Shown piece by piece: positions 1 through 64,000 of a stretch of DNA of 64,000 nt. Source of the DNA: an uncultured Gemmatimonadota bacterium. GTDB taxonomy: Bacteria > JAAXHH01. Made by a program: the position numbers and the translations under genes. The DNA is taken from positions 2,336,001 to 2,400,000 of the forward strand of contig OX638340.1 of NCBI GenBank assembly GCA_951812955.1, given 5' to 3'. How positions within the stretch are numbered: the first letter of the stretch is position 1; each line of letters starts with the position of its first letter. The notes under the pieces were generated by a model. That model was given only the letters and a program-made list of their open reading frames with translations. It did no database searches and was not told where the DNA came from.

Positions 1-2
1 TG

Positions 3-311
3 TACAGGAACCTCAAGATTGGGGCCGCGCTCATGGCGCTGGAAGACGAGTCGAACAGCCTGTTGATTGCCGTCGACCTGAACCGTATGCTCCTGGAGGA
101 CAGCGGAAACGTCCTGAACCTCGGGCTGGAATACTGGTACCAGGGTATGATCGCGCTGCGTACGGGGTACGTGCACGACCCGGAGGGCGATGTGAAAACA
201 CCCACCTTCGGCGGCGGCCTGCAGTGGAAGATGTACCGCCTCGACTTCAGCTACACCACGAGTTCGACGCTTCAGGACATTACCAAGTTCACCATTTCAG
301 CCAGGTTCTGA
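3..311 (+). CDS. outer-membrane beta-barrel protein, 5'-truncated at the window edge. Only the C-terminal segment is present, ending in an aromatic Phe.
   Basis: The open frame runs from the window start. The translation shows alternating-hydrophobic beta-strand character and a C-terminal ...FTISARF typical of OM beta-barrels. Family not assigned. Confidence 0.4.
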   Translation, partial: YRNLKIGAALMALEDESNSLLIAVDLNRMLLEDSGNVLNLGLEYWYQGMIALRTGYVHDPEGDVKTPTFGGGLQWKMYRLDFSYTTSSTLQDITKFTISARF

Positions 312-408
312 GCAGGCCCGACGAAGCGCGCCGGCAAAGGGCTTTTGGTGAGGACCCGCCGGGCCTTACAGGCAGCAGGCAGAGCGCCGCGCCTGCCAGG
401 CACGCGTG

Positions 409-1263
409 TTACCGGGAAGGGGCCTGCGTTTCGATGAGCCTGATCTGGAAGAGCAGGGGCCACCACTTTCCGGTGACGAAGAGCCGGTCGCCCGCGGCAT
501 CGAAGGCGATGCCGTTGAGCACGTCTACCGTGCCGCCCCGCAGATCCTGCCCGCCGGCTTCGAGCAATCCCTCCAGGTCGATCCACCCGGTCACCCCGCC
601 GGTTTCGGGATCGATGCGGGCGATGCGGTCCTCCTGCCAGATGTTGGCGTAGATTTCGCCCTTCACGTACTCCAGTTCGTTCAGAAAACGCACCGGGCCG
701 TTCTCGTCCCGCACGACCACCCTTCCGGTCTCCTCGAAGGTCACCTTGTCACGGAAATACAGGATGGACGACCCGTCGCTCACGATGAACCGCGCGCCGT
801 CGTACGTTATGCCCCATCCCTCACCGGGATAGGAAACGCTCCGTAACAATTCGAAGGTCTCCATGTCGTAGATAAAACCGACGCCCGATTTCCAGGTGAG
901 TTGTATGATCTTGTCGTCGTAAAGGGCGAGTCCCTCTCCGAAGATCGTCGCGGAAAGCCGGCGGATCCGTTCCACTTCGCCGGTCTGCAACGCCACCCGG
1001 CGCAGGGTGGATTGGCCGTAGTTCCCCGTGCTCTCGTACAGCGTATCGCCCATAATCGCCAGCCCCTGTGTGAAGGCGCCGGTATCGTGGGGGTACGAAC
1101 GGACCACCTCGTAGGCATAGGTCTTTGCCGCGGCCGCCGTGGTCCCGTTTCCGTCCGGCGTATCGGTGGCGGAACCGGTGCTCGAATTCGTCGGTTCGGT
1201 ACAGGCGGCGATGCCGAACAGGCCCGCCAGGCAGATCCAAACGGCGCAGGTATTCCGGATCAT
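409..1263 (-). CDS. glutaminyl-peptide cyclotransferase (beta-propeller, plant/bacterial type), probable lipoprotein
   Basis: The ORF 409..1905 is over-extended and overlaps the GNAT gene. The real ATG is at 1263 (MIRNTCAVWICLAGLFGIAAC, a signal peptide with Cys). Conserved QC segments are present, such as AFTQGL..LYESTG..G.S. The ATGA start/stop overlap with the upstream GNAT gene indicates translational coupling. Confidence 0.7.
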   Translation of the reverse strand: MIRNTCAVWICLAGLFGIAACTEPTNSSTGSATDTPDGNGTTAAAAKTYAYEVVRSYPHDTGAFTQGLAIMGDTLYESTGNYGQSTLRRVALQTGEVERIRRLSATIFGEGLALYDDKIIQLTWKSGVGFIYDMETFELLRSVSYPGEGWGITYDGARFIVSDGSSILYFRDKVTFEETGRVVVRDENGPVRFLNELEYVKGEIYANIWQEDRIARIDPETGGVTGWIDLEGLLEAGGQDLRGGTVDVLNGIAFDAAGDRLFVTGKWWPLLFQIRLIETQAPSR

Positions 1264-1760
1264 GGGACCCTTTCCTGCAACTTTCGATACATGATGTGGG
1301 CATCGACCAGGCCGTGATCGGGATGACTGAACGCGGCCGGTATGGTGCCGGCTATCGTAAACCCCAGGTCCTGCCAGAGCGCCACGGCCCGGAGGTTCGT
1401 GCTTACGACCATGTTGAACTGCATGGCCAGGAATCCCTCCCGGCGCGCTTCGTCGAGGGCGTGCGCTCCCATCGCCCGTCCCACGCCGCGGCCCTGGAAG
1501 CCCGGATCGACCATGAACCCCGCGTTCGCCACGTGGGCGCCCTGCCCGGGCTGGTTCGGCCGGAGAAAGTAGGTGCCCACCACCTCGCTCCCTTCCAGCG
1601 CGATGTAAGTCAGGTTCGGCGGCGCCATCCACAGCACGCGCGCTTCCTCTCTGCCCGTGTCGGGCGGATAGGGATAGGTGTCCGCCCGCCGGACGACCCG
1701 GTGGAAGATCTGCCAGATGGATTCGAAGTCGTCCTCGCCCGCTTGTCTGATCCGGATCAT
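1260..1760 (-). CDS. GNAT family N-acetyltransferase
   Basis: 166 aa with a GNAT acetyl-CoA binding motif (FMVDPGFQGRGVGRAM). ATGA overlaps at both ends (1757-1760 and 1260-1263) place it in an operon with the ankyrin and QC genes. Confidence 0.7.
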   Translation of the reverse strand: MIRIRQAGEDDFESIWQIFHRVVRRADTYPYPPDTGREEARVLWMAPPNLTYIALEGSEVVGTYFLRPNQPGQGAHVANAGFMVDPGFQGRGVGRAMGAHALDEARREGFLAMQFNMVVSTNLRAVALWQDLGFTIAGTIPAAFSHPDHGLVDAHIMYRKLQERVP

Positions 1761-2824
1761 CCCGCCCCTCTATCCAGTAGCATGGATTCGATCGTCTTCC
1801 TTTTCCGCGCCCGGGCGATGTCCAACGCCGTGGCGCCTTCCAGGTCCCTGATCGACGGATCCGCCCCCTGGTCGAACAGATACTGGACGAAGTCTCTACC
1901 TGCACCGCGGACGGCGGCCCAATGGAGCGCGGTGCGCCCGCGGTGATCGTCGGCGCCGTTCACACTGGCGCCGCGGTCGATCAGGAACCGGGCCATTTTG
2001 TACGAACCGTACTGCACCAGTTCGCTCAAGGTGTCGTCCACCGCGGGATGCCGGATGTCCGCTCCGGCCGCCAGCAGCATTTCCACGGAATCGTAATCCA
2101 CGCTCCACAGTGCGTTGATCAGGCCGGGATCGGGTTTCGCCCCGGCGTCCAGCAACGCCTGCATCATGGCCGGGTTTCCGATGGCGGAAGTCAACGCGGG
2201 AGGAGGCCGGTTTACTTCGGCACCCCGTACAAGGAGCAGCTTGACAATCGCCTCTAGGCGTGCCGCGGTTTCCTCATCATCCCGGCCCGCCTTGGAAGCC
2301 GTACCGTAGTTCAGGGGACGCCACCTGTTCTCGTCCACCGCGTTGACAAGGCCCGCGTCCCCGTCGAGCAGCGTCCTGACACGATCCGCCTCGCCAAGTG
2401 CCACGCTGGTGAAAATATCCCAATCCTCGATGTGCTTCCGGATCACCGGCAGAAACTGGATCTCCCCGCCCACGGCGGCGAGACAGGGCGCCGTCATGCG
2501 GCCGTGACCACCTCGCAGGTCGATACGGGCACCGTGTTCGAGGAGGACGCGGACGGTCTCGACGTGGTGCGGACCCTTGGGAATTGTCTTCTTGTGTTCC
2601 AGCACCCGGTGCAGGGGACGGTGCCGGTGGTTGTTCTTGCTCAGCACGTTGGGATCGGCGCCATGATCCAGCAGGATCCGCACGATCGCCTTGCTCCCCA
2701 CGAAGGCGGCGGTCATGATGGGCTGCCAGTGCGCGGCGGCATCGGGGTCTTCCTTCAACAGGGCTTTCACCGCGTCGAAGTCGCTGGACCAGGCGGCCTG
2801 GGTAAGTTGTTTCTCAACGGCCAT
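1757..2824 (-). CDS. ankyrin-repeat protein
   Basis: Repeated LLxxGADxN / HxAA ankyrin motifs run through the 355 aa. The ATG is at 2822-2824. Confidence 0.7.
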   Translation of the reverse strand: MAVEKQLTQAAWSSDFDAVKALLKEDPDAAAHWQPIMTAAFVGSKAIVRILLDHGADPNVLSKNNHRHRPLHRVLEHKKTIPKGPHHVETVRVLLEHGARIDLRGGHGRMTAPCLAAVGGEIQFLPVIRKHIEDWDIFTSVALGEADRVRTLLDGDAGLVNAVDENRWRPLNYGTASKAGRDDEETAARLEAIVKLLLVRGAEVNRPPPALTSAIGNPAMMQALLDAGAKPDPGLINALWSVDYDSVEMLLAAGADIRHPAVDDTLSELVQYGSYKMARFLIDRGASVNGADDHRGRTALHWAAVRGAGRDFVQYLFDQGADPSIRDLEGATALDIARARKRKTIESMLLDRGAG

Positions 2825-2848
2825 GCGTATTTTACTCCATACTCCTAA

Positions 2849-2968
2849 AGTACCTGGCAGCCACCTTGATCAATACCGTACGGCCACTTCTTCTCAGTAC
2901 CGTACGGCCATCTCGATCAGTACCTGACAGCCACTCGTCCTCAGTACCGTACGGCCACCTTGATCACC
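2849..2968. repeat. degenerate ~23-bp tandem repeat x5. The last unit encodes the C-terminus and stop of the dehydrogenase gene.
   Basis: AGTACC-initiated units begin at 2849, 2873, 2896, 2919 and 2943 (AGTACCGTACGGCCA... and AGTACCTGRCAGCCAC...). The copy at 2894-2911 reads MAVRY-stop in frame, like the real VAVRY-stop at 2941. Confidence 0.7.
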
Positions 2969-4002
2969 TCGTCGGGCGCGTGGCGCATCTTGCCGTACGC
3001 TTCGGGCAATTCGTCCGGCGTCACGACGGGATCGGGCAGTCCGTGAGGATGGAGCGTGCCGTCCCGGAAGAGGCGTACCAGGGTTTCGAGTATACGGCCT
3101 TCTTCCCAGAACAGGCCGCGCTGCGGATGGCTGCAGGCCCGCGCCGAGACGATATCGATCTGATTGAAATGGAACTCCTCGCCCAGGTACAGGCCCTTCG
3201 CGTCTCCCAGGTAGAAAGCCAGGGGAACGACCTTGCCCGCGTACCGGGTCGCGCGGATGGCTTGATTGAGGGCGTGGTAGCTTCCGCTGGCCTCGATGGT
3301 GACGTCCGCGCCGTGTTCGAGCCACCTGCGCGACGCCATGCCGAAATCGCCGACCTCACCCGGATCGACCGCCAGGGTAGCCCCGTGCTCCCGGGCCAGT
3401 GCCCGCCGCCGCGCGATCGGGTCGACCGCCACCACGTCGACCGCACCGGACAGCCGCGCCAGCTGGACCGTGAAGAGCCCGATGGCGCCCATACCGAATA
3501 CGATGACCCGCTCGCCGATCCGCACCTGTCCGTCCCGCACGGCCGCCAGGGCGAAATTGGCGGGATCCATGCAGCAAGCCGCCGCCTCGGTCAACCCCGG
3601 GAGCAGCGGCTTGAAATGACGGCCCTGGTGGACCGTCCTGAATCCCCCGTAGCCATATACCCGGTCTCCTTCCTTCAGACCTTCGACTTCCTTGCCAGCG
3701 GCCATGACCGTCCCCACCGTCGTATTGCCCACCGGCTTCCAGGTCGTCGGGTCGTAAGGGTTCAGGCGTGACCGGTCGAAGACCCTGCCTTCCTGGTCCA
3801 TGGGTACGTTCGAGTATATGGACTCACCCGTGATCTCGCCCTTTTCCGTCCCGTGTTTCGCCGCGGAGAACTCGCTGCGGACACGGACTTCATCGGGGCC
3901 GAGTTCGCCCAGCGTATAGTGTTCCCAGCGGGGTTTAAAGGCGTTGTTGCAAACCAGTTGCAGCAGTTCGATGCCATCCACGGCGGCCATTCCGTCCTCC
4001 AT
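2941..4002 (-). CDS. Zn-dependent alcohol dehydrogenase (MDR superfamily, threonine/sorbitol dehydrogenase-like)
   Basis: 353 aa with a Rossmann GxGxxG (VIVFGMGAIGLF) and an MDR catalytic domain. The start is either the ATG at 4002 or a second M at 3990. Confidence 0.7.
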   Translation of the reverse strand: MEDGMAAVDGIELLQLVCNNAFKPRWEHYTLGELGPDEVRVRSEFSAAKHGTEKGEITGESIYSNVPMDQEGRVFDRSRLNPYDPTTWKPVGNTTVGTVMAAGKEVEGLKEGDRVYGYGGFRTVHQGRHFKPLLPGLTEAAACCMDPANFALAAVRDGQVRIGERVIVFGMGAIGLFTVQLARLSGAVDVVAVDPIARRRALAREHGATLAVDPGEVGDFGMASRRWLEHGADVTIEASGSYHALNQAIRATRYAGKVVPLAFYLGDAKGLYLGEEFHFNQIDIVSARACSHPQRGLFWEEGRILETLVRLFRDGTLHPHGLPDPVVTPDELPEAYGKMRHAPDEVIKVAVRY

Positions 4003-4027
4003 TATCGCTTCTTACGTCTATGCCCAA

Positions 4028-4085
4028 CTGCCCTTCGATGTTGCGGTGATGCCAGGCTGCCCCTCGATGTTGCGGTGATGCCAGG
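4028..4085. repeat. 29-bp tandem direct repeat x2 between the GH32 stop and the dehydrogenase start
   Basis: CTGCCC(T/C)TCGATGTTGCGGTGATGCCAGG occurs twice back to back. Confidence 0.8.
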
Positions 4086-4094
4086 ACGGTTTCA

Positions 4095-5636
4095 TCAGGT
4101 CCAAATCGACTTCATACGGTATGCGTCGAGCGACAGGACCCGGCTGCCGATGCCCTGGGAGCGGAAGGACACGCCTGTGCTGTCCGGCCGGTCGGGATAG
4201 ACCCGCAGCGCGACGCACTGGCGGCCATTGGCGAATACCTCCACGACGCTTCGATCGACGAACACCCGCAGTTTCAGCGTCTCGTCCTCCTCCAGGGCCA
4301 GCTGCGCCGTCTCCGGCGCACGGGACAGAACGTCGGGTGCCGTAGACGCGTAGGAGGTGTCTACGGATAGCAGGCTCTTGCCCCGGAACCCGCGCTCCCG
4401 GAAGAAGGCGATGCGTGTGAATTCCTCCCGGTCCGGCGACCTCAGCACGTTCATCTCCACCATGGGCGACGAACCCGGGTCGATCTCCACCTCGAACTCC
4501 ATGGTGTTGCCGCCCTCCAGCGCCGGGAGCACGACCTCCTGGTTGGCCGGAAGGGCTATGGCGCCGAAATGCCTCGGCGTCTCGCGCAGCGACTTCAGAG
4601 CCTCGACCGGTTCCTGGTAAAGGTCGTCGCCGTCCGCAGTCATGCGCCGGGGCAGAGACATGATCTGGTTCCATCCCTTTGTAGGCTTGCCGTGGTTCAT
4701 GTTGAAGATAACGGCAAGACCTCCCTTCCCGTCCGGCGTGGCCGTAGGGGCGTGAAGTCCGGAAGGTTTGAACGCACCGAAATTGAACTTGGCGCCGTAG
4801 GTCACCACGAACTTGTCCCGTTCCGTGTCGTAGTCCCCGAGCAGGTACTGGGGGCCGCTCATGTGGCTGAAAAAAAGAAGGATGTGCCGGTCGCCGATGG
4901 GCCAGAAGTAGGGACAGGCGCCGTCGTCTCCCACCAGGGTGTAGTCGTCGTCCTCGACGAAGGGATGCAGGTAGGTCCAGCGGGCCAGGTCCTCGGAACG
5001 GAACAGGTAGTTCGCGCGCCTCGGCTTGCCGGCCGGGCCTTCGGGCTTCGTGCCCCCCGAGAGCGAATAGTAGACACCGTCCTTCTTCCAGATGCAAGGA
5101 TCGAAAACGTTGTACGGCGCGGGCGGACCGTCCTTTGGCGGCATGGGGATGACGGGGCCGCCGGTTACCTTCACCCAGTTGAGGAGCAGGGGATCGCTGG
5201 ATAAGGCGACCATGTTCCCCGCGACCGTGCCGTGGTACATGGCAATCACGCGGTCTTCCTCCACCAGTGCGGCGCCCGAGTAACAGCAACGCTCCGGGTT
5301 GGGATAAATGCAGTATGGCAGATCGCGCCAGCGGACGAGATCGTCCGAAATGGCATGTCCCCAGTGCTGTCGCGTGTCCTCGGGCGGATAGGCCTGGTAG
5401 AACAGGTGCCATCGTCCCTGCCAGAAGCACAGTCCGTTGGGGTCGTTGAGCATCGCCTCGGGATTCACGTAATGGTACTGCGGCCGGTGGGGATCTCCTT
5501 CGTAGCTTTTACGGGACGTGTGGAGCCGCAGCAGGAGGGGGTTGGACTCAAGCGCGGCCTCCTGCGCCTCGACGGAATCCTCTGGGAATGTGTAGTAAGG
5601 GACGAGGGATGTATAGTCTTCCATGGTGTGCTCCAT
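4095..5636 (-). CDS. glycoside hydrolase family 32 (beta-fructofuranosidase/levanase-like)
   Basis: N-terminal MLNDPNGLCFWQGRWHLFYQ matches the GH32 sucrose-box (NDPNG), and an FRSED.. block and a C-terminal beta-sandwich region follow. 513 aa, no signal peptide. Confidence 0.7.
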   Translation of the reverse strand: MEHTMEDYTSLVPYYTFPEDSVEAQEAALESNPLLLRLHTSRKSYEGDPHRPQYHYVNPEAMLNDPNGLCFWQGRWHLFYQAYPPEDTRQHWGHAISDDLVRWRDLPYCIYPNPERCCYSGAALVEEDRVIAMYHGTVAGNMVALSSDPLLLNWVKVTGGPVIPMPPKDGPPAPYNVFDPCIWKKDGVYYSLSGGTKPEGPAGKPRRANYLFRSEDLARWTYLHPFVEDDDYTLVGDDGACPYFWPIGDRHILLFFSHMSGPQYLLGDYDTERDKFVVTYGAKFNFGAFKPSGLHAPTATPDGKGGLAVIFNMNHGKPTKGWNQIMSLPRRMTADGDDLYQEPVEALKSLRETPRHFGAIALPANQEVVLPALEGGNTMEFEVEIDPGSSPMVEMNVLRSPDREEFTRIAFFRERGFRGKSLLSVDTSYASTAPDVLSRAPETAQLALEEDETLKLRVFVDRSVVEVFANGRQCVALRVYPDRPDSTGVSFRSQGIGSRVLSLDAYRMKSIWT

Positions 5637-5684
5637 GATTGGAATCAGTGGCGCCTGGCGGTTTTATATGCCTCTACCGGTTTG

Positions 5685-5806
5685 GGTTGTCTCGGCCTGG
5701 CACGGGGCTGCCTCCGCCCGTCCGGGGTTGTCTCGGCCGGTTCCAGCTGTTTCGGCCCGGCTCCGGTTGTCTCGGCCTGGCACGGGGCTGCCTCCGCCCG
5801 TCCGGG
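5685..5806. repeat. 42-bp perfect direct repeat x2 (80-bp period), upstream of GH32 and downstream of nudC
   Basis: GGTTGTCTCGGCCTGGCACGGGGCTGCCTCCGCCCGTCCGGG occurs at 5685-5726 and 5765-5806, with a partial copy between them. Confidence 0.8.
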
Positions 5807-5816
5807 TCCTGTTTCG

Positions 5817-6809
5817 TCATTGTGCGGATACCTCGGAAACCCAGGAATCGACCAGAAACCGGGCGATGGAATCCCGTCGGGGCAAGGCGTACGCCACCGA
5901 TTCGTCGCCCCATTCGCCGAAGGCCCGTACTTCCTCCGCGGTGAACCAGCGGGCATCCACGAGTTCATCGGGGTTCACCGTGATCCCGGTGGTTTCGGCC
6001 CGCGCGCGGAAACCCAGCATCAGCGAAGACGGAAAAGGCCAGGGCTGCGACGCCTGGTAGTATGCTGAGCGCACGCGAACGCCGACCTCTTCGAACACTT
6101 CCCGGGCTACCGTTTCCTCCAGACTTTCACCCGGCTCCGAGTAGCCGGAAAGGGTGGAATACACGTTTGGCGGCGGACGGTGGTGGTTTCCCAAAAGGCA
6201 TCTGGGCGGGCCTCCGCCGTCCGGGCGGAACTCCACCAGCGTTATCACCGCGGGGTCAATACGGGGAAACAGGGTCCGCCCACAGCCCTTCCGCGTACAC
6301 CGGCGACGGTGACCTCCGTCCCGGCTTTCGGTGTGGTGTCCGCAGCGGCCGCAGTGCCGGTTCTGGCGGTGCCAGTATAGCATGCCCCGCGCGTACGCCA
6401 TCAGCGCCGCGCCGCGCGTCTCGATAGACGGACCGGCACGCCACAGGTCCTGGAACGTCCCCCGGCTTCCGGCCGCTGCCGTAGCGTCCCCTTCGTCGGC
6501 ATCGGACAGGTCCGCTGCGAAAACAGCCCGGCCGTCCTCCATGCCCAGGAACACGGTTTCGCAACTCGCTACCAGCACGTCCGCGGCGGCAGGTTGCGTG
6601 CAGATGACGGCGCATGGGCGGGCCGGCGCTTCCCCGTCGCCGATCAGGTTAAGATCGCGCCAGACGGGTATGACGCGGGTATCCTCCCGGCTCAGCTGAG
6701 CGGTCAGCCAGTTCGCATCGCTCCGCCGGTCCGCCGGCCGCGCCAGCGGGACGTCCGCGAATTTCAGTACGGGATTCGTCATAAGGCACTCGCACCGAGC
6801 CGGTTGCAT
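5817..6809 (-). CDS. nudC: NAD-capped RNA hydrolase / NADH pyrophosphatase NudC (Nudix with zinc ribbon)
   Basis: A C4 zinc ribbon (CGRCGHHT...CTRKGCGRT) is followed by a Nudix box (GYSEPGESLEETVAREVFEEVGV). An alternative ATG lies at 6782. Confidence 0.75.
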   Translation of the reverse strand: MQPARCECLMTNPVLKFADVPLARPADRRSDANWLTAQLSREDTRVIPVWRDLNLIGDGEAPARPCAVICTQPAAADVLVASCETVFLGMEDGRAVFAADLSDADEGDATAAAGSRGTFQDLWRAGPSIETRGAALMAYARGMLYWHRQNRHCGRCGHHTESRDGGHRRRCTRKGCGRTLFPRIDPAVITLVEFRPDGGGPPRCLLGNHHRPPPNVYSTLSGYSEPGESLEETVAREVFEEVGVRVRSAYYQASQPWPFPSSLMLGFRARAETTGITVNPDELVDARWFTAEEVRAFGEWGDESVAYALPRRDSIARFLVDSWVSEVSAQ

Positions 6810-6873
6810 TTATGGTATTTACTTCGTGCGGGCGGCCCCGGCTTCTGCCGCGGCGCAACCGCCCGGTATTATC

Positions 6874-8094
6874 CTACAACAGGGTTTCCAGCGTGTTGAC
6901 GAAGGCCTCGTTCTCATCCGGCGTGCCGACGGTCACGCGCAAATACCCCTTCAGCCCCCACCACATGGCGTCGCCGATCCAGACCTTCCGCTCCTGGAGC
7001 GCATTGAACACGCGCTCGGATTCATCCCCGAGCTGAAACAGGACGAAACAGGAATCGCTGGGCGTATACGGGATGCCCAGCCGATCGAAGGCCTTGCCCA
7101 GGTACGCCTTGCCTTCCTCCACCGTCCTGCGGCTCCGCTCGTAATGGGCGTCGTCGTCCAGCGCGGCGATGGCGGCATGCAGACCCAGGTTGCTCGGGGG
7201 ACCGCCCAGGTTGTAGAGCGACAGTTTTCTTCTCAACCGGGGCGAAAGCACCGCGTATCCCACGCGCAGTCCAGCGAGGCCGTACACCTTGGAGAACGTC
7301 CGGGATACGATGACGTTTTCTTGCTCGAGGGCCAGGTATATGGCGTCGCGGTAGTCCGGGTCGGTCGTGTAATCGATATACGCTTCGTCGATGAACACCG
7401 TAACGCGTTCGGGCACGGACCGCACGAAATCCGCCAGTACGTCATGGTCCACCACCGTGCTGGTCGGGTTGTTGGGATTCGTCACGACCACGACCGTCGT
7501 GTTGTCGTTGATCCGCTCGTACATGGCGTCCAGGTTGTGCCGAAGGTCCCGGGTCAGACGTACGTTATTGACCTTGATGTCGGCCCCTTCTTCTTCCTTG
7601 AACCGCCTCCAGACGTCCGCGGTGTCGAAGTAGGCGGGCTGGGCCTGGACCAGCTCCGCCTTGTCCCGGACCGTCGCCAGGCCCACTGCGTGAAGAATCA
7701 TGCTGGAACCCGCGCTGAGCGCCACCCGACGGTTTTTCGTGACCTCTTCCCAGTTGTCCCACGTCGTCTCGGTTACCGGCAAGCCGTGTTTTCGCTCGAG
7801 GGCGTTGATCAGGACTTCCGACGGGTCCGGCATGGAACTCCAGTGGTAACGGTTCACGCCGAACATGCGGGCTGCGACGGCTGCGACGGCCCTGGGGGAC
7901 GGTCCCAGGGGGTTTTCGTTGGACGACAGGTTCACGTAGCCCGGCTCGATGCCGAATCCCTGTATGTCTTCCGGTTTCTTGCCCGAAAGCAGCGCTTGCG
8001 CCATGACCATGGGATCGGCGGCTAAGGCCCCCAAGCCCCCCAGCAGCGATCCCGCAATGAATCCGCGCCGCGTCAGGTTGGATTCTGGTTTCAT
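6874..8094 (-). CDS. class I/II PLP aminotransferase (histidinol-phosphate aminotransferase-like) with a twin-arginine (Tat) signal peptide
   Basis: The ORF starts on TTG at 8127. The likely ATG at 8094 is preceded by GGAGTGGG. The N-terminus MKPESNLTRRGFIAGSLLGGLGALAA is a Tat motif. The PLP-lysine region SRTFSKVYGLAGLRVGY is HisC-like. Confidence 0.7.
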   Translation of the reverse strand: MKPESNLTRRGFIAGSLLGGLGALAADPMVMAQALLSGKKPEDIQGFGIEPGYVNLSSNENPLGPSPRAVAAVAARMFGVNRYHWSSMPDPSEVLINALERKHGLPVTETTWDNWEEVTKNRRVALSAGSSMILHAVGLATVRDKAELVQAQPAYFDTADVWRRFKEEEGADIKVNNVRLTRDLRHNLDAMYERINDNTTVVVVTNPNNPTSTVVDHDVLADFVRSVPERVTVFIDEAYIDYTTDPDYRDAIYLALEQENVIVSRTFSKVYGLAGLRVGYAVLSPRLRRKLSLYNLGGPPSNLGLHAAIAALDDDAHYERSRRTVEEGKAYLGKAFDRLGIPYTPSDSCFVLFQLGDESERVFNALQERKVWIGDAMWWGLKGYLRVTVGTPDENEAFVNTLETLL

Positions 8095-8148
8095 TATATC
8101 CCACTCCCTTAGTTCTGGCCTCTTCAACCAGGTGGTTTCTGTTGGGAT

Positions 8149-9507
8149 TTAAGCCCGTATCTTCTTAACCACTTCCCGGATGCTGTCCCGGAGCAGATCC
8201 AACATGAGGTCGGTCTCTTCCCGGCTGATAACGAGGGGCGGCGCCAGGGCGATCCAGCCAGGGTCGAAACGGGTCAGCAACCCCTTCTCCAGCGCGGTCT
8301 GCCCTACCTGCACGCCGAACTTCAGCGAAGGATCGAAAGGCACGCCAGTCTCGGAATCCTCGACGAATTCAATCCCGGCCAGCAGGCCGCAACCCCGGAT
8401 ATCGCCCACGATCCCCAGTTCCCGGAGGTCCTCCAGGCGCTCGCGGAGGTATGCCCCCTCCTCTCTCGCACGTGTACAGAGATCCCGTTCCTGGATCTCC
8501 GCCAGGTTCGCCAGGCCGGCCGCCGCGGCCAGCGGGTTTCCGCCGAAGGTATGGCCGTGAGAGAACTCGACCTCGTCTTCTTCCCGGCCGAGAAAGGCGG
8601 CGGCGATGGAATCCCGGAAGGCAATCCCGGCCAGGGGCACGTATCCGCTGGACATGCCCTTGCCCATGCACAGGATGTCGGGCGTCGCATCGAAGGTCTG
8701 GGCCGCGAACATGTTGCCCGTGCGGCCGAAACCGGTGATGATCTCATCGTAGATCAGGAGAATCTCGTGCCGGGTGCATATGTCCCTGAGCGTTGAGAGG
8801 TAGCCCGGCGGCGGCATGATGATGCCCCCGGTGTTCCCCACGGGTTCCAGGATGAGCGCCGCGATGGTCTCGGCTCCTTCCAGCTCGACCAGGTCCTCCA
8901 CCGTACGCGCGCAGAAGATCTCGCAATCCGGGAAAGTCTTTTCGTAGGGACATCGGAAACAGGTAGGGGGGTGGACGTGCAGGAAACCGTGCAGCGTGGG
9001 TTCGAACATGGTCTTGCGCCGGCGCGTGCCCGTGGCCGACAGGGCGCCCATCGTCGCGCCGTGGTACCCGTGAAAACGGGAGATCACCTTGAACTTGCCC
9101 GGGTTGCCGGTCTGCCGATGGTACTGCCGCGCCAGCTTCATGGCTGACTCGGTGGCCTCCGAACCGCCGGATAGCAACTTGATCGTGTTCAGGTCCTCCG
9201 GCGTGACTTCCGAGAGCCGCCGGACAAGCTCGATGGCCGGGGGGCTGGTGGCGTGGAGCGGAGGAGCGAAGGCCATGGTGTCCAGCTGCGCCTTGATCGC
9301 CTCGATGATCCGCCGGTTGCCGTGGCCGGCGTTTACGGTGAAGATGCCCGATATGCCGTCCAGGATCCGCCGCCCGTTTACATCCTCGTACCAGACCCCG
9401 TCCGCCTTCCGAATGACGAGGGGATCTTCGATGAAGGTCTCCATCTGGCGCAGGTCGAGGACCAGCCGCCGGAGGGATTCGGGCGCTGTGAGCAGTTGGG
9501 AATCCAT
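8149..9507 (-). CDS. class III aminotransferase (omega-transaminase family)
   Basis: The ORF starts on TTG at 9549, with an internal ATG at 9507 (MDSQLL...). Motifs include ..GGSEATESAMKLA.., ..LILEPV.., DEIITGFGRTG and the PLP-Lys region. Confidence 0.75.
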   Translation of the reverse strand: MDSQLLTAPESLRRLVLDLRQMETFIEDPLVIRKADGVWYEDVNGRRILDGISGIFTVNAGHGNRRIIEAIKAQLDTMAFAPPLHATSPPAIELVRRLSEVTPEDLNTIKLLSGGSEATESAMKLARQYHRQTGNPGKFKVISRFHGYHGATMGALSATGTRRRKTMFEPTLHGFLHVHPPTCFRCPYEKTFPDCEIFCARTVEDLVELEGAETIAALILEPVGNTGGIIMPPPGYLSTLRDICTRHEILLIYDEIITGFGRTGNMFAAQTFDATPDILCMGKGMSSGYVPLAGIAFRDSIAAAFLGREEDEVEFSHGHTFGGNPLAAAAGLANLAEIQERDLCTRAREEGAYLRERLEDLRELGIVGDIRGCGLLAGIEFVEDSETGVPFDPSLKFGVQVGQTALEKGLLTRFDPGWIALAPPLVISREETDLMLDLLRDSIREVVKKIRA

Positions 9508-9576
9508 GGCGCTTCTCTTGAAATCGGGCAGACCAGGGAACGCTTGCAAAGGACGATCGGGGGAGACCGCCCGGCA

Positions 9577-9723
9577 TATGGCCGACGACTAGTACAGCCG
9601 GTCGATCACGACGTCCGCTCCGGAGTATGGCCGACGACTAGTACAGCCGGTCGATCACGACGTCCGCTCCGGAGTATGGCCGACGACTAGTACAGCCGGT
9701 CGATGACGACGTCCGCTCCGGAT
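9577..9723. repeat. 49-bp tandem repeat x3, each copy carrying the 3' end and stop of the upstream gene
   Basis: TATGGCCGACGACTAGTACAGCCGGTCGAT(C/G)ACGACGTCCGCTCCGGAG begins at 9577, 9626 and 9675. Each copy reads ..VVIDRLY-stop. The real stop is at 9687-9689. Confidence 0.85.
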
Positions 9724-10220
9724 TCTCCGATGACCACCCTAGGGATGACCCCTTCCATATCGCCGGCCTGCGGTACGCCGGCGTTTCCGTCCAAGTCGAT
9801 GCGCGCGACAATGGTGACTTCACCGGTGAAAGAAGGGCCCTGGACCGCCTGGTCCGCACCCGTCAGCGTGTACGGCATGGGAAACCGCAGGCTTCTGAAT
9901 CGCTTGACGGCAAGGGGCGGGCCGTTCTCGCCCCGTCTCGCCATGACGTACATGGTCTCCGAGCCTCTGAGCCGTGAGAAAAGTCCCGGCGTGATGTCGA
10001 TGGTTCCCGATACGCTTTCTCCGCTTACCGGGACTGCGGTGGGTTGTCCTTCCTCGAAGCTTCGGCCGGCTATCCGGCTGCCATCCATCGGCTGTTGCCG
10101 TTCCACGAAGGATCTGCCGGACGCCATTCCGCCGTCTTCGGGCAAGGGACGCAGGTTCTGATCGCATCCGCACCAGATCAGCAGGCCCAGCAATATCGAT
10201 TCAAGATGGAATTTGCGCAT
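9687..10220 (-). CDS. secreted hypothetical protein with a signal peptide
   Basis: The likely start is MRKFHLESILLGLLIWCGC at 10220. No family recognised. Confidence 0.4.
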   Translation of the reverse strand: MRKFHLESILLGLLIWCGCDQNLRPLPEDGGMASGRSFVERQQPMDGSRIAGRSFEEGQPTAVPVSGESVSGTIDITPGLFSRLRGSETMYVMARRGENGPPLAVKRFRSLRFPMPYTLTGADQAVQGPSFTGEVTIVARIDLDGNAGVPQAGDMEGVIPRVVIGESGADVVIDRLY

Positions 10221-10570
10221 ATTCAAATGGGATTCGACCGCCGGGAATACTCCGTTTTGCGGGTGTTTTTCGTCGTCCGAATACTCCGGATAGTCTAGGC
10301 GAACCACCGGTTGTTGTCAACCTCTATGTACCTGTGCGCGGTAGAATAAAGTGCTTGACTAGACCCGTTGCGTAAATCTAACATGGAACTTCGTCGGCGG
10401 CTCCGTTCTCGGGGATCGGCCGGCACGATAGTTCAGGCAAGCGAAGCACGAGCGCACCACTCCTTTGCCGTGCCTGCCGCGGGTGGTATGGTCTCGCCAG
10501 ATTCCACCTTCTCTTTGCGATAAACCGGGTATTATACGCAACGGTTCCCCGGAACCAGGACGGAACAGTC

Positions 10571-11203
10571 ATGCCGCAGGGTACGATAACCAGGCTGAAC
10601 CACACCAGGGGATACGGATTCATCAACACGCCGGAGAACGAGGACCTGTTTTTTCATCGATCCAATATAATGGATGCGCAGTTTTCTCTATTGCAGGTCG
10701 GCGACCAGGTGACCTATACGGTTCAGTTCACTTCCCGCGGTCCACGGGCCGACCAGGTCCAGGTCGAGAGTCCGTCCGTGAAGCTCCAGGTCAACCTGGC
10801 CGTGAAGGACCTGCGTGTGTCCGCAGCATTCTACACCGAGACCTTCGATTTCAAGGAACTTTCTAACAATCCCGGCTATATCCTCCTTAAACGGAACGAT
10901 CTGATAATCGGATTGAAGACGGACGAACTGCTCTGGCATCCGGACCCTGGGGAACAGCCCGATGCGGCGCTCGTTCGGGGCGTGGGGGTCGAACTGGTCC
11001 TGGAAATCTCGGATATCGGCCAGTTTCACGCAAGGATGCAACAGGCCGGCGTGACCATACACGAACCGTTGAAAGAACAGCCGTGGGGCGCCACGGACTT
11101 CCGCATGCTGGATCCGGACGGGTACTACTGGCGGATCACGTCTCCCCGCGACCGCGATGTCGTCCACGCCGAAGAAGAACCGACGGAAGGTGAACCCGCG
11201 TGA
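10571..11203 (+). CDS. cold-shock domain fused to a glyoxalase/bleomycin-resistance (VOC) domain protein
   Basis: The N-terminus ([27 protein letters not shown]) is a CSD/S1-like fold. The C-terminal half is a VOC-family beta-alpha-beta-beta-beta repeat. The stop overlaps the GTG of the next gene (GTGA at 11200-11203). Confidence 0.6.
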
Positions 11204-11937
11204 GACTACTGGGAATCGATATCGGCGGATCGGGTATTAAGGGCGCGCCGGTCTGTCTGGAATCCGGGAAACTCGAGACGGAACGGTTCAGGATCGCGAC
11301 CCCCCAACCGGCCACCCCCGGTAAAGTCATCAAGACCGCGGCGGAAATCGTCCGGCACTTCGACCTCGAGGGTCCCGTGGGTTTCGGCTTTCCCGCGGTG
11401 ATCAAGAACGGCACGGTAAGGACCGCGGCGAACATCGACTCGTCCTGGATCGGCGTGAACGCGGCCGAACGCCTGGCGGAGGCAACGGGCCGTCCGGTCG
11501 TTCTCGTGAACGACGCCGATGCGGCGGGTATAGCGGAAATGCATTACGGCTCGGGCAGGGGCAGGGACGGCGTGGTGGTCATCGCGACCCTCGGAACCGG
11601 TATCGGAACCTCCCTGTTTGTCGACGGCAAGCTCGTGCCCAGCACGGAATTCGGCCACATCGAGATGAAAGGGCGCGTGGCGGAGAAATACGCCGCCGAC
11701 AGCGTGCGGAATGAGAAGCGGCTGGGCTGGCGGGAATGGGGCGGGCGCGTAAACGAGTACCTTTGCAAGCTGAACGAGCTGATCCGGCCGGACCTGATCA
11801 TCGTGGGCGGCGGCGCCAGCAACAAGTACGAAAAGTTTTCCCCGTGCTTCACCGTGGATACCGAGGTCGTACCCGCCCGGCTGAGAAACCAGGCCGGGAT
11901 CATCGGGGCGGCCCTGGCCGCGCAGACCGCCGCGTGA
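11200..11937 (+). CDS. ppgK: polyphosphate glucokinase (ROK family)
   Basis: [16 protein letters not shown]... is the ROK/PpgK N-terminal ATPase motif. 245 aa, typical for PpgK. GTG start. Confidence 0.75.
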
Positions 11938-11964
11938 CCCGCGAGAACGACGAAAGCGCCGTAC

Positions 11965-12840
11965 ATGTCCATTCTCACCAAGTCGAAACTGTTTCCCCTG
12001 CTGCCCGACGGCGTCCGCGGACGCGTGACTGAGAAACACCGGCTTTCCCCGTCCGGCCGCCTTAAGAGCAGGAAACAGGCCGGAGAGTTCATCCTGGAAC
12101 GGTGTTTCGTTTCGGTATACTCCGGTACCGAACTTCCCAGTATCCAGGAGGCCATTGACGGCAGGACCGACCTTTCCGATCGCGGTGACCGGATAAGCAC
12201 GGGACAAGGCATCGCCAGCATCTGGATGGGCGACCTGACGGAAGCCGTACCCTGCCTTGTCGGCACGTTCGTGAAGCGAAAGCCCACGCTGGTCGCCCGA
12301 AAGCACTGGGCAGCGCTGCTGGCCATGGAACGGGAGGGTTTCAAGGGCGCCCGGGAACGCAACCGGATATCCCCGGCGGCATACCACCTGGCCGACTGCA
12401 TCGAACGAGACGGTCCGGCCACGGGTCAAACCCTCCGCGATCGACTCGCCGAATCCGTCCGCATGGACAGGCGGACATTCCGCAAGGCATTGCTGGAGCT
12501 CGAGAAACTGTGGTTGATCGTTCCCGGACGTATCGAAAGGAGCATGCACGACGCGGCTTCGTGCGTATGGGAGTTGACGAAGCGATGGGTGCCTGCCGAC
12601 ACGGCGAGGGAAGCCGTCTCCATGACCCGCCGTCACGCCATGCGCAGCCTGCTCCTGGGCGCCGTGGATTCCGCGGGGGCCGTCGACGAGAAGGCGGTCT
12701 ACAGCTGGTTCGGCTGGCCCCGGTCCATGACGGGCGTCCTCATGCAGGAAGCCCTGTCGGCGGAAGCGTGCTTCCGGGTAGCCGGCCCCAATCCCGTGAT
12801 CATTTCGAGTGACCTGGCCGAAATCTGGCCGGAAGCCTAG
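11965..12840 (+). CDS. hypothetical protein, possibly a winged-helix DNA-binding/DNA-repair glycosylase-like (YcaQ-type) protein
   Basis: 291 aa with no diagnostic motif. This is a weak guess from the overall composition. Confidence 0.3.
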   Translation: MSILTKSKLFPLLPDGVRGRVTEKHRLSPSGRLKSRKQAGEFILERCFVSVYSGTELPSIQEAIDGRTDLSDRGDRISTGQGIASIWMGDLTEAVPCLVGTFVKRKPTLVARKHWAALLAMEREGFKGARERNRISPAAYHLADCIERDGPATGQTLRDRLAESVRMDRRTFRKALLELEKLWLIVPGRIERSMHDAASCVWELTKRWVPADTAREAVSMTRRHAMRSLLLGAVDSAGAVDEKAVYSWFGWPRSMTGVLMQEALSAEACFRVAGPNPVIISSDLAEIWPEA

Positions 12841-12964
12841 CACGGCTGGTCCGATCGGCGGCGGAACTTCCGCCCAGCCTACGGGGGAACGCCCGTCCGA
12901 CCGGCGGCGCATCCCCACGGCCAACCTGTGAGCCGAATCCCATCCCTAAGGAACCCGTCCCGAT

Positions 12965-13735
12965 ATGCGCCTATACCACGATGACGACCAGGCCCGGCTC
13001 TGGCTGGGCGACGCGCGCAGGATGGACCCGATCCCCGACGGGTGCGCCAGCCTGGTGCTGACGTGTCCGCCCTGGTGGGACGGCGGCGACTACGGCCACC
13101 CGGACCAGATCGGCTTCGGCCAGACCTATGCTGGGTTTCTAACCTCCCTCTCCGAGGTCTGGGCGCATTGCCGACGGTGCCTGATGCCCGGCAGGGCGAT
13201 GATCGTCTGGATCGCAGATCTGCTCTGGCGGGAAGAACCGGTCGCGCTTGTGGCGGACGCGCACCGCGGTCTCCAGGAGGCCGGGTTTCTGTACGAGGCG
13301 ACCTGGTACTGGTTCGATCCGCGGAAGGAAACGAGGAAGGAAGAGGCGGATGCCCGCGTGCCGCTCGGATGCCGGCCCAAGGCGCACGCCGAGACCATCC
13401 TGGTCTACCGTAAGCCTGGCGCCGCCGAAACGCCCGCACCCGGCGTCATACAAAAAAGCCGCGTACCCGCGGAAGAATGGCGGGCGGGCCGCCAGGCCGT
13501 ATGGATGCCCGACGAGAACCTGGAACCCCCATACCAACGCCTGATTCGCCTCTGGTCATACGCGGGAGAAACGGTCCTGGATCCCTTTGCCGGGCAGGGC
13601 ATGATCGCGCTGGCGGCGCGTGCGCTCGAGCGCCGCAGCATCTCCGTGGAACTGAATTCCGATTCCTGCCGGCAGATCGTCTCGCTCCTCGCGGAGCCTC
13701 ACATGCCGTGTTCGTCCAGCAGCCGCCGCAGGTAG
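12965..13735 (+). CDS. DNA methyltransferase (beta-class N6-adenine/N4-cytosine, PF01555-like)
   Basis: Motif IV-like LTCPPWW lies N-terminal to motif I VLDPFAGQGMIALAA, the beta-class order. No restriction enzyme is evident nearby. Confidence 0.6.
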   Translation: MRLYHDDDQARLWLGDARRMDPIPDGCASLVLTCPPWWDGGDYGHPDQIGFGQTYAGFLTSLSEVWAHCRRCLMPGRAMIVWIADLLWREEPVALVADAHRGLQEAGFLYEATWYWFDPRKETRKEEADARVPLGCRPKAHAETILVYRKPGAAETPAPGVIQKSRVPAEEWRAGRQAVWMPDENLEPPYQRLIRLWSYAGETVLDPFAGQGMIALAARALERRSISVELNSDSCRQIVSLLAEPHMPCSSSSRRR

Positions 13736-14535
13736 GCGACGGCCTTGGGTACCGCCGTCTCCTCGGCTTCAACGTCCTGCCCTTCGTAAACGACCGACAT
13801 CCAGCCATTGAAACCGACCTGCTTCAGGATCCCGAGAATGCGTGGATAGTCCAGCCACGCTTCCTCGCCGGACTGGACGCGGTAGAACTTCGCCCGGACG
13901 TGCGCGGCGTGCGGCGCGCTTTTCTCCATACTTCCGTAGAAATCGTATGCGGGATCGGGATTGCCTCTCGCTCCCGATGCGCCCGGTGACCCGGCGTACT
14001 GGCCCGTGTCCAGTATATGGGTGAAGGAAGGGTGGTTCACTTCGGTGAGAATCCGCACAACGTCATCGCCCGTGCGGGTCACGCACCCGTGGTTGTGGTT
14101 GTGCAGTCCCACGGCGACGCCCCGGGCGGCCCCGTGGGCGACGACCTCCGAAATCGCGTGGATCATGCGGGTCCACGTAACGTCGGCGGGCGTATCGTCC
14201 CGGTCCCACGCGGCGAAGATGCGCACCATCGGCACGTGCATACGCGCGGCCACGTCGATCCAGTGGTTGACCATCCCGATCTCTTCGGCGATCTCACCGG
14301 CCGGCTTTCCGAAGTTGTTGCTGATGCCGAGGTAGGAGATGGCCAGCCCCCGCTGCAGGCATCGCATGCGCACGTCCCCCAGGTACGCGTCGTCTTCCGA
14401 CGCCAGCGCCCGGGTATGGATGTCGATCCCGTCGAGTTCCATTTCCCGGGCGCGGTCGATGAAGTCGAAAAGGTCCATGCGGCCTTCCGAAATGGCGTGA
14501 CCATAGCTTAAGGACATGCAACCGAGTTTAATCAC
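13699..14535 (-). CDS. sugar phosphate isomerase/epimerase (xylose-isomerase-like TIM barrel)
   Basis: 278 aa with a TIM-barrel pattern and HNH metal ligands. The GTG start at 14535 overlaps the stop of the upstream gene (GTGA). An alternative ATG lies at 14517. Confidence 0.65.
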   Translation of the reverse strand: MIKLGCMSLSYGHAISEGRMDLFDFIDRAREMELDGIDIHTRALASEDDAYLGDVRMRCLQRGLAISYLGISNNFGKPAGEIAEEIGMVNHWIDVAARMHVPMVRIFAAWDRDDTPADVTWTRMIHAISEVVAHGAARGVAVGLHNHNHGCVTRTGDDVVRILTEVNHPSFTHILDTGQYAGSPGASGARGNPDPAYDFYGSMEKSAPHAAHVRAKFYRVQSGEEAWLDYPRILGILKQVGFNGWMSVVYEGQDVEAEETAVPKAVAYLRRLLDEHGM

Positions 14536-15650
14536 TGCGCGTCTTCCTCTCTCCCGGTGGATGTGCTGTCGCCGGGCTGACTGTCGCCGGGCTGGCTGTC
14601 GCCGGACGGGCGGTCGCCGGGCTGGCTGTCGTCCATCGTGCAGGACTGCTCCAGGAAATAGACCATCACGTACTCTTCCGCCGTACGCTTGGGGCCGGGC
14701 AGGTTTCGGATCCGCCGAGCGTGGGCTTCGAGGTGGCGCTTGACGAAGAACAGATATAGCTGGGTGACGAAATCGGTCGCCGTATGATTGTAGAGGTACG
14801 TGGGCGACAGGGAAAGGGTGGTATCAACGCCCGGATAGGCCGCTGTTTGATGGCCTTCCAGCATTTCCTTGTTTATCGATTCGAGCTCCTCGGTGGACAC
14901 GCTGAACAGGAATTCGCGAAAGGCCTGCAACTCCTCCGGCGGACAGGTTTTCCTGGAGAAGTAATCGAGGAACTGGATGTCGCCGCCGGCGCGCATCAGG
15001 GCGAAGATCTCGGACACTCCCATGAGCGTGCCCAGTTGCACGGTGGTCTGCCGCCGAGCTTCCCAGGTGGTCTCCAGCACGGGCAGGAAGGCTTCGATGC
15101 GCCGGGAAAACCGGTCTTCCCAGAGTAAGGTCAGGGCGGTGGCCGCCTTGGTTCGGACGGCGCGGCCGAGACTGTCGTCGCAGACAATGGCGGTCAGTAG
15201 CGATTCGATCACCTTATTGTGTATGCTCTGGCTGATCCGGTTGCCGATTGCGTCTTCCACGGTCGTGAAATCCTTCCTGCCGCCCAGCGCCTCCTGGGCG
15301 ACCTGGTGCAGCAGCCGGAACAGATTGAGTCGCGCCATGACGTACACCTGCCCGACCGCGGCACGCATGGGCAGCAGCATGTCGACCGTGAACAGCGTGG
15401 CGTTGGAAAGCGCTTCGATCAGGGACGAGGCGTCTCTCCGCTGCTGGCCCAGGGACTGGCTTTGCAGCAGGGAGGGATAGGCGTTCATGACCTTTGCTAG
15501 ATCATTCAGCCGGGCGATGGATTCACAGATCGCCTGGTCGAGGTGCGCGGCGTGGGGATTTCTGCTTTCCTTCAGCGAATCGGTGATATCACAGATCAGC
15601 CGTTTGTCGTCGTGAGTCAGGACGGGCGTATCGAGGGTGGTTGTGTCCAA
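14532..15650 (-). CDS. hypothetical all-helical protein with a C-terminal DSQPGD repeat tail
   Basis: The ORF 14532..15914 overlaps rhaM out of frame. The most 5' plausible start after rhaM is the TTG at 15650, which has a GGGG element upstream. The C-terminus is DDSQPGDRPSGDSQPGDSQPGDSTSTG. No recognised family. Confidence 0.4.
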   Translation of the reverse strand: MDTTTLDTPVLTHDDKRLICDITDSLKESRNPHAAHLDQAICESIARLNDLAKVMNAYPSLLQSQSLGQQRRDASSLIEALSNATLFTVDMLLPMRAAVGQVYVMARLNLFRLLHQVAQEALGGRKDFTTVEDAIGNRISQSIHNKVIESLLTAIVCDDSLGRAVRTKAATALTLLWEDRFSRRIEAFLPVLETTWEARRQTTVQLGTLMGVSEIFALMRAGGDIQFLDYFSRKTCPPEELQAFREFLFSVSTEELESINKEMLEGHQTAAYPGVDTTLSLSPTYLYNHTATDFVTQLYLFFVKRHLEAHARRIRNLPGPKRTAEEYVMVYFLEQSCTMDDSQPGDRPSGDSQPGDSQPGDSTSTGREEDAQ

Positions 15651-15693
15651 CGTAATTTTGTTTACCCCGCGCGCGGGGGGCGCGCTTTGCCTG

Positions 15694-16029
15694 CTATTCC
15701 AAGTAGAATACCTGCTCCAGCGGCACCATGTTCTCGTCGGCGTGCTTGCCGCCGAGGTTCTCGAAGTAGGGCGCCATGAACTCCTGCCATCGCGTGTTGA
15801 CGTCTTTTTCGGCCATGGTGGCCAGCGCTTTCTCGAAATCCGGTGTCTCGCAATATCCGAAGAGCAGCCCGTCCTCGCGCATGAAAAGCGAGTAGTTGTG
15901 CCATCCCGCTTCACGCAGGGCGTCCAGCAACTCCGGCCACACCTCCCGGTGGTGCTTCTTGTAGTCTTCGATCATGCCTTCCTTGACCTTCAGGATGAAT
16001 CCCACCCTTTGCATGGCGATCTCCTTCAT
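15694..16029 (-). CDS. rhaM: L-rhamnose mutarotase
   Basis: 111 aa matching the RhaM family fold (..WPEL...HNYS.F......LF.Y.E........EVFYLE). Confidence 0.75.
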   Translation of the reverse strand: MKEIAMQRVGFILKVKEGMIEDYKKHHREVWPELLDALREAGWHNYSLFMREDGLLFGYCETPDFEKALATMAEKDVNTRWQEFMAPYFENLGGKHADENMVPLEQVFYLE

Positions 16030-16035
16030 GCTTCG

Positions 16036-16094
16036 CGCATTATGCCTTGTAACTGACTATTTCTGTCACGCCTCGTGCTTGTAACTGACTATCT
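16036..16094. repeat. tandem duplicate (~30 bp) of the deacetylase gene 3' end, including a stop
   Basis: CTTGTAACTGACTAT(C/T)TC occurs twice. The upstream copy reads EIVSYKHEA-stop (real stop at 16066). The downstream copy reads EIVSYKA-stop. Confidence 0.7.
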
Positions 16095-16926
16095 CGATGT
16101 TCTCGTGGTCCGACCTGCGGGCCCGCTCGAGGGCGTAGGACGTGACCGGGAAATAATAGTGGGTTTCGGCGTTGAGCGAAATGAACCCCTCGGCGTAGGC
16201 GACGTTTCCCGCGCTGCCGAAAGCGCCATCGGAGGTCTCGATGCGTTTCCGCGCGTACGCGCCGCCGTAGCCCTGGCTCACGAGGGCGTCCAGCGAAGCC
16301 AGTTTTTTGTCGACCACGTCGGTGATATCGATGAAAACGTCGTTGTAATACCCGCCGCGGGCGTCCCACACGTTGCGCGGAAGACTCGCCGCGCCGCATC
16401 CCCAATAAAACACCTGTGCGACCTGGTGGGGCGGACGCCGGTCGCCCGGGTCGACGGAGCCGGCCAGTCCCATGGCGAGCATCACAATGCGGCCGGCCAC
16501 GGCGTGGGGGTTCCACGTGCCCCCGCCCTCGTCGGGGAAATGGGTGAGGATGATGTCCGGCTTCAATTCTCGCAGCAGGCGGGCAAGCTGGCGTACGATC
16601 GGCTTCTCGGGCAGCAGTACCGCGTCGTCGGCGCCCAGGAAATAGACGTCTTCCACACCGAGGGCGCGGCAGGCCGAGCGCACTTCTTCCGCCTTCACGT
16701 CGGACCGTTCCGCCATCATCTGTTTCAGCGTTTCCCCCTCCGGCACCTCCTCCGCGTGGAACATCTCGTCGCTGATCACCTTGTCGTGCACGCGGGCCCC
16801 ATGGGTCAATACCACGCAACCTACCCAGTCTCCCCTGGCCGCATGATGGGCCATGGCGCCGCCTGATTGATCGAAAATGTCGGCCGGATGAGCGCCGATG
16901 GACAATATCCGAAGCCGATCACTCAT
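16066..16926 (-). CDS. PIG-L/LmbE family N-acetylglucosaminyl deacetylase
   Basis: LSIGAHPADIFD is a variant of the AHPDDE motif. A downstream HxxH is present. 286 aa. Confidence 0.7.
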   Translation of the reverse strand: MSDRLRILSIGAHPADIFDQSGGAMAHHAARGDWVGCVVLTHGARVHDKVISDEMFHAEEVPEGETLKQMMAERSDVKAEEVRSACRALGVEDVYFLGADDAVLLPEKPIVRQLARLLRELKPDIILTHFPDEGGGTWNPHAVAGRIVMLAMGLAGSVDPGDRRPPHQVAQVFYWGCGAASLPRNVWDARGGYYNDVFIDITDVVDKKLASLDALVSQGYGGAYARKRIETSDGAFGSAGNVAYAEGFISLNAETHYYFPVTSYALERARRSDHENIEIVSYKHEA

Positions 16927-17147
16927 GTAGATACACTCATTCTTCGAAAGGGCGCAATCAACAGGTGTTACGGGTATGTTGTACGCTTGACTGTGGCCGA
17001 TTGAAAGGCTTTCTTGTCCCAGGCTACCGACGGGCCGGATGGTCGGAGACGACGAGGGATTCCGGTTTCGGCGGTGCCTGTAGTTTCGATATCCCGGAAT
17101 ATAGATCGTCGCACCTGCCCGTCAACAGGATTTTCCACAGGGCGCCC

Positions 17148-18377
17148 ATGCTCGCGCGGCTTGGCTCACGCTGGAAAGCGGCCGGTCTGCTTTCCATTAC
17201 CGATTTCCGTTACCTCTGGATATCCAGCAGCATCTGGTGGCAGACGCGCTGGATGGATGAGCTGATCGTCGGCTGGGTCGTGCTGGAGCTGACCGACTCG
17301 GCCGGGATGGTGGCGCTGGTCAGTTTCTGCCGCATGGCGCCGTTCATGCTCTTCGGCCCTTTCTTCAGCACCGTGGTGCGGTACGTGAGCTACCGGTGGC
17401 TGATCGTCAACGCCCAGTTTATCAACTGTACCGTCAGCGGCCTCTTCTGGGCCCTCGCCTTCTTCGGCGATCTCGCCTTCTGGCACATCGTCGTCGGTTC
17501 CATCCTCATCGGCATGGGCAGCGCCTACGACTGGTCCTCCCGCCGGGCGCTCATCCCGGACCTGGTAGGCAAGGACCGGACGACGGACGCCATGGTCATG
17601 GAGACGGTACCGCAGAACATCTCACGGCTGATCGGGCCGCTCATGAGCGGCATCCTGCTCGAGTTTACAGGTACGAAGGGGGGATTCCTTGCCCTCTTCC
17701 TCCTTCAGATCGTCCAGATCGCCGTCATCGTCCGGCTTTCCTCCGACACGGACCGAACCGACCGGAAGAAGAGCCGGCTGGCCCCGTGGAAGGACCTGCT
17801 GCTCGCCTACCGGTATTCCCGCCGGAACCCCCGGATCTCGGGCGTGCTGATCATCACCTTCCTCATGAACGCCTTCGCCTTCTCCTACCAGGTGCTGCTG
17901 CCCGTTTTCGTGCGGGACGTCCTCTTCCTGGGCCCCATGGAACTGGGCCTCCTCGGCGCGGGCACCGGGATCGGATCGATCTTGGGCATCGCCCTGATAG
18001 ACCGACTGGGCAGGTACTACCGGGAAGGCATCATCTTCACCATCAGTTCCCTGCTCAACGCCGTGGCCACGCTGATATTCGCCCTCTCCATGTCATTTTC
18101 CCTCTCCCTGGCCATGCTGATCCTGGTAGGCATCGGCCAGACCGGGTTCAGCATCATGCAGTCTTCGATCATTCTCCGCTCCTCCATAGACGCCATGCGG
18201 GCCCGGGTCATGGGCCTGCTCGTGCTCGCCATCGGCGGAGGTCCGCCGGGACGGCTGCTGGTCGGTTCGCTGGCCGGCGTCGTCGGCGCGCCCCTTGCCC
18301 TGGCTACATGCGCCGGGGTTGCCAGCATGGGCGTCGTGAGTGTGCTGTGGCGGTTGGGGGGAATGCGGCGAAATTGA
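17148..18377 (+). CDS. MFS transporter
   Basis: 12 predicted TM helices. The ORF start at 16965 is over-extended, and the ATG at 17148 gives a typical MFS N-terminus. Confidence 0.7.
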   Translation: MLARLGSRWKAAGLLSITDFRYLWISSSIWWQTRWMDELIVGWVVLELTDSAGMVALVSFCRMAPFMLFGPFFSTVVRYVSYRWLIVNAQFINCTVSGLFWALAFFGDLAFWHIVVGSILIGMGSAYDWSSRRALIPDLVGKDRTTDAMVMETVPQNISRLIGPLMSGILLEFTGTKGGFLALFLLQIVQIAVIVRLSSDTDRTDRKKSRLAPWKDLLLAYRYSRRNPRISGVLIITFLMNAFAFSYQVLLPVFVRDVLFLGPMELGLLGAGTGIGSILGIALIDRLGRYYREGIIFTISSLLNAVATLIFALSMSFSLSLAMLILVGIGQTGFSIMQSSIILRSSIDAMRARVMGLLVLAIGGGPPGRLLVGSLAGVVGAPLALATCAGVASMGVVSVLWRLGGMRRN

Positions 18378-18500
18378 TGGTTGGGCCGCCGCGGAGAAAT
18401 TGATGGACGCGGCATAATTGACGGGCGCGGGAATTGTGGGACGCGGAGAGACCGGCGCGGAATGATGGGCGCGGGAATTTGACGGGCGCGGCGGCCGCGG
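18360..18500. repeat. array of ~8 degenerate 16-20-bp units derived from the MFS gene's last codons and stop
   Basis: The consensus is GCGCGG(G)AATTGATGG. Most units retain TGA. The array fills the whole convergent intergenic gap between the MFS stop (18377) and the enolase-family stop (18501). Confidence 0.75.
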
Positions 18501-19883
18501 CTACCTGAGCCAGCCCATACGGTCCTTGCGCCAGCCCAGCCTGTCGAGATGATTTGCGCGGATGGCCTCGATATGCCGGGTGTGCAGTGCCTGCTTCTCC
18601 TCGGTCCACCTGTATTCCTCCAGGCGATCGGCATCGAGCTCGACCCCCAGCCCGGGTCCCTCGGGAACGCGCAGGCACCCGTCCTCGTAGCGCATCTTGC
18701 CGCCCTCGATGACGTCGCCGACCCACTGGTTGTAATGGGCGTCGATTCCGTGCAGCGACATGGGCATGGTCCCGTTGCCGTGTACGATGTGGTAGGGGAT
18801 GTTGTAAGGGAAGGAGAAGGCGGCCACGTGGAGGCGAATGGCCGTGCCCGGGCCCAGTTCGTAGGCGCTGTGCATGCCCAGTTCCATGCCCATGTACCGG
18901 GCGGTGTCGTAATAACGCTTCAGGGAAAGCGGCCCGGCGTAGGCGTCCGGCGCGGAAACGTCGGCGGGCACGTGGCGGCGCATGACATCGAGATCCAGCG
19001 GCTGGTCCAGGGTCTCGTCGCCGTAACGGCCGGAAACCGGGGCGCCGTAGGGACGAGGCGCCGCGTCCCGCTTCAGCGGCGGTAGCCAGGCGTGGGAGGA
19101 TATGGGTATGCTGCTCATGTGGCGCAGGCGGTGGCCGGCGCGGAAGATGTTCTCGAACCGGCCGCCCACCGGTTCCTCGATCCATTCTATCCGGCAATCA
19201 TCGACGCCCTGCATGAACCTGAGCGCCTCGTTCTCGCTCCAGGACGCGTGGGGATCGACGCGGATATCCACGTCGTAACCCACCAGGTCGCGGATATTGT
19301 GCACGAGTTCGATGTATCGCACGGGCTCGAAGTCGCACATGGACAGCTTGATAATGCGGAATGTCTCGTCCTCCATGAGCGACTTCACGTGCCGGGGATA
19401 GGTGTCGAAGGTCACTTCGTTCTCGCCGTTGACGTCAGGGAAACGGTACCAGGTATAGGCCGCGATGGGGATCTTCGTAACAAGGGGTGTATCGAGGTCG
19501 AAGACGTCGCGCAGGTACCGGTAGAGGGGCTTGCCCGCGATCTTGCCGGCGAAGTCCCAGTAGGCGAGACCCAGCAGGCCCCGAATTTCCGGATCGAAGG
19601 GGTTTTTACCCAGGACCTGGGAACGCAGCTCGTCGGCCTCGCTGGAAGAGCCTTCGGCCACGCCCACCAGGCCCTGGTTTGTTTCGAATTCGGCGAAAGA
19701 GAACCCCTCGGCAGACCCGTCCCATCGCTTCGTGCCCCGCCACGGCATCAAAACCCGCCAGGTCCGCACGTCCGTGATTTTCAGCCCGGCCGCCCGTCCG
19801 TTTTCGTTAATCAGATCCTGCCGGGCCTTGATGTCCGCCACGTTCTCCCGGTCGAAGGCGGCGATGGCGTCCACGTTATACAT
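18501..19883 (-). CDS. enolase-superfamily enzyme (mandelate racemase/muconate lactonizing family; possibly a sugar-acid dehydratase)
   Basis: 460 aa with the MR/MLE N-terminal capping domain and C-terminal barrel pattern. The rhamnose-context neighbours suggest rhamnonate or a related dehydratase, but this is not proven. Confidence 0.6.
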   Translation of the reverse strand: MYNVDAIAAFDRENVADIKARQDLINENGRAAGLKITDVRTWRVLMPWRGTKRWDGSAEGFSFAEFETNQGLVGVAEGSSSEADELRSQVLGKNPFDPEIRGLLGLAYWDFAGKIAGKPLYRYLRDVFDLDTPLVTKIPIAAYTWYRFPDVNGENEVTFDTYPRHVKSLMEDETFRIIKLSMCDFEPVRYIELVHNIRDLVGYDVDIRVDPHASWSENEALRFMQGVDDCRIEWIEEPVGGRFENIFRAGHRLRHMSSIPISSHAWLPPLKRDAAPRPYGAPVSGRYGDETLDQPLDLDVMRRHVPADVSAPDAYAGPLSLKRYYDTARYMGMELGMHSAYELGPGTAIRLHVAAFSFPYNIPYHIVHGNGTMPMSLHGIDAHYNQWVGDVIEGGKMRYEDGCLRVPEGPGLGVELDADRLEEYRWTEEKQALHTRHIEAIRANHLDRLGWRKDRMGWLR

Positions 19884-20295
19884 GGTCGTTTCCCTCTTCG
19901 TATGGATTCAACGTCTCCACGCCGAGCCGGTCATAGACTTGCGGATTCCCGGTGACCACAATCAGCCGGTGCAACACGGCCGTCGCCGCGATCATGGCGT
20001 CTGTCATCCGGGTATTCCATCGCCGGTACAGGAGCCTTCCCCACACGCGGAAGGCGGCCGGATCCATGGGAAGAATACGGTGGGTATCGACCATCTTTCC
20101 CAGCCAGGACTCCAGTTCCGCCGCTTCGGAGGCATCCTTTACGCGGGAAAACTCGATACCCGTCTGGATCTCGCCCACGGTCACGGCGGAAAGATACACA
20201 TGATCGGGGGCGACTCCCGAAAGCCACCCCAACACACGCTGGTGCGGCTGTTTTCGGCGTAGTTCCGATACGACTTCCGTATCGAGGAGATACAT
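19876..20295 (-). CDS. vapC: type II toxin VapC (PIN-domain ribonuclease)
   Basis: The start at 20295 gives MYLLDTEVVSELRRK..., the PIN motif with conserved acidic residues. It lies 4 nt after the antitoxin stop. Confidence 0.7.
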   Translation of the reverse strand: MYLLDTEVVSELRRKQPHQRVLGWLSGVAPDHVYLSAVTVGEIQTGIEFSRVKDASEAAELESWLGKMVDTHRILPMDPAAFRVWGRLLYRRWNTRMTDAMIAATAVLHRLIVVTGNPQVYDRLGVETLNPYEEGNDHV

Positions 20296-20299
20296 GGGC

Positions 20300-20560
20300 T
20301 TATTCCATGCTCGTCTCGTCCCGTGTCCTGCTTTTCTCACGCAGTGGCGTCAGGGAGTCCGTACGCGCGTCGGGCGAGAGCAGCAGGTCTTTGAGGCCGG
20401 TTCTGGCCAATCGCTTCATCTGTTCCCACTTGTCGATGGAAACCAGGACCGCCTCCGCGACGCCCCGCCTGGTCACGATCTGAGGGCCCTCTTCCCGGCT
20501 CGTTTCCAGGAATTCGCTGAACTTTGCTTTCGCTTCCTGGACCTGCCAAGCCTTGCCCAT
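20300..20560 (-). CDS. Phd/YefM-family antitoxin
   Basis: 86 aa beginning MGKAWQVQEAKAKFSEFLE..., which is Phd/YefM-like. It sits immediately upstream of the PIN toxin. Confidence 0.65.
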   Translation of the reverse strand: MGKAWQVQEAKAKFSEFLETSREEGPQIVTRRGVAEAVLVSIDKWEQMKRLARTGLKDLLLSPDARTDSLTPLREKSRTRDETSME

Positions 20561-20590
20561 AGAGTCTCCCGGATCGAAAGTTATATATAC

Positions 20591-20613
20591 TAACTAGTCA
20601 GATAACTAGTTAT
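20591..20613. promoter_or_regulatory. candidate TA operator: 12-bp perfect palindrome ATAACTAGTTAT with a direct TAACTAGT half-site copy
   Basis: It sits in the AT-rich stretch 30-50 bp upstream of the antitoxin start. Confidence 0.4.
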
Positions 20614-20777
20614 TTACTGTATGTCAAGTGAAATTCGATCCGCTGCCGTTGCATACGCCACAAAGGGGGCACGGACTTATCCCTTGCCTTGTCGTTCCCG
20701 CCGGGTTTTATTCGAAGCTACGTACTCCCGAACACACTCGCTTGGTACGTGAACTTACACCTCAATACGGAAACGGC

Positions 20778-21581
20778 ATGACCACCGATACAATCCCCCT
20801 GGGTGGCAGGGTCGTTGAACCGGCGCAGATCGGTGAATGGGTCGATGCGTTCAACCGCCAGGGCTTCCTATTTCTGGAAAGCGTGTTGCCGCCCGACTGG
20901 TGCGAATCCCTGCGCAACGACCTGGAATACGGTCTTCGCGAGAACCCGAACGGTTTGAATTCAGTCAGCGAGAACATGGCGCTGTGCCACCGTATGTTCG
21001 AATTCAGCGAGACGAACCGCCGCCTTTTCGACCTCGAACCCATCGTCAGCTTCGCCGAGGCGCTTGTGGCCGAGAACTGCCACGTGATCCACAATAACTC
21101 CTTCGTCACCCGTCCCGGCGGTTTCTTCCGGTGGCACCAGGACGACGCGCCGCATTTCCTGCTGACGGACGGAGAGCCTCCGGAGAACATTCGTCTCCCG
21201 GTTCTCTTCTTCACGTGCAACTACTACCTGACCGACGTCACCGAACCCGAACACGGCGGTACGGAGGTCATACCCGGTTCCCACCTGTTCGGACGCCCCT
21301 GTCCCGATTCGCTGGAAGGGACGGAGTGGGAGGATCGGATTCACTACAACCTCGGTCCGGCCGGCAGCGTCACCATGTTCAACAACCAGGTCTGGCATCG
21401 CGGGGGGCCGAACCGGAGCGACCGGACGCGGTACATTACCCAGATCACCTACGCCCGACGGGTGATCGGCCATAAGTACTACCCCTTTATCAATTACACC
21501 ATGCCCGAACACGTGTACCGGGATGCCGATCCGCGCCGAAAACGCCTGCTCGGATTCCTGGATCACGGCGCGTACGGGTGA
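20778..21581 (+). CDS. phytanoyl-CoA dioxygenase (PhyH) family Fe(II)/2OG oxygenase
   Basis: The ORF start at 20628 is over-extended, and the ATG at 20778 is preceded by GGAAACGG. HxD...H ligands sit in a jelly-roll region (WHQDD...H). Confidence 0.65.
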   Translation: MTTDTIPLGGRVVEPAQIGEWVDAFNRQGFLFLESVLPPDWCESLRNDLEYGLRENPNGLNSVSENMALCHRMFEFSETNRRLFDLEPIVSFAEALVAENCHVIHNNSFVTRPGGFFRWHQDDAPHFLLTDGEPPENIRLPVLFFTCNYYLTDVTEPEHGGTEVIPGSHLFGRPCPDSLEGTEWEDRIHYNLGPAGSVTMFNNQVWHRGGPNRSDRTRYITQITYARRVIGHKYYPFINYTMPEHVYRDADPRRKRLLGFLDHGAYG

Positions 21582-21735
21582 GCCGCGCGTCGGGGGATGC
21601 CGCGTTCGGGGGATGCCGCGGAGGAAAAAAGCGCGTCGAAAAATATGGCGTGACGGACAGTCCGCGCGGCCAGAGCTTGTTTGACAACGGGAAAAACCAC
21701 GCACAGAACGGAATTCGTAACTCGAGGAGATATGA

Positions 21736-22497
21736 ATGGGAACGATCCGCCAATCCATCTGCTTCGGATGCTTCAATCGAAACGGAGCCACCCCCGAATC
21801 TGTGATCCGGGAAGCCGCGCGAATCGGCTACGCTTCCGTGGAGATGCTGCCCCGGGAGCACTGGAACCAGGTCCGCGACGCGGGCATGGACATCGCCATC
21901 GTGGTGGGGCACGCCTCCCTGCCCGACGGCCTGAACAAGCCCGAGAACCATGACCGCATCGAGGACGAATTGCTGGCCAACATGGACCTGGCCGTCGAGT
22001 ACGGCATTCCCGGCCTGATCTGTTTCTCCGGCAACCGGGAGGGCAGGTCTGACGATGAAGGCCGTGACAACTGCATCCAGGGCCTGCTGCGCGTCGCGAA
22101 GGCCGCCGAGGAGAAGGGCGTCACGCTGAATATGGAACTGCTGAACAGCAAGGTGAACCATCCGGACTACCAGTGCGACTACACGGACTGGGGCGTGTCC
22201 GTCTGCGAGGGCGTCGGATCGCCTCGGGTCAAGTTGCTCTACGACATCTACCACATGCAGATCATGGAGGGCGATCTGATCCGGACGATCCGGGACAACA
22301 TCGAACACATCGGGCACTTCCACACCGCGGGCAATCCCGGCCGGAACGACATCGACGAAACGCAGGAGATCTATTATCCGCCCGTCATGCAGGCCATCGC
22401 CGAGACCGGTTATACCGGGTTCGTCGGCCACGAGTTCGTCCCGGTTGGCGACCCCCTGGCGGCGATGCAGGCGGCCTACGACACCTGCAACGTCTGA
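21736..22497 (+). CDS. hydroxypyruvate isomerase family (Hyi/OtnI-like TIM barrel)
   Basis: 253 aa with the HFHTAGNPGRNDIDETQEIYY..GYTGFVGHEF signature. A strong SD (GAGGAGA) lies 6 nt upstream. Confidence 0.7.
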   Translation: MGTIRQSICFGCFNRNGATPESVIREAARIGYASVEMLPREHWNQVRDAGMDIAIVVGHASLPDGLNKPENHDRIEDELLANMDLAVEYGIPGLICFSGNREGRSDDEGRDNCIQGLLRVAKAAEEKGVTLNMELLNSKVNHPDYQCDYTDWGVSVCEGVGSPRVKLLYDIYHMQIMEGDLIRTIRDNIEHIGHFHTAGNPGRNDIDETQEIYYPPVMQAIAETGYTGFVGHEFVPVGDPLAAMQAAYDTCNV

Positions 22498-23409
22498 GTG
22501 GATTTCCCGTGCAATGAGCACTTTGATTTACACCGGTTGCGCCATTCGCGAAAGGATCCCATCCTGATCGTAGATACGCACGTACACGTCTGGGAGATCG
22601 ACCCGCCCCGGTACCCGGTGGGTCCCACCGCGCCGTCGTGGACTTCGGAGCCGGACGAACCCGGTACGGCGGATGAACTGGTCGCCGACATGGACGCCAA
22701 TGGCGTGGACATGAGCGTGCTGGTGCAGACTTCGTGGTCGACGTGGGACAATGGGTACATGTCCGATTCCGTGGCCCGTTTTCCCGACCGGTTCGTGGGG
22801 CATGGCCTGATCGACCCGCAGGATACGGCCGGCAACGCGGAACAGGTCCGCTACTGGATGGAGGAACGGGGCCTGGTTGGCTTCCGATTCCATCCCTTCT
22901 ACTATCCGGACGAGCAGATCCTCGTGAAAGCGTCCAACCGGCCCATGTGGGAAGAGCTCGCTTCGCGGGAAGCCGTGGTCCAGTTCCACATGAAGCCCTG
23001 GGACGCCGGTCAGATCGACGAGATCGCACGGCGCCATCCCAATTTGCCACTGATCATCGATCACATGGGATATCCCGACCCGGACGGCAGCATGGACGAC
23101 TTCCAGCCCATTCTGGAGCTGGCCCGTCATGAGCGGATGTTCGTGAAGATCTCCGATGTGAAGGGCCGGTCCCGGGCAGACTTCCCGTTCCGCGACGTTC
23201 ATCCCTACATCCGGGCGCTGCTTGACGCCTTCGGCGTGGAACGCGCCATGTGGGGTACCGGGTTTCCGGGCCATCACCGGGAGAAGCACAACTGGCTTTC
23301 GCTCGAAGATGAACTGCGCCTGGTCCGCGAGGGATACGACTTTCTGAACGACACGCAGAAGGACCGGTTGCTTGGGGGAACGGCGGTGGAGGTATGGGGG
23401 CTGGGGTGA
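22498..23409 (+). CDS. amidohydrolase-2 family (PF04909) metal-dependent hydrolase
   Basis: An IVDTHVHVW metal-binding start motif with HxH. The GTG start sits directly after the hyi stop. Confidence 0.65.
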   Translation: MDFPCNEHFDLHRLRHSRKDPILIVDTHVHVWEIDPPRYPVGPTAPSWTSEPDEPGTADELVADMDANGVDMSVLVQTSWSTWDNGYMSDSVARFPDRFVGHGLIDPQDTAGNAEQVRYWMEERGLVGFRFHPFYYPDEQILVKASNRPMWEELASREAVVQFHMKPWDAGQIDEIARRHPNLPLIIDHMGYPDPDGSMDDFQPILELARHERMFVKISDVKGRSRADFPFRDVHPYIRALLDAFGVERAMWGTGFPGHHREKHNWLSLEDELRLVREGYDFLNDTQKDRLLGGTAVEVWGLG

Positions 23410-23620
23410 CTGTGCACAGGCAATCCGGAAATAGGGAACCTCAGATCAACGAGCATTTACATGCAAATCTCGATACAGTCGTACCGGATTTCGACTATAT
23501 GGAATAAGGAAGTCAATACTGGGGGATGGCTGACCTGATTGGGATAGTCCCTTCAGGACCAGTCGTTCCCATGAACCGGGTGCGTGGAATGCGTCCGATT
23601 CATCAGAAGGAGGTAAGAAA

Positions 23621-23992
23621 ATGGGTGCGACCCATGTCAAGGTCAGGGTCACCAACCCCGCGGATGCGCAGAAGTACTGGGAGGGGATGTTCTTGGTAGA
23701 CACAGGCGCCACCGACACCCTGGTCCCCGGTCCGCATCTCGAAGGTATCGGTCTGAAGCCGGAGGCGACACGACTTTATGAGTTGGCGGACGGCAGCGAA
23801 ATCTCGGTGGATGTCACCGTGGCAATGCTTGAACTGATGCACGAGAAGGTCGGGGGTACGGTTATTTTTGGCGAACCTGGTGCCGAACCATTGCTCGGAG
23901 TCACCGCACTGGAATCCGCAGGCATTGAAGTGGACCCGGTCAATCAACGTTTGAAGAAACTCCCGTCCGTCCGGTTGAAAGCGATAGCGTAA
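23621..23992 (+). CDS. retropepsin-like (clan AA) aspartyl protease
   Basis: 123 aa with LVDTGAT (D-T/S-G-A). A perfect SD (GAAGGAGGT) lies upstream. The gene and its 5' flank are more AT-rich than the neighbours. Confidence 0.6.
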   Translation: MGATHVKVRVTNPADAQKYWEGMFLVDTGATDTLVPGPHLEGIGLKPEATRLYELADGSEISVDVTVAMLELMHEKVGGTVIFGEPGAEPLLGVTALESAGIEVDPVNQRLKKLPSVRLKAIA

Positions 23993-24125
23993 GAATCCCG
24001 CACGCACATGTACATAATAGTCTGGCGAGCCGGATGTGGAGCCTCTTCTAAGTGTTACCGCTCTGGATTCCGTCGGTATCGAGGTAGACCCGCTGATCCA
24101 GCAGACCCGCTGATCCAGCAATTGA
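23993..24125. repeat. degenerate ~100-bp duplicate of the protease gene 3' end, with an internal 17-bp tandem x2
   Basis: The downstream sequence reads VTALDSVGIEVDPLIQQTR-stop, against the real end VTALESAGIEVDPVNQ.... GACCCGCTGATCCAGCA occurs at 24087-24103 and 24104-24120. Confidence 0.65.
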
Positions 24126-24245
24126 AAAGGCTTCCCGCAGTTCTATTGAAAACAGTAGCATAATGCAGAATCCTCCCGTCTAGGCCGGGTCTGGCTTACC
24201 TGAGAGCTAGCCCGATAGGTGCTAAACGGTGCGACAGGGTACACC

Positions 24246-25136
24246 ATGGTCATCGACATCCACGCCCACGTCTTGCGCTGGCCGGTACTGAAGAAGTTTA
24301 ACAACGGCCTCCCCCTCATGTCGGCCGAGGAGCAAATCAGGCGCATGGACGAGAAGGGGATCGACAAGGCGGTCATCCTGCCCCTGACATCGGCCGAAGT
24401 GATCGGAGAGCCCCAGAGCATGGGCGAAGTCTTCGATATCTGCCGCCTGTATCCGGGAAGGTTCATCCCCTTCTGCGATTTCGACGTGCGGCGATACGAC
24501 CTGAACAGCCCGGACCGGTTCCGCGACGTGCTGGAGCAGTACGTGGCCCGCGGCGCCAGGGGCGTGGGGGAACTGACCTGCCGGGTGTACTGGGACGATC
24601 CCCGACTTTGGGATCTCTTCACGGCAAGCGAGGAACTGGGCCTGCCGGTGACCTTCCACACCTCGCCGCCCGAAGTGGTCACCTACGGGCTGATCGACGA
24701 GTTGGGGTTTCCCCGGTTTGAAAAAGCGCTGCAGCGGTTTCCGAGCCTTCGATTCTTCGGCCACAGCGCCTCCTTCTGGAGCGAGATCAGCGGCGACCTG
24801 ACGGCCGACCAGAAGGAAGGTTACCCCAAGACGCCCGTCGCGCCAGGGGGAACGATTCTCCGGCTGTTCAGGACCTATCCGAACCTGTGCGGCGATCTGT
24901 CCGCAGGCTCAGGGTTCAATGCGCTGACCCGCGACCCGGATTTCACCTACGAATTCCTGGATGAGTTCCAGGACCGCCTGATGCTGGGGCTCGATCACAC
25001 CGACGCCGAACTCGACTTCCAGCATATCGAATGGCTGCGGGCCCGGCGGGACGAGGGACACATCACCCCCGAAGTCTGTGAGAAGATCCTCTGGCGAAAC
25101 GCCGACCGGATCATCGGGTTGGGCATCGCCGAGTGA
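24246..25136 (+). CDS. amidohydrolase-2 family hydrolase
   Basis: MVIDIHAHV start motif. The ORF at 24219 is slightly over-extended. Confidence 0.65.
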   Translation: MVIDIHAHVLRWPVLKKFNNGLPLMSAEEQIRRMDEKGIDKAVILPLTSAEVIGEPQSMGEVFDICRLYPGRFIPFCDFDVRRYDLNSPDRFRDVLEQYVARGARGVGELTCRVYWDDPRLWDLFTASEELGLPVTFHTSPPEVVTYGLIDELGFPRFEKALQRFPSLRFFGHSASFWSEISGDLTADQKEGYPKTPVAPGGTILRLFRTYPNLCGDLSAGSGFNALTRDPDFTYEFLDEFQDRLMLGLDHTDAELDFQHIEWLRARRDEGHITPEVCEKILWRNADRIIGLGIAE

Positions 25137-25207
25137 CTTTGTCGGATACCAGGCCGGGACCCGGTACGTCGCGATGATGGGGTTGGGCATCGTGCAAGGG
25201 GTCTGAG
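25110..25207. repeat. degenerate duplicate of the amidohydrolase 3' end, including the stop
   Basis: ATCATCGGGTTGGGCATCGCCGAGTGA is the real end (stop at 25134-25136). ATGATGGGGTTGGGCATCGTGCAAGGGGTCTGA sits 65 bp downstream. Confidence 0.65.
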
Positions 25208-25245
25208 CGCCATCCCGGAGCAGATTCTCAGGCCGGCGCACATGA

Positions 25246-25257
25246 TTAACGCGTTAA
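25246..25257. promoter_or_regulatory. 12-bp perfect palindrome TTAACGCGTTAA upstream of the APC permease
   Basis: It lies about 95 bp upstream of the permease ATG and may be an operator. Confidence 0.3.
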
Positions 25258-25350
25258 ACGCCTTTTATCGTTTACACGCGCCGAAATAAAGACCACATTA
25301 AACACATCACCACTTAACACTCTACCCGGAAAACCTAATTCGAGGCAGCC

Positions 25351-26748
25351 ATGAGCGATGCTCAGAAGGATGCCCGCCCGGATTCTTTCGGAGAGGAAAC
25401 CGAACTCAAGCGTGACCTGGGTCCGGTTTCGGCGACGGCCGTGATTGTCGGTTCCATCATCGGTTCCGGCATCTTTGCGGGTCCCGCCATCGTGGCCGGA
25501 TACGCGGGAACTTCAGGCTGGAATCTCATGGTCTGGGTCATCTGCGCCGTGATGGCCTTCTGCGGCGCGGTGACTTTCGCCGAACTGGGCGGCATCATGC
25601 CGCGCTCGGGCGGGGTTTTCGTTTTCCTGAGTCAAGCCTACGGGCGGCTGTGGGGTTTTCTCTTCGGGTGGACTTCGCTCCTGGTCATACGTCCCTGCGA
25701 CCTGGCGGCCATCTCCATCGTCTTCGCCACCTACCTGGGTTATTTCGTCACCCAGTTCAGCCCATACCCGGACTGGGCCATGCGGGGCATGGCGATCATC
25801 ATCCTGATCATTCTCGCCTTCATCAACTACGTGGGCGTCCGGTTCGGCGGACTCGTACAGAACCTGTCTTCCTTCCTCAAGGTGGGCGGGTTGCTTCTTA
25901 TGGTCGCACTGGCCTTCGGGATCACGCCCGACACGAGCCAGTTCGAACCGGTCTGGCCTTCCGATTCCACCCTGACCATCAGTTTCTTGAGTATGATCAG
26001 CCTCGGCATGATGGCGTCCTTCGGCGCCTACGACGGGTGGGACGCGTCGACTTACGTGGCCGAGGAAATCAAAAATCCGAGACGCTGGGTGCCCCTGTCC
26101 ATCATCCTGGGCCTCGCCATCACCACCGTCGTCTATCTGCTGGTGAACAGCGCCTACTTGCTGGTGCTCTCCAACACGGGCGTCGCCGACAGTGAACGCG
26201 TCGCTTCCGAGACCATGCAAATACTCATCGGACCGATCGGAGCGATTTTTATCGCGGGAACCGCCATGATCTCCACCTTAGGCACCGTGAACGCAGGCTT
26301 GTTGACCGGGCCGCGCGTCTTTTTCGCCATGGCCCGCGAAAAGCTGTTCATCTCGTGGGTGGGCCGGGTCCATCCGCGTTACCGTACACCTGCCAACGCC
26401 GTCATTTTCATGGCCGCGCTGGGCATCCTCAATATCATCTTCCTGGGCGACTGGGGCGCTATCATTGCGGCGCGCACCGGCTCCCTGTGGCTCTTCTACA
26501 TAACGACCACCTTCAGCGTATTCATCTTCCGGCGCACCCGTCCCGACGTGCCGCGACCCTACCGTACCTTCGGATATCCCATCACGCCCGCGATCTTCGT
26601 GCTCATCGGCGTGATCTTCTTCACGTCCATCGTCATCAGCGATCCAGGGCACACCCTGATCGGATTGACCATCACCGCGTTGGGCATCCCGGCCTACTGG
26701 ATCTGGACGCGGAGCGGACGGTCGGAGGAATCAGGCAAGGAAAGCTGA
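25351..26748 (+). CDS. APC-family amino acid permease
   Basis: 465 aa with 12 TM helices and a typical APC N-terminus (..GSIIGSGIF..). Confidence 0.75.
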   Translation: MSDAQKDARPDSFGEETELKRDLGPVSATAVIVGSIIGSGIFAGPAIVAGYAGTSGWNLMVWVICAVMAFCGAVTFAELGGIMPRSGGVFVFLSQAYGRLWGFLFGWTSLLVIRPCDLAAISIVFATYLGYFVTQFSPYPDWAMRGMAIIILIILAFINYVGVRFGGLVQNLSSFLKVGGLLLMVALAFGITPDTSQFEPVWPSDSTLTISFLSMISLGMMASFGAYDGWDASTYVAEEIKNPRRWVPLSIILGLAITTVVYLLVNSAYLLVLSNTGVADSERVASETMQILIGPIGAIFIAGTAMISTLGTVNAGLLTGPRVFFAMAREKLFISWVGRVHPRYRTPANAVIFMAALGILNIIFLGDWGAIIAARTGSLWLFYITTTFSVFIFRRTRPDVPRPYRTFGYPITPAIFVLIGVIFFTSIVISDPGHTLIGLTITALGIPAYWIWTRSGRSEESGKES

Positions 26749-27215
26749 TTCGCACCTGGCAGCCTTCCGGCTCATCACTCACTGCCATACTTTAACCACA
26801 ATCGAAACGACACCAGCCAACAGGACTGCAAGTAACGAAAAGCCCACCCTTTCTATCGTCCCCAATCTCTTGTCAATTTGCTCGATAATCCCCTCTAGTC
26901 GGCTTTTCCTGCCTTCATGGCTCAAAGATTCGGACATTGATGTATCTGCCTTTCTTCAGCGGTGTGCATAGTCAATATACTTCATCTATATACTTCAATC
27001 TGAGACTGAAAACCAACTCGAACCGTAAACCAGAGCCTATGCTTACACCTCGGGGCAAGGGGTTCGTTCCTGGTCCAGCAAAGCGCAGGTCGTGCCATAC
27101 TACAGGTATAACCGAGTCCGTCTATCAATACAGTGTGAAAAACGGCCCGGATCTCGTACACTTAGTGCTCGTTATTTTTAATTTTACTATATTGATCAAC
27201 ATTGTTATTTTTCTG

Positions 27216-27244
27216 TTGACAGCCCATTTCAAGGCCGATATCAT
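27216..27244 (+). promoter_or_regulatory. sigma70-like promoter: TTGACA, 17-nt spacer, TATCAT
   Basis: A consensus -35 with 17-nt spacing in a 560-bp AT-rich intergenic region, about 70 nt upstream of the sir ATG. Confidence 0.45.
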
Positions 27245-27312
27245 GAGAGTCGTTTTACGATTCTTTTGTTCTGAAATCTTCTGTCCTAAAGTTACATATT
27301 CGGAGCGTAAAA

Positions 27313-28968
27313 ATGGCGAAAGCGGTCCGCAGACCCCGTCGCGAGCAGCCGGAACCCACCTGGGGCCTGGTCCGGAAGCGCAACTACGTGGAGCGGCTCA
27401 AGCACGAGAAGGCGCCGATGGAGGTCATAAACGACATCCCGGACCTGATCGACCAGGGCTACGAGGAGATTTCGGAAGAGGACGTGGTGCGCCTGCAGTG
27501 GTACGGACTGTACCACGACAAGCCCAAGGTGGGCCACTTCATGATGCGGGTCAAGTTGCCGGGCGGCCACCTGACGCCACACAAGCTGCGCACCATCGGC
27601 CGTGTTTCCCAGGATTACGGCGGCGACTACGGCGAGTTGACCACGCGACAGAACATCCAGCTCCACGGGATGAAGCTGAACGACCTGCCCGAGATCTTCG
27701 AGACGCTCAACCAGGCCGGACTGTCCACGAGCGGGGGATGCGGGGACACCGTGCGGAACATCACGGGCTGCCCGGTCGCGGGACTGGCCGCCGATGAACT
27801 TTTCAACGCCCGTCCGGTCATCGAGGCGGCGGCCGATTTCTTCTACGGCAATCCCGATTACTGCGACCTGCCACGCAAGCACAAGATCACCATCTCCTGC
27901 TGCCCCAACCAGTGCAACGCGCCTGAAATCAACTGCATCAGCCTGATGGGGCTCGTCCGGGAGGGAAGCCCCGGGTTCGCGATCCGCATCGGCGGCGGCC
28001 TGTCCACCTGGCCCCGGCTTTCCAGCGACCTCGGCGTCTTCGTCCCCGTGGACGACGTGATCCCGGTGCTGCGCGCCATCATCGATACATGGAAAGAAGA
28101 CCTCAAGTACCGCATGTCCCGGGTCAAAGCCAGGCTGAAGTTCATGGTCGCAGACCTGGGACCGGAAGCCTATCGGGAACGGGTGGAAGCCCGCCTGGGG
28201 TACCGGCTGGCAGATGGCGCTGCGCCGGCCCCTCCGGAGACAGAGCACGACCACACCGGGATCCATGAACAGGTACAGGAAGGACGGTATTTCGCCGGCT
28301 TCCCCGTGTTCCTTGGGCTGTGCACCGGCACCCAGATGATCCGGCTGGCCGACCTGGCCGACGAATACGGCTGTGAATTCAGACTCACCCGGCGCCAGAA
28401 CGTCATCCTGACGGACATTCCCGAGGACAGACTGGAGTCCGTCACCGGAGCGGTGGCCGACATCGGCTTCCCCATGGAGGTAAACGACCTGCGGGGGACC
28501 AGCATCGCCTGCACGGGCGAGCCCTTCTGCAACTACTCCGTCGGGGAGACCAAGACCCGGATGGCGGAGATTGTCGAGCACATGGAACGGGTCTTCGGCG
28601 ACAAGGCGAAGGGCCTGCGGCTGAACCTGGACGGCTGTCCCCACGCCTGCGCCCATCACTGGATCGGCGACATCGGGTTCCAGGCCACGACGCTCCGCGA
28701 ACGGGGCGAGGGCGGCGAGCGGTTGCGGGGGTACGACCTGTTCCTCCGCGGCGGCCTGAGCGGCCAGGCCGGCATCGGACAACCGGTGCTGCGCCGCGTG
28801 CCGGCGGAGTCCGTGCACCTCTACACCGAAAGGCTCTTTCAGACTTACCTGGATCAGAAAACGGACGACGAGACCATACAACACTTCTTTCACCGCCATA
28901 GCGATGACGAGTTGACCGCGATCGCCACGGGGCTCGAAGTCGCCGCAACAGTAACAGGAGAGGAATGA
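27313..28968 (+). CDS. sir: ferredoxin-dependent assimilatory sulfite reductase (siroheme-Fe4S4)
   Basis: Cys clusters TGCPVAG, CCPNQCNAP, CTGEPFC and GCPHACA mark the nitrite/sulfite reductase hemoprotein domains. 551 aa. Confidence 0.8.
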   Translation: MAKAVRRPRREQPEPTWGLVRKRNYVERLKHEKAPMEVINDIPDLIDQGYEEISEEDVVRLQWYGLYHDKPKVGHFMMRVKLPGGHLTPHKLRTIGRVSQDYGGDYGELTTRQNIQLHGMKLNDLPEIFETLNQAGLSTSGGCGDTVRNITGCPVAGLAADELFNARPVIEAAADFFYGNPDYCDLPRKHKITISCCPNQCNAPEINCISLMGLVREGSPGFAIRIGGGLSTWPRLSSDLGVFVPVDDVIPVLRAIIDTWKEDLKYRMSRVKARLKFMVADLGPEAYRERVEARLGYRLADGAAPAPPETEHDHTGIHEQVQEGRYFAGFPVFLGLCTGTQMIRLADLADEYGCEFRLTRRQNVILTDIPEDRLESVTGAVADIGFPMEVNDLRGTSIACTGEPFCNYSVGETKTRMAEIVEHMERVFGDKAKGLRLNLDGCPHACAHHWIGDIGFQATTLRERGEGGERLRGYDLFLRGGLSGQAGIGQPVLRRVPAESVHLYTERLFQTYLDQKTDDETIQHFFHRHSDDELTAIATGLEVAATVTGEE

Positions 28969-29792
28969 CCGCCATGGACCGCCCGGAACACCTGGACTGC
29001 CTGGACAGCTCGGACCGCGACTTCCTGGATGAGTTCGAAGCCGGACAGCTTGCCATCGAGTTCGACGGGGAATCCCCCGAAGCCGTGATCGAATGGGCCC
29101 TGGACCGCTGGGGCAGGCGCGCCGGAATCTGCACCAGTTTCCAGGCGGAGGGGATGGTCCTGCTGGACATGGCGTGGCAGATCGATCCCAATATCCACGT
29201 ATTCACGGTAGACACGGGCCGGCTGCACCAGGAGACCTACGACTTCATCGACCGGGTCCGGGACCACTACGACATCGATATCCAGGTCTATTTCCCCGAT
29301 CTGCTCCAGGTGGAGAACATGGTGGGCGCCCACGGGATGAACCTGTTCTACAAGTCCGTGGAATCTCGGTTCAAGTGCTGCAACGTACGCAAGGTGGAAC
29401 CGATCCGCCGTGCCCTCGAGGGGCTGGACGGGTGGTTCACCGGATTGCGGCGCGACCAGTGGGCCAGCCGGGCGAACATCCGCAAGATCGAGATCGACCA
29501 CGACCATGGCGGCCTCGCGAAGATCAGTCCCCTGGCGGATTGGACCGAGGAAGAGGTCTGGGACTACATCGAGCTCTACGACGTCCCGAAGCACCCGCTG
29601 TATGAGAAAGGCTATACCAGCATCGGCTGTATGCCGTGCACACGAGTCACAAAGCCCGGCGAGGACTCGCGCGCGGGTCGCTGGTGGTGGGAGAAGAACG
29701 CGCCCAAGGAATGCGGGATGCATTGCCCGGTGGAGACCGGCGGCTTCGAGCACGAAATGGAAGCGCTGGTGGCCGAGGAGGCAGAAAAATGA
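28965..29792 (+). CDS. cysH: adenylyl-sulfate (APS/PAPS) reductase, thioredoxin-dependent, Fe-S type
   Basis: A KECGMH catalytic Cys motif plus CC...CxxC (RFKCCNV ... GCMPCT) for the Fe-S cluster. ATGA coupling with sir. Confidence 0.75.
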   Translation: MTAMDRPEHLDCLDSSDRDFLDEFEAGQLAIEFDGESPEAVIEWALDRWGRRAGICTSFQAEGMVLLDMAWQIDPNIHVFTVDTGRLHQETYDFIDRVRDHYDIDIQVYFPDLLQVENMVGAHGMNLFYKSVESRFKCCNVRKVEPIRRALEGLDGWFTGLRRDQWASRANIRKIEIDHDHGGLAKISPLADWTEEEVWDYIELYDVPKHPLYEKGYTSIGCMPCTRVTKPGEDSRAGRWWWEKNAPKECGMHCPVETGGFEHEMEALVAEEAEK

Positions 29793-30027
29793 GCAACTTG
29801 GCGACCGATATCAGGTGCGCAGTGATGATCGCATCCGGGGAGGCCGCGAATGAATAGTATGGCGATACGCTACCTGCGTTTATTGCGAAAGATCGTCCGT
29901 GAATCCGCATGCCGGCTCGGCGGGTCCGAAGAGCGCTTCCTGGTATCGGGATTCGAAAGCGCCGGCCAGACTTCCGTACGAAGAGTGTGGAACGATCTTC
30001 CCAAGGAAAGGACCGGACGTGCCCGAG

Positions 30028-30495
30028 ACTGAATTCGAATTGACCAGGCTCGACGAACAGGAACGGGAACTGCTGCTGGAAGCACTGGACGCCTTTACCT
30101 CTTCTCTGGCCGATACCGAATCGAAATTGCCCTACCTCGCCCTCCGCCGGGATATCGAAGAAGGCGGAGTTTCCCCCGTAAACGTCCCCTGTCTCGAGAA
30201 TCTCCTCGAACTGACCCTTCAGTCAGGCCGCGCAAGGCGGCGCCAGAGTCCCCAGGCGGAGAAGCGGCTCCTTCGGCTGTTCCATGGCACGCCTCGGGGC
30301 GGCGCCGTCAAGCAGGCGGTACGGGAAACCAACGAGGCCCTCGCATCCCTGAAGGGACAGGTCCTGGACACAGTTTCCTTCACCCCGAATACGCCGGGCG
30401 CCTACCGGCTCCTCATCGACACGGATGCGTGCCGGATCGACCTCGAGATCACGCGCCAGGGCGTGTCGGTCAAGGGCGTCGAAATCGGCATCTGA
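30028..30495 (+). CDS. hypothetical protein
   Basis: A GTG start with a good SD (AAGGAAAGG, 7 nt upstream). 156 aa, acidic and helical, with no recognised motif. It lies directly downstream of cysH. Confidence 0.35.
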   Translation, partial: TEFELTRLDEQERELLLEALDAFTSSLADTESKLPYLALRRDIEEGGVSPVNVPCLENLLELTLQSGRARRRQSPQAEKRLLRLFHGTPRGGAVKQAVRETNEALASLKGQVLDTVSFTPNTPGAYRLLIDTDACRIDLEITRQGVSVKGVEIGI

Positions 30496-30618
30496 TCTCC
30501 AGTTCGATATCCGTTCGTGCACCGCCCGAAAAAAGTTGGCGCGTCCCGCGCCGGGAGTATATTAGCCTTCAGGCAGGCGATCTTCTCCTCCAGTATAACT
30601 CCCCGAGAATGGACAACC

Positions 30619-31728
30619 ATGGGCTACCCGCACTTCGATAGCCGCAGGGTGAAGGTTAAACCCCTGGCGGAACGGGAAAGCAAGCACGGTATCGGCGAGA
30701 TCAGCGTCGATCCGGACGGTCCGCTGCTCCCGGCTTCATCCCGCCAGGCCGCACAGATCAGGACGATAGCGGACCGCATGCGCGCGGCCCGTTCCAGCGG
30801 CGCGTCCGTCATGCTGGCCTACGGCGCCCACCTCGTGAAGAACGGGCTCGCCCCTGTGGTCACGCGCATGATGGAAGGCGGCTGGATTACCCACCTGGCC
30901 ACCAACGGCGCTGGGGTCATCCACGACTGGGAGTACGCCTTCCATGGCCGTTCCGAGGAAGACGTACGCGGCCACGTCGCGAGAGGATGTTTCGGCACGT
31001 GGGACGAAACGGGCCGGCATACGGCCCTGGCGGTGCTCGCCGGCGCGGTGGACGGCCTGGGATATGGGGAATCGATAGGAAGGATGATCGTCGAGGACGG
31101 GTACGAAATCCCGGACATTGCCAAACTTCGCAAGGCGCTCGCGGACTGGTCCGGCGATCCGGAAGACGACGAGGCCATGCCCGCCCGCGCCGACCTGCTG
31201 CAGACCATCGTGCGCCACGGAATTGAGCCGGGCCGCCACGCCGTCGATCATCCACACAAGGCGTACTCGCTGACCGGGAACGCCTGCCGGCTCGGAGTGC
31301 CCCTCACCGTGCATCCTGGGATCGGGTACGATATAGTCTACACCCATCCCCTTGCCAGCGGCGGCGCCTATGGACGAGGCGGGATGATCGACTTCCAGGT
31401 CTTCGCCGAGGGCGTCTCGCGCATCGACGGCGGCGTGTTCCTGTCCGTCGGCTCCTCCATCATGGCACCTCAGGTATTCGAGAAATCCATGTCCATCGCC
31501 AACAACCTCAGGCGACAGGACGGGCTCGGACCCCTGCGGCCCTTCATCGCGGTGAACGACCTGACGGAGGAGGACTGGGACTGGAATGCCGGCGAACCGC
31601 CCATGGACAATCCGGCATACTACAACCGCATGGGCAAGAGTTTCAGCCGCATGGGGGGTGAGTTGATCTACACGGCGGCCGACAACCGGGTGTTCATTCC
31701 CCATCTCTGCCGGATGCTGAGCGAATGA
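30619..31728 (+). CDS. conserved hypothetical protein, possibly deoxyhypusine-synthase-like
   Basis: 369 aa. HLATNGAGVIHDWE and SIANNL blocks loosely resemble DHS-family segments. Unverified. Confidence 0.35.
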   Translation: MGYPHFDSRRVKVKPLAERESKHGIGEISVDPDGPLLPASSRQAAQIRTIADRMRAARSSGASVMLAYGAHLVKNGLAPVVTRMMEGGWITHLATNGAGVIHDWEYAFHGRSEEDVRGHVARGCFGTWDETGRHTALAVLAGAVDGLGYGESIGRMIVEDGYEIPDIAKLRKALADWSGDPEDDEAMPARADLLQTIVRHGIEPGRHAVDHPHKAYSLTGNACRLGVPLTVHPGIGYDIVYTHPLASGGAYGRGGMIDFQVFAEGVSRIDGGVFLSVGSSIMAPQVFEKSMSIANNLRRQDGLGPLRPFIAVNDLTEEDWDWNAGEPPMDNPAYYNRMGKSFSRMGGELIYTAADNRVFIPHLCRMLSE

Positions 31729-31801
31729 AACCAGATCCGATGACGCGTCCGGCATACGCGTCCGGGTCGCGTCCGGCATATATATATCAAATCAGGATAA
31801 T

Positions 31802-31827
31802 ATGTTGATTTTTATTTCGATCAACAT
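31802..31827. promoter_or_regulatory. inverted repeat ATGTTGAT-N10-ATCAACAT followed by TATAAT (31834-31839)
   Basis: It sits in an AT-rich intergenic stretch about 300 nt upstream of the 32127 gene. Confidence 0.35.
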
Positions 31828-32126
31828 TGACAATATAATTTTGCACTCAAATAACAACACACCGCCTACCTGTTTATTCGGGTTGCTCTATGGACCCCGA
31901 CTCGAAACGATCTGGGTGTGCCCGGCTATCAAATCGGCTGGTTCGAGCGAGCTGGCGGTGGGCGGATTTACGCTGTCCTTACCGACCGGTCGAGCGTCGT
32001 GTACCTTCCGACTAACGACGGATATGCCCTGCTGCTCAGCATCGAAGAACCAGACGCATTTCTCAGGGAATTAGGTCGCATGTAAACCGCGTTTAAGATC
32101 GCAACAGCCCATCAAGGAGACCCGAA

Positions 32127-33479
32127 ATGGAAGCCTGGATTTTTGTCCACAACCCCTTCGACAGATACCTCACCGATTTTAAGCGGATCTTCGACGCGTG
32201 GCAGGAAGGCGGCGTCACCGGCATCGTGGTGGGCTATCTCCACTTCGAGCTGGAGGACGGAACTCGGATTCCGGTCTTCGGCAGCGACCCCGCAGTGTAC
32301 CGGTCATTCGGCGTAGATCCGCCCGCAGAGACGCCCCGCGACCGGGAGAAGGAACGCCTTTTCGCCGCCATGCTCGACGACGCGGCGAACCGCGGATGGC
32401 ACATCATCACCTTCGGCGCCGGCCTGGGCGGGGGACGCCTGCCCGCGGTGGAAGATCCATACGGCGCCATCAGCCACGCCGCGGCGGTCCAGGACGCCAT
32501 GAACGCCCTGCCCCAGGCCCACGGATTCCTCATCGACGGGCCAGGGGAGCAGCACTACGAACTCGCCTTCCACCACGGAGGCGAACTCTTCGAGATCCGG
32601 CCCGGGGAGGACGAGCGATTTGGTGCGCTAGGGTATGACCTCGACCGGCTCCAAAGGGGTATCGAACACCTGAGGACGCGGTTTCACCAGTTGACACCGG
32701 CCGAAGTGCGCTATCGCGCGCCCGGCGGCATGCTGGCGGGCATGCAGCTTTTCGACATTAACGAGGATGCCCTGTACTGGCTGCGCGCACGCCGGGAAAC
32801 GGCGCTTGGATTCATGGCGGCCACGCATGAGCAGGTTGGGAAACTCAATCGGAAGGTGGAACTCGGCGGCATTCCGCGCACGGCGGCGTTCTCCTCGCTG
32901 ACCTGCCAGGACTATCACGCAATGGCCTCGTGGTTCGACTTTATCTTTCCCAAGCACTACTACTGGCACCGGGGATTCGACGGCATGTACGGGACCGTCT
33001 CCCGCTGGGTGCAGCGGCTGCGGAAATGGAACCCGTCGCTCACCGAGGAAGACGCATTCGACGTGGTCAAACTGCTCTTCGGCATCGATCTGCCGGGCGT
33101 GCGCACCCTGATGGACATGGAGATGGGGTTCTCCGACGAGTTCTTCTCCACCATCGTGTACGGGGAAACCCGCCGGGCACTGGAGGCCATCGGCGATACG
33201 GACAAGTGCATCTGCTGGGTCTCGACCGGCCGTGCGCCCCACGCGGGCGACGCCATGCCGGCCCGTGACCTGCACGGCATCTTAAGCGCCTCCAGGGAAG
33301 CCGGTCTGAAGCGCTTCCTCTTCCATCCCGATCCGGATATCGGCGCGCCCGAGTGGCATATCCTCACCAACTTCTGCGGTAATCCATGGCAGGAGTCGAA
33401 CGACGCAGTCTACTGGCCGCCCGACACGCCGAGGCTCGACTCCTTCAGTCACGGACGCAAGCCCACGCGGACCGATTAG
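32127..33479 (+). CDS. hypothetical protein (450 aa)
   Basis: A good SD (AAGGAGA). No recognised family. Possibly TIM-barrel/glycosidase-like, but unsupported. Confidence 0.35.
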   Translation: MEAWIFVHNPFDRYLTDFKRIFDAWQEGGVTGIVVGYLHFELEDGTRIPVFGSDPAVYRSFGVDPPAETPRDREKERLFAAMLDDAANRGWHIITFGAGLGGGRLPAVEDPYGAISHAAAVQDAMNALPQAHGFLIDGPGEQHYELAFHHGGELFEIRPGEDERFGALGYDLDRLQRGIEHLRTRFHQLTPAEVRYRAPGGMLAGMQLFDINEDALYWLRARRETALGFMAATHEQVGKLNRKVELGGIPRTAAFSSLTCQDYHAMASWFDFIFPKHYYWHRGFDGMYGTVSRWVQRLRKWNPSLTEEDAFDVVKLLFGIDLPGVRTLMDMEMGFSDEFFSTIVYGETRRALEAIGDTDKCICWVSTGRAPHAGDAMPARDLHGILSASREAGLKRFLFHPDPDIGAPEWHILTNFCGNPWQESNDAVYWPPDTPRLDSFSHGRKPTRTD

Positions 33480-33532
33480 GGAGCCCGTGGTACGGGCGCA
33501 GCTCAGACGCAGATCGGCCAGGGAACGAAACG

Positions 33533-34225
33533 ATGGCGCTATCGGATTTCACGGGACCGGATTACATCGACGCGTGGGCGGCGGACCTGGACCGGCGGTG
33601 GCCCGAGCGGGCGGCGATGGTGGATTGCGTCGTGCGGACGCTGGTCGAGTGGCAGGATGAACGGCGCGTACGAAATCTGCGCCAAGCGGGATCGCGCGAG
33701 AAGAAGTGTCATGCAGTGATCCGCCTCCTGGAACTGGGGATCGGCGCGGGTGGACTCGCCGAAGCCGTATTGGACGCGTTGGTCGATGCATCCGGTGAGG
33801 GGTCGCCCGATGCCGTCGAATACACGGGGATCGACATCGAGCCGGCACTGGTAAGCCATGGGAAGGAGCGGCTCATGGTGGCCGGGCACCATGACGCCCA
33901 CCTGATCCAGGCGGACCTGAAGGATGGCAACTGGATCTGCGGGAACGGCCCTTTCGACGCGGTCTACTCCCTCCAGACATTCCATGATCTCGGCGGCGTC
34001 GAAGCCCTCGAAACCGTCTACCGGCAGACCCACGGACTCCTCGCTCCGGGCGGCGTCCTGGTCAATGCGGATTTCGTCGTACCCTTCGAGAAAGACGATC
34101 CGGAACGTCCCCGGCGGTTGCCCGTCGAGACGCACCAGGACCTGCTGTCCAGCCTGGGTTACGTTGATTTCAAGTGTAAACTGCGGTTAGGAAAAATAGC
34201 GTGCATGGCGGCCAGGCGGCCGTAG
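33533..34225 (+). CDS. class I SAM-dependent methyltransferase
   Basis: Motif I LELGIGAGGL, with post-I acidic and motif II regions. The ATG at 33533 is used rather than the extended ORF start. Confidence 0.6.
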   Translation: MALSDFTGPDYIDAWAADLDRRWPERAAMVDCVVRTLVEWQDERRVRNLRQAGSREKKCHAVIRLLELGIGAGGLAEAVLDALVDASGEGSPDAVEYTGIDIEPALVSHGKERLMVAGHHDAHLIQADLKDGNWICGNGPFDAVYSLQTFHDLGGVEALETVYRQTHGLLAPGGVLVNADFVVPFEKDDPERPRRLPVETHQDLLSSLGYVDFKCKLRLGKIACMAARRP

Positions 34226-34262
34226 ACTTTCCAGGAATGACTTCTTTTATCCAGCCCTGCCC

Positions 34263-35015
34263 TCAAATCCCCAACTTCTTGCGAGCTACCGGCTCCCAGC
34301 CAAGGAGCATGCGGGCCTTGGCCATATTCATTTCCTCACGCTGCTCGTCCCCTGAGATGAAGAACACCTCGCAGCGGCCCTTGCCGGGCTGGTCGAGGAA
34401 CCTCAAGCCTGCCAGGTAGGCCTCGGCCATGTCTTCCTCGTCGGTGTAGTACAGCTTCGGATCTCCGGGTGGGTGCTTGATCCGGTCGATGTACATGGTC
34501 CGGTTGCAGGGTCCCGTGATCCGGTAGACGAGGAGGTTCATGTCATACTCGCGGGCGAAGTACCGGCAGATCCGCTCCGTTAGACCCTTGGTCAGACCGT
34601 ACACGTTCGGACCGTCCAGGGGAACCTCTTCCTCGGAAGGATACCAGGTCCGGTGCCGGTTGTGCACGCTCATGGTTCCGGTGTAGATCCCCCGCGTGAC
34701 ACCCATTTCGAAGGCGGTCAGCAACAGCACGTGATGGCCCAGGCAGTTGACGGTGTAGTTGTCGATCACCTGGTCCATGGTATGATGGCGATCGTGTCCG
34801 CCCTGGCCGCCCTTCATCGCCATGGTAATGAACCCGTCCATGCCGTCCAGGGCCTCGCGCACCGCGTCGGGATCGGTGATGGACCCCTGAATGTATTCGA
34901 TATCGTCGTTCCGGGGAGGATTGAGGTCCAGCACGCGCAGGCTATGGTGTTGCTGGAGATAGGGCGTGACGGCCGTCCCGACGAGACCGGAACCGCCGAC
35001 GAGGAGCAGGTTCAT
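34263..35015 (-). CDS. NAD-dependent epimerase/dehydratase (extended SDR)
   Basis: VGGSGLVG Rossmann motif and YGLTK (YxxxK) catalytic motif. Confidence 0.65.
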   Translation of the reverse strand: MNLLLVGGSGLVGTAVTPYLQQHHSLRVLDLNPPRNDDIEYIQGSITDPDAVREALDGMDGFITMAMKGGQGGHDRHHTMDQVIDNYTVNCLGHHVLLLTAFEMGVTRGIYTGTMSVHNRHRTWYPSEEEVPLDGPNVYGLTKGLTERICRYFAREYDMNLLVYRITGPCNRTMYIDRIKHPPGDPKLYYTDEEDMAEAYLAGLRFLDQPGKGRCEVFFISGDEQREEMNMAKARMLLGWEPVARKKLGI

Positions 35016-35026
35016 GAAGAGGACCC

Positions 35027-36430
35027 TTAGGAGGTCGCCTCGGCCTCAGCTTCGGCCCTGGGCGTGATCTCCGGTCCCCGGGGCGTGTCCTTGATATCGA
35101 AACCGGCGGCGATGATCTGATCGCGCAGCGAATCGGCATCGGCGTACCGTTTTTCCGCGCGGGCCATCCGCCGTTCCTCCGCCAGCGCCGTGATGTGGTC
35201 GGGGACGGCCGCCTCTTCCGGTTGCCACTCGGCCAGGCGCAGTCCCAGAATATCGTCGAACCGCGTGATCGTGGCTTTCTTGAGGTCGTCCGGCAGATCG
35301 CTTCGGACCAAGTCCCAGGTGACGGACATGGCGCGGGGCATGTTCAGATCGCTATTCACAACCTCGGTAAAGCGCTGCATGTAGACCTCGTCCGCTTCCG
35401 CGGCGGGATCGCCCCAGCCGTGGACCGCCAGCCGAAGCCGGTTCAGTTGACGGGCGGCGCCTTCGATGCTTTCCCATCTGAAGTTGAGCTTGGACCGGTA
35501 ACTCGCGCTCAGACAGAACAACCGGTAGACGAGGGGATCGTAACCCCGTTCGATCAGGGTCTGCACCCGCAGGAAGCCGCCGGCGGATTTCGCCATCTTG
35601 GCGTCTCCCAGTTGCAGGAAATACCCGTGCATCCAGAAGTTGGCGAGGCGCGTGCCGTGGCAGGCCTCGGTCTGGGCGATCTCGTTCGCGTGGTGCACCG
35701 AGATGTGGTCTTCGCCGCCCAGGTGGATGTCGAACCAGGGACCGAGGTACTTCGCAGACATGGCCGAGCACTCGATGTGCCATCCGGGGAACCCGACGCC
35801 CCAGGGACTGTCCCATTCCATCTGCCGTTTCTCGTCCGGCGGGCTGAATTTCCACAGGGCGAAATCGGTCACGTTGCGCTTTTCCGCCATGGCAACCCGC
35901 GCGCCGGCCTCCAGCCCCTCCACGTCCAGCCGCGCAAGGTAACCGTAACCGGGCTGCTTCGACGTGTCGAAGTAGATCCCGTCGGAAGTCCGGTAGGTGA
36001 GCCCCTTCTCTTCGATGCACTGGATCTCCCGGATCTGCTCGGCGATATGGTCGGTCGCCCGGCACCACGTATCCGGCGCCAGGATGTTCAGCCGCTGCAT
36101 GTCTTCCTTGAAGACCCCGGTATAGAACTCGGCGATCTCCCAAGCCGTCTTCCCCGCTCGCCGCGAACCTTCCTCCATTTTGTCCTCGCCGGTATCCGCG
36201 TCGGAGGTCAGGTGTCCCACATCGGTGATGTTCATCACTTGACGGACCTTGTAGCCATTGAATTCCAGCACGCGCCGCAGCAAGTCGCCGAAAATGTACG
36301 TGCGCATGTTGCCGATGTGCGGGAAATCGTAGACCGTGGGGCCGCAGGCGTAGAGACCCACCTCGTCCCGGGACAGCGGCTCGAACTCGCGGAGACTTCG
36401 CGTGTAGGTGTCATACAGGGTGAGGGGCAT
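35027..36430 (-). CDS. cysS: cysteine--tRNA ligase
   Basis: HIGN (HIGH) and KMAKS (KMSKS) motifs, plus a C-terminal DALR-like anticodon-binding domain. 467 aa. Confidence 0.8.
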   Translation of the reverse strand: MPLTLYDTYTRSLREFEPLSRDEVGLYACGPTVYDFPHIGNMRTYIFGDLLRRVLEFNGYKVRQVMNITDVGHLTSDADTGEDKMEEGSRRAGKTAWEIAEFYTGVFKEDMQRLNILAPDTWCRATDHIAEQIREIQCIEEKGLTYRTSDGIYFDTSKQPGYGYLARLDVEGLEAGARVAMAEKRNVTDFALWKFSPPDEKRQMEWDSPWGVGFPGWHIECSAMSAKYLGPWFDIHLGGEDHISVHHANEIAQTEACHGTRLANFWMHGYFLQLGDAKMAKSAGGFLRVQTLIERGYDPLVYRLFCLSASYRSKLNFRWESIEGAARQLNRLRLAVHGWGDPAAEADEVYMQRFTEVVNSDLNMPRAMSVTWDLVRSDLPDDLKKATITRFDDILGLRLAEWQPEEAAVPDHITALAEERRMARAEKRYADADSLRDQIIAAGFDIKDTPRGPEITPRAEAEAEATS

Positions 36431-36657
36431 GAAACGTGACTCCGCTGGATCTTCTCCGGCTGCCTGAATCCGTTTAGAGGTTCGTCCGGTTTTTCGTCAA
36501 TTTTGCCATGTACCAGATACGCAGGGGGACGGTCAAAGTCAAGCGGTAAAACGGTGAAATACCCATCGTCTTTGGGGTTCGATTTTAAGATTACAGTTAC
36601 TGATCCTGCTAGGATTCTGGCAAAAAGCAGACTGAAGCTACCAATAAAGAAATGACA

Positions 36658-36686
36658 TTGCACATTTATGGTGGATTCGCTATAAT
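36658..36686 (+). promoter_or_regulatory. near-consensus sigma70 promoter: TTGCAC, 17-nt spacer, TATAAT
   Basis: The -10 ends 4 nt before the toxin ATG, which implies a leaderless or very short-leader transcript. Confidence 0.45.
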
Positions 36687-36690
36687 TTAA

Positions 36691-37068
36691 ATGACTTTAA
36701 CGATACTCAAACCGATTGAATGGGTAGGCTCCAGTAAGTCCGATCTCAAAACGTTTCCAAAATTCGTTTGTGGCAGGATTGGCTTTGCGCTTTATCAGGC
36801 GCAATCAGGACTCAGGCACCGGGACGTCAAACCGCTCAAAGGGCTGGGTAGCAACGTTCTGGAGGTAATTTGCCGTTACGACGGCGATACTTTTCGGGCG
36901 ATCTACACGGCCCAATTCAGAAGAGCAATATACGTGCTGCTTGCTGTACAGAAGAAATCCAAACGCGGAAGAGCAACACCTAAACCAGAGATCGACCTGG
37001 TCAGGAGTAGGTTAAAATCCGCGGGGCAACATTACCGGACATTCTATGCAGGAGAATACGATCGATGA
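36691..37068 (+). CDS. RelE/ParE-superfamily toxin (HigB-like/Gp49-like)
   Basis: 125 aa and basic. It directly precedes, and overlaps by 4 nt (ATGA) with, an HTH antitoxin. Toxin-first order as in higBA. Confidence 0.55.
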   Translation: MTLTILKPIEWVGSSKSDLKTFPKFVCGRIGFALYQAQSGLRHRDVKPLKGLGSNVLEVICRYDGDTFRAIYTAQFRRAIYVLLAVQKKSKRGRATPKPEIDLVRSRLKSAGQHYRTFYAGEYDR

Positions 37069-37391
37069 AACCTCAAGATGTAAAAATCGAACGCAGCAGC
37101 GGAAATGTCTTTGCCGATCTTGGCTTGCCGGATGCCGAAACGCACTTGCTTAAAGCTGAGCTAGTGACGCGAATCGACAGGATCATTCGCCAGCGTGGTC
37201 TGAAGCAGGTCGAGGCGGAGAAATTGCTCAGGCTGTCTCAACCTGACGTGTCCCGACTGATGCGAGGGGACTTCCGGGAGTATTCAGTGGAAAGGCTCCT
37301 GCGCCTTCTGACGGCATTGGGACGCGATGTCGATATAGTCGTCCACGAGAACCACGCCGGGCGACCTGGACGTCTCAGCGTAAGAACTTGA
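37065..37391 (+). CDS. HTH (XRE-type) antitoxin, HigA-like
   Basis: 108 aa with an HTH segment LKQVEAEKLLRLSQPDVSRLMRG. Confidence 0.6.
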   Translation: MKPQDVKIERSSGNVFADLGLPDAETHLLKAELVTRIDRIIRQRGLKQVEAEKLLRLSQPDVSRLMRGDFREYSVERLLRLLTALGRDVDIVVHENHAGRPGRLSVRT

Positions 37392-37482
37392 AATGCCTAA
37401 AACGACAGGAAATGCATGACCACGGAAACGCTCAATTCCCACCTGTTTCAATCCGCGTAGACATTCGCAGCCCTTATCAGCC

Positions 37483-38310
37483 TTACTGGTCCGTCGCGAT
37501 ATCGTCCTCCCAGTCCAGCGTCTTGAACCAGTAATCCCGCCGTTCTTTCAGCCACCCGTCCTCCGTACGCAGCATGATCCAGTTGTCGAAGAAATTCAGG
37601 GCGTCCGCTTCTCCCTGACGGATCGCGATGGCCTCGGCGCCACGGTCCAGGGGTTCATCAAAAGGGATAAAGAGCCGATCGCTGTTGCGCAGGACCTCAT
37701 GTTCCGGTTTGGGCGAGGAAGCGATCACCGCTTCGGCGTTGCCGTTCAGTGCCTCCTGGAAGGCGAGGATGTCGTCGTCGAACTGCTGGATTACAGCGCT
37801 GGGGAAGTTCTTTCGTGCGGCCTGGACCGAAGTCGATCCGCGGCGCACGGCAATGGTGATCTCGGCGCTGTCGTAGTCCTCTTTGCTTACCAGGTTTCCC
37901 GCCAACTCCCTGCCGGCGGCCAGGAGCAGTTCCGAATGGGAATAGGGCCGGGTGAAGTTTACGCTCAGGTTACGCGTCGGGGTGATGGACATGCCGGCGA
38001 TGATCACGTCGAACTTGCCGGCCAGGAGTCCGGGGATGATCCCGTCCCATGCCGTGGGAATGAACTCGATCTCCAGGCCCGCGTCGGAGGCCAGGCGGTT
38101 GGCTACATCGATCTCGAATCCCACCAGTTCCCCCTGCTTGTTGCGCATGGCCCAGGGGACGAAGGTCGACACGCCGACCCGTATGGTTCCCCGCTGTTTG
38201 ATCTGGTCGAGCAGACTCGGGCGGGAAGTCTCCGTGGCGGATCCACAGCCCGTAACGATCAGTGCGGCCGCGCAGATGGCAGCCAGGATAAATTTGCTCT
38301 TGTAAACCAT
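37483..38310 (-). CDS. ABC transporter substrate-binding protein (amino-acid type, PBP family 3), lipoprotein
   Basis: The start at 38310 gives MVYKSKFILAAICAAALIVTGC, a lipobox. The ORF start at 38373 is also ATG. Confidence 0.65.
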   Translation of the reverse strand: MVYKSKFILAAICAAALIVTGCGSATETSRPSLLDQIKQRGTIRVGVSTFVPWAMRNKQGELVGFEIDVANRLASDAGLEIEFIPTAWDGIIPGLLAGKFDVIIAGMSITPTRNLSVNFTRPYSHSELLLAAGRELAGNLVSKEDYDSAEITIAVRRGSTSVQAARKNFPSAVIQQFDDDILAFQEALNGNAEAVIASSPKPEHEVLRNSDRLFIPFDEPLDRGAEAIAIRQGEADALNFFDNWIMLRTEDGWLKERRDYWFKTLDWEDDIATDQ

Positions 38311-38420
38311 GTGGAGGGATCCTCTCACGCTCCGTGGTGTATGATTATGCGTTGAATTTATGCCCGAATTCATGATGACTGACTGTGCGGAATTTCGTGC
38401 TTCGATGACAGATTACCGCG

Positions 38421-38526
38421 CGGGACCCATCGCCCCTCGCCGATTCGCTGCCTCCAGGGCTGAACGGCACCTCGTAGATTCGCCGTAAGCCGGGACCCAT
38501 CGCCCCTTCGCCGATTCGTTGCCTCC
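38421..38526. repeat. 70-bp-period tandem repeat (2.5 copies) derived from the 3' end of the PhyH gene
   Basis: CGGGACCCATCGCCCCT(T)CGCCGATTCG(C/T)TGCCTCC occurs at 38421-38455 and 38491-38526. It is homologous to the real 3' end (…GAMAAAQ-stop at 38539). Confidence 0.7.
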
Positions 38527-38538
38527 GGCGCATCTTCT

Positions 38539-39330
38539 CTACTGTGCGGCAGCCATCGCCCCCTCGCCGAAGATAACGGGAAAAGTACTCCCCGCCCGGG
38601 ACCGGGTCGCCGCATCCATGAAGCACATGCTGAAGGCGCGCCTGGCCGAACCGGTGCTGTTCGTTCCGGAACTGTGCAGCATCCAGTTGTGCATCAGGAC
38701 GGTCTCGCCGCACGCGACTTCCATGTTGATGGGTTCATGCTCTGCGACGACCGCCGCCGCCTGTTCTTCCGTCAGGAATCCGGACCCGTGGCTCGGATTA
38801 ACGAGGCTGCGGTGGGAACCCGGAATGATCTTTACGCAGCCGTTCTCCTCGACGGCGTCGTCCAGTGCCGTCCAGAGCGTTACGAGCGGGTCGCGGTCCA
38901 GGTCGGTCCAACGGTCCTGGTGCCACACGAGGGGCGTTCCTTCCCCGCTAGGCTTGTTCATGAACATCGCCCGGAAGCAGGCCACCGGCGTATCCGCTCC
39001 GTAGACCCTCTCGCAGATCTCCTCGAAGACTGGCTTCCGCATGAAGGAGTGGTACACAGGATCCAGTTCCAGGTCCTGGATCTTCCGGTAGCACAGCGTG
39101 GCCCCCTTGTGGCCCCTGGACTGGGGACCGGGCTTGTCGCCACCGCGCTCCGGGTCGCGGTCGAGCTGCATCATGACCCGGCTGTAGTCGATATCGGCCC
39201 TGCCCAGCATGATGTCGTCGATGCGCTCCTGCAGCCGCTCGAGTTCTCCCGGCTCCATCAAGGTGCCGAGACGCAGGTAGCCCTGCCGTTCGAATACCGC
39301 CCACTGGTCCTCGGTAATCCGGGCATTCAT
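38539..39330 (-). CDS. phytanoyl-CoA dioxygenase (PhyH) family oxygenase
   Basis: 263 aa with WHQDRW..D and later H ligands. Confidence 0.65.
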   Translation of the reverse strand: MNARITEDQWAVFERQGYLRLGTLMEPGELERLQERIDDIMLGRADIDYSRVMMQLDRDPERGGDKPGPQSRGHKGATLCYRKIQDLELDPVYHSFMRKPVFEEICERVYGADTPVACFRAMFMNKPSGEGTPLVWHQDRWTDLDRDPLVTLWTALDDAVEENGCVKIIPGSHRSLVNPSHGSGFLTEEQAAAVVAEHEPINMEVACGETVLMHNWMLHSSGTNSTGSARRAFSMCFMDAATRSRAGSTFPVIFGEGAMAAAQ

Positions 39331-39402
39331 GGATTTCGCTCCTGTCTGTCAGCGCAAAGGCCGTGGTTTGTCCTGTGTACCGAGTCACGCTGTATTGGCC
39401 CG

Positions 39403-40521
39403 CTAGAGCAATCGTGCGAAACGAAACGCTTCATTGTCTATAGTCGTCGGCTGTCCCAGCGCCGTCTCGGCCATCCATTCGCCAAAGGCGCAGGAGAACT
39501 TGAACCCGCCTCCGCTGAATCCGCAGCCCACGGTAACCCGGTCATAGGCCGGGTGGCGGTCGAGCACGGGCAGGTAATCCTTCGTACTGGTGTACATGCA
39601 GATCCGCATTGCGGTGAGCGGTCCGTCGGCATCGGGTATGTAACGGCGCAGGCACGCCCGGACCTCCTCCTCGTCGTCGGGTCGGACGCCGCGGTCCAGT
39701 TGATCGGGATCCGAAGTCTCCCCGTAATTGTGCAGGGCCAGCTTGAACCCCGGATGGTCGGGCATCATGGGGAAACCGTAGTACTCGCCGTCCGGCTCCG
39801 GCGCGGGGATCTGCCAGATGGGCAGCGATCCCACGTCGAAGCAGGCCGCGTTCCGCGCGGGCCATACCCAGGCCAGGGGCTGGCGGCTGACCGTCAGGGA
39901 AATGCCCAGGTCCGCGATCAGCGGGGCGGTCCACGAACCGCTGCAGAAAACGACCTGGTCCGCGCAGTAACGGCCACGGTCCGTCTCGACTTCCACGCAG
40001 TCGCCCGTTTCCTTCCAACCGGTCACGGTCTCGCGGCCGTGTATCTCGGCGCCGCGGCGCATCGCCTGTATGAGGTGGCTCGCGATGCCCAGTTCCGGAC
40101 GCAACAGGCCGCCGTTCGGATCGTAAAGGCCGTGGTAATCGGACGTCAACGTGAACTGCGGGTACCGATAGGCCAGTTCGTCGGCGGTAAGGACCTCGTG
40201 CCTGACTTTGCCCTGCAAATGGTCCCATGTGCCGGTGTTCGCCATGCGCAGGTAGCCGGTCGTCACCAGGATCTGCTGGCCGGTCTCGCCCTCGAGCAGC
40301 CGCCACAGTTCGAAGGACCGGCCGATGAAGGGTTCGAAGGGCGTATCCACGTAGACCGCCGTCTTGGTGTGGCGGGAATACCCGTGGGAACTCCCCTGGG
40401 CGTGAGGCAGATCGAAGCGTTCCAGTCCGAGGACCTTCGCGCCCCGTCCTCCAAGGTGGTAGCATGTGGCCGAACCCATGGCGCCAAGACCCACTACGAT
40501 GACGTCAAAGTGTTTACCCAT
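39403..40521 (-). CDS. monomeric sarcosine oxidase / N-methyltryptophan oxidase-like FAD oxidoreductase
   Basis: The start at 40521 gives MGKHFDVIVVGLGAMG (FAD GxGxxG). The ORF to 40662 is over-extended. Confidence 0.7.
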   Translation of the reverse strand: MGKHFDVIVVGLGAMGSATCYHLGGRGAKVLGLERFDLPHAQGSSHGYSRHTKTAVYVDTPFEPFIGRSFELWRLLEGETGQQILVTTGYLRMANTGTWDHLQGKVRHEVLTADELAYRYPQFTLTSDYHGLYDPNGGLLRPELGIASHLIQAMRRGAEIHGRETVTGWKETGDCVEVETDRGRYCADQVVFCSGSWTAPLIADLGISLTVSRQPLAWVWPARNAACFDVGSLPIWQIPAPEPDGEYYGFPMMPDHPGFKLALHNYGETSDPDQLDRGVRPDDEEEVRACLRRYIPDADGPLTAMRICMYTSTKDYLPVLDRHPAYDRVTVGCGFSGGGFKFSCAFGEWMAETALGQPTTIDNEAFRFARLL

Positions 40522-41101
40522 CCTTCCCCCTCTGCTCCATGTGTCGCACCAGGTCCGGGAAAAACCGCAGGAAGTGCCCTTCCATTTCTCCGTAGTTGGC
40601 CTCGAGTTCCTCCACCGATCCCGCCAGCGTGTTGGGCCGTCGGAGGCGCATGGACAGGCCATTCAGCGCCCGGCCGACCCCGGAAGTTTCATGGTAGCCC
40701 TGCAGCCAGTCGTGTTCCACCATGTGCCGGATCACCCTGGTCATGACCGGCGGCATTTCGCCTCGATAGTCGCGGAGGGACCCGTAAGTCCTGTCGATGA
40801 ACTCGGTCAGCGGAACGTCCGAGAAGTTCGACCAGTTCCTCGCGAGAAAATGGTCGTAGCACACGTCCACGATGATTCCGGCGAATCTCCTGCGGCCGCT
40901 GCTGATGAGCGCCTTGCTCTCGCGCACCACGTCGTGGCTGTCGGTGAAACGGTCCACGGCCACGTGGCTTCGCATGCCCTGCATGACTGCGCCGTTGTAC
41001 GGCTGCCGGTCCACCGGTCCCCGCACGAAATCGGCCATGAGGTTCCCCACGCGGGATTCGGGCGTATCTTCTGCGAAATACAGGTGGGCCAGGAAGTTCA
41101 T
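40514..41101 (-). CDS. acpH: acyl carrier protein phosphodiesterase
   Basis: MNFLAHLYFAE...GNLMADFVRG...DHFLARNWS closely parallels E. coli AcpH. Confidence 0.75.
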   Translation of the reverse strand: MNFLAHLYFAEDTPESRVGNLMADFVRGPVDRQPYNGAVMQGMRSHVAVDRFTDSHDVVRESKALISSGRRRFAGIIVDVCYDHFLARNWSNFSDVPLTEFIDRTYGSLRDYRGEMPPVMTRVIRHMVEHDWLQGYHETSGVGRALNGLSMRLRRPNTLAGSVEELEANYGEMEGHFLRFFPDLVRHMEQRGKDG

Positions 41102-42321
41102 AGACTGGACAGCCGGGTCTCCACCAGGATCTCGGAATGCAGGGTCCGGTGCACGGGGCAGCGGTCGGCGATCTCGAGCAGCCGCGACCGCTGTTCTCCG
41201 GTCAGGTCGCCGATCAACTCGATCTCCCGTTCGATGCGGTCCACCTTGCCCTCGGCGGTCTCGCAGGTCTCGCAGTGGCTGGCGTGGATTTTCGCGTGGG
41301 TGAGCCGGACGACGATCTCCTCCAGCGGCCAGGACTTGCGGTCGGCGTACATCCTGAGCGTAATGGACGTGCAGGAGCCCAGGGCCCCGAGCAGGAGGTC
41401 ATAGGGAGTCCCGCCGCGGTCCGTGCCCCCGACCGACTCCGGTTCGTCCACGGTAATGTGATGGCCCGAGGCCGCGACTTCCGTATAGTAGCGTTCCCGC
41501 CCCGTCCGCACCACCACCTGGCTCCCCGCTGGTTCGGGTCCGGCGTCCCTCGCGGCGGGCACGTCCAGGTACCGCGTCGCCCATGCCGCGGCGGCCCGGC
41601 CGACGTAGAATGCATCGGCCTCGTTCGAAAGCAGGTGATCCGCCTTGTCGAGGGAGAGGAAACTCTTCGGGTGGAGCGCGGCCTGGAATATCCGGGCGGC
41701 GTTATCTATACCGACCGTCTGGTCGATCGGCGAGTGGCACACCAGCAGCGCGCGGCGGAGACCCCGGATGTTCTCCTCCATCCGTGTCTCCTCGAGATCG
41801 TCGAGAAACTGTTTTTTGATCAGGAAAGAGCGGCCAGCCAGCGAGACGGTGGCCTGGCCGGTCCGCTCGATGGTCTCCCGCGCGTCCGCAATCAGGTGCG
41901 TCACGTGCTCCGGATCGGCCGGTGCGCCGATGGTCACCACCGCCTTGCAGGAAGGGATCGAGCCGGCGGCCTTCAGTACGGCCGCTCCGCCGAGGGAGTG
42001 GCCGATCAGGACCTGCGGCGCCTCGTAATGGGTCTCCAGGTAACTCGCCGCGGAGACCAGGTCGTCCACGTTGGAAGAGAAACTGGTTTCGGAGAAGTCC
42101 CCTTCGCTGTCGCCCAGGCCGGTGAAATCGAACTGCAGTACGGCCAGACCGTGGTCGGACATCTCCTGGCTGATGCGCCGGACGGCGTTCAGGTTCCGGT
42201 TGCAGGTGAAACAGTGGGCGAACAACGCGTAGGCGACCGGCCTGCCGTCGGGCGGCAGGCTGAGCCGCGCGGCAAGCTGGTCGCCGTGGTCATTCGGAAA
42301 GCTGATCGTCTGAACGGGCAT
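41098..42321 (-). CDS. alpha/beta hydrolase fused to an OsmC/Ohr-family domain
   Basis: The N-terminus carries GHSLGG, a nucleophile elbow. The C-terminal ~140 aa is an OsmC-like fold with paired Cys. ATGA overlap with acpH. Confidence 0.65.
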   Translation of the reverse strand: MPVQTISFPNDHGDQLAARLSLPPDGRPVAYALFAHCFTCNRNLNAVRRISQEMSDHGLAVLQFDFTGLGDSEGDFSETSFSSNVDDLVSAASYLETHYEAPQVLIGHSLGGAAVLKAAGSIPSCKAVVTIGAPADPEHVTHLIADARETIERTGQATVSLAGRSFLIKKQFLDDLEETRMEENIRGLRRALLVCHSPIDQTVGIDNAARIFQAALHPKSFLSLDKADHLLSNEADAFYVGRAAAAWATRYLDVPAARDAGPEPAGSQVVVRTGRERYYTEVAASGHHITVDEPESVGGTDRGGTPYDLLLGALGSCTSITLRMYADRKSWPLEEIVVRLTHAKIHASHCETCETAEGKVDRIEREIELIGDLTGEQRSRLLEIADRCPVHRTLHSEILVETRLSSL

Positions 42322-42351
42322 GACAATCCCCGGTCCGCGTTCGACCCGTTC

Positions 42352-45204
42352 CTACTCCAGCTGGCCGGTTTCGTCGGACAGGCGTTGCAGGACGTTCTCC
42401 AACTGCTGCAGCGAAGTCCCGTAACCGGACCAGTCGCCGGTCTGCAGGTAGTTCTGCGCGTCGTCGAAATGGGCTACCGCCCGTTTAGCCAGTTCATCCA
42501 GCGTGGCACGACGGGTATGGATCACCTCCTGGCCGTCGACGATCGTCTTGGTCTGCCGGGCCAGCGTGCCTTCGTCGAATGAGAAGATGGACGACAGCGC
42601 CTGGTCCAGCGTCTCCCGCATGGCGATCCGGTTGCCGTAGGCGACGATCACGCGCTTGAGTTCGGGCAGCCCGCCCCGGCTGGACCGTTGCCGGAGGTAC
42701 AGCGGTTCGATGTAGAGGAGCGACTCCTGGATCGGCACGACGATGATGTCGCCCCGGATCACCTGCGAGCCTTCCTGGTTCCAGAGGGTAAGCTCCTTGG
42801 CGATATCGGCGTCCTGGGTGATCCTGGCCTCGATCTGCATGGGACCGTAGACCAGCTCCTGTTTCGGGAAGTTGTAGACCTGTATGCGGCCATAGAGCGG
42901 TTGGTCGCAGTGGGCCGCCATCCAGCCGATCATGTTCTCCTTGTTGGCTGGCGTGAAGGGCAGCAGCAGGAGCAGTTCCTCCTTGTCCATCTGGGCCGTC
43001 TTCATCACGGCGTAGTACGGGTACACCTGCTGTTCCTGTTCGGCGTAGACCTGCTGGGGAACCGCCCACATGTCTTCCTTGTTGTAGAACACCTGGGGAT
43101 TGCGCATGTGGTAGATACGGTACATGGCGGCCTGGATGGCGAACATGTCTCTCGGATACCGGATGTGGTCCTTCAGCGTCTGCGGCATCTCGCTCAGCGG
43201 CCTGAAAAGCGTCGGGAAAATATTCCGGTAGGTCCGCACCAGCGGATCCTCTTCGTCCACCAGGTAGAAGTCGGTCTCGCCCGAGTAGGCGTCGATGACC
43301 ACTTTCACCGAATTGCGTATGTAATTGATGTTCTGCAGCGTAGGCTGGTTCTGGACGAACCGTCGTTGCGGCGCCTGGTTGAGGCCCGGTATATCCGACT
43401 GCGGTCCGGTGCCCAGGTCGCCCGTGTCCGGCATCTGCAGAAGCCCGCTGAAGCGTTGCGAGTAGGGATAGGAACCGGTCGTCGTATAGGCGTCGATCAT
43501 CCAGTAGAGCTTTCCGCCGGCGATGATCAGGTAGGGATCGTGATCATAGTCCAGGAACGGTGCGACGTTCTCCACCCGGCTTTGCAGGCGGCGGTAGAAC
43601 ATGACCTGGCTTTCTTCGGTGATGAGCGGGCTGATGACGAAGTTGGCCTCGCTGAAATACCGGGCGAAGGCCAGGCGGCGGAAATAGGAACTGAGCTCCA
43701 CGCCGCCGTCGTCCTCGTACCTGCTGAACTTGTTCTGGTCGCCTTCCGGATAGTCGAATTCCTCCTGCGTGGTCTTCACGACCGCGTAGGCTTCCATGTT
43801 CTCGCCGAAGTACAGCTCAGGACGCCGTACGGCAAGGTCGTCGCTGATGGCAACGGGCGGGATGTCCTTCACGAAGAGATCCGGCAGTCCCTCGGGCGTG
43901 GATGTATTCACCGGACTGAGGCAAAGACCGTAACCGTGCGTGTAGAAGAGGTGCCTGTTCTGCCACGTGGGCGACGGGATCTGGTTGTAGTTCAGCTCGC
44001 GCGCGGCCAGCATGACCTGTCGGTACTGGCCGTCGATCAGGTACCGGTCCTCGTCCACGTTGGAGAAATCGTAATAGGTCCGGATCTCCTGAAGTTGCTG
44101 GTAAGTCCGGCGCAATGGACGCTTGTCCTGGATCTTCAGGTTGTTGATGGTCGTGATGTTGGACTGGATATCTTCCGACGTGAGGTTCTCCTGAATCTGG
44201 AAGGGCACCTCGTCGACGCTGTCCAGCCCGTAGCCTTGCAGCGTGTAGTTGATGGTATGCTGAATGTAAGGCGCCTCGCGGTCGTACTCGTTGGGAGCCA
44301 CCAGGAAGTACTGAACGAGTCCAGGATATACCGAACCGACGATCAGGGAAGAGGCGATCATGCCGCCGATGGCGATGAAGGGAAGGTTGCGGCGCTGAGA
44401 GCGGAGCGACATCACGAACAGGCCTGCGCACGTGATGGCCACGAAGAGCAGGATCCACAAGGCGTTAATCCGGGCGTGCAGATCGGTATAGCCCGCGCCG
44501 AAGGCGAATCCCGATTCGGAGTAGAGCAGACGGTACATGTCGAGCCGGTAGCCCCAGGCCATGAGCAGGAAGACGATGGCGCCCAGGACGCAGACGTGGT
44601 TCCTTGCGTAGGAGCGGATCTGTATGCCGCGTTCCTCGATGGTGACTGCGCCGCGGTAAAGGTAATACAGGGTAACGGCGATCGCCGAGGCCACGACCAG
44701 GAGCAACAGCCAGAACCGGACGAAATGCATGATCGGCAGCGAGAAAACGAAGAATCCGATATCGAGATTGAATATGGGGTCCGTGGCGCCGAAGGCTTCC
44801 TGATTGAAATACCGTAGCATGCCGTCCCAGTTTGCCAGGCCGATCAGACCCATGATTGCGGAAATGACCAGGATGCCGACGATCGTCACGACCTCGATCA
44901 GTTTCGACGAGGAAAAAAGCTGTTCGAGTTCGGACATTTCCTCGTTGAAAAGGTGCAGTTCGGTGAGGCGCGTCGAGAAATACCGCGCCAGGTAGACATT
45001 CGTCCCGAGGCCGACCACCGCGACCAGCCCAAATACCAGTCCCGTGAAGAACTTTGCGCTGATCGTCGTCCAGAACACGTCGTTGAATCCCAGTTGATCG
45101 AACCAGAGCGCTTCTACCCAGATGTTGGCCCCGAATCCGCTGAGGATCCATAGTCCGATAACGACGATGGCTGCAATGAAGATTAAAGATCTGAATCTAC
45201 CCAA
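42352..45204 (-). CDS. UPF0182 family membrane protein
   Basis: 950 aa. An N-terminal multi-TM region (MGRFRSLIFIAAIVVIGLWILSGF...ALWFDQLGF) is followed by a large soluble domain. TTG start with AAGGAG SD. Confidence 0.75.
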   Translation of the reverse strand: MGRFRSLIFIAAIVVIGLWILSGFGANIWVEALWFDQLGFNDVFWTTISAKFFTGLVFGLVAVVGLGTNVYLARYFSTRLTELHLFNEEMSELEQLFSSSKLIEVVTIVGILVISAIMGLIGLANWDGMLRYFNQEAFGATDPIFNLDIGFFVFSLPIMHFVRFWLLLLVVASAIAVTLYYLYRGAVTIEERGIQIRSYARNHVCVLGAIVFLLMAWGYRLDMYRLLYSESGFAFGAGYTDLHARINALWILLFVAITCAGLFVMSLRSQRRNLPFIAIGGMIASSLIVGSVYPGLVQYFLVAPNEYDREAPYIQHTINYTLQGYGLDSVDEVPFQIQENLTSEDIQSNITTINNLKIQDKRPLRRTYQQLQEIRTYYDFSNVDEDRYLIDGQYRQVMLAARELNYNQIPSPTWQNRHLFYTHGYGLCLSPVNTSTPEGLPDLFVKDIPPVAISDDLAVRRPELYFGENMEAYAVVKTTQEEFDYPEGDQNKFSRYEDDGGVELSSYFRRLAFARYFSEANFVISPLITEESQVMFYRRLQSRVENVAPFLDYDHDPYLIIAGGKLYWMIDAYTTTGSYPYSQRFSGLLQMPDTGDLGTGPQSDIPGLNQAPQRRFVQNQPTLQNINYIRNSVKVVIDAYSGETDFYLVDEEDPLVRTYRNIFPTLFRPLSEMPQTLKDHIRYPRDMFAIQAAMYRIYHMRNPQVFYNKEDMWAVPQQVYAEQEQQVYPYYAVMKTAQMDKEELLLLLPFTPANKENMIGWMAAHCDQPLYGRIQVYNFPKQELVYGPMQIEARITQDADIAKELTLWNQEGSQVIRGDIIVVPIQESLLYIEPLYLRQRSSRGGLPELKRVIVAYGNRIAMRETLDQALSSIFSFDEGTLARQTKTIVDGQEVIHTRRATLDELAKRAVAHFDDAQNYLQTGDWSGYGTSLQQLENVLQRLSDETGQLE

Positions 45205-45328
45205 AATATCGCTCCTTGCCCGTTGTGTTGGGGACGATATGTGGAGTCACAGAACCCCCGCCCCCGGATTGGTTCTGCCTTGTTCTTAAAACTCTATTCT
45301 CTTAAAATCGGTTATATCTGTCTCTAAC

Positions 45329-46306
45329 TTATACGTGCCTCAATCCCGCCACAGCTATTCCTTTATCCAGCATCATGGGACGGGCGGCCTGGCGTATGCG
45401 GGCCTTGACCCCGTCATCGGTGATGTACTTGACCTGGTTGATCCCATCGATGCGAAACATCATTTCGAGGCCGGCCTGGCGCAGAGCAGTCGTTTCGGTA
45501 CCTTCCGCCAGATAATCGCCCATGCCGTCCGCGTACGTGCCCCACAGCCCTTCAACAGCGTCGAATACCCTATCTGCGTTCCGAGGACTGTTGTATGCGT
45601 GCAACAGGTAGTGGGCCATGATGAAGCCCGCGTCCTGGGCCGGGTGCCCGTAGTTTACGAATTCCAGGTCGAAGGTATGGACCCGCTCCTCCGCGACGAT
45701 GACGCTGGCCGTCCAGAAATCACCGTGGAGCAGCGCCTGTTTCGTTTCCGTGAACGTCTCCGCCAACTGGCGGGCGACGCGGTTCAGATCCGGATCTTCG
45801 ACGAAATAGAAACAGTACTTGTACCTCAGGCCCTGCATGTCTTCATTGTCGAATCGCGCACGCAAATCCGGGTCGTCCCAGGTCTGGCAGTGCAGGGACG
45901 AAAGGAACCCGCCGAGTTTGCCTGCTACGCTCGCGTCGACGCGTCCCCGCTCCAGCTCGGTTTCGAGGGACGGCCGCTTTCCCAGGTCGGACATGACCAG
46001 GATACGCCGCTCGTCGTCGAAATGCAGAACGGCCGGAACGGTTCCCTCGGGGAAAAGCCCGTCCAATTCCCGGAGGGCCTGCATCTCGTATACGATCCTG
46101 TCGGTGGTGACCCTGAGGTCCGGGAACAGCCGCAACGCGTCCAGGGCCTGCTTGACCACGACCGACCGGTCGCCTGCCGAGACCCGCAGCACGGTGTTCA
46201 GAAACCCGCCGCCCAGTTCTTCCACCGTGCAGGATCCCTCCGGCGGCGCGTCTAAAAGATGTCTTGTATACAGGTAATCCGCTACATTATCTTTATCTAT
46301 GTTCAT
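45329..46306 (-). CDS. mtnK: methylthioribose kinase-like phosphotransferase (APH fold)
   Basis: EELGGGFLNTVLRV...VVKQAL and HGDFWTASV resemble the MtnK glycine loop and catalytic loop. The start is at 46306 (MNIDKDNV). Confidence 0.55.
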   Translation of the reverse strand: MNIDKDNVADYLYTRHLLDAPPEGSCTVEELGGGFLNTVLRVSAGDRSVVVKQALDALRLFPDLRVTTDRIVYEMQALRELDGLFPEGTVPAVLHFDDERRILVMSDLGKRPSLETELERGRVDASVAGKLGGFLSSLHCQTWDDPDLRARFDNEDMQGLRYKYCFYFVEDPDLNRVARQLAETFTETKQALLHGDFWTASVIVAEERVHTFDLEFVNYGHPAQDAGFIMAHYLLHAYNSPRNADRVFDAVEGLWGTYADGMGDYLAEGTETTALRQAGLEMMFRIDGINQVKYITDDGVKARIRQAARPMMLDKGIAVAGLRHV

Positions 46307-46365
46307 GACCAAAGTGGCGTCATCATAACGCGACTCCCATCGCGCCAAGCCATGCATTCCGGCCA

Positions 46366-47115
46366 ATGATCCCTTACCCGCGTACCGCACTCGTCCTGCT
46401 CGCCAAGTACCCCGAACCCCGACGCGTCAAGACCCGGCTGGTCAATGGCACTGCGGAGAACGGTTACGCAGGCCTCAAGGATATCCGGGACAGGTCGGGC
46501 GCGATTCTTGGTCCGAAAGAAGCCAATCGCCTGGCGGCCGCTATGTACCGCGCTTTCCTGGTGGACCGGTTCGCGGCGCACCGGGGACGGGATTACGACG
46601 TCCTGCTGGCCGCGTCCCAGCCCGAATGCGCGGATGCCTTTCGCCCGATTACCGGGCCGGACGTCCCGTACCACGCCGCATCCGGCGCGAACATGGGCGA
46701 GATGATGCTCGGGATCTTCGAGGAACTGCTCGTAAGATACCCGTACGTGCTGATCTCCGGGAGCGACATGCCGCGCCTGGACGAAACCGTTATCGATCAA
46801 GCCCGTGCGTCCCTCTCATCCCACGATATTGTGCTTGTTCCTGCCCAGGACGGCGCGTACAATCTTATCGGCATGCGCAAGCCGCATCGGATATTCGATA
46901 TTTCGCGCTGGAGTTCGGGTTCTGAACTCGAGGAGACCGTAGCCTTGCTTCGGGACCGCCGAATCACCCACGAGGTGCTCGACGACTACCGCCTGCTGGA
47001 TATCGATACGATCGAAGACCTGGTGCAGTTGATGCGCAGTCCGAAAACCGTCGAAACGCCGCAAACCAACGCTTTTCTGGCTGCGCTCGACGAACGTTTC
47101 GACATCGCGGATTGA
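46366..47115 (+). CDS. DUF2064/TIGR04282-family nucleotidyltransferase-like (GT-A fold) protein
   Basis: RTALVLLAKYPEPRRVKTRL is a typical DUF2064 N-terminus. Confidence 0.55.
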   Translation: MIPYPRTALVLLAKYPEPRRVKTRLVNGTAENGYAGLKDIRDRSGAILGPKEANRLAAAMYRAFLVDRFAAHRGRDYDVLLAASQPECADAFRPITGPDVPYHAASGANMGEMMLGIFEELLVRYPYVLISGSDMPRLDETVIDQARASLSSHDIVLVPAQDGAYNLIGMRKPHRIFDISRWSSGSELEETVALLRDRRITHEVLDDYRLLDIDTIEDLVQLMRSPKTVETPQTNAFLAALDERFDIAD

Positions 47116-47157
47116 ACGCGTGAATCAACGCCGTATATTAAACCGGACAGGCTTCGG

Positions 47158-48825
47158 GTGTCAAGGGATTTCACCGGTAAAAGGGTTACCGTACTGGGCC
47201 TCGGCGTGCTATCGGGCGGCGTCGCTTCCGCGCGGTATTTCGCCGAGCGGGGCGCGGACGTCACCGTTACGGATCTGCAGCCGGCAGAAGCGCTTCGGAA
47301 GTCCATCGACGCGCTCGCGCCATGGCCGGTCCGCTACGTGCTCGGTGAGCACCTCGATGAGGACATTACCGGAGCGGACCTCGTGGTGGTCGGCCCCGCC
47401 GTCCGGGACGACAGTCCCTTCCTCCGGCTGGCGCGGGACCGGGGCATTCCGCTGACCACCGAAACGAACCTGGTCTTCGAGAACTGCAGACGGCCCATCA
47501 TCGGCATTACGGGCAGCAACGGGAAGACCACGACCACCCGCCTTATCGGGGCGATGTTCCATGCGGTCGACCCGGCTACGCTCGTGGGCGGAAACATCGG
47601 CCGGTCCGTGCTCAACGAGCTTGCGGATCTGGACGTTGCAGATGGCCAGGACGAGGCGTCAGGTCCCGGCGCAACGCCCGGAACTTGCCCTGGTGCGACG
47701 CCCGGCGCCGGAAGCACTCGGGTCAGGCCGACAGATGAAAGCCCCGTGATTCTCGAGCTGTCCAGCTTCCAGCTTCACCGCCTGGCCTGGATCCGGCAAA
47801 GCCCCGGTGTGGCCGTGGTGACGAACCTGTCTCCGAATCACCTGGACTGGCACGGTACCTTCGACGCCTACGAAGAGGCCAAGCAACACATCGTGCATTA
47901 CCAGTCGCCGGAAGACGTGGTCGTCCTGAACGCCGATGATGAGCGGCTGCGCGGGTGGGCGGCGTGCTGTCCGGGACGGATAGCCTGGTTCAGCATGGAG
48001 GGACCGGTCGAGACCGGATGCTACGTGCGGGAAGGACAGGTAGTCTACCGCGGCCCAGCGGAGGGAAGTGGCGTATCGGAAAGTAGTGACGCATCGGAAG
48101 AACACGGCCCGGTGGACGGGCACGATTCAGCGGACGGAGGCGGTCCGGCCGAACGCGGCCTGCCAGGCGAGCGCGTCGTGTGTCCCGTGGACGCCCTCCG
48201 GCTCCCGGGTCCGCACAACCGGGCCAACCTGCTGGCCGCCGTGACGGCTGCGAGCCTGTGGGGGATCCCGGCATCGGTCATCCGGTCGACGGTCGAGGCG
48301 TTCCGCGGCGTGGAACATCGCCTGGAAGAAGTGGCCGTAATCGATGGCGTGGGGTACTATAACGATTCGGCCTGCACCACGCCGGCTTCGACGATCACGG
48401 CCCTCCGGGCTTTCGACGCACCAGTGGTCCTGATCGCAGGCGGGTACGACAAGGGTATGTCGTTCGACGGCATGGCATCGGTACTCGTCCGCCGCGCCCG
48501 GGCGGCCGTCCTGATCGGCGCGACCGCGGATGCGATCGAGGCAGCGATCGGGAAAGCCGGGGTGGCTCATGCGGCTGGCGGGAAAGCCAACGCGGCTCAT
48601 GCGACCGGCGGGAAAACCGGTACAACGGACGCACTGACCATCGCCCGTTCCGATTCGCTCGATGACGCCGTGCGGCAGAGCGCCGGCCTGGCGCGGCCTG
48701 GAGACGTGGTGGTGTTGTCACCCGGCTGTGCGAGTTACGACATGTTCACCAACTACGAGGAACGCGGACGGCGGTTCAAGGAAGCCGTGGCCGCGCTGGC
48801 GCGAAACGCGGACGGTAACGCGTAG
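47158..48825 (+). CDS. murD: Mur ligase family, UDP-N-acetylmuramoylalanine--D-glutamate ligase-like
   Basis: GKRVTVLGLG...SG and GITGSNGKTTTT P-loop motifs. Low-complexity inserts (GPGATPGTCPGATPGAG; GKAGVAHAAGGKANAAHATGGKTG). GTG start. Not in a dcw cluster. Confidence 0.6.
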   Translation: MSRDFTGKRVTVLGLGVLSGGVASARYFAERGADVTVTDLQPAEALRKSIDALAPWPVRYVLGEHLDEDITGADLVVVGPAVRDDSPFLRLARDRGIPLTTETNLVFENCRRPIIGITGSNGKTTTTRLIGAMFHAVDPATLVGGNIGRSVLNELADLDVADGQDEASGPGATPGTCPGATPGAGSTRVRPTDESPVILELSSFQLHRLAWIRQSPGVAVVTNLSPNHLDWHGTFDAYEEAKQHIVHYQSPEDVVVLNADDERLRGWAACCPGRIAWFSMEGPVETGCYVREGQVVYRGPAEGSGVSESSDASEEHGPVDGHDSADGGGPAERGLPGERVVCPVDALRLPGPHNRANLLAAVTAASLWGIPASVIRSTVEAFRGVEHRLEEVAVIDGVGYYNDSACTTPASTITALRAFDAPVVLIAGGYDKGMSFDGMASVLVRRARAAVLIGATADAIEAAIGKAGVAHAAGGKANAAHATGGKTGTTDALTIARSDSLDDAVRQSAGLARPGDVVVLSPGCASYDMFTNYEERGRRFKEAVAALARNADGNA

Positions 48826-48865
48826 CATCGAATAATCCGGAAATACAGCACCTGGAGGATCCGGC

Positions 48866-49717
48866 ATGGCCATAGAAACCGTGGGCGTCATCGGATGTGG
48901 GCTGATGGGGGCGGGCATCACGCAGGTTTGCGCCGAGGCGGGGTACCGGACGATCGTCCGCGAGGCGTCAGGCGAATTGGTAAGCGGAGGCATCAGCCGA
49001 ATCGACGGCGTCCTGTCGCGCAACGTATCTAAGGGGAAGATGTCGGCAGACGAAAAGGCGGCCGTACTCGGACGCATCACGGGCACCACCGAATTCGACG
49101 ATCTGGCCGATTGCGACCTGGTGATCGAAGCGGTCACCGAGAACCTGGAAACCAAGCAGGAGGTCTTCCGGATCCTGGACGGCATCGCCTCGCCGGAGGC
49201 CATCCTGGCCAGCAACACCTCATCCATCTCCATCACCGAACTGGCTTCGGCGACGGACCGGCCGGAGCAGGTCCTGGGACTGCATTTCTTCAATCCCGTG
49301 CCCGTGATGCTGCTTATCGAGATGGTCATCGGACTGCAGACCAGCGAGAAGACCGTGGCAACGGCCCGGCAGTTCGGAGAATCACTGGGCAAGCAGGTGA
49401 TCGAAGTCAGGGACACGCCCGGTTTCATCGTAAACTACCTCCTCATCCCGTACCTGCTCGACGCCGTGCGGCTGGTCGAATCGGGCGTGGCTACGAAGGA
49501 GGATATCGACGCGGGAATGGTCCTGGGGTGCATTCACCCGCTCGGTCCGCTCAAGCTCCTCGACTTCATCGGACTGGACACCACGCTGTACATCGCGGAA
49601 GTGCTCTACGACGCCTTCCGCACCGACCGGTACGCCGCACCGCCTCTGCTCCGTCAGATGGTCTCCGCCGGCATGAACGGGCGCAAGAGCGGGCGGGGGT
49701 TCTACGGGTATGGTTGA
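48866..49717 (+). CDS. hbd: 3-hydroxybutyryl-CoA dehydrogenase
   Basis: VGVIGCGLMGAGI NAD-binding motif plus a C-terminal 3HCDH domain. SD GGAGGAT. Confidence 0.8.
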   Translation: MAIETVGVIGCGLMGAGITQVCAEAGYRTIVREASGELVSGGISRIDGVLSRNVSKGKMSADEKAAVLGRITGTTEFDDLADCDLVIEAVTENLETKQEVFRILDGIASPEAILASNTSSISITELASATDRPEQVLGLHFFNPVPVMLLIEMVIGLQTSEKTVATARQFGESLGKQVIEVRDTPGFIVNYLLIPYLLDAVRLVESGVATKEDIDAGMVLGCIHPLGPLKLLDFIGLDTTLYIAEVLYDAFRTDRYAAPPLLRQMVSAGMNGRKSGRGFYGYG

Positions 49718-49752
49718 ACTGCGCAAAGGGTATGATTGAACTGCGCAAAGCC
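49706..49752. repeat. 22-bp tandem duplicate of the hbd 3' end, including the stop
   Basis: GTATGGTTGAACTGCGCAAAGG and GTATGATTGAACTGCGCAAAGCC. The real stop is at 49715-49717. Confidence 0.75.
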
Positions 49753-49807
49753 GATCAATCCGGACGTAGAACGTGTGGAAGGCAATGTCGATCGAGCGGT
49801 GTGTGTC

Positions 49808-49857
49808 GTCGATTGGATCTGAGTCGATTGGATCTGTTTCACCTGTACAATTGTACA
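49808..49857. repeat. 15-bp tandem x2 (GTCGATTGGATCTGA) followed by the 14-bp perfect palindrome TGTACAATTGTACA (49844-49857)
   Basis: In the intergenic region upstream of the M24 peptidase. The palindrome is a candidate operator. Confidence 0.6.
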
Positions 49858-49939
49858 ATACATGCTGCTGCAGGTATGGTGCCTGCAGGTGTTTTATTAC
49901 GAATTTAGCAGGACAGAACCCAAAGCGAGAGGCATTTGG

Positions 49940-51079
49940 ATGAACGCTACACCCGATAACGAGGCCGTTCTGCTCATCGCGGACAGCGAAAGCAGTGCCG
50001 ACATGCTGTACGCTACGGGGCTGTTCGTGCCGGACCCTTTTACCTACCTGCGGGTGGGCGGCCGGTCGACCATCATGATGAGCGACCTGGAGATCGACCG
50101 TGCACGAGCCCAGTCGAAGGTCGATGAAGTAGTATCGCTCACGGACTACACGGACCGTGCGAAGACAAACGGAAAGGCGGACCCACGAATTGTGGACGCC
50201 GTCATCGAGTTGCTCCGGGACCGGGAAGTGAAGGGCGTCAGGGTGCCGTACGGCTTCCCCCTGGGGTACGCGGATAAACTACGGGATCGAGGATTCGAGG
50301 TGGCGGCGAAGGAGGATCCCTTCTGGGACGAGCGGCCGGTGAAATCCGACGACGAGGTGGCGGCCATCTCGGAGGTCTCCCGGTACACGGAAGACGCCCT
50401 GCGCATGGCCTTTGGATTGCTCGCCGAGGCCGATGTGAAGGACGGCGTTCTCCACGGTCCGGAAGGTCCGTTGACTTCCGAGTATATCCGTACGCGCATC
50501 CACGTATTTCTGCTGGAACGGGATTGCATCGCCCAACACACCATCGTCGCGGGGGGCGTCCAGGGATGCGACCCCCACAACGGAGGTTCCGGTCCGCTGC
50601 GCGCCGGCGAGCCCATCATCTTCGACCTCTTTCCCAAGTCCACGAAGACGGGCTATTTCGCCGACATCACCCGCACAGTGGCGAAGGGTCCGGTATCCGA
50701 TGCGTTCCGACGGCTATACGATACGGTGCTGGAAGGTCAGGAAACCGCGCTCTCCAGAGTACGGGCCGGGGTGGACGGCCAGGAGATCCACGGGGAAGTG
50801 GAACGGCTGTTCGAAAGCAGCGGCTACGAGACAGGCGCGAAGGACGGACGCATGCAGGGCTTCTTCCACGGCACGGGCCACGGCTTCGGCCTGGAGATCC
50901 ATGAACCGCCCCGCATCTCAAAGGTATCTCAGACCCTCGTTGCCGGACACGTCGTGACCGTGGAACCGGGTCTGTACTACCCCGGCTTCGGCGGCGGCGT
51001 TCGGATCGAGGACAATGTGGTCGTTACCGAGGATGGATGCGTCAACCTGACGCGGCTGGAGAAGGTATTCGAGATGTAA
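49940..51079 (+). CDS. M24-family metallopeptidase (Xaa-Pro aminopeptidase/creatinase-like)
   Basis: The ATG at 49940 has GAGAGG upstream. Pita-bread fold with metal ligands D..D..H..E..E (HGTGHGFGLEIHE). Confidence 0.7.
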   Translation: MNATPDNEAVLLIADSESSADMLYATGLFVPDPFTYLRVGGRSTIMMSDLEIDRARAQSKVDEVVSLTDYTDRAKTNGKADPRIVDAVIELLRDREVKGVRVPYGFPLGYADKLRDRGFEVAAKEDPFWDERPVKSDDEVAAISEVSRYTEDALRMAFGLLAEADVKDGVLHGPEGPLTSEYIRTRIHVFLLERDCIAQHTIVAGGVQGCDPHNGGSGPLRAGEPIIFDLFPKSTKTGYFADITRTVAKGPVSDAFRRLYDTVLEGQETALSRVRAGVDGQEIHGEVERLFESSGYETGAKDGRMQGFFHGTGHGFGLEIHEPPRISKVSQTLVAGHVVTVEPGLYYPGFGGGVRIEDNVVVTEDGCVNLTRLEKVFEM

Positions 51080-51098
51080 AGCAGACAAGCCCGATACG

Positions 51099-51716
51099 CT
51101 AAGCAATAGACGTAAGAAAACTGCGCACATCACCCAGAACGGGATGATCCAGATCCCAGTAACCGTTCTTCGCCGCCACACCTACGGATACGTGAGGGTC
51201 CGGCTTTGTAGCCAAGTATGCGTGGGCACGGGCTTTATATGGTCTGTCTACGGACAGGCCAGGTATCGCTTTGACACAATTTAAAAAGTCGTCGATACAC
51301 TGATCCTCTGGTTTGTCTTTGAAACTTTCGCATAGAAGTGTCTCCAGCATACCCGGACGATTGTCGCCAGGCAAAATCAACACCGTCACTTTCGGACTGG
51401 TATCGGTAGGAAAACCAGGTTGCGCAGGTAAAGGTAAATCTGCATTTTCCAAGGACGATCTAACACTTTGGAACGCACTCACGGCGCATGTCTCCGCATC
51501 GCGAACGATGCCGATACTTCGCACGTTTGATTCGAAACCCGACGATGCCACGATGGCACTAAGGAACCCGCGGAGTCCAGTCACGCCACCAAAATCGTGA
51601 ATCTGGATATCCACTTGTTCTAGAGACAAGTGCTCAATGAACGCTTCGAAAAAGTTAAACTCGTCCCTGCCCTCCACAAGAAGCTGGGTTTCCGATTCGA
51701 TTTGTATTCGCGCCAT
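51099..51716 (-). CDS. DUF4276/RloB-like (Toprim-like) protein, putative nuclease partner
   Basis: The start at 51716 lies 1 nt after the ATPase stop. The N-terminal LLVEGRDEFNFF resembles the DUF4276/Toprim VEGxxE motif. Low GC. Confidence 0.5.
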   Translation of the reverse strand: MARIQIESETQLLVEGRDEFNFFEAFIEHLSLEQVDIQIHDFGGVTGLRGFLSAIVASSGFESNVRSIGIVRDAETCAVSAFQSVRSSLENADLPLPAQPGFPTDTSPKVTVLILPGDNRPGMLETLLCESFKDKPEDQCIDDFLNCVKAIPGLSVDRPYKARAHAYLATKPDPHVSVGVAAKNGYWDLDHPVLGDVRSFLTSIA

Positions 51717-51717
51717 A

Positions 51718-52755
51718 TTAACGAACATCCAGGCCGTGTTGAACGGCAGCGTCGATGGACTCGTGCTCATAGGTAACGCAACGAATCATTTCCTCTACGT
51801 ATTCGAGCCTGTGCAGACTGAACCTATCGGCACTCAATGCTTCATGGGCCGCCTCCACGCATTCTTGGCTGTGAGTGGTCGCAAATACCTGTACGTGGAA
51901 AAGTTTGGCCGCTTCATCTACCGCTCGCCAGACGTCAGCAAGAACGGAGTGATGAAGGCCGTTTTCGATCTCGTCCACGAGTACGAGACCATTCGGCGTG
52001 GTGCCTATGGCAAGGACGAAGCGAGCGATTTGTGTCATGCCTTCACCCATAGATGGCAGAGGTATTAGTTCGCTCAACCCGATGTCGCCCCATATCATGG
52101 GCGAACCGTTTGAGTAAATGACTTCGATGCTTTCCAGTCTAGGTTCAACGGCTTTCATCGCACTTAAAAGTATATCTCCCCGCTTGTGCCTTCTCAGGTT
52201 TGCAAGTCTGGACGCATCATCGTGCAGGCTCCTTTTTAATCGCGGAAGGAGAATGATCGCCGGAAATTGAAAGCCATGAGTTGGTTGCTCTATTTCAAAC
52301 TTATCCCCTCTAATGTGAATGTGACTGTCGGTACCAACACCTGAATTATCGAAATACGTGAAGGTCAACGTACAATCATCAGAATAATCCATTCCCGGGC
52401 GATCTAAGGGAACTTCGGTTTGGGGCTGCCACGACGACGAAATCTGTAATTCCATTTCACCATACGTTGAATGTGTTCCTGCTATCTCGATGGTACTCCC
52501 CGTATCCAACCTGTTAAAAAGCTGATCCCAGACATTCCATCCCGATTCACCGAGGGTTCCTTGTTCCAGACCACGGACGACATGAGGATCTGATGCCATT
52601 CGCGCATTTCCAGCGCTTCCCAGCAGGAATACAGCCTCGAGCAAACTGGTCTTCCCCGAGTTGTTCTTGCCAGCAATGAGATTGATATCGCTCAGGCGGT
52701 TAACTTCGAGTCTGTTGAAGCAGCGGAAACCATGTATCCGCAAGCTTTCTATCAT
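51718..52755 (-). CDS. AAA_21/ABC-type ATPase (RloA/AbiL-i-like)
   Basis: Walker A GKNNSGKTSLLEA, Walker B LVLVDEIENGLH, and ATTHS. 345 aa. Visibly lower GC than the flanks. Confidence 0.65.
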   Translation of the reverse strand: MIESLRIHGFRCFNRLEVNRLSDINLIAGKNNSGKTSLLEAVFLLGSAGNARMASDPHVVRGLEQGTLGESGWNVWDQLFNRLDTGSTIEIAGTHSTYGEMELQISSSWQPQTEVPLDRPGMDYSDDCTLTFTYFDNSGVGTDSHIHIRGDKFEIEQPTHGFQFPAIILLPRLKRSLHDDASRLANLRRHKRGDILLSAMKAVEPRLESIEVIYSNGSPMIWGDIGLSELIPLPSMGEGMTQIARFVLAIGTTPNGLVLVDEIENGLHHSVLADVWRAVDEAAKLFHVQVFATTHSQECVEAAHEALSADRFSLHRLEYVEEMIRCVTYEHESIDAAVQHGLDVR

Positions 52756-52980
52756 TATGATTACTCCATCTGCATCAGATGTTCCGATCCGTTCGGGGAA
52801 AACAGGGACTCCTTTAAAAGATCTCTTGTAACATACATAGTACCGGATTCGCTAGAAAAACCAAATCTTTCCTGGACTATTCTACTCTGTACTGAATACC
52901 CGACTTCGCAGCGCACTTTCAGCGTCTGGAAGTGGGATCAGGCAAGGTAAGTCACGATCTTCCAGACGCCATTTCCGGCT

Positions 52981-54306
52981 TCAATCCACCAGCGCCTGGT
53001 AGATAAGCGCCCGAATGCGTTGGTGGTCGTCGAGACCCTGGGCCGGGATGACCTGCGTCATGTACGAAACCACCAGTTCTTCCGCCGGATCGACCCAATA
53101 CGTGGAGTGATACGCCCCGCCCCAGGTGTACGTCCCCGGTGAACCCGGCAACCCGCTCCAGCCGATCTCCTCCGTGATGCCGAACCCCAGGCCGAAACCG
53201 CCGCCGTCTCCCTGCCACGCGTCGTGGACGTGATCGACAGTCATGAGTTCCACGGTCTTGGGCGACAGGATTCGCACTCCGTCCAGCGTGCCCCCGCGGC
53301 GCAACGCCTCGAGGAATCGGGCATAATCTCCCGGTGTGGAGACGAGTCCCGCGCCGCCCGAGAAGCTCTTGCGCGGTCCTTCCAGATACATGCCCTGCCC
53401 GACCATGTGGCCCGGGTCGGGCGCACGCGCCATCCCATTTTCCTCCGTCACCGAGTAAACGACGGTGAGGCGGTCCGCTTTCTCAGGTGGCACGTAGAAG
53501 TGCGTATCCACCATGCCCAGCGGCTCGATAATCTCGACCCGCAGAAATTCGTCCAGCGACATCCCGGAAGCCCGCTCGATCACCACGCCCAGGATATCCG
53601 TGGCGTAGCCGTATACAAACTTCTCGCCCGGATGAGCATCCATGGGCAGATTCCCCATGCGCTCCACGGTATCGGCAATTGGTTCGTCGCGATCGGCGAA
53701 ATACCAGCCCTCTATGCCGGCCTCCTCCCAGCGCTCGGTGCCGGGGCCCCAGCCATACCCGATTCCGGCGGTGTGCGTAAGCAGGTCGCGCACCGTGATC
53801 TTGCGATCGGCGGGAACTGTCTCGAATCCCCCATCCTCATTGCTCACGGCGACGGTCGTACTGTCGAACTCGGGGATAAAGTCACCCAGGTCCTGGTCGA
53901 TCAGCAGGCGTCCTTTCTCCTGCAGTATCATCACACCCACCGAAATAACCGCCTTGGTCTGCGAAGCGATGCGGAAAAGGTCCGTAACCTCGAGCGGTTC
54001 CCCCGCCTCGCGGTCTCGATAGCCGAAGGCCCTGGCGTAAACCACATGCCCGCGCCGTCCGATCACGAGCGCGGCGCCCGGCAGCCGTTCTTCCTTGACG
54101 TACGCTTCAAGCGCCGCGTCGATGCGGGCAAGCCGTTCGGAAGAAACGCCCGCCTCCTCGGGGCTGGCCGGGGCGAAAGTCTGAGCAAAAGCCCGCGCCG
54201 CGTCGTGCGCGCAGAAGAGCAACGCCGCGAGCAGGGGAAGCAGCGGAAGCCGGTTGCGAAAGCGTCGTATTGACGACGAGGGTTTAACAGAACTCCACGT
54301 TAACAT
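52981..54306 (-). CDS. serine hydrolase (class C beta-lactamase/penicillin-binding-protein family), secreted
   Basis: Signal peptide and SxxK motif (IASQTKAV). 441 aa. Confidence 0.7.
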   Translation of the reverse strand: MLTWSSVKPSSSIRRFRNRLPLLPLLAALLFCAHDAARAFAQTFAPASPEEAGVSSERLARIDAALEAYVKEERLPGAALVIGRRGHVVYARAFGYRDREAGEPLEVTDLFRIASQTKAVISVGVMILQEKGRLLIDQDLGDFIPEFDSTTVAVSNEDGGFETVPADRKITVRDLLTHTAGIGYGWGPGTERWEEAGIEGWYFADRDEPIADTVERMGNLPMDAHPGEKFVYGYATDILGVVIERASGMSLDEFLRVEIIEPLGMVDTHFYVPPEKADRLTVVYSVTEENGMARAPDPGHMVGQGMYLEGPRKSFSGGAGLVSTPGDYARFLEALRRGGTLDGVRILSPKTVELMTVDHVHDAWQGDGGGFGLGFGITEEIGWSGLPGSPGTYTWGGAYHSTYWVDPAEELVVSYMTQVIPAQGLDDHQRIRALIYQALVD

Positions 54307-54408
54307 GACAATTAAATCCCTTCTCCACCTTGGTCATCGAAAGCGTCGCGTTCTCGAATGTCATCGTATACCACCATGATAAATACGTTCGCCGACAGTA
54401 AATAGTTG

Positions 54409-54507
54409 TTTCTTGTCCCTTTCCTGGCCTGCCGCCTGCTATACCTGGCCTGCAGCCTCGACTGCTATTCCTGCCCTGCCACCTGCTATTCCTGGCCGGA
54501 ACTGCCC
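54409..54507. repeat. ~21-26-bp degenerate tandem units x4 copying the fic 3' end, including the stop
   Basis: TTCCTGGCCTGCCGCCTGCTA-like units. CTATTCCTGGCC is the real stop (54486). CTATTCCTGCCC and CTATACCTGGCC are the upstream copies. Confidence 0.7.
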
Positions 54508-55433
54508 AATCTTTGATCCGTAGGTGTGCTTCGAGGCCGATCCTGTCCCCGGTTATCGAATGCCCTCCCGATCTTCCAGACCCCTTTCTCACGAAATGCG
54601 GGAATGGACTGCCGGCGGGCGGCGTTGGTTACGGCGGGCGCCGACAGGCCGTTCTGCCTGATGTAGTCCGAAAGCCGGATAATTTCTGCGCCTTTCAAGT
54701 AGCTCAACCACTTGTGCAGTGATTCCATTAGTCCAAGGAATACGATATTTTCCATAGCCTTAGTCGATGCGTTATCGCCATATTCCCTGAACGCCTGGTA
54801 GTACCTTTCCTTTTCGGAATTTCGAATGATGATACGCGGCAGACCGAGTTGCAGAAGCTGGAAATTCATGATGACCCGTCCCAGTCTGCCGTTTCCGTCA
54901 CAGAAGGGATGTATATATTCGAAAGCCAGATGAAAAAGTGCGATCTTATCCAGAAAGTAGGAATCCAGGTCGCTGACATAGTCGATCAGGAGATTGTCCA
55001 TCATGCGTTCCACGTGCTCGGGCTCGGGCGCAATATGCGTGCCCACTCGCACGTATTCGCCTTTCTGTCGGAATCGTCCGGCGATGGAATCATCGATGCC
55101 GCCAATCAGCATCTGATGGAATCCCAGGATAAGGGTCTCACTCAACTCGCTGTCTTTCGCCCTGCTACGTTTGTATTCCATGACCCGGGCAAGGTTCTTC
55201 GCCTCGTAGACTTCACGGATGGATACGTTGCGGGAGAGCATCTGTTCCAACAGGATCCGCTCTGTTTCTTCGAGCGACAGCGTGGAATTCTCGATGGCGT
55301 TCGAGTTGTATACGCCCTCGGGTATCTCAACCTCGTCGATCATGGACAAGAGCGAGTCCTTGCCCATTCGCAAGATGTCGAATTCACGCTTCAGCGATCG
55401 TATGCGGTTTTTCATTGGTCGTGTAGAGGGCAT
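54486..55433 (-). CDS. fic: Fic family protein (class II, autoinhibited AMPylator-type)
   Basis: HPFCDGNGRLGR Fic motif and an N-terminal SNAIEN inhibitory motif ((S/T)xxxE(G/N)). The start is at MPSTRP (55433). The AT-rich promoter region at 55434-55560 has low GC. Confidence 0.7.
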   Translation of the reverse strand: MPSTRPMKNRIRSLKREFDILRMGKDSLLSMIDEVEIPEGVYNSNAIENSTLSLEETERILLEQMLSRNVSIREVYEAKNLARVMEYKRSRAKDSELSETLILGFHQMLIGGIDDSIAGRFRQKGEYVRVGTHIAPEPEHVERMMDNLLIDYVSDLDSYFLDKIALFHLAFEYIHPFCDGNGRLGRVIMNFQLLQLGLPRIIIRNSEKERYYQAFREYGDNASTKAMENIVFLGLMESLHKWLSYLKGAEIIRLSDYIRQNGLSAPAVTNAARRQSIPAFREKGVWKIGRAFDNRGQDRPRSTPTDQRLGSSGQE

Positions 55434-55597
55434 ATAAGTTAAATTAGTATATTCACTTATTATTGTCAAAATAATGTGAATAATCTCGTACATATCGTTA
55501 TCATTAACTAATTTATTAGCAATATAGGTTAACATACTCCCAATCCTCCCGACCCGAGGCCCCGGGGGGATTTCCACCGGAGCGGAGGGCCATCCCC

Positions 55598-55653
55598 GGG
55601 GCATCCTCGAGGCCCTCCAAAGCGCCATCACTGGGGCATCCTCGAGGCCCTCC
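55598..55653. repeat. 21-bp GC-rich direct repeat x2 (GGGGCATCCTCGAGGCCCTCC, 35-bp period)
   Basis: Upstream of the GNAT gene at 55770. Confidence 0.75.
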
Positions 55654-55769
55654 CAGGCCGGGCTCCTCTCAATCCGATCCCGGTTCCATGCATCCAGCCG
55701 CGTGTTAAATCAGCCGCATGTTAATCAAGTAACCCGACAAAAAAGGCCATCCACCCAGGACCCGTTTCC

Positions 55770-56774
55770 ATGAAGATCATCACCCTCGAAATCGACCAGG
55801 CGGCTGCTCTGGCGGACTTCTACAACGAGCAATTCGCGGCCATGCCGTATTGCTATCCCGTCACGGAAGATGAATTCGAAACCGGTGTCTGGTGGCATGA
55901 GGAGCGGGACGGCGAGCCGTACGAAGACCTGTCGGACGAGTCGTTTCTAGTGGTGGAAGACGACGGCAATGTCGCGGGTTTTGCCCACGTGGCCGTCTGC
56001 CGCAAGGGCGAGGAGGACCACCGCATCGGCCTCCATCCGATCGAGGAGCTGTTGAAGGACCGGATCGGCCTTATCCGCTTTTTTCACTACCGGGCCGGTG
56101 CGCGGCCGGCAGGCCAGGCGCTCCTGGAAGCGGCGGAGGCCCACTTGCGAAGCTTCGGCATCGACCAGATTCGCGCCTTCAGTTACTTCGGATACCGGTT
56201 CTACCGCTTCTGTCACGCGTTCCAGTCCGACCGGATGGGCCACGTGGGCGCGCTGCTCAGTATGAACGACTACCGCATAACCCGGGGTATCATCCTCCTC
56301 GAGCTCCCGGACTTTGACGTACCGGATCCCGTATTGCCGGACGCCGGTGTGACCACGTGCTTCGAAATTCAGGCCGGGCGCGGCAGGCTGCCCAACATGG
56401 CATTCCAGCTTTTCCGCGGAGATCAGTGCATTGGCCAGGGATTCGCCCAGTCGCTAGGGGATTTCTGCCGGTCGTCCCAGGCGCAGGAAACCTTCTACAT
56501 ACCCTGGTTCTCCATCGAAGGAAGTCCGGTGGGAGGGCGCGTCAGCGAGGGGGAGCAGGGCAAGGGATTCGGACGGTACATGATGGAGGTCCTGCTGCGG
56601 GAGATGCGCCAGCTCGGTTACCGCCACGCCACCACCCAGGCGAACACGGGCAGTCCCCGGCCCATTCTTCTGTACACGAATATGGGATACGAGGTAGTGG
56701 ACACCAACTACCAGTATTTCAAGGACCTGGAGAAGGAAATCCCGCTGGAGGTTTTTAAAGAGGTCGGGTTTTAG
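55770..56774 (+). CDS. GNAT-family acetyltransferase (two-domain)
   Basis: C-terminal [17 protein letters not shown] is a GNAT motif A. 334 aa. Confidence 0.6.
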
Positions 56775-58780
56775 GAGGCCGCGACCAACGCCTTCGCCTT
56801 TTCGACGATATTCCCGGCAGTGAAGCCTAGGTTCTCGAACACGACCTCGTAAGGGGCCGAGGCGCCGAAACGTTCCAGGCCGATGACGTCGCCCCGCTGC
56901 CCCACGTACCGCTCCCAGCCCAGTGTTACGCCGGGTTCGATAGCCAGGCGCGCGGTGACCGACGCCGGAAGTACGGACTCCCGGTATTCCCCGGTCTGCG
57001 CTTCGAACAGCTCCCAACTCGGCATGCTGACGACGCGCGCGGAGATGCCTTCACCGGCCAGCGCGTCCCGGGCCTCGAGGGCCAGGCAGACTTCCGAACC
57101 CGAGGCGATGAGGATCAGATCCGGATGCCCGTCGGCATCGGCGAGGACATAGGCGCCCATGTGGAGGCCGTCGGCGGGCGCGAGCTCCGCACGGTCCAGC
57201 ACGGGGAGTTTCTGGCGGGTCAGCGCCAGGGCGACGGGGCCGTCCTTGCGCCGAAGCGCCGCGACCCACGCTTCCGATGTCTCTGCCGCGTCGGCGGGCC
57301 GGATGAGGGTCAGGTTGGGAATCGCCCGTAGCGACATGTAGTGCTCGATGGGCTGGTGGGTCGGACCATCCTCGCCAAGTCCCACGCTGTCGTGGGTGAA
57401 TGCGTAGACCGGCGCGATGCCCATCAGCGCAGCCAGGCGGATGGACGGCCGCATGTAGTCCGAGAACACGAGAAATGTGCCGGCATAAGGTCGCAGACCC
57501 CCGTGGAGCGTCATTCCGTTCAGCGCGGCGGCCATGGCGTGTTCGCGTACGCCGAAGTGAAGGTTCCGCCCACCGTAGTTGCCGGCGGCGTAATTTGTTT
57601 CGGCTTCCACCATGGTGTTGTTGGACCCTGCCAGGTCCGCCGAACCGCCCAGCAATCCGGGAATACGTTGGGACAGGGCGTTGATGGTCACGCCGGACGC
57701 CTGCCGCGTGGCCATGGGTCCCTGGTCGGACGAAAAGGACGGCAGATTCTCGTCCCATCCGGCCGGCAGTTCGCCGTCCATGGCCTGCTTCCAGCTCTCC
57801 GCCAGGTCCGGAAAAGCGGCCGCGTAGGCATCGAAGGCCTGGTGCCAGGCCAGTTCCCACCCCTTGCCGTACAATGGCATCTGCTGGAAGTATGCCCGCA
57901 CTTCGTCGGGTACGAGGAACTTCGGTTCCAGGGGCCAGCCCAGGTTCTGCTTGGTCAGTTCCACCTCGTCCTCGCCGAGGGGCTCGCCGTGGGCCTTGGA
58001 TGTCCCGGCCTTGTTGGGACTGCCGTAACCGATGACCGTGCGGCAAATAATGACCGAGGGACGGTCCGTCTCCTGCCGCGCCAGTTCCACCGCGGCTTCG
58101 ACCCGGGCGAGGTCATTGCCGTCCAGGACCCGCTGCACGTGCCATCCGTAGGCGTCGAACCGCAGGCCCGTGTTTTCTGAGAAGGCCAGGTCCGTACCGC
58201 CGTCGATCGTGATGCTGTTGTCCAGGTAGATGACGATCAGCCGGCCGAGTCCGAGGTGCCCGGCGAGGGAACAGGCCTCGGAGGCGACGCCCTCCATCAT
58301 GTCCCCGTCGCTCGCGATAACGTAGGTGAAGTGGTTGACGATTTCGTGGCCTGCGCGGTTGTACCGTGCTGCCAGATGGGCCTCGGCCATGGCCATGCCC
58401 ACGGCGTTCGAAATGCCCTGGCCGAGCGGACCCGTGGTGGTCTCCACGCCGGGCGTATCGCCGTATTCGGGATGGCCGGGCGTCTGGCTCTCCCATTGCC
58501 GGAAGTTCCTGATCTCATCGAGGGACAGGTCGTAGCCGGTGAGGTGCAGCATGGCGTAGAGCAGCATCGACCCGTGCCCACCGGAAAGCACGAAGCGGTC
58601 CCGGTTCGGCCAGTCGGGATTCTTCGGATTGTAGCGCATGAGACGCGTCCACAGCACGTAGGCGATGGGCGCGGCTTCCATGGGAAGGCCGGGATGGCCG
58701 CTGTTGGCCTGCTGAACGCCGTCCACGGCCAACATGCGGATGGTGTTGATGCATCGTTGCTCGAGATCGTTCGCTGACAC
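56771..58780 (-). CDS. tkt: transketolase
   Basis: 669 aa with a ...NSGHPG... TPP-binding N-terminus and conserved transketolase domains. GTG start. Confidence 0.85.
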
Positions 58781-58941
58781 GGTCTTTAGTCCTTTTCAGT
58801 TTGTCGTTCCGCCAGAAGTTGAAGTGGCGGATCACCTGTTGATGCTCGCGTTTGGCGGCCGGTCATTCAGCCCGGGTTCGCCATGGGGATTTGGCTTCGA
58901 TCAGGCTCGTTCCAACGCCCGCTAAGATACAACCCGGCCCT

Positions 58942-60417
58942 TCAACTGTCCATCATCATATCATACAGATCCTGCTGCCGTTTCATCGCTTCCCGGTAGC
59001 GGTCCCGGTTCGCCGGATCCGGTTCAAAGGTCTTTCCCATGGGGGCCGGCGCGGCGGACAGGTCTTCCAGCGCTCCGGAGGCCTCCAGCGCCAGCAGCGC
59101 GGCGCCGCGGCTCGAGGCCTCGGTCACGGCCGAGGCGGTGATGGGCCGCTCCAGTACGTCGGCCAGCATCTGCATCCAGACGGGCGACTGCAGCAGGCCG
59201 GCGCCCGACGCGACGATCTCGCCGGAGTCTCCCCAGATTGACCGCAACCGGCCATGGATGTTCGCGAAACAGTAGGCCGTGGCCTCCAGGCTGGCCCGCA
59301 TGACGTCAAGGGGCGTGGTGTGCAGCGTCATGCCGGTAATGGCCGCCCTCGCGGCGTCGTGCCAGCCCGGGCTGCGCTCACCCGCCCAGAATGGCAATAC
59401 CGTGAGGCCGTGGCTGTCCGGCGCCATCTCGCCCAGATCCTGCTCGACCCTTTGCTCGTCGGAGAGGCGCAACGTGTCGCGCATCCAGCCGTAGACGTTC
59501 CCGCCGTTGCTCAGGGCGCCGCCCATCAGGATCCTCCGGCGGTCCGACCGGTAACACCACAGGCCTTCGGGGATCGCGAACTCCGCGGCCCGCCTCATGA
59601 CCCGCATGGCGCCTGAAGTGCCCACCATCAGGGCGATACGATCCTCGTCCACGCATCCGCTGCCGATGTTGTTGCAGGCGCCGTCGCCAATGGCGGGATA
59701 CCAGGAAGCTCCGGCCAGGACCGGCCAGCGGGACGCGAATTCGTCCTTCAGCCCCCGGACCGGCTCGTCCACGTCGCACAAGGGCGTCAGTTGGGCCCGT
59801 TCCACCGGCAGCGCGGCCAGCGTCTCGTCGTCCCAGTCGCAGGTGTGCGCGTTGAACAACCCCGTGCCAGAAGCCATGGAAACGCTGCAGGCCGGCGCGC
59901 CGAACCATCTGAGGAAGAGGTATTCTCCGATGGACATCCAGCGTTCCACCCGGGCGAAACGACCGGGATCATTCCGGGCGATCCAGCATATCTTTGCAGG
60001 GAGGTAGGAGGCGTGAAGCACGCAGCCGGTACGCCTGTGCGTCGCGCCGATGTCGAAGCGCTCGGCCAGATCGGGGATAACGGACCGCGGCCGCGTATCG
60101 GCCCAGCTGATCAGCGGGGTCACGGCACGGCTTCCCTCCACGCCAACCACGTTGTGCCAGAAAGTGGTCATGGCCACGCCGTCGATCGCGGTATTGCCGC
60201 CCGCGGCGCAGAAGTCATCGAGCACCGAGCCCACCTCCGCCACCAGGCGGTCGGCGTCGATAAAGACCCCGCCGCCCGGCGTGGTCTCCATGCCGTAGGG
60301 TTTCTGAAAGACGGGCGACGCGATCCCCGCGGTCCGGTCGAACAGGATCGCCCGCACGGACGACGTGCCGATGTCGATGGCCAGTACGCGGGGCGGCTGA
60401 ATCGTGTCGCGGGGCAT
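58942..60417 (-). CDS. FGGY-family carbohydrate kinase (gluconokinase/xylulokinase-like)
   Basis: VLAIDIGTSSVRA N-terminal motif. The start is at 60417 (MPRDT...), with an alternative at 60480. The ORF to 60765 is over-extended. Confidence 0.7.
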   Translation of the reverse strand: MPRDTIQPPRVLAIDIGTSSVRAILFDRTAGIASPVFQKPYGMETTPGGGVFIDADRLVAEVGSVLDDFCAAGGNTAIDGVAMTTFWHNVVGVEGSRAVTPLISWADTRPRSVIPDLAERFDIGATHRRTGCVLHASYLPAKICWIARNDPGRFARVERWMSIGEYLFLRWFGAPACSVSMASGTGLFNAHTCDWDDETLAALPVERAQLTPLCDVDEPVRGLKDEFASRWPVLAGASWYPAIGDGACNNIGSGCVDEDRIALMVGTSGAMRVMRRAAEFAIPEGLWCYRSDRRRILMGGALSNGGNVYGWMRDTLRLSDEQRVEQDLGEMAPDSHGLTVLPFWAGERSPGWHDAARAAITGMTLHTTPLDVMRASLEATAYCFANIHGRLRSIWGDSGEIVASGAGLLQSPVWMQMLADVLERPITASAVTEASSRGAALLALEASGALEDLSAAPAPMGKTFEPDPANRDRYREAMKRQQDLYDMMMDS

Positions 60418-60676
60418 GGACGATGCCTGACTATCGGGTCGATGAGAAACAGCGTCCTGATGCTGCGCGGACTTATCCATGGACAATGGACGCAGCGGAC
60501 GCGGATACGAGAGCGGGAAACGGCTGCAGGCGGTATTATATCGTAGGGCGGTTCGCGTTTCAAGCCAAAAGCTACAGACCAAGAAAGGATTGACAGCCGG
60601 ACCTCTGCCGCTTTTTTTAAAGCGGTCTACGTGCCATGTACAACCCAGGTATACTCGCGAGGAGAAGCAGCATAAG

Positions 60677-61702
60677 ATGTCTTCCAACCTGAAAGAAGTC
60701 GCCCGGGCCATGGTCGCTCCCGACAAGGGGATACTGGCGGCGGATGAAAGCAGCGAAACGATCAAGAACCGGTTCGACAGTATCGGACTGCCGTCGACAA
60801 CGGAGAACCGCCGCGCCTATCGCCACATGCTGTTCAGCACCGAAGGCATGGAGGAATTCATCAGCGGCGTCATCCTCTACGAAGAGACGCTGCGGCAGAA
60901 GGCTCTCGACGAGGCCGAAACTCCGTTTCCGAAGCTGTTGTCCGACAAGGGCGTGATTCCCGGGATCAAGGTAGATGCCGGGATCCATGACCTGGCCGGT
61001 TTTCCGGGAGAGAAAGTCACCGAGGGGCTCGACGGCCTGCGGGCGCGCCTGAAGCGATACGGCCGGCTAGGCGCCGCCTTTGCGAAGTGGCGAGCGGTCA
61101 TTACCGTGGGCAAGGGTATTCCTTCGGATGTCTGCATCGACGCGAACGCCCACGCGCTGGCGCGGTACGCCGCCCTGTGCCAGGAAAACGGCATCGTACC
61201 GATCGTCGAACCCGAGGTGCTGATGGAAGGCGACCACACCATTTATCGGTGCGACGAGGTGACCGGTGTCACGCTGCGGCACGTGTTCGAGGCCCTGGCC
61301 GTGCATGGTGTCAAGCTGGACGGGATCGTCCTGAAGCCCAGTATGGTCATCTCGGGCTCGGAATGTCCTGAACAGGCTTCCGTGGAGGAAGTCGCGCGCC
61401 GCACGGTGAATAACTTCCTGCGTAACGTTCCGCGGGATGTGCCCGGCATCGCCTTTCTTTCGGGCGGGCAGTCCTCGGAGACCGCCACGGCGCACCTGAA
61501 CGCCATGAACGCCATGTTCGGCGAACTGCCGTGGGAACTCAGCTTCTCCTACGGCCGCGCCCTGCAGGCGGCTCCGCTGCGAGCATGGGGTGGAGATTCC
61601 GCCAATTTCGAGGCGGGGCAGAAGGCTTTTTACCACCGTGCCATGTGCAACAGCTACGCGCGGACCGGCCAGTACAGCGCCGACATGGAAGACGCGGCCT
61701 AG
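60677..61702 (+). CDS. fba: class I fructose-bisphosphate aldolase
   Basis: GILAADES motif and a Schiff-base Lys region. The ATG at 60677 has a GGAGAAG SD. Confidence 0.8.
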   Translation: MSSNLKEVARAMVAPDKGILAADESSETIKNRFDSIGLPSTTENRRAYRHMLFSTEGMEEFISGVILYEETLRQKALDEAETPFPKLLSDKGVIPGIKVDAGIHDLAGFPGEKVTEGLDGLRARLKRYGRLGAAFAKWRAVITVGKGIPSDVCIDANAHALARYAALCQENGIVPIVEPEVLMEGDHTIYRCDEVTGVTLRHVFEALAVHGVKLDGIVLKPSMVISGSECPEQASVEEVARRTVNNFLRNVPRDVPGIAFLSGGQSSETATAHLNAMNAMFGELPWELSFSYGRALQAAPLRAWGGDSANFEAGQKAFYHRAMCNSYARTGQYSADMEDAA

Positions 61703-61746
61703 CGTTTCGGCCAGTACAGCGCCGACATGGAAGACGCGGCCTAGCG
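61667..61746. repeat. perfect 38-bp tandem duplication of the fba 3' end, including the TAG stop (42-bp period)
   Basis: GGCCAGTACAGCGCCGACATGGAAGACGCGGCCTAGCG occurs at 61667-61704 and 61709-61746. Confidence 0.9.
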
Positions 61747-61773
61747 GCCCAGCACGTAGCGACGACAGATCTG

Positions 61774-62880
61774 ATGTCCAGACCCCCATATTCCGACATC
61801 GTGGCAGGCCTGCCCTCCGTGACTCCCTTCGTGGGGCCCGAAACCATCGAACGACAGCAGGGAAACACGTTCCGGGTACGCATCGGCGCCAACGAAAGCG
61901 CCTTTGGCGTATCGCCTCGTGCCGCGGCGGCCATGAGCGATGCCGCGGCGGGCGTCGCCTGGTACTGCGACCCGGAAGGTTACGAACTGCGGTCCGAACT
62001 GGCCGCGATTCATGGCGTGAGCATCGAGAACGTGACGCTCGGCGCGGGGATCGACGACCTGCTGGGACTGATCGTCCGCATGTACATGAACCCGGGCGAC
62101 GCGGTCGCCGCTTCCCTGGGCTCCTACCCGACCTTCGCGTACCACGTCGATGGCTTCGGCGGCAGGCTTGAAACTGTACCCTACCGCAACGATCGCAACG
62201 ACCTCATGGCGCTTACGGACCTGGCCGCGCGCACGAAGGCCTGTATCCTCTATCTGGCCAATCCTGACAACCCCACGGGTTCCTATTACGGCAGCAACGC
62301 CATCGGCGATCTCCTGGACCGTCTGGACCGCGTGCCCTCCGACTGTCTCTTCATTCTCGACGAGGCTTACCTGGACTTCGTACCGCCCGACACCATGCTC
62401 CCCATCGACGTGGACGACCCCAGATTGATCCGCGTGCGCACCTTCTCCAAGGCCCACGGCATGGCCGGCGCCCGGGTGGGGTACGCCATCGCCCACCGGG
62501 ACATCATCCGGACCTTCGACAAGGTCCGCCTGCACTTCGGCGTGAGCCTGGTAGCACAGGCCGGCGCACAGGCCTCGCTGCGCGACCCGGACTTCGTGGC
62601 AGGCGTTGTAAAGGCGGTGGAGGAGGGCCGGCGGGAATACCGGGAACTGGCCGAGGACGCCGGGATATCGGCCCTGCCTTCCCTGACCAATTTCGTTGCC
62701 TTCGACTTCGGTACGGGCGAACGGGCCGGCGCGGTGATGAACACCCTCATCGAACGGGGCGTGTTCCTGAGAAAACCCGTCGCGCCGGACCTGGACCGCC
62801 TGGTCCGGGTCACGGTGGGCACGCCTGATGACCGGGCCGTCTTCTCGGAACTGTTCAAAGATGTGATGAATGGAAAGTAG
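61774..62880 (+). CDS. hisC: histidinol-phosphate aminotransferase
   Basis: N-terminal ...YSDIVAGLPS..., a NPTG motif, and the PLP-Lys region RTFSKAHGMAGARVGY. The ATG at 61774 is used. Confidence 0.75.
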   Translation: MSRPPYSDIVAGLPSVTPFVGPETIERQQGNTFRVRIGANESAFGVSPRAAAAMSDAAAGVAWYCDPEGYELRSELAAIHGVSIENVTLGAGIDDLLGLIVRMYMNPGDAVAASLGSYPTFAYHVDGFGGRLETVPYRNDRNDLMALTDLAARTKACILYLANPDNPTGSYYGSNAIGDLLDRLDRVPSDCLFILDEAYLDFVPPDTMLPIDVDDPRLIRVRTFSKAHGMAGARVGYAIAHRDIIRTFDKVRLHFGVSLVAQAGAQASLRDPDFVAGVVKAVEEGRREYRELAEDAGISALPSLTNFVAFDFGTGERAGAVMNTLIERGVFLRKPVAPDLDRLVRVTVGTPDDRAVFSELFKDVMNGK

Positions 62881-62952
62881 GAAAGTAAACCCAGGCGCAG
62901 GCCGGGGGAGGCATGGGAACCGGATGCCGGAGTATGCAACACGGCGCCGGCT

Positions 62953-63726
62953 TTGACGGGTATCCGGCCGGGGGAGGACGCTCCAACTGTGGTCGATCTC
63001 GAGTTTTTCAAACACAACGGCTACGTAAATCTCGGACAGCCGTTTACCGAAGAAGAACTAAGCCGATACACCGAACTGTACGACCGCGACCGGTCGGAGA
63101 CGGGGTATTTCTGGCGGCCAATCTCCTTCGACGGTCACCAGAGCGTGAACTGCGAACCGCTGATCTCCTCACCTGAGTTCGACGGGCTGATCCGCCACCC
63201 TTCGCTCATCGGCGCGATCGAGACCATTTTCCAGGGACCAAGCTGCCTCGCCGAGGCCTGTCTGCGTCACATGGCGCCCCACGAAGGCGAACCGGTGGAG
63301 GTCTGGCACCGCGACCGGGGACACATGACCGACCGGCCCTACCGGTGCGGCTACCTCCACATGATGCTCTACCTGACGGATGTAAGCGAGGATACCCACT
63401 GCTTTTCCATATCGCCGGAGCCCTGCGACGCGTCTATCCTGGATACCGAGGAACAGGTAGAGCAGCGCGGCGCTGTCCCGCTCCACGGTCCGGCCGGAAC
63501 GGTCATCCTTTTCAACCTGTCCGTCGTCCACGCGGCAACAGTCCGGAGAACCCCCCACGAACGAAAGTCCGTCCAGGTCTACTACGGCCACCGCGACGGA
63601 CCCGTCCTCAGCCAGTTCACCACCATCCCAACGAGCCTTTGGCGCGACCATTCCGATCCTGAAATGCGTGGATTCTACAGCCTGCTGAACACGCGGTCAG
63701 AGAAGTTCGCGGAGGCGTTCGGCTGA
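62953..63726 (+). CDS. PhyH-family dioxygenase (third paralog in the window)
   Basis: WHRDRGH...H ligands and a jelly-roll C-terminus. The ORF starts on TTG, so the true start is uncertain. Confidence 0.5.
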   Translation: MTGIRPGEDAPTVVDLEFFKHNGYVNLGQPFTEEELSRYTELYDRDRSETGYFWRPISFDGHQSVNCEPLISSPEFDGLIRHPSLIGAIETIFQGPSCLAEACLRHMAPHEGEPVEVWHRDRGHMTDRPYRCGYLHMMLYLTDVSEDTHCFSISPEPCDASILDTEEQVEQRGAVPLHGPAGTVILFNLSVVHAATVRRTPHERKSVQVYYGHRDGPVLSQFTTIPTSLWRDHSDPEMRGFYSLLNTRSEKFAEAFG

Positions 63727-63862
63727 AGACGATGGCCTTCACGGATCATTACACCCCGCTTCGTTGAAGGCACACTTCCCGTCAGCACATGAACGGATGG
63801 AAACACCCGTAACGTCAGCGACTTACTGATCGGACGGTTCCTCTCGCATGCGCGGCTTCATC

Positions 63863-64000
63863 TCATACTCGCATTGCGGCCGCGCGCCGTTTGGCAGCTC
63901 GGTTCCTGCGCTCCTGCGTAAGCTCGTAGCTCGCCTGCATCCGCATCCAGTGATCGGCGGTGCCCCAGCCTATGTCTTCCAGCGCCAGCGCCATGTTCGC
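63863..64000 (-). CDS. higA: HigA-family antitoxin, C-terminal fragment (gene continues past the window edge)
   Basis: Minus-strand translation ...GWGTADHWMRMQASYELTQERRN... matches the conserved HigA C-terminal (xFWLNLQ-like) helix. Confidence 0.4.
   Translation of the reverse strand, partial: ANMALALEDIGWGTADHWMRMQASYELTQERRNRAAKRRAAAMRV

Follow-up and report, generated by a model that had tools for sequence, protein, structure and literature searches.

In the Mycobacterium tuberculosis complex, the operon spacer between rnc and fpg (ETR-F/VNTR3239) carries 279–358 bp of tandem repeats, compared with 1–20 bp in most of the listed mycobacteria (PMC2734929). MIRUs, intergenic tandem units of 40–100 bp whose stop and start signals interlock with the flanking genes, belong to one dispersed, apparently mobile family present at 41 loci (PMC12548453, PMC2734929). 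Microhomology-mediated tandem duplications (MTDs), described in yeasts and E. coli, are short tandem duplications with frequent gain and reversion that are depleted in essential coding sequence, the survivors being in frame; they require pairs of 4–25 nt microhomology and are detected ~20-fold more rarely in E. coli than in S. pombe (PMC8639346). The same article also summarizes work on the rice nuclear genome, where tandem duplications that have minimal microhomology or none are ascribed to patch-mediated double-strand breaks repaired by NHEJ. Finally, the TAACTGA repeats of Beggiatoaceae form arrays of intergenic direct repeats with stop codons inside the units; they consist of a single fixed heptamer at 169 loci, for which a regulatory role has been proposed (PMC4679880).

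The 64-kb window of genomic DNA analyzed here contains arrays that partly resemble each of these systems. As in ETR-F/VNTR3239, the repeats run head to tail, have locus-specific units of tens of base pairs and fill operon spacers that span few base pairs in related species, with copy numbers varying among close relatives. However, the unit in the window is usually the gene's own tail with its stop codon, most arrays have few copies (2–5) and decay fast, and arrays occur at about 10–18 % of the genes and recur across the clade. The window arrays share with MIRUs the intergenic tandem layout and the interlocking with signals of the flanking genes, but their units are not shared between loci and come from the adjacent gene. 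Gain and reversion, as well as the coding-sequence filter, are as in MTDs, whereas many of the young events show only 0–1 nt of microhomology. In their short length, blunt junctions and occasional filler (TTT between the copies at fba), the arrays are similar to the rice duplications as summarized in that article, although the latter are eukaryotic. Unlike the Beggiatoaceae heptamer, each window unit is individual to its locus and copied from the neighboring gene.

Tandem copies of gene tails in the window

A sequence-only reading of the window had noted tandem copies of the last codons plus stop codon downstream of genes. Using TRF, direct reading and alignment of gene tails with downstream sequence, with gene names checked against Pfam, we confirmed that such decaying echoes are real and follow about one in six genes. 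When the last 18 nt of each gene were compared with the sequence up to 150 nt downstream, near-copies (at least 13 of 18 matches) were found for 8 of the 55 window genes, versus 0 of 55 for 5' ends, 24 of 2970 (0.8 %) in a tail-swap null and 22 of 731 for gene interiors. The TRF periods of 13–49 bp and copy numbers of 1.9–4.9, all in head-to-tail direct repeats, agree with VNTRs or minisatellites, whose units measure about 10–100 bp. The claim that at least ten genes carry copies of their own tails held for nine of the ten loci listed, to which PhyH-1 has to be added. It failed for the retropepsin, an Asp-protease gene, where a plain, perfect 17-bp × 2 intergenic duplication (24086–24120, no strand assigned) without any gene-tail copy lies 94 nt past the stop, and for the weaker case DUF2064 (47109–47132), which is without duplication, the L080 sequence there being identical and that of L083 differing at 3 bases.

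On the minus strand, the Zn-ADH tail (VAVRY*, stop 2941–2943) is followed by four echoes (~2917, 2894, 2870 and 2847; array 2847–2968) with a period of 23–24 nt and TGA in three of them. Among the relatives, compared over ~21-kb loci and denoted by L numbers, this gene end is repeat-free over 61–69 nt in L003–L006, and arrays with other periods are present in L010, L015 and L022 (24 bp in the window, 18 bp in L010, 11 bp in L015). The array of the secreted Ig_CycH-domain gene, sec (9577–9723, minus strand, stop 9687–9689), consists of three 49-bp copies with 98 % identity, each unit comprising the last 34 nt, TAG and 12 further nt; the two distal copies are mutually identical. L002 has two copies of it, L001 three with decayed stops and L003 many. 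The PIG-L tail (stop 16066–16068; 16027–16095, minus strand) has one echo of ~30 nt (16027–16063) containing TGA and ending in CATGA; its insertion separates the stop from the rhaM RBS. L002 has three copies versus two in the window, and in L013 the spacer is 11 nt and holds just the RBS. On the plus strand, ~6–7 decaying echoes of the MFS tail GCGGCGAAATTGA, with a period of 14–18, occupy 18360–18500, thereby filling the convergent spacer as far as the stop of MR_MLE (18501), a spacer that in relatives measures 47–50 nt or contains echoes of the other gene's tail.

PhyH-1, absent from the earlier list, has a stop-spanning 16-bp × 3.2 array (21568–21620, plus strand, stop 21579–21581). The Amidohydro_2 tail (25110–25207, plus strand, stop 25134–25136) has a degenerate echo ~66 nt downstream (25173–25192), and the PhyH-2 tail (38414–38560, minus strand, stop 38539–38541) has two (38491–38514 and 38414–38443). 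The hbd tail is a 22-bp × 2 duplication (GGGTATGrTTGAACTGCGCAAA; 49706–49750, plus strand) that is derived in the window: L080 and L083 have a single copy, and the ancestral GAT is still present in the distal one of the two window copies. The Fic tail (54421–54497, minus strand, stop 54486–54488) has two or three echoes of ~21–26 nt, two of them with TAG, compared with ~5 copies in L081. Finally, the class-I fba tail (61666–61746, plus strand) is followed by a perfect 39-nt duplicate including TAG; a different duplication, of ~80 nt, is found at this gene end in L080.

The stop codon is preserved in echoes at ADH, the Ig_CycH gene, PIG-L, MFS, hbd, Fic and fba; it is decayed or shifted at Amidohydro_2 and PhyH-2, and decayed to GGA at PhyH-1. 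The assertion that each copy retains the stop is correct for young copies and does not extend to older ones.

Four arrays without a stop codon had been overlooked. A 29-bp × 2 duplication (96 %; 4028–4085, minus strand) begins 10 nt past the GH32 stop (4095); the same gene end carries stop-containing echoes in L007 and L005 and a 29-nt spacer in L006, L011 and L054. A ~40-bp × 3 array (5684–5806, minus strand) lies 11 nt past the NUDIX stop (5817), where L002 has a 21-bp × 3.6 array and L006 a spacer of 18 nt. TRF detected a 13-bp × 3 array (31743–31780, plus strand) 15 nt downstream of a stop at 31728, and a 15-bp × 2 duplication (49808–49836, plus strand) occupies the 5' region of the M24 peptidase gene, with three copies in L083 and none in L082. 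The same process is tolerated within a coding sequence in the MurD-like ligase gene, which contains an in-frame 30-bp × 2.4 repeat (48549–48620, plus strand); L080 has one unit more (a region of 141 versus 111 nt) and L082 none. Contrary to the proposed confinement to 3' ends, 5' UTRs and divergent promoter regions carry arrays too, as do genes, where the repeats are in frame (19 bp × 3.3 in L011; 16 bp × 4 in L081; the MurD-like 30 bp).

Recurrence and turnover in the clade

The clade to which the window belongs comprises uncultured MAGs that carry the label Latescibacterota or Gemmatimonadota. Strong echoes (at least 15 of 18 matches) follow 19 of 369 genes in 17 syntenic relatives versus 1 of 735 in 54 loci from other phyla. 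With the same pipeline, we detected 1.45 non-coding arrays per kb of intergenic DNA in the clade versus 0.5 in other phyla, and stop-spanning arrays at 22 of 400 versus 13 of 831 genes, the clade loci being orthologous and statistically non-independent. Orthologous spacers are 11–70 nt long and repeat-free in some lineages and hold independent arrays with differing periods and copy numbers in others; within a 20-kb syntenic block, nearly every spacer contains an array in at least one lineage. Comparison of orthologues, as the sequence-only reading had proposed, revealed copy-number differences between the window and L001, L002, L080 and L081 at sec, PIG-L, hbd, fic and fba, the kind of polymorphism that characterizes VNTRs. 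The suggested ongoing turnover is borne out as well: copy numbers differ from those of relatives with 93–97 % DNA identity, and perfect copies stand beside decayed ones.

All sequences come from metagenome assemblies, and the arrays of L005 contain N-gaps, as might be expected if the repeats were products of assembly, polishing or mixed-strain collapse. Such an origin is, however, hardly credible: independent assemblies contain the same arrays, with substitutions and copy numbers particular to each lineage, both complete-chromosome records (L002, L003, L004) and fragmented contig sets (L001, L007, L016–L019, L080, L081), the copies have diverged in a way an artefact would not produce, and other complete chromosomes (L006, L009, L011) are array-free. 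The earlier judgement against an artefact is supported.

Selected function and mobile elements as alternatives

The arrays might be selected as fail-safe stops, as 3' UTR or terminator structures, or as longer operon spacers that uncouple the translation of neighbors. They lie at many operon junctions, where spacers of ~11–20 nt are extended to 50–150 nt, young echoes retain their stops, and the fold of the ADH array is more stable than those of its shuffled versions (z −2.9). We nevertheless consider selection for a function improbable, and its backup-stop and structure versions are already largely refuted. Of the 10 echoed stops, only 2 are in frame, fewer than the one-third that chance would give, stops have decayed in orthologous echoes (lost in L001, L002 and L080), periods of 49, 41, 22, 16 and 14 are not divisible by 3, and the same junctions are array-free in four relatives (0 of 80 genes). 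In addition, a published survey reports that bacteria are not under selection for extra stop codons (PMC6764699). The folding signal is absent in 11 of the 12 arrays (mean z about −0.3 to 0), which likewise argues against the structured 3' UTR elements suggested before. The idea that the duplications arise at termination sites fares no better, given that the ancestral spacers are 11–20 nt operon junctions holding only an RBS. None of the terminator-like sites in our search (GC-rich hairpin followed by a T-run) overlaps an array, their counts equal the shuffled expectation, and the arrays match no Rfam family.

Footprints of mobile elements, either long and variable target-site duplications left by IS excision or copies of a dispersed repeat of the MIRU or REP kind, would account for the blunt junctions (0–1 nt of microhomology) and variable unit lengths, and intergenic IS have been reported to be placed non-randomly relative to the orientation of neighboring genes (PMC2942039). 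This reading is already disfavored and appears very unlikely: there is no transposase among the 40 window proteins scanned, the units have no sequence in common, either among themselves or with other parts of the window (best identity between units 0.69; elsewhere, only isolated chance matches of 13–16-mers), and 3–7 copies with nested periods indicate repeat expansion rather than a single insertion and excision. A dispersed MIRU, REP or MITE family would require a common consensus at many loci, whereas the units are locus-specific, in agreement with the initial view of local tandem duplications. Folding (z near 0 in 11 of the 12 arrays) and the comparison with Rfam gave no palindromic or terminal-inverted-repeat structure. 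A diversity-generating retroelement, which would have a variable repeat at the gene's 3' end, its template repeat downstream, a reverse transcriptase gene nearby and differences between copies at template adenines, was considered and rejected: the 40 proteins scanned, a subset of the window ORFs, include no reverse transcriptase, the differences between copies include G/C, A/G and C/T, and units of 13–49 nt abut directly.

A probable selective filter versus a possible hotspot at stop codons

With a probability of roughly 60 %, we interpret the arrays as locus-specific, VNTR-like minisatellites resulting from a lineage-wide high load of short tandem duplications that is filtered by selection, gene tails being echoed where this is tolerated. 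Short (~10–75 bp) tandem duplications would affect any junction sequence and subsequently expand, contract and decay; those inside genes or over start codons and RBSs would be purged, and the echoed stops would be passengers that decay later, being present because the copies are young. A stop-spanning duplication would escape selection because the upstream ORF stays intact, and because ancestral spacers are ~11–70 nt and mostly RBS, a tolerated duplication of 20–50 nt would be almost forced into the gene tail, ending between the stop and the RBS. Consistent with survival where coding is undisrupted, as suggested earlier, stop-spanning arrays outnumber start-spanning ones both in the clade (22:6) and in unrelated control genomes (13:2), with gene starts taken from a home-made predictor; the excess in the controls points to a general selective filter.

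The filter does not explain all of the placement. If the observed unit sizes were placed uniformly, only 18–22 % of non-coding events would be expected to span a stop, whereas 10 of 15 do so in the window (binomial p 4e-5 to 3e-4) and 22 of 62 in the clade. This ~3-fold excess (3–3.7×) counts against the filter model, which leaves it unexplained unless constraint applies to most of the other 5.5 kb of intergenic DNA or AT-richer DNA (52.5 % GC) duplicates less. Furthermore, perfect, that is, youngest, duplications are only 2.5× denser than in controls, compared with strong tail echoes that are ~38× more frequent, and rate alone is therefore insufficient to produce the pattern.

The same excess would be expected from a true mutational hotspot just past stop codons, where RNA polymerase no longer pushed by the ribosome might backtrack or form R-loops, leading to replication conflict and to breaks whose fill-in or end-joining duplicates the tail, or from a composition effect, with GC-rich tails duplicating more than AT-rich promoter DNA. 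Three more arrays begin 10–15 nt past a stop, the same gene ends were hit independently across lineages (at least three origins at ADH, two at fba), and most arrays have 60–79 % GC versus 52.5 % in long intergenic DNA. At the junctions of many young events, microhomology amounts to 0–1 nt, and a 3-nt filler is present at fba, features that fit end-joining or fill-in better than classical slippage. We regard this explanation as possible but doubtful. Divergent and 5' regions likewise carry many arrays (in ~8 lineages at the sec/CSD divergent region; further examples in L011, L081 and L083), and because nearly all spacers of the syntenic block have one in some lineage, recurrence is no particular feature of stops; unrelated controls share the excess of stop- over start-spanning arrays, and low microhomology is equally frequent there. 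Microhomology-mediated duplication would call for flanking microhomology of 4 nt or more (array length = n × d + m); the 24 perfect two-copy events of the clade have 0–2 extra nt in 11 cases and 3–8 in 6, larger values being partial third copies, and controls are similar.

Returning to filtered duplication, the comparisons show the duplications themselves, their turnover and independent recurrence, the clade-specific excess and the surplus of stop-spanning over start-spanning events. We infer that the 3' excess is due to selection rather than mutation bias, and that the molecular route is slippage, or fill-in and end-joining. The lineage of the window has several times more such non-coding duplications than other bacteria, and the echoes look like harmless leftovers of these unusually frequent short duplications rather than a new functional element.

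Gene-tail arrays in the window

Tandem copies of the last codons and stop codon of a gene, lying downstream of that gene (hereafter echoes), had been claimed for at least 10 genes of the window, a densely coding region of 62% GC in which a codon-usage predictor called 56 genes; the gene names given in that sequence-only reading agree with Pfam. The last 45 nt of each gene were aligned with the next 220 nt downstream, and Tandem Repeats Finder (TRF) detected arrays at most of the claimed positions, the remainder being visible by direct reading. Echoes that keep the stop codon were recovered at seven loci, namely the genes for a Zn-dehydrogenase (ADH; 4 echoes, period 23-24), a secreted Ig_CycH-domain protein (sec; 49 bp x3, the two distal copies identical), the PIG-L deacetylase, the MFS transporter, hbd (22 bp x2), Fic and fba (perfect 39 nt x2, with TTT between the copies). 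At the Amidohydro_2 and PhyH-2 genes, the tail echo is present but the stop is decayed or shifted. Two further cases were not substantiated: the 'retropepsin' repeat (24086-24120), in which 17 bp are perfectly duplicated (x2) at a distance of 94 nt beyond the stop, contains no copy of the gene tail, and the DUF2064 gene end (47109-47132) carries no duplication, its sequence being identical in L080 and differing by three bases in L083 (such handles denote loci from relatives or control genomes). Several arrays had not been listed previously, including a stop-spanning one at PhyH-1 (21568-21620), three that start 10-15 nt past a stop and do not include it (4028-4085, 5684-5806 and 31743-31780), and one in a 5' region (49808-49836). 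The gene for a 372-aa protein with no Pfam match (14532-15650, minus strand) contains an in-frame 15-bp x4.5 repeat (14565-14631), situated 33 nt ahead of its stop codon.

When an echo was defined as a match of at least 13/18 between the 18-nt tail, including the stop, and the DNA within 150 nt downstream, 8 of the 55 window genes showed one, three of these at 17-18/18, compared with 0/55 for gene starts against their own upstream DNA, 24/2970 for tails against the downstream DNA of other genes and 22/731 for gene interiors. The array units have no copies elsewhere in the window (best between-unit identity 0.69) and no Rfam family matched there; this locus specificity upholds the earlier view that the arrays are not a dispersed REP/MITE family and likewise sets them apart from the MIRU type. 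Diversity-generating retroelements (DGR) and CRISPR-like arrays, as well as insertion-sequence footprints, were rejected on the evidence. Gene-tail echoes are real, hold up statistically and are reproduced in independent assemblies.

Orthologous junctions in related genomes

Scanning of species-representative genomes revealed the syntenic block in 17 long loci, of which the closest has a DNA identity to the window of 94.6% and the others 81-85%; the other end of the window was covered by four metagenome contigs. All 17 are from uncultured MAGs labelled Latescibacterota, Gemmatimonadetes or just 'bacterium', and many of them are complete chromosomes of about 3.7-4.0 Mb. Complete chromosomes of the clade include OY762445.1, OZ241920.1, OZ241838.1, OY843748.1 and OZ220749.1 and, without echoes, OZ252103.1, OZ253560.1 and OZ245326.1. 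The isolate names resemble those of sponge and coral symbiont bin sets, and the records name no hosts. Directly downstream of the ADH gene, the window encodes a 355-aa ankyrin-repeat protein (1757-2824); eukaryote-like repeat proteins of this type are typical of sponge symbionts.

Orthologous junctions were extracted by anchoring on flanking coding sequence. In several lineages, they are tiny and repeat-free: the ankyrin gene follows the ADH stop after about 11-19 nt, and the PIG-L-to-rhaM spacer of L013 is exactly 11 nt, AGGAGATCACC, just an RBS. Given this spacer and the rhaM start at 16015, assigned by comparison with L013, the possibility that duplication had undone an ancestral PIG-L/rhaM ATGA overlap was rejected. 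The longest-ORF start of 15694-16029 is probably wrong, as is that of 60479-61702, a 407-aa ORF in which the class-I aldolase Pfam match begins only at residue 71, so that the true start is probably internal (the predictor chose 60677). Exact-sequence searches with the fba and hbd products gave no match, the probable reason being the choice of start codon or a collection that lacks the source genome.

Where arrays are present, they differ between lineages. The ADH junction contains independent arrays with a period of 24 bp in the window and 18 bp in L010, and of 11 bp x6 in L015; the sec locus of L003 has many units of unequal lengths, and at fba L080 carries a different duplication, of about 80 nt versus 42 nt for that of the window; the arrays of different lineages at one junction are independent and have different units. 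The proposed comparison of copy numbers at orthologous loci showed that even the closest relatives differ: sec has three copies in the window and L001 and two in L002, PIG-L has two in the window and three in L002, and Fic has about three in the window and about five in L081. The hbd tail is single-copy in L080 and L083, the duplication being derived in the window, and the distal copy retains the ancestral GAT codon, which has since changed to GGT in the in-gene copy. The claim that each copy retains the stop was found to hold for young copies only: the distal sec copies of L001 and L002 carry ACGG or CTGG in place of the stop's CTAG, and in the L080 fba echo TAG has become TGG. Because older echoes lose their stops, echo stops are passengers of recent duplication rather than conserved features. 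Furthermore, assemblies made independently, both complete chromosomes and fragmented contig sets, contain the same arrays with differences particular to each lineage, so an assembly artefact can be rejected.

The end of the ROK gene (at about 11.9 kb) is repeat-free in the window and bears young arrays in four relatives (L013 7614-7714, L016 7632-7696, L017 7640-7701 and L019 7611-7689), that of L013 being a perfect 19-bp x5.3 array that contains TCA/TGA. In L005, a fragmented MAG scaffold, N runs at 3232-3587 and 8898-9232 lie precisely within the tail arrays of sec and GH32, and it seems that the repeats broke the scaffold at these points. Echoes can thus break short-read scaffolds, and they can mislead gene callers into spurious small ORFs and wrong stops.

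A perfect 14-bp palindrome, TGTACAATTGTACA (49844-49857), immediately precedes the M24 peptidase gene, which starts at 49862; L080, L082 and L083 conserve it within an otherwise variable spacer, and for that reason it looks like a transcription-factor operator. A lower-GC variable island (51080-52980) encodes, on the minus strand, an AAA_21/AAA_15 ATPase (51718-52755) and a DUF3226 protein (51099-51770) that weakly matches the OLD-like TOPRIM domain, together resembling an anti-phage defence pair; the interval measures 1931 nt in the window, whereas L080 and L083 each have about 1.2 kb and L082 has just 102 nt. Finally, Gp49 (HigB-like) and HTH_37 antitoxin-like proteins encoded with a 4-nt overlap at 36691-37391, both missed by the codon-usage gene caller, look like a toxin-antitoxin module.

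Function, formation and distribution of the arrays

None of the functions previously proposed for the arrays is borne out. A role as backup stop codons is contradicted by the fact that the echoed stops are in the frame of the gene in only 2 of 10 cases and decay in relatives; none of the periods 49, 41, 22, 16 and 14 is divisible by three. Structured 3' UTR elements are not indicated either, given that minimum free energies, compared with those of dinucleotide shuffles, give z-scores between -2.9 and +1.8 (mean about -0.3) and no consistent signal; the only array that stands out in folding is that of ADH, whose unit contains the palindrome CCGTACGG. As for termination sites, no terminator-like site overlaps an array, the counts of such sites equal the shuffled expectation, and the ancestral spacers are too short for a terminator plus a promoter.

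Many young two-copy events have only 0-1 nt of junction microhomology (positions 2639 in L007, 1097 in L008, 5007 in L010 and 7632 in L016; in the window, the duplication at 24086 and the hbd array), and three filler bases separate the fba copies. Such junctions look more like the product of staggered breaks repaired by fill-in or end-joining than of classical direct-repeat slippage, and they match the explanation that PMC8639346 cites for rice. Low microhomology was rejected as a clade-specific junction signature, the control genomes showing the same distribution. Once formed, a repeat expands like any VNTR, as indicated by the existence of arrays with three to five perfect copies (19 bp x5.3 in L013; 19 bp x3.3 in L011).

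Confinement of the arrays to 3' ends does not hold, because arrays also occur in 5' and divergent regions and, in frame, inside genes. The perfect 19-bp x3.3 array of L011 lies directly upstream of the GH32 start, the divergent sec/CSD region contains 11-13 bp arrays in about eight lineages, and L083 has a 19-bp x3.5 array in the spacer at 58.8 kb; when array positions were mapped onto window coordinates, almost every spacer of the 20-kb block had an array in some lineage. The MurD-like ligase gene (47158-48825) contains an in-frame 30-bp x2.4 repeat (48549-48620) in the C-terminal domain, and this region is one unit longer in L080 (141 nt versus 111 nt in the window), lacks the repeat in L082 and has a different insert in L083. 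Fic and a GNAT-domain gene are separated by a divergent region (55416-55769, upstream of the gene at 55770) that is AT-rich in one half and GC-rich in the other. The GC-rich half contains two direct copies of a 21-nt sequence (GGGGCATCCTCGAGGCCCTCC) as well as a 16-nt repeat; about 220 nt of the region are missing from L080, and the 16-mer forms a 16-bp x4 array in L081.

Among known systems, locus-specific bacterial VNTRs, or exact tandem repeats, come closest. A close parallel to the spacer-filling arrays is the rnc-fpg spacer: for most of the mycobacteria listed it is 1-20 bp long and for M. leprae 54 bp, whereas that of the M. tuberculosis complex consists of tandem repeats over 279-358 bp (PMC2734929). 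MIRUs similarly interlock stop and start signals with flanking genes (PMC12548453) but, unlike the window arrays, form one dispersed family, and the TAACTGA repeats of Beggiatoaceae (PMC4679880) consist of a single motif, in contrast to the locus-specific units seen here. MTDs share the dynamics of short duplications and the depletion in coding sequence (PMC8639346). In the literature searched, we found neither a description of the gene-tail echo pattern, for sponge-associated Latescibacterota or other groups, nor a paper presenting such echoes as characteristic of a whole clade, which is no proof of novelty.

Lineage specificity and placement at stop codons

The clade to which the window belongs (427 kb, 400 genes) was compared with 54 loci from other phyla returned by the same search (1.01 Mb, 831 genes) using the same pipeline, that is, home-made gene calls and TRF with a score of at least 40 and a period of at least 7. 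Non-coding arrays per kb of intergenic DNA number 1.45 in the clade and 0.5 in other phyla, with 22 (+1 spanning stop and start) versus 13 (+2) stop-spanning and 6 versus 2 start-spanning arrays, the clade loci being orthologous so that their counts are not independent events. Tail echoes of at least 13/18 are found for 35 of 369 clade genes (9.5%) compared with 11 of 735 in other phyla (1.5%, near the 0.9% null), those of at least 15/18 for 19/369 versus 1/735, and 5' echoes of at least 15/18 for 4/369 versus 1/735. Perfect duplications (d >= 10) number 26 in 469 kb and 22 in 1011 kb, respectively, a clade density only about 2.5x that of the controls. The subclade of L006, L009, L011 and L012, in which coding is denser (93-96%) and three of the four members are complete chromosomes, has 0/80 echoes, and the control Latescibacterota chromosomes L027 and L031 have none either; the trait is therefore lineage-specific and tracks neither phylum nor assembly type. 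It is the degree that is unusual, about 10-18% of genes being echoed versus about 1% elsewhere.

When the observed unit sizes were placed uniformly on a repeat-collapsed map, 13-14% of the events touching non-coding DNA were expected to span a stop, 12-14% a start and 71-73% to be purely intergenic under the first annotation; the refined window annotation gave an expected stop share of 18%, or 22% with start-spanning events assumed lethal. In fact, 10/15 events in the window span a stop (binomial p 4e-5 and 3e-4), as do 22/62 in the clade, so that a purely geometric model does not fully account for the excess. A stop-spanning duplication would leave the ORF and the downstream RBS-ATG spacing unharmed, and a start-spanning one would create a decoy start and displace the promoter. 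Such a selective filter predicts an excess of stop- over start-spanning events, which is also seen in the unrelated controls (13:2), and we infer that selection shapes the survival of duplications, with stop-spanning ones persisting and start-spanning ones being removed.

There is also a roughly 3-fold excess of stop-spanning over purely intergenic events, for which geometry alone is insufficient. Constraint from promoters, operators and UTRs may apply to most of the other 5.5 kb of long intergenic DNA. Alternatively, this DNA may duplicate less because it is AT-richer, at 52.5% GC versus mostly 60-79% in the arrays, and GC-rich microhomology pairs were far more duplication-prone in the MTD study (PMC8639346). 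Lastly, the excess may reflect a real stop-proximal hotspot. The fuller proposal that DNA just past stops is a mutational hotspot in this symbiont clade, with a lineage-specific change of repair unleashing the duplications, strikes us as unlikely: breaks would arise, or replication would restart, at points where RNA polymerase stalls free of ribosomes, and fill-in or end-joining repair would then copy the gene tail. The change in repair repertoire is proposed as lineage-specific because the sister subclade (L006, L009, L011, L012) lacks arrays. Were this proposal correct, a bacterium would bear a mutational signature of its stop codons at the DNA level.

Most likely, gene-tail echoes are ordinary in kind, that is, VNTR-like tandem duplications filtered by selection in very tight operons. 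The uncultured clade, with its high load of short tandem duplications and several complete chromosomes, represents a natural experiment with a built-in control, the echo-free sister subclade, such that comparison of DNA-repair genes could identify bacterial suppressors of duplication; together with the stop-proximal excess, this subclade makes whole-genome follow-up worthwhile. The arrays would also suit strain typing as good markers. For the organisms themselves, tail duplications provide a route to longer operon spacers and to new C-termini, as at the ADH end, which reads VAVRY* in the window and VAVRWT* in L015.

Follow-up and report, generated by a model that had tools for sequence, protein, structure and literature searches.

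Two aminotransferase genes lie next to each other on the minus strand of a 64-kb stretch of DNA from an uncultured Gemmatimonadota bacterium; this whole stretch is referred to as the window. One gene encodes a HisC-like PLP enzyme that carries a predicted twin-arginine signal, and the other encodes a class III (omega-type) aminotransferase. The locus raises the questions of whether a PLP aminotransferase is exported through the Tat pathway, which kind of enzyme it is, and whether the adjacent gene is its partner. The organism represents an uncultured lineage of the FCB group, with MAGs labelled Latescibacterota, Zixibacteria and Gemmatimonadota, and the genomes closest to the window are uncultured Latescibacterota-like MAGs. 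The features of the locus are listed in Table 1.

Table 1. Features of the two aminotransferase genes and their positions in the window
Feature	Position	Strand	Basis
HisC-like (subfamily I-beta, fold type I) PLP aminotransferase gene	6874..8094	-	ORF and translation, 406 aa, stop included
Twin-arginine signal peptide (predicted), codons 1-34	7993..8094	-	RR conservation, TIGR01409 score, codon-type conservation, low pLDDT
Twin arginines, codons 9-10 (CGG CGC)	8065..8070	-	Invariant columns R9 and R10 in the alignment
Lys269 codon, PLP Schiff-base lysine, motif RTFSKVYGLAGLR	7288..7290	-	Aligns with E. coli HisC Lys214
Shine-Dalgarno-like AAGGGAG	8104..8110	-	Read from the sequence; 9 nt 5' of ATG 8094
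Spacer of 54 nt separating the class III gene from the HisC-like gene	8095..8148	.	Coordinates
Class III (omega-type) aminotransferase, 452 aa, cytoplasmic (predicted)	8149..9507	-	PF00202, E 3.8e-103

Start codon and twin-arginine signal

The HisC-like gene begins with an ATG at 8094 and ends with a stop codon at 6874-6876. The N-terminus of its 406-aa product reads MKPESNLTRRGFIAGSLLGGLGALAADPMVMAQA, followed after the predicted cleavage point by LLSGKK. The start at 8094 given in the original prediction was confirmed by the comparison of orthologues. The GGAG core of the Shine-Dalgarno-like site was found at the same distance from the ATG in most close orthologues, and the remaining upstream DNA was unrelated. 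A longer open reading frame from TTG-8127 was not supported, as the 60 nt 5' of the ATG were only 23-43% identical between orthologues sharing 80-94% identity. Codons 1-34 contained no indels in the orthologue comparison, and the differences fell mostly on third positions, with counts such as 5/0/10, 5/0/12 and 6/1/12 at codon positions 1/2/3 and more synonymous than non-synonymous changes.

A true start 3' of the twin arginines, which had been named as one finding that would refute the signal, was not supported either. Codons 1-34 evolve as coding sequence, most orthologues have Leu in place of Met29, and no Met occurs in this region of the 56% homologue P0049, so that a start downstream of ATG 8094 appears unlikely from these alignments. 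If the twin arginines were fortuitous and translation began at Met29 or Met31, the product would be cytoplasmic and of an ordinary kind, either HisC or an aromatic aminotransferase; from Met31 it would measure 376 aa, near the usual length of HisC, one gene caller truncated the relative P0039 to 390 aa, and public records label the protein a histidinol-phosphate transaminase. However, the coding-type evolution of codons 1-34 is absent 5' of 8094, neither Met29 nor Met31 is preceded by a Shine-Dalgarno sequence, and the twin arginines, the h-region and the A-x-A motif are all kept down to 36% identity. An ordinary HisC is also contradicted by a score below the hisC equivalog cutoff and by the lack of the lid Tyr and of an Arg322 equivalent, which are described below. 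We regard internal initiation as extremely improbable.

The signal consists of the n-region MKPESNLT, the motif TRRGFI, an uncharged h-region of 16 residues and the c-region DPMVMAQA with its A-x-A. Tat substrates are marked by an S/T-R-R-x-F-L-K-type motif, by 13 or more uncharged residues in the h-region and by an A-x-A cleavage site; the protein has T8-R-R-G-F-I-A, the 16 uncharged residues GFIAGSLLGGLGALAA and A32-Q-A34. RR was present in 19/19 diverse family members aligned at 36-75% identity, and ordinary HisC matches (355-372 aa) had no N-terminal extension. The curated Tat profile TIGR01409 scored 16.7 bits against a cutoff of 16.7, and Pfam TAT_signal PF10518 scored 13.1 bits against a cutoff of 22.7, which makes the profile evidence for the signal borderline. 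The c-region contains no basic Sec-avoidance residue. No other convincing Tat-type N-terminus was found within the 64-kb window.

In the AlphaFold2 model, residues 1-30 had pLDDT values of 38-54 and the confident domain started at about residue 40, indicating that the N-terminal segment lies outside the fold. The twin-arginine signal originally proposed is thus upheld by the conserved RR, the h-region with A-x-A and the codon-type conservation. Given this conserved signal, the enzyme is most likely periplasmic. An uncleaved membrane anchor instead of a cleaved signal is possible.

PLP site, fold and phylogenetic position

The HisC-like protein matched PF00155 with an E value of 1.2e-40. In the alignment with E. 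coli HisC, residues N209, D236, Y239, T266, S268, R277 and R386 corresponded to N157, D184, Y187, T211, S213, R222 and R335, respectively, and the PLP-binding residues of E. coli HisC were conserved without exception. The AlphaFold2 model had a mean pLDDT of 90.4, and its best matches among solved structures in Foldseek were the HisC-family structures 3LY1, 3FFH and 4R2N (TM about 0.75-0.89), with 3LY1 ranking first by both TM-score (0.77/0.89) and rmsd (2.4 A). The PF00155 match, the Schiff-base lysine with the PLP-binding set and fold type I place the protein in class I/II subfamily I-beta, and the original description as a HisC-like PLP enzyme was correct; its PLP site is intact.

The HisC equivalog model TIGR01141 gave 207.4 bits against its cutoff of 276.55 and was still the highest-scoring NCBIfam model. 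From E. coli HisC structures, we take Tyr20 to be the substrate-binding lid and Arg322 to be the second Arg that binds the phosphate or distal carboxylate. The lid Tyr is Leu in the HisC-like protein and hydrophobic across the exported set; this position was scored in a smaller alignment, as the column lay in a gap region of the 100-sequence alignment. The Arg322 equivalent is Gly. In the 100-sequence alignment, Arg occupied this position in 29/31 cytoplasmic sequences versus 28/68 exported ones. The lid Tyr contacts the ligand in the I-beta enzymes of M. tuberculosis, and in mArAT the pair Arg322 and Arg330 binds a dicarboxylate (PMC4703992).

No his genes were found among the neighbours, either in the window or at the locus of the 94% orthologue, and an enzyme located in the periplasm could not serve in histidine biosynthesis. 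Assignment as the HisC equivalog was rejected on the score, the loss of the lid Tyr and Arg322, the Tat signal and the lack of his-gene context. By its residues and model score, the window enzyme is probably not HisC.

The position of the enzyme relative to HisC, which the original prediction had put forward as a check, was examined in a neighbour-joining tree of the core domain alone. All cytoplasmic HisC sequences formed one clade and the exported HisC-like sequences fell outside it; this was a quick distance tree with no support values and no PtaA sequences. Of the 81 HisC-like genes that were called in the window and the retrieved loci, 52 had Tat-type N-termini. Their sources were Latescibacterota, Gemmatimonadota, Acidobacteriota, Bacteroidota, Planctomycetota, Gloeobacteraceae and Proteobacteria, and single chromosomes carried several exported paralogues. 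The lineage of the window also has several paralogues, including tandem pairs. A tblastn search against plasmids returned, among the matches listed, only ordinary hisC-type sequences aligning from query residue 27 at the earliest, and no Tat-type sequence. As judged from their sequences, the exported HisC-like enzymes form a large, widespread group outside cytoplasmic HisC and of an already-known kind.

Class III neighbour and genomic context

An omega-transaminase gene adjoining on the same strand had been predicted, and it is indeed present at a distance of 54 nt. No signal peptide was found in the sequence of the class III protein. Its best NCBIfam models were PRK06541, PRK07678 and AptA, each below its own cutoff, and its orthologues were also 452 aa long with the same N-terminus. 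A scan detected no terminator-like or promoter-like site on the minus strand of the spacer, and terminator-like sites in the scanned region as a whole were at chance level; co-transcription of the two genes is a candidate possibility.

The pairing of the two enzymes, which the original prediction had also proposed, did not hold beyond close relatives. The two genes were adjacent only in orthologues of at least 80% identity (L003, L012 and L014; 80-94%). In a 66% homologue, they were separated by 3.6 kb and four unrelated genes, one of them on the opposite strand. The class III gene was not found near P0049, P0051, P0055, P0060 and P0061, nor near most other Tat-type loci examined. A class III gene was located 4.7 kb away in the Woeseiaceae locus L018, but its product has a different N-terminus and is probably a member of another subfamily, and on account of this and the distance the locus was dropped as support for a conserved pair. 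Conserved adjacency across divergent genomes was therefore not observed.

The adjacent aminotransferases could be a functional unit, either as an amino-group relay across two compartments, with the HisC-like enzyme in the periplasm and the omega-transaminase in the cytoplasm, or with the class III enzyme, which lacks a signal, hitchhiking in co-export on the protein with the Tat signal. The shared strand, the short gap in which no terminator-like site was found, the adjacency kept at 80-94% identity and the presence of a class III gene within 5 kb in the Woeseiaceae locus agree with such a unit. The separation of the genes in the 66% homologue, the missing class III gene at more distant loci and the deviating N-terminus in L018 speak against it. 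Both aminotransferase classes are homodimers, and we know of no heteromer of class III and HisC-like enzymes, which also counts against it. A functional unit is accordingly very doubtful, and the class III gene looks like a lineage-specific neighbour and not a partner.

The wider neighbourhood was annotated on the locus of the 94% orthologue P0009. Neighbours were called by a crude longest-ORF caller, which lost some aminotransferase genes in the high-GC loci L011, L013 and L001 and mis-started a few others in L062 and L075, so that counts are approximate. Besides the class III aminotransferase, the window neighbours were a NUDIX enzyme, a GH32 protein, a Zn-ADH and an Ig_CycH lipoprotein, and the GH32 protein and the Zn-ADH carried no signals. 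The gene calls within 10 kb on either side at the locus of the 94% orthologue included no NRPS, siderophore or TonB-receptor genes. The context varied among relatives, with no conserved neighbours that would point to a substrate. In L001 and L007, from a paralogue clade at 42-43% identity, the gene was located directly 3' of genes for a Gluconate_2-dh3 small subunit and a GMC flavoprotein. The Latescibacterota locus L004 had sulfatase and nucleotidyl-transferase neighbours, other relatives adjoined peptidases M24/M28/M1 and an amine oxidase, and SusC/D were also among the relatives' contexts. The peptidases, the amine oxidase, the GMC dehydrogenase and SusC/D suggest scavenging or catabolism.

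The original prediction had named envelope or aminosugar modification as an example of the role, and this part was not supported, as no envelope or nucleotide-sugar genes flank the HisC-like gene in the window. Under such a role, the exported enzyme would aminate a sugar or a component of the envelope, such as a keto-sugar formed in the periplasm. The pairing with GMC and Gluconate_2-dh3, which is of a Tat-exported kind, would suit an oxidation followed by a transamination, and the neighbours in L004 point in the same direction. However, the NUDIX, GH32, Zn-ADH and lipoprotein genes of the window include no genes of this type, and the peptidases and the amine oxidase next to other relatives argue against it. 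Aminotransferases that act on sugars fall into the DegT family PF01041, which the window protein did not match. The characterised I-beta enzymes use alpha-amino acids or histidinol phosphate (PMC4703992). A sugar or envelope substrate is thus improbable.

Proposed role and comparison with known systems

We consider it likely that the gene encodes a homodimeric I-beta PLP aminotransferase which is exported by Tat, acts in the periplasm and is not HisC, and that the class III gene is merely a neighbour within the lineage. The HisC-like enzyme would fold and bind PLP in the cytoplasm, and the twin-arginine signal would take the folded enzyme across the inner membrane via the Tat pathway. The signal would probably be cleaved after A-Q-A34, releasing a soluble periplasmic transaminase. 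This enzyme would most likely transfer alpha-amino groups between a periplasmic amino compound, such as a free or peptide-bound amino acid, and a keto acid, and PLP would be regenerated in the periplasm through the second half-reaction. The class III enzyme would stay in the cytoplasm, and the common neighbourhood would be confined to the window's lineage. The periplasmic transamination originally proposed is plausible in this form, with export of the folded, PLP-loaded enzyme as the best reading, but it is not new.

Exported HisC-like enzymes span many phyla, and a function is known for one member only. In many exported members, the lid Tyr has been lost along with the Arg322 'arginine switch'. 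Tentatively, this phylum-spanning radiation may serve general periplasmic amino-group transfer, by which nitrogen and carbon would be scavenged from amines, peptides or oxidised sugars. If so, co-substrates would be supplied or removed through the linked genes (peptidases M1/M24/M28, a Tat-exported amine oxidase, the GMC/Gluconate_2-dh3 dehydrogenase and an AEC-like transporter), and most database labels of 'histidinol-phosphate transaminase' for exported enzymes would be wrong. Genes of this kind routinely receive that annotation. For an exported enzyme without the two HisC substrate-binding residues, this name is very probably wrong, and pathway reconstructions of uncultured lineages may therefore wrongly count such genes as hisC. 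The neighbours are varied yet consistently periplasmic or catabolic, which suggests that periplasmic transamination is commoner in nutrient processing than one Pseudomonas case implies.

PvdN, which we take to belong to a different PLP family from the window protein, was not among the families matched by it. This pyoverdine-tailoring protein is a second PLP enzyme exported folded by Tat with its cofactor (PMC6206403; PMC6085387). It differs in its reaction, which is a decarboxylating conversion of glutamate to succinamide and not a transamination (PMC6206403).

HisC (TIGR01141; E. coli 1FG3) and the M. tuberculosis aromatic aminotransferase Rv3772 (4R2N) share the fold of the window protein. 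The window protein keeps N157, D184, Y187, T211, S213, K214, R222 and Y55 of HisC together with the carboxylate/phosphate-binding R335; it differs in its export signal, the changes Tyr20 to Leu and Arg322 to Gly, its sub-cutoff score and the absence of his genes from its surroundings.

The model NF006580 (PRK09105, 'pyridoxal phosphate-dependent aminotransferase') scored 191.3 bits, just below the hisC model, against a cutoff of 444 bits, and aligned residues 5-403 with profile positions 3-368. With its start at residue 5, the alignment covers the Tat signal. The eight other Tat-type relatives that were scanned all had PRK09105 as their best NCBIfam model, with alignments mostly from profile positions 2-6, within the signal. 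The window protein thus resembles this family in a model that spans its Tat signal and differs from it in scoring below the cutoff. A proteobacterial Tat-type member has the Pectobacterium structure 3LY1 as its closest solved relative, and 3LY1 may belong to the PRK09105 family.

PtaA of Pseudomonas fluorescens is a HisC-like class I/II transaminase that is exported folded with PLP by Tat and is active in the periplasm (PMC6206403), and experiments have validated its P. aeruginosa homologue PA2531 as a Tat substrate (PMC6085387). The window protein resembles PtaA as a HisC-like PLP transaminase with an N-terminal twin-arginine signal, although its export is predicted. In a comparison made by HMM scores only, the PtaA model NF051461 was among the top five NCBIfam matches with 156.1 bits, far below its equivalog cutoff of 500 bits, and it aligned only residues 48-401. 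Insertions of about 25 and about 6 residues set the window clade apart from HisC, and no pyoverdine genes were called within 10 kb on either side at the locus of the 94% orthologue. The low PtaA score, the missing pyoverdine context and these insertions indicate that the substrate would not be pyoverdine glutamate.

A PtaA-like tailoring step, in which an exported secondary metabolite, such as a siderophore or peptide, would have one of its N-terminal or side-chain amino acids converted to the keto form in the periplasm, was also considered. PtaA is the only characterised member of its kind, and homologues are reported in non-pyoverdine producers (PMC6206403). PtaA genes mostly lie outside the biosynthetic cluster (PMC6206403), so that the absence of a cluster is uninformative for this reading. 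The low score against the PtaA model and the lack of called NRPS, siderophore and TonB-receptor genes near the orthologue nevertheless disfavour it, and the several paralogues of the lineage, tandem pairs included, fit nutrient processing better than a single dedicated step. Tailoring is therefore unlikely, and periplasmic amino-group transfer is preferred.

The original prediction had presented an exported PLP aminotransferase as a departure from the cytoplasmic norm. With PtaA characterised, PA2531 validated as a Tat substrate and curated NCBIfam models available for both PtaA and PRK09105, the window protein opens no new category and joins a kind of Tat-exported, PLP-loaded HisC-like transaminase known since PtaA.

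Start codon and twin-arginine signal

The coordinates of the aminotransferase genes and of the other features discussed here are shown in the table. The mechanical ORF list placed the start of the HisC-like gene at TTG 8127, and the stretch upstream of ATG 8094 was not conserved. The 60 nt preceding this ATG showed just 23–43% identity among orthologues with 80–94% protein identity, and AAGGGAG was located 9 nt upstream of it. Codons 1–34 contained no indels in the orthologue comparison, and their differences were concentrated in the third codon position (counts at positions 1/2/3 were, for example, 5/0/10, 5/0/12 and 6/1/12), with synonymous exceeding non-synonymous changes, as in the mature part. 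A start downstream of 8094 is unlikely, since Met29 was replaced by Leu in most orthologues and no Met occurs in this region of the 56% homologue P0049.

The N-terminus reads MKPESNLT-RR-GFIAGSLLGGLGALAA-DPMVMAQA, followed by LLSGKK, and consists of a short n-region, T-R-R-G-F-I, an uncharged 16-residue Gly/Ala/Ser-rich h-region and an A-x-A site. The homologue search gave a clean split between full-length, signal-bearing relatives and ordinary HisC. The full-length relatives (393–426 aa, to about 36% identity) all carried S/T-R-R-x-F-[ILM] and an h-region, usually with A-Q-A, with the sole exception of P0065, which has a Sec-like signal instead; the ordinary HisC matches (355–372 aa) began straight at the PY.PGKP arm. 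R9 and R10 were invariant in the 19 diverse members aligned, while the n-region was variable in length and sequence. The protein scored 16.7 bits with the TIGR01409 Tat model, exactly the cutoff, and 13.1 against a required 22.7 with Pfam TAT_signal, so the profile evidence is borderline and the case for a putative Tat signal leans on comparative conservation. In the AlphaFold2 model (mean pLDDT 90.4), residues 1–30 had pLDDT values of 38–54 and the structure was confident from about residue 40, placing the N-terminal extension outside the predicted fold. The Tat signal from 8094 was confirmed as originally predicted, and no other convincing Tat-type N-terminus was found in the 64-kb window.

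Coordinates of the aminotransferase genes and associated features
Feature	Locus	Position	Strand	Product
HisC-like aminotransferase gene	Window	ATG 8094 to stop 6874-6876	minus	406 aa
Class III aminotransferase gene	Window	9507..8149	minus	452 aa
49-bp unit, three tandem copies	Window	9577-9722
Ig_CycH lipoprotein gene	Window	9687-10220	minus
Cold-shock/VOC fusion gene	Window	10571-11203	plus	210 aa
Apparent operon of Gluconate_2-dh3, GMC and Tat-type aminotransferase genes	L001	7588-11281
Apparent operon of Gluconate_2-dh3, GMC and Tat-type aminotransferase genes	L007	5586-9272
PF01593 amine oxidase	L030	6319-7908
AEC-like membrane protein	L070	9008-10156		about 370 aa
Tandem Tat-type HisC-like paralogues	L016	7863-9179, 9224-10438

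Relation to cytoplasmic HisC

The protein matched Pfam PF00155 (E 1.2e-40), and its best Foldseek matches were the HisC-family structures 3LY1, 3FFH, 4R2N, 3GET and 3P1T (TM up to 0.77/0.89). Alignment with E. coli HisC (L091) showed that the PLP-site residues N157, D184, Y187, T211, S213, K214 and R222 were all kept, as were R335 and Y55, the latter supplied by the partner subunit in E. coli HisC. Given these conserved residues, the enzyme is expected to be active and, as in its relatives, to form dimers.

Despite this likeness, it is unlikely that the window protein is HisC itself. It scored 207.4 bits with the TIGR01141 (hisC) equivalog model, below the cutoff of 276.55, and it carries an export signal. 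The lid Tyr20 position, Tyr in all aligned cytoplasmic sequences and hydrophobic in the exported ones, is Leu, and the Arg322 position (Arg in 29 of 31 cytoplasmic versus 28 of 68 exported sequences) is Gly. Since histidinol phosphate is a cytoplasmic intermediate, an exported enzyme would not be able to serve histidine synthesis. In M. tuberculosis I-beta enzymes, the lid Tyr moves onto the bound ligand, and the Arg322 and Arg330 pair of mArAT binds the dicarboxylate (PMC4703992). With Gly in place of Arg322, the window enzyme may depart from the customary binding of glutamate/2-oxoglutarate as co-substrate. Public records name the family histidinol-phosphate transaminase or generic class I/II aminotransferase, and the former label is probably a systematic misannotation for an enzyme with an export signal and a score below the HisC cutoff.

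A locus scan with one genome per species gave 80 loci, the closest of which (80–91% identity) were MAGs labelled Candidatus Latescibacterota or just "bacterium"; protein records at 87–89% identity were labelled Zixibacteria or Gemmatimonadetes. These labels place the source in an uncultured lineage of the FCB group, whose chromosome is about 3.8 Mb long. Tat-type N-termini were called in 52 of the 81 HisC-like genes in all fetched loci and the window. Many were from Bacteroidota, with the form RRxW[LI]K, and others from Acidobacteriota, Gemmatimonadota, Planctomycetota, a Gloeobacteraceae cyanobacterium, Woeseiaceae and Chromatiaceae. In a neighbour-joining tree restricted to the core domain, starting at the NENP motif and built without support values and without PtaA, cytoplasmic HisC formed a single clade with the exported sequences outside. 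The few apparent exceptions were miscalled starts or Sec-type signals, plus the signal-less L024. Since the exported sequences fall outside the cytoplasmic clade, export looks ancestral to the group rather than recently acquired.

Each of the eight other Tat-type relatives scanned had PRK09105 (NF006580) as its top NCBIfam model, with alignments mostly beginning at profile positions 2–6, in the signal. None reached the 444-bit cutoff of PRK09105, and PtaA (NF051461) ranked second to fifth. The window protein scored 191.3 with PRK09105 (aligned from residue 5) and 156.1 with PtaA. It is a divergent HisC-like transaminase, probably Tat-exported and periplasmic, that falls below both curated family cutoffs.

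Gene neighbourhoods

The class III gene lies on the same strand, as predicted, 54 nt from the HisC-like start, and its product matches its orthologues in length and N-terminus. No minus-strand terminator-like site was found in the spacer, so co-transcription is possible. In the 94% orthologue the gene order is unchanged (Ig_CycH lipoprotein, class III aminotransferase, Tat aminotransferase, NUDIX, GH32, Zn-ADH), and in the 90% and 80% orthologues it is unchanged for the genes immediately flanking the aminotransferase. In the 66% homologue, the two aminotransferases are 3.6 kb and four genes apart (two MoCF_biosynth, PhyH on the opposite strand and a HATPase/response-regulator gene). The 56% Latescibacterota homologue locus has no class III neighbour; a sulfatase gene and another HisC-like paralogue are present instead. 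Together with the differing neighbours in other clades, these data argue for lineage-specific synteny rather than a conserved functional unit, and the proposed pairing with the omega-transaminase was not borne out.

Three further features were observed nearby. The 49-bp copies share 98% identity; the third holds the stop and final ~12 codons of the Ig_CycH gene, and the remaining two lie in the spacer ahead of the class III gene. The core of the repeat was absent from the 90 related loci searched; the repeat may have arisen by recent duplication through slippage, or it may reflect faulty assembly. The Ig_CycH protein, encoded upstream of the class III gene, has a lipoprotein-like …LLGLLIWCGC followed by DQN (IWSGC or VYAC in orthologues), and its listed start, GTG 10307, probably lies ~29 codons upstream of the true one. 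The cold-shock/VOC protein has an N-terminal cold-shock domain fused to a glyoxalase/VOC domain, an unusual combination; CSD and Glyoxalase Pfam matches were found in orthologues, and the fusion is kept in L003 (94%) and L005 (66%).

In L001 and L007, whose Tat-type aminotransferases share 42–43% identity with the window protein, a Gluconate_2-dh3 small subunit and a GMC flavoprotein dehydrogenase are encoded directly upstream in an apparent operon, an arrangement suggestive of transamination linked to an oxidation step in the periplasm. L008, L010 and, in part, L018 have the order Peptidase M24, Peptidase M28, aminotransferase and NHL protein. In L030, L049 and L088, the gene directly upstream encodes a flavin amine oxidase (PF01593) that itself bears a Tat-type signal (…VSRRQFLIKSGLL…), and a Hint-domain protein is encoded downstream. 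SusC/SusD were found nearby in four loci, and a T9SS-tagged M1 peptidase in L034 and L036. In 11 Bacteroidota loci (L037, L040, L041, L046, L051, L057, L067, L068, L070, L072 and L074), a multi-pass (10-TM) AEC-like membrane protein is encoded directly downstream. It had no Pfam match and a faint match to TIGR00946 (AEC, auxin efflux carrier; 20.9 bits), and might transport a co-substrate or a product. Tandem Tat-type paralogues occur in L016, L017 and L019. The 86% orthologue (L013) and the L016 pair lie on one chromosome, OZ241920.1, and therefore at least three exported paralogues are present in this lineage.

Proposed role and precedents

We infer the following for export, cleavage, substrates and role of the window enzyme. 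The precursor would fold, dimerise and bind PLP in the cytoplasm; TatABC would recognise the RR signal and translocate the holoenzyme; and signal peptidase I would cut, probably after A-Q-A34, so that the mature chain would begin where the lid arm begins. Once in the periplasm, the enzyme would exchange amino groups between amino compounds and keto acids by a ping-pong mechanism. No neighbour gene in the window clade was diagnostic of the role. Because peptidases, amine oxidase, SusC/D and a periplasmic dehydrogenase were the commonest neighbours across the family, a role in catabolism or scavenging, with peptide-derived or other amino compounds of the periplasm as substrates, is favoured over histidine synthesis or the envelope or aminosugar modification first suggested.

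Of the original interpretation, export stood, while novelty, pairing and the aminosugar role did not. The broader point is that exported HisC-like transaminases are widespread and almost none is characterised. Contrary to the initial premise, export of a PLP aminotransferase has precedents. PA2531, the P. aeruginosa PtaA homologue annotated as an aminotransferase, is an experimentally validated Tat substrate (PMC6085387). PtaA, "periplasmic transaminase A", converts the pyoverdine glutamate to the alpha-keto form, is translocated by Tat as the PLP-loaded enzyme and is also present in non-pyoverdine producers; the same review leaves open how its periplasmic PMP is turned back into PLP (PMC6206403). 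For the window protein, periplasmic transamination is thus a reasonable expectation with a direct precedent in PtaA.

Follow-up and report, generated by a model that had tools for sequence, protein, structure and literature searches.

Several systems of bacterial immunity combine an ABC ATPase with a Toprim domain, and this combination, as found in Old, Gabija, PARIS, AbiL, and retron effectors, is a major theme of the field. PARIS, also described as "class 4 OLD", consists of the ABC ATPase AriA, a 55 kDa protein with a hexamer-forming arm, and the DUF4435 Toprim protein AriB (~300 residues). AriA sequesters AriB and frees it on sensing phage proteins; AriB cleaves tRNA-Lys (PMC11464382; PMC12409363). 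AbiL, which pairs the ATPase AbiLi with the RloB-like Toprim protein AbiLii, and RloAB from Campylobacter are also two-gene systems of an ATPase and an OLD-like Toprim protein (PMC13064643). The top HHpred match of lactococcal AriB is PH0156, a member of the family DUF3226 (PMC11381338). The crystal structure of this protein from Pyrococcus horikoshii (PDB 2P62), dated 2007, is the founder structure of DUF3226 and stems from structural genomics, where it is labeled a "hypothetical protein". Despite this structure and a family size of 3,883 clusters at 50% identity, we found no literature on the DUF3226-partnered branch of ATPase–Toprim systems.

The locus described here belongs to this branch. 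Within the window, the whole stretch of 64,000 nucleotides that we analyzed, two genes on the minus strand are inserted between a Peptidase_M24 gene (49862..51079, plus strand, Pfam E 3e-45) and a beta-lactamase-family gene (52981..54306, minus strand, Pfam E 3e-67). Gene A (51718..52755) encodes a head-only ABC ATPase of 345 residues from the SMC/Rad50/OLD class (AAA_21/AAA_15). Gene B (51099..51716) encodes a DUF3226 protein of 205 residues with a Toprim domain, probably of the OLD type, and a short helical domain. The first-pass annotation had already recognized this insertion site, the 345-residue AAA_21-type ATPase with its Walker A, Walker B, and ATTHS motifs, and a second protein of about 205 residues starting 1 nt downstream. 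We could confirm each of these points. The mechanical open reading frame of gene B spans 51099..51770 (223 residues), and an alignment of 51 homologues places the true start at the sequence MARIQ at position 51716. The junction between the genes (51714..51720, minus strand) reads ...CGT TAA T ATG GCG... (TAA-T-ATG), so that exactly 1 nt separates the stop codon of the ATPase gene, which lies upstream in the direction of transcription, from the start codon of gene B. Comparably tight junctions occur at distant loci, with a 2-nt gap in L001–L004 and overlapping or abutting genes on plasmids. The 1-nt spacing implies that genes A and B are co-transcribed, and translation of the two is probably coupled.

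A ribosome-binding site (GGAG, 52764–52767) lies 8 nt ahead of the ATG of gene A. The promoter of this gene should be located within the 225-bp leader; a scan of the leader for a sigma-70-like promoter site returned none, and its predicted RNA folding was no better than that of shuffled sequences (z -0.8). We detected no terminator-like hairpin in the spacer at 51080..51098 and no Rfam match at E <= 1 in the cassette and its surroundings.

The ATPase (~39 kDa) contains GKNNSGKTSLLEA, LVLVDEIENGLH, and ATTHS. Its nucleotide-binding motifs are Walker A (G29-KT36S), a signature-like motif (M236-G-E-G239), Walker B (D261-E262), and the H-loop (T294-H295), all of which are invariant, and this protein is predicted to be an active ABC ATPase. 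In Pfam it matches AAA_21 (E 4e-20) and AAA_15 (E 9e-19). Fold comparison places it nearest to the heads of SMC and Rad50 and to the defense ATPases PtuA, retron Eco7 ATPase, and AriA. The top PADLOC match is the AbiLi model PDLC02336 (E 3.1e-53), which aligns residues 1–345 with positions 1–340 of the 340-position profile. Five PDC-M38A models also match (PDLC04611 with E 4.9e-49, 04608, 04607, 04609, and 04610), whereas the AriA matches (5.6e-24) are weaker than those to AbiLi or M38A and split into two stretches. NCBIfam returned only N-terminal P-loop matches far under the cut-offs, including a MAD3 match limited to the first 48 residues. Residues 50–175 form a beta-rich insert with disordered loops. 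We searched the variable middle of the protein, a putative sensor surface, for positive selection and found none (omega 0.13–0.26 versus 0.11–0.34 elsewhere). The dN/dS ratios of both genes are between 0.10 and 0.22, and both genes are under purifying selection.

For the smaller protein, the first-pass annotation had proposed a DUF4276/RloB-like Toprim N-terminus. The Toprim part of this proposal stands: LLVEGRDEFNFF represents a Toprim motif, and a confident structure model shows a beta-alpha core in which a four-stranded parallel sheet is packed between helices, with the Glu, Gly, and DxD-type hallmarks of the Toprim fold placed as expected. The family label has to be changed to DUF3226 (PF11536; E 5e-28; 98.6 bits vs a gathering cut-off of 27), a match that covers residues 11–203 and positions 3–205 of the 208-position profile. 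Neither DUF4276 nor RloB (PF13707) gave a Pfam match at E <= 0.01. Two other candidates were also rejected: DUF4435/AriB produced no match in Pfam or PADLOC even at E <= 10, and AbiLii produced none in PADLOC at this threshold. NCBIfam contained no match for gene B. The sole PADLOC matches, even at E <= 10, are the PDC-M38B models PDLC04624 (4.4e-12) and PDLC04623 (4.6e-10). Since both proteins match components of PDC-M38 and the ATPase matches AbiLi over its full length, we could not uphold the earlier view that the pair is not assignable to any named family.

Structural relatives were found by fold comparison only. A PDB sequence search with the single protein gave only spurious matches to haloalkane dehalogenases (E ~0.09), and a profile search gave nothing significant. 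Alignment of the family profiles with phage P2 Old by hhalign was also not significant (probability 0.9% and 22%), and the aligned parts were confined to LLVEGxxExN and Walker B.

The conservation pattern of gene B suggests what this protein may do. The invariant residues are E15, D18, G43/G44, D73-A-E75, E125/T126, and K161/R163. Among these, E15 after beta1, G43/G44 after beta2, and D73 and E75 after beta3 are the Toprim hallmarks, while D18, E125/T126, and K161, likewise invariant, are the proposed counterparts of the additional metal-B and lysine residues of OLD nucleases. The reference residues for this second set are E404, T506/E508, and K562 of BpOLD (PMC6755086), onto which we mapped the catalytic residues by motif order and secondary structure rather than by 3D superposition. 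Plasmid-borne copies with 26% identity retain all proposed active-site residues. Gene B is therefore predicted to encode a metal-dependent nuclease effector of ~23 kDa with a complete two-metal active site, and the locus provides a residue-level hypothesis for this site (E15, D18, D73, E75, E125, and K161).

Homologues of both proteins are abundant, with >1,400 clusters at 90% identity for the ATPase and >5,000 for the DUF3226 protein; neither these numbers nor the Pfam E values can be attributed to chance. In 79 of 80 species-representative loci, the ATPase gene lies directly upstream of the DUF3226 gene on the same strand; in the sole exception, the DUF3226 copy is truncated by a transposase-like insertion. 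The same order is found in second, only 25–28% identical pairs in L017 and L038 and in the plasmid copies. Hence, the pairing of the two genes is obligate. A search for a conserved third gene returned none, since the largest cluster of neighboring genes is present in only 18 of 78 loci.

This genetic arrangement bears on the question of how the two proteins might cooperate. They could have the same defense role but form a constitutive holoenzyme in the manner of OLD or Gabija, in which a permanently bound Toprim protein would cut invading or replicating DNA with tuning by nucleotides, without effector release and without a tRNA target. Gene B resembles the OLD family (P2 Old as class 1, class 2 with GajA of Gabija, and retron-associated class 3) in its Toprim domain, which probably has the OLD form together with the helical part and the metal-binding and lysine residues, and the OLD ABC ATPase is of the same class as gene A. 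We regard this explanation as unlikely because the two domains are always fused in characterized OLD proteins of classes 1–3 (PMC10568477), whereas the top 150 DUF3226 representatives include no ATPase fusion. The absence of fusions among these 150 suggests that physical separability has been selected for. Furthermore, a UvrD/GajB helicase is encoded immediately downstream of class 2 OLD and Gabija nucleases; here this position is occupied by the convergent M24 gene, and no GajB or UvrD helicase is conserved across loci.

The composition of the pair differs from that of its surroundings, as the first-pass annotation had stated. The GC content is 0.47–0.52 over 51000–53000 and 0.60–0.68 on both sides, or 0.500 for the pair and 0.621 for the rest of the window. 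Of 60 genomes, 57 show a lower GC content in the pair than in the flanking DNA. Related genomes reveal the borders of the exchanged segment. L093 and L095 have another cassette in this place, with exactly the same breakpoints, and L097 and L098 lack the region. With L093 and L095, homology stops at window position 51078, where the alignment splits right after the M24 stop codon; the 19 bp that separate the stop codon of M24 from the converging one of gene B (51080..51098) form the right-hand cassette boundary. On the other side, homology to L093 restarts only at 52981, and for this reason we assign the low-GC leader (52756..52980, minus strand) to the cassette. The observations that the first-pass annotation had named as refuting it thus came out in its favor: the small protein has a Toprim fold, the GC content is uneven, and synteny is interrupted by the alternative cassette in a genome with 94–96% identical flanks.

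By binned nucleotide identity, the block 50850..52980 shares 85–91% with L006/L007, compared with 95–97% for the flanks. Relative to L006, dS is 0.38–0.40 for the pair and 0.10–0.24 for the flanks; relative to L010, dS of the pair is below that of the flanks. This block is a recombination tract with a history decoupled from that of the backbone. The low-GC insertion within it is a cassette of 1.9 kb that sits in a hotspot of recombination. The term "island" used in the first-pass annotation is an overstatement because the cassette ends contain no integrase and no meaningful direct or inverted repeats, and no tRNA gene is present in the window. Synteny of the cassette does not extend beyond a single narrow clade, where it occupies one site across several species-level lineages. 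Defense genes are often not kept at one site across lineages, and in this respect the locus departs from what would be expected of them.

The same data speak to the possibility that the pair serves the host chromosome in DNA repair or recombination, with a RecF/Rad50-like ATPase and a Toprim nuclease as partners. The resemblance of the ATPase to RecF, Rad50, and SMC heads, the purifying selection, and the synteny in the immediate clade are consistent with such a function. Nevertheless, we disfavor it as highly improbable, since backbones that are nearly identical differ in presence or absence of the pair and in the cassette they carry. Also, the distribution is patchy over >10 phyla at 50–67% identity, GC content is consistently lower than that of the host, gene neighborhoods are variable, and in enterobacteria the pair is plasmid-borne.

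In these bacteria, the pair is the main cargo of ColE1-type plasmids of 3.8–4.7 kb; in E. coli it is present in 8 of 5,426 genomes and always on a plasmid. One such module, together with its leader, lies at 2312–4059 of the E. coli plasmid NZ_CP082125. The enterobacterial plasmid copies also fall into the PADLOC class PDC-M38. A phage genome collection and viral contigs contained no relatives, whereas PARIS and Old are frequently carried by phages or satellites. The replacement of the cassette at identical breakpoints and its role as plasmid cargo are evidence from nature that the pair needs no further genes to behave as a mobile unit. The pair is thus an accessory, mobile, and self-contained two-gene module.

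A nearly sole cargo of small plasmids could also be an addiction module, in which the Toprim nuclease is a toxin restrained by the ATPase, and the pair stabilizes its carrier DNA without a dedicated anti-phage role. Its persistence at a single chromosomal position in related lineages and the lack of any intact orphan DUF3226 gene among the 80 loci agree with this idea, as does the Pfam description of AAA_21 as "putative AbiEii toxin, Type IV TA system". We consider it rather improbable as the full explanation: the ATPase is a complete enzyme with every catalytic motif invariant, which would be superfluous for a simple antitoxin, and the swapping of cassettes at the same site argues against strong addiction. 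Abortive-infection systems, including PARIS, are frequently toxin–antitoxin-like, and therefore addiction and defense are not mutually exclusive.

The genomic context gives a further indication. Neighbors of the pair include type I restriction–modification, HicAB, SLFN/AlbA_2, and Fic genes as well as a methylase together with TIR and ResIII. Restriction–modification and toxin–antitoxin genes are often found nearby, and restriction–modification parts recur among the immediate neighbors, which also include many housekeeping genes. Taken as raw neighbor counts, these data are suggestive of an association with defense genes.

On balance, we lean toward reading the block as a horizontally exchanged, split-OLD-like conflict module, most likely an abortive-infection-type defense against phages or other mobile DNA and a relative of the anti-phage systems PARIS, AbiL, and OLD. 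An anti-phage role is the best reading of the pair, although defense as such is something we infer. In this mechanism, the product of gene A would be a compact ABC ATPase that dimerizes on ATP and forms a complex with the product of gene B. By analogy to AriA and AriB, the ATPase may serve as sensor and gate that keeps the nuclease inactive. Upon an infection cue, it would release or activate the nuclease by means of ATP binding or hydrolysis, and the nuclease would cut nucleic acid, either tRNA or DNA, to halt the infected cell or the invader. Because the ATPase lacks the hexamer arm of AriA and gene B is ~100 residues shorter than AriB, the PARIS-style propeller with effector release may not fit this pair.

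More tentatively, DUF3226 modules could represent a distinct minimal class of split-OLD immunity, made of a 39-kDa sensor ATPase and a 23-kDa Toprim effector with a trigger and target unlike those of PARIS, Gabija, and Old, and the subfamily that shares over 50% identity with the window copy could have passed among at least 10 phyla in sponge or coral holobionts. If true, this subfamily would mark gene flow across phyla as well as phage pressure in such holobionts. As the smallest split-OLD pair seen here, the module could reveal the minimal needs for gating of a Toprim nuclease by an ATPase. If it is merely another PARIS-like system, the gain would be incremental. The architecture is ordinary; the family is uncharacterized but easily tested, with the ColE1 plasmid version from E. 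coli and Klebsiella as a ready experimental handle.

The first-pass annotation had compared this architecture to the AbiL, PARIS, and OLD group, and an ABC ATPase next to a small Toprim-fold protein is indeed what we find. Judged by sequence, the pair nevertheless falls outside the effector definitions of all three. It is likewise a two-gene system like AbiL and RloAB, and gene A is AbiLi-like, but gene B is not an AbiLii/RloB partner. In PARIS, the effector is a DUF4435 protein of ~300 residues, whereas here it is a DUF3226 protein of 205 residues, and the 55 kDa AriA stands against an armless ATPase of ~39 kDa. OLD nucleases carry ATPase and Toprim on one polypeptide, while here a stop codon parts two open reading frames; the reverse transcriptase partner of retron-associated class 3 OLD does not accompany the pair. 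PH0156 shares 15% identity with gene B. Literature searches returned no paper naming DUF3226 or PDC-M38, the latter being a computational candidate system from PADLOC-DB v2.0.0 (2023) without a published test. With PDC-M38 the pair has adjacency, a shared strand, and the A-then-B order in common, and by the available criteria the two do not differ.

The two genes lie on the minus strand of the window. The ATPase reading frame (51718..52755, 345 amino acids) carries the motifs GKNNSGKTSLLEA, LVLVDEIENGLH and ATTHS, and is followed directly downstream on the same strand by that of a small protein, which a mechanical call places at 51099..51770 (223 amino acids). An alignment of 51 homologues reveals a conserved start at MARIQ (51716), giving a protein of 205 residues and leaving a single nucleotide between the two genes (CGT-TAA-T-ATG), as the first-pass annotation had proposed. 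Pfam matches also bear out the flanks named there, a Peptidase_M24 gene (49862..51079, plus strand) and a beta-lactamase-family gene (52981..54306, minus strand). The claim of a depressed GC content holds as well: values are 0.47–0.52 across 51000–53000 and 0.60–0.68 on both sides (0.500 for the pair versus 0.621 for the remaining window). Among the flanking core genes, the one for a MurD-like ligase (47158–48825, plus strand) is the least conserved (67–82% identity versus 84–97% for its neighbours); it encodes low-complexity Gly/Pro/Ala/Thr-rich inserts, such as GPGATPGTCPGATPGAGS.

The small protein had been labelled DUF4276/RloB-like. Instead, Pfam identifies it over its full length as DUF3226 (PF11536; E = 5.4e-28, 98.6 bits with a cut-off of 27) and returns no match to DUF4276, RloB or DUF4435. 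A sub-threshold match to OLD-like_TOPRIM covers residues 10–52. The sole PADLOC match, even at E ≤ 10, is PDC-M38B; NCBIfam gave no match, and sequence searches of the PDB gave none that was significant. An AlphaFold2 model based on 51 homologues (pLDDT 92, pTM 0.89) consists of helices alternating with four strands, followed by a helical C-terminal part. This model sustains the earlier suggestion of a Toprim fold, as the hallmark residues described for the Toprim domains of OLD proteins, which are two-metal nucleases (PMC6755086), occupy the expected elements. All of them are invariant in the homologue alignment: the Toprim Glu (E15) at the end of strand 10–14, the Gly (G43/G44) after strand 37–41, and the acidic motif (D73-A-E75) at the end of strand 67–73. 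BpOLD, the nuclease of that study, additionally uses E404, T506/E508 (start of the first helix of the helical domain) and K562 (PMC6755086). In the small-protein homologues, D18, E125/T126 (start of helix 124–131) and K161 (helix 159–168) are also invariant; from motif order and secondary structure we infer that they correspond to these extra BpOLD residues. Plasmid-borne homologues with 26% identity keep the same residues (VEGxDDF, IIDADE, GAIEDL and KAKV). Sequence and model together mark the small protein as a Toprim protein of the OLD type; its two-metal site appears complete, which makes it a probable nuclease.

The ATPase matches the Pfam families AAA_21, AAA_15 and SMC_N. Its best PADLOC match is the AbiLi model PDLC02336 (full length, 3e-53), followed by five PDC-M38A models (best 5e-49); matches to AriA, NsnB, GajA and PtuA are partial and weaker. 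The pair had been considered unassignable to a named family, but both of its proteins match the components of the PADLOC candidate system PDC-M38. Walker A, a signature-like MGEG, the Walker B DE and TTHS are invariant across 54 homologues, with residues 46–206 far more variable than these motifs. The protein is modelled (pLDDT 84) as an ABC ATPase that consists of the head only and carries a beta-rich insert as well as two disordered loops.

To follow the pair across genomes, we scanned 185,579 species, each represented by a single genome, with two peptide patterns specific to its subfamily (>47% identical), found 86 loci and retained the best 80. The ATPase gene sits directly upstream on the same strand in 79 of these best 80 loci; the remaining locus (L077) has lost both the ATPase and the N-terminal VEG motif to a transposase-like ORF. 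A few further copies are frameshifted or interrupted. Two loci contain a second, diverged ATPase–DUF3226 pair (L017 6006–6943, minus strand; L038 4307–6021, plus strand; 25–34% identity) at a distance of 3–5 kb from the first. These are tandem paralogous modules, and their gene order, like that of the plasmid copies, is identical to that of the first pair. None of the top 150 of 3,883 DUF3226 family representatives is an ATPase fusion; they are free-standing and about 200 residues long. The top match of this representative search (P0241, 443 amino acids) contains two DUF3226 stretches; either the nuclease has been duplicated in tandem or fused, or separate genes were merged at gene calling. 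The pair has no conserved third partner, as even the largest cluster of neighbouring genes is present in 18 of 78 loci and varies in position. Four comparisons give dN/dS values of 0.10–0.22 for the two genes, in line with the flanks (0.07–0.20), so both genes are by this measure functional; dN/dS is not raised in the variable middle of the ATPase.

In 57 of 60 genomes the pair has a lower GC content than the flanking host DNA, the mean difference being 6.2 points. Within the clade of the window, the pair occupies one shared site (L005–L012 and L094), and this site is a hotspot. The flanking genes of a close relative (L093) are 94–96% identical to those of the window, with homology ending at window position 51078 and restarting at 52981. 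Between these breakpoints L093 carries a different cassette (6339–7221, minus strand), which lies in a 1.18-kb block with a GC content of 44.7%. It encodes a 244-residue protein whose hydrophobic segments look membrane-like and, ahead of it, a lysine-rich protein of 53 residues. Neither protein has a significant Pfam match or a PADLOC match; the cassette may be another defence or toxin pair. A shortened copy occurs in L095 (3597–4425). In two more distant relatives (L097 and L098, M24 66% identical), a transketolase gene follows M24 after 30 bp, and the pair, the beta-lactamase-family gene, a Fic gene and a GNAT acetyltransferase gene (51080 to about 56770) are absent. This 5.7-kb stretch is therefore a lineage-specific variable region.

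Divergence of the cassette is decoupled from that of the backbone. In comparison with L006 and L007, nucleotide identity is 95–97% in the flanks and 85–91% across 50850–52950, and dS relative to L006 is 0.38–0.40 for the pair versus 0.10–0.24 for the flanks; against the more distant L010 the relation is reversed, with dS of the pair lower than that of the flanks. This decoupling is a sign that related lineages have exchanged alleles of the cassette. No tRNA gene, integrase gene or flanking repeat was found at the cassette in the window, which together with the decoupled history makes homologous recombination through the core genes the probable route. Two members of the clade differ in local arrangement: L005 has an additional gene (2006–6178, minus strand) between the beta-lactamase-family gene and the pair, coding for a 1,390-residue LRR/Big_2 repeat protein that resembles eukaryote-like repeat proteins common in symbionts. 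In L012 (7827–14336), Fic lies directly upstream of the pair, which is followed by an M24 fragment, the beta-lactamase gene, a Fic fragment and a full M24 gene, the result of either a local rearrangement or a duplication.

In distant genomes the pair adjoins type I restriction–modification, SLFN/AlbA_2, HicAB, Fic and HIRAN genes (L001) or N6_N4 methylase, TIR and ResIII genes (L002–L004). The 149 immediate neighbours include restriction–modification parts (Methylase_S 6, N6_Mtase 5, N6_N4_Mtase 8, HSDR_N 3, ResIII 5, SWI2_SNF2 3) as well as PIN, HicB, NYN, transposase and RT genes, and many are housekeeping genes. As raw counts, they make the defence-type neighbourhood suggestive rather than statistical. 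The Fic-domain gene of the window (54486–55631, minus strand; Pfam Fic 2e-20) forms a second low-GC block (about 0.50–0.51) 1.7 kb from the pair, with only the normal-GC beta-lactamase-family gene between them. Its product matches the PADLOC candidate PDC-S04 (3.7e-36) and SoFic (6.8e-30); the gene is kept in close relatives, and the unrelated locus L001 also has Fic beside the pair.

An ATPase–DUF3226 pair is also essentially the sole cargo of ColE1-type plasmids of 4,693 bp (E. coli and Klebsiella) and 3,793 bp (Salmonella). These pairs are homologous to that of the window (ATPase E = 1e-40, DUF3226 E = 6e-20) and fall into the same PADLOC class. The module occurs in 8 of 5,426 complete E. 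coli genomes, every time on the 4,693-bp plasmid; the phage genomes and viral contigs searched contained no copies. Being the main cargo of such tiny plasmids would suit a pure addiction or toxin–antitoxin module, a reading we consider improbable. A role in housekeeping repair is far less credible still, as it is contradicted by the low GC content, the cassette swap at the chromosomal site, the decoupled history and the plasmid carriage. The best 80 loci of the >47%-identical subfamily all come from uncultured MAGs (Latescibacterota, Binatia, Poribacteria, Entotheonella, Caldilineaceae, Dehalococcoidia, Nitrospirales, Vicinamibacterales and Limisphaerales), with isolate names including 'APA_bin', 'IRC4_bin', 'SB0664_bin' and 'Plut_'. 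Sponge or coral holobionts typically yield such names and phyla, and identities of 50–67% between members of at least 10 phyla hint that the subfamily may have spread in this habitat.

PARIS keeps AriB sequestered in a hexamer of AriA. When this hexamer detects phage proteins, it lets AriB go in an ATP-dependent step, and the freed AriB dimerises and cuts tRNA-Lys (PMC11464382; PMC12409363). By analogy, we lean towards a defence function in which the ATPase would form a complex with the DUF3226 nuclease and gate it. The trigger would be an infection cue that acts on the ATPase, and the nuclease, once released or activated, would cut tRNA or DNA and abort the infection. The analysis shows the folds, the motifs, the coupling of the genes, their mobility and their context, and from these the complex, the defence role, the trigger, the release and the substrate are inferred. 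A holoenzyme of the OLD/Gabija kind that cuts DNA and does not release its nuclease is a less likely arrangement, favoured by an effector fold nearer OLD and GajA than AriB and by the absence of the AriA arm. Since an E. coli plasmid version exists, the module is directly testable.

On all points that can be tested, the pair agrees with PDC-M38 and with Pfam DUF3226. It should not be classed as AbiL, as the partner is neither AbiLii nor RloB; nor as PARIS, which has a DUF4435 partner and a larger ATPase that bears the arm missing here; nor as an OLD nuclease, as the domains are unfused and a helicase or RT partner is absent; nor as the DUF4276 type, as the small protein has no DUF4276 match. 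A literature search found no mention of DUF3226 or PDC-M38, and the Pyrococcus horikoshii DUF3226 protein PH0156 was found once, as the top HHpred match of a lactococcal AriB (PMC11381338). When the PARIS paper surveyed AAA15/21 systems, it annotated TOPRIM-Old, DUF4435, RloB and DUF4276 as partners; DUF3226 is not among them. The value of the locus lies in a large family without experimental data, and in unusually clean natural evidence for two genes as a self-sufficient mobile unit. Its architecture will not surprise the specialist: AbiL and RloAB (PMC13064643), like MADS3-4, follow the same ATPase plus Toprim plan, and the locus is an added member of a catalogued candidate family that is itself a variant of this known split kind. 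The pair is distantly homologous to the AbiL, PARIS, OLD and DUF4276-type systems, and by analogy would work like all of them.
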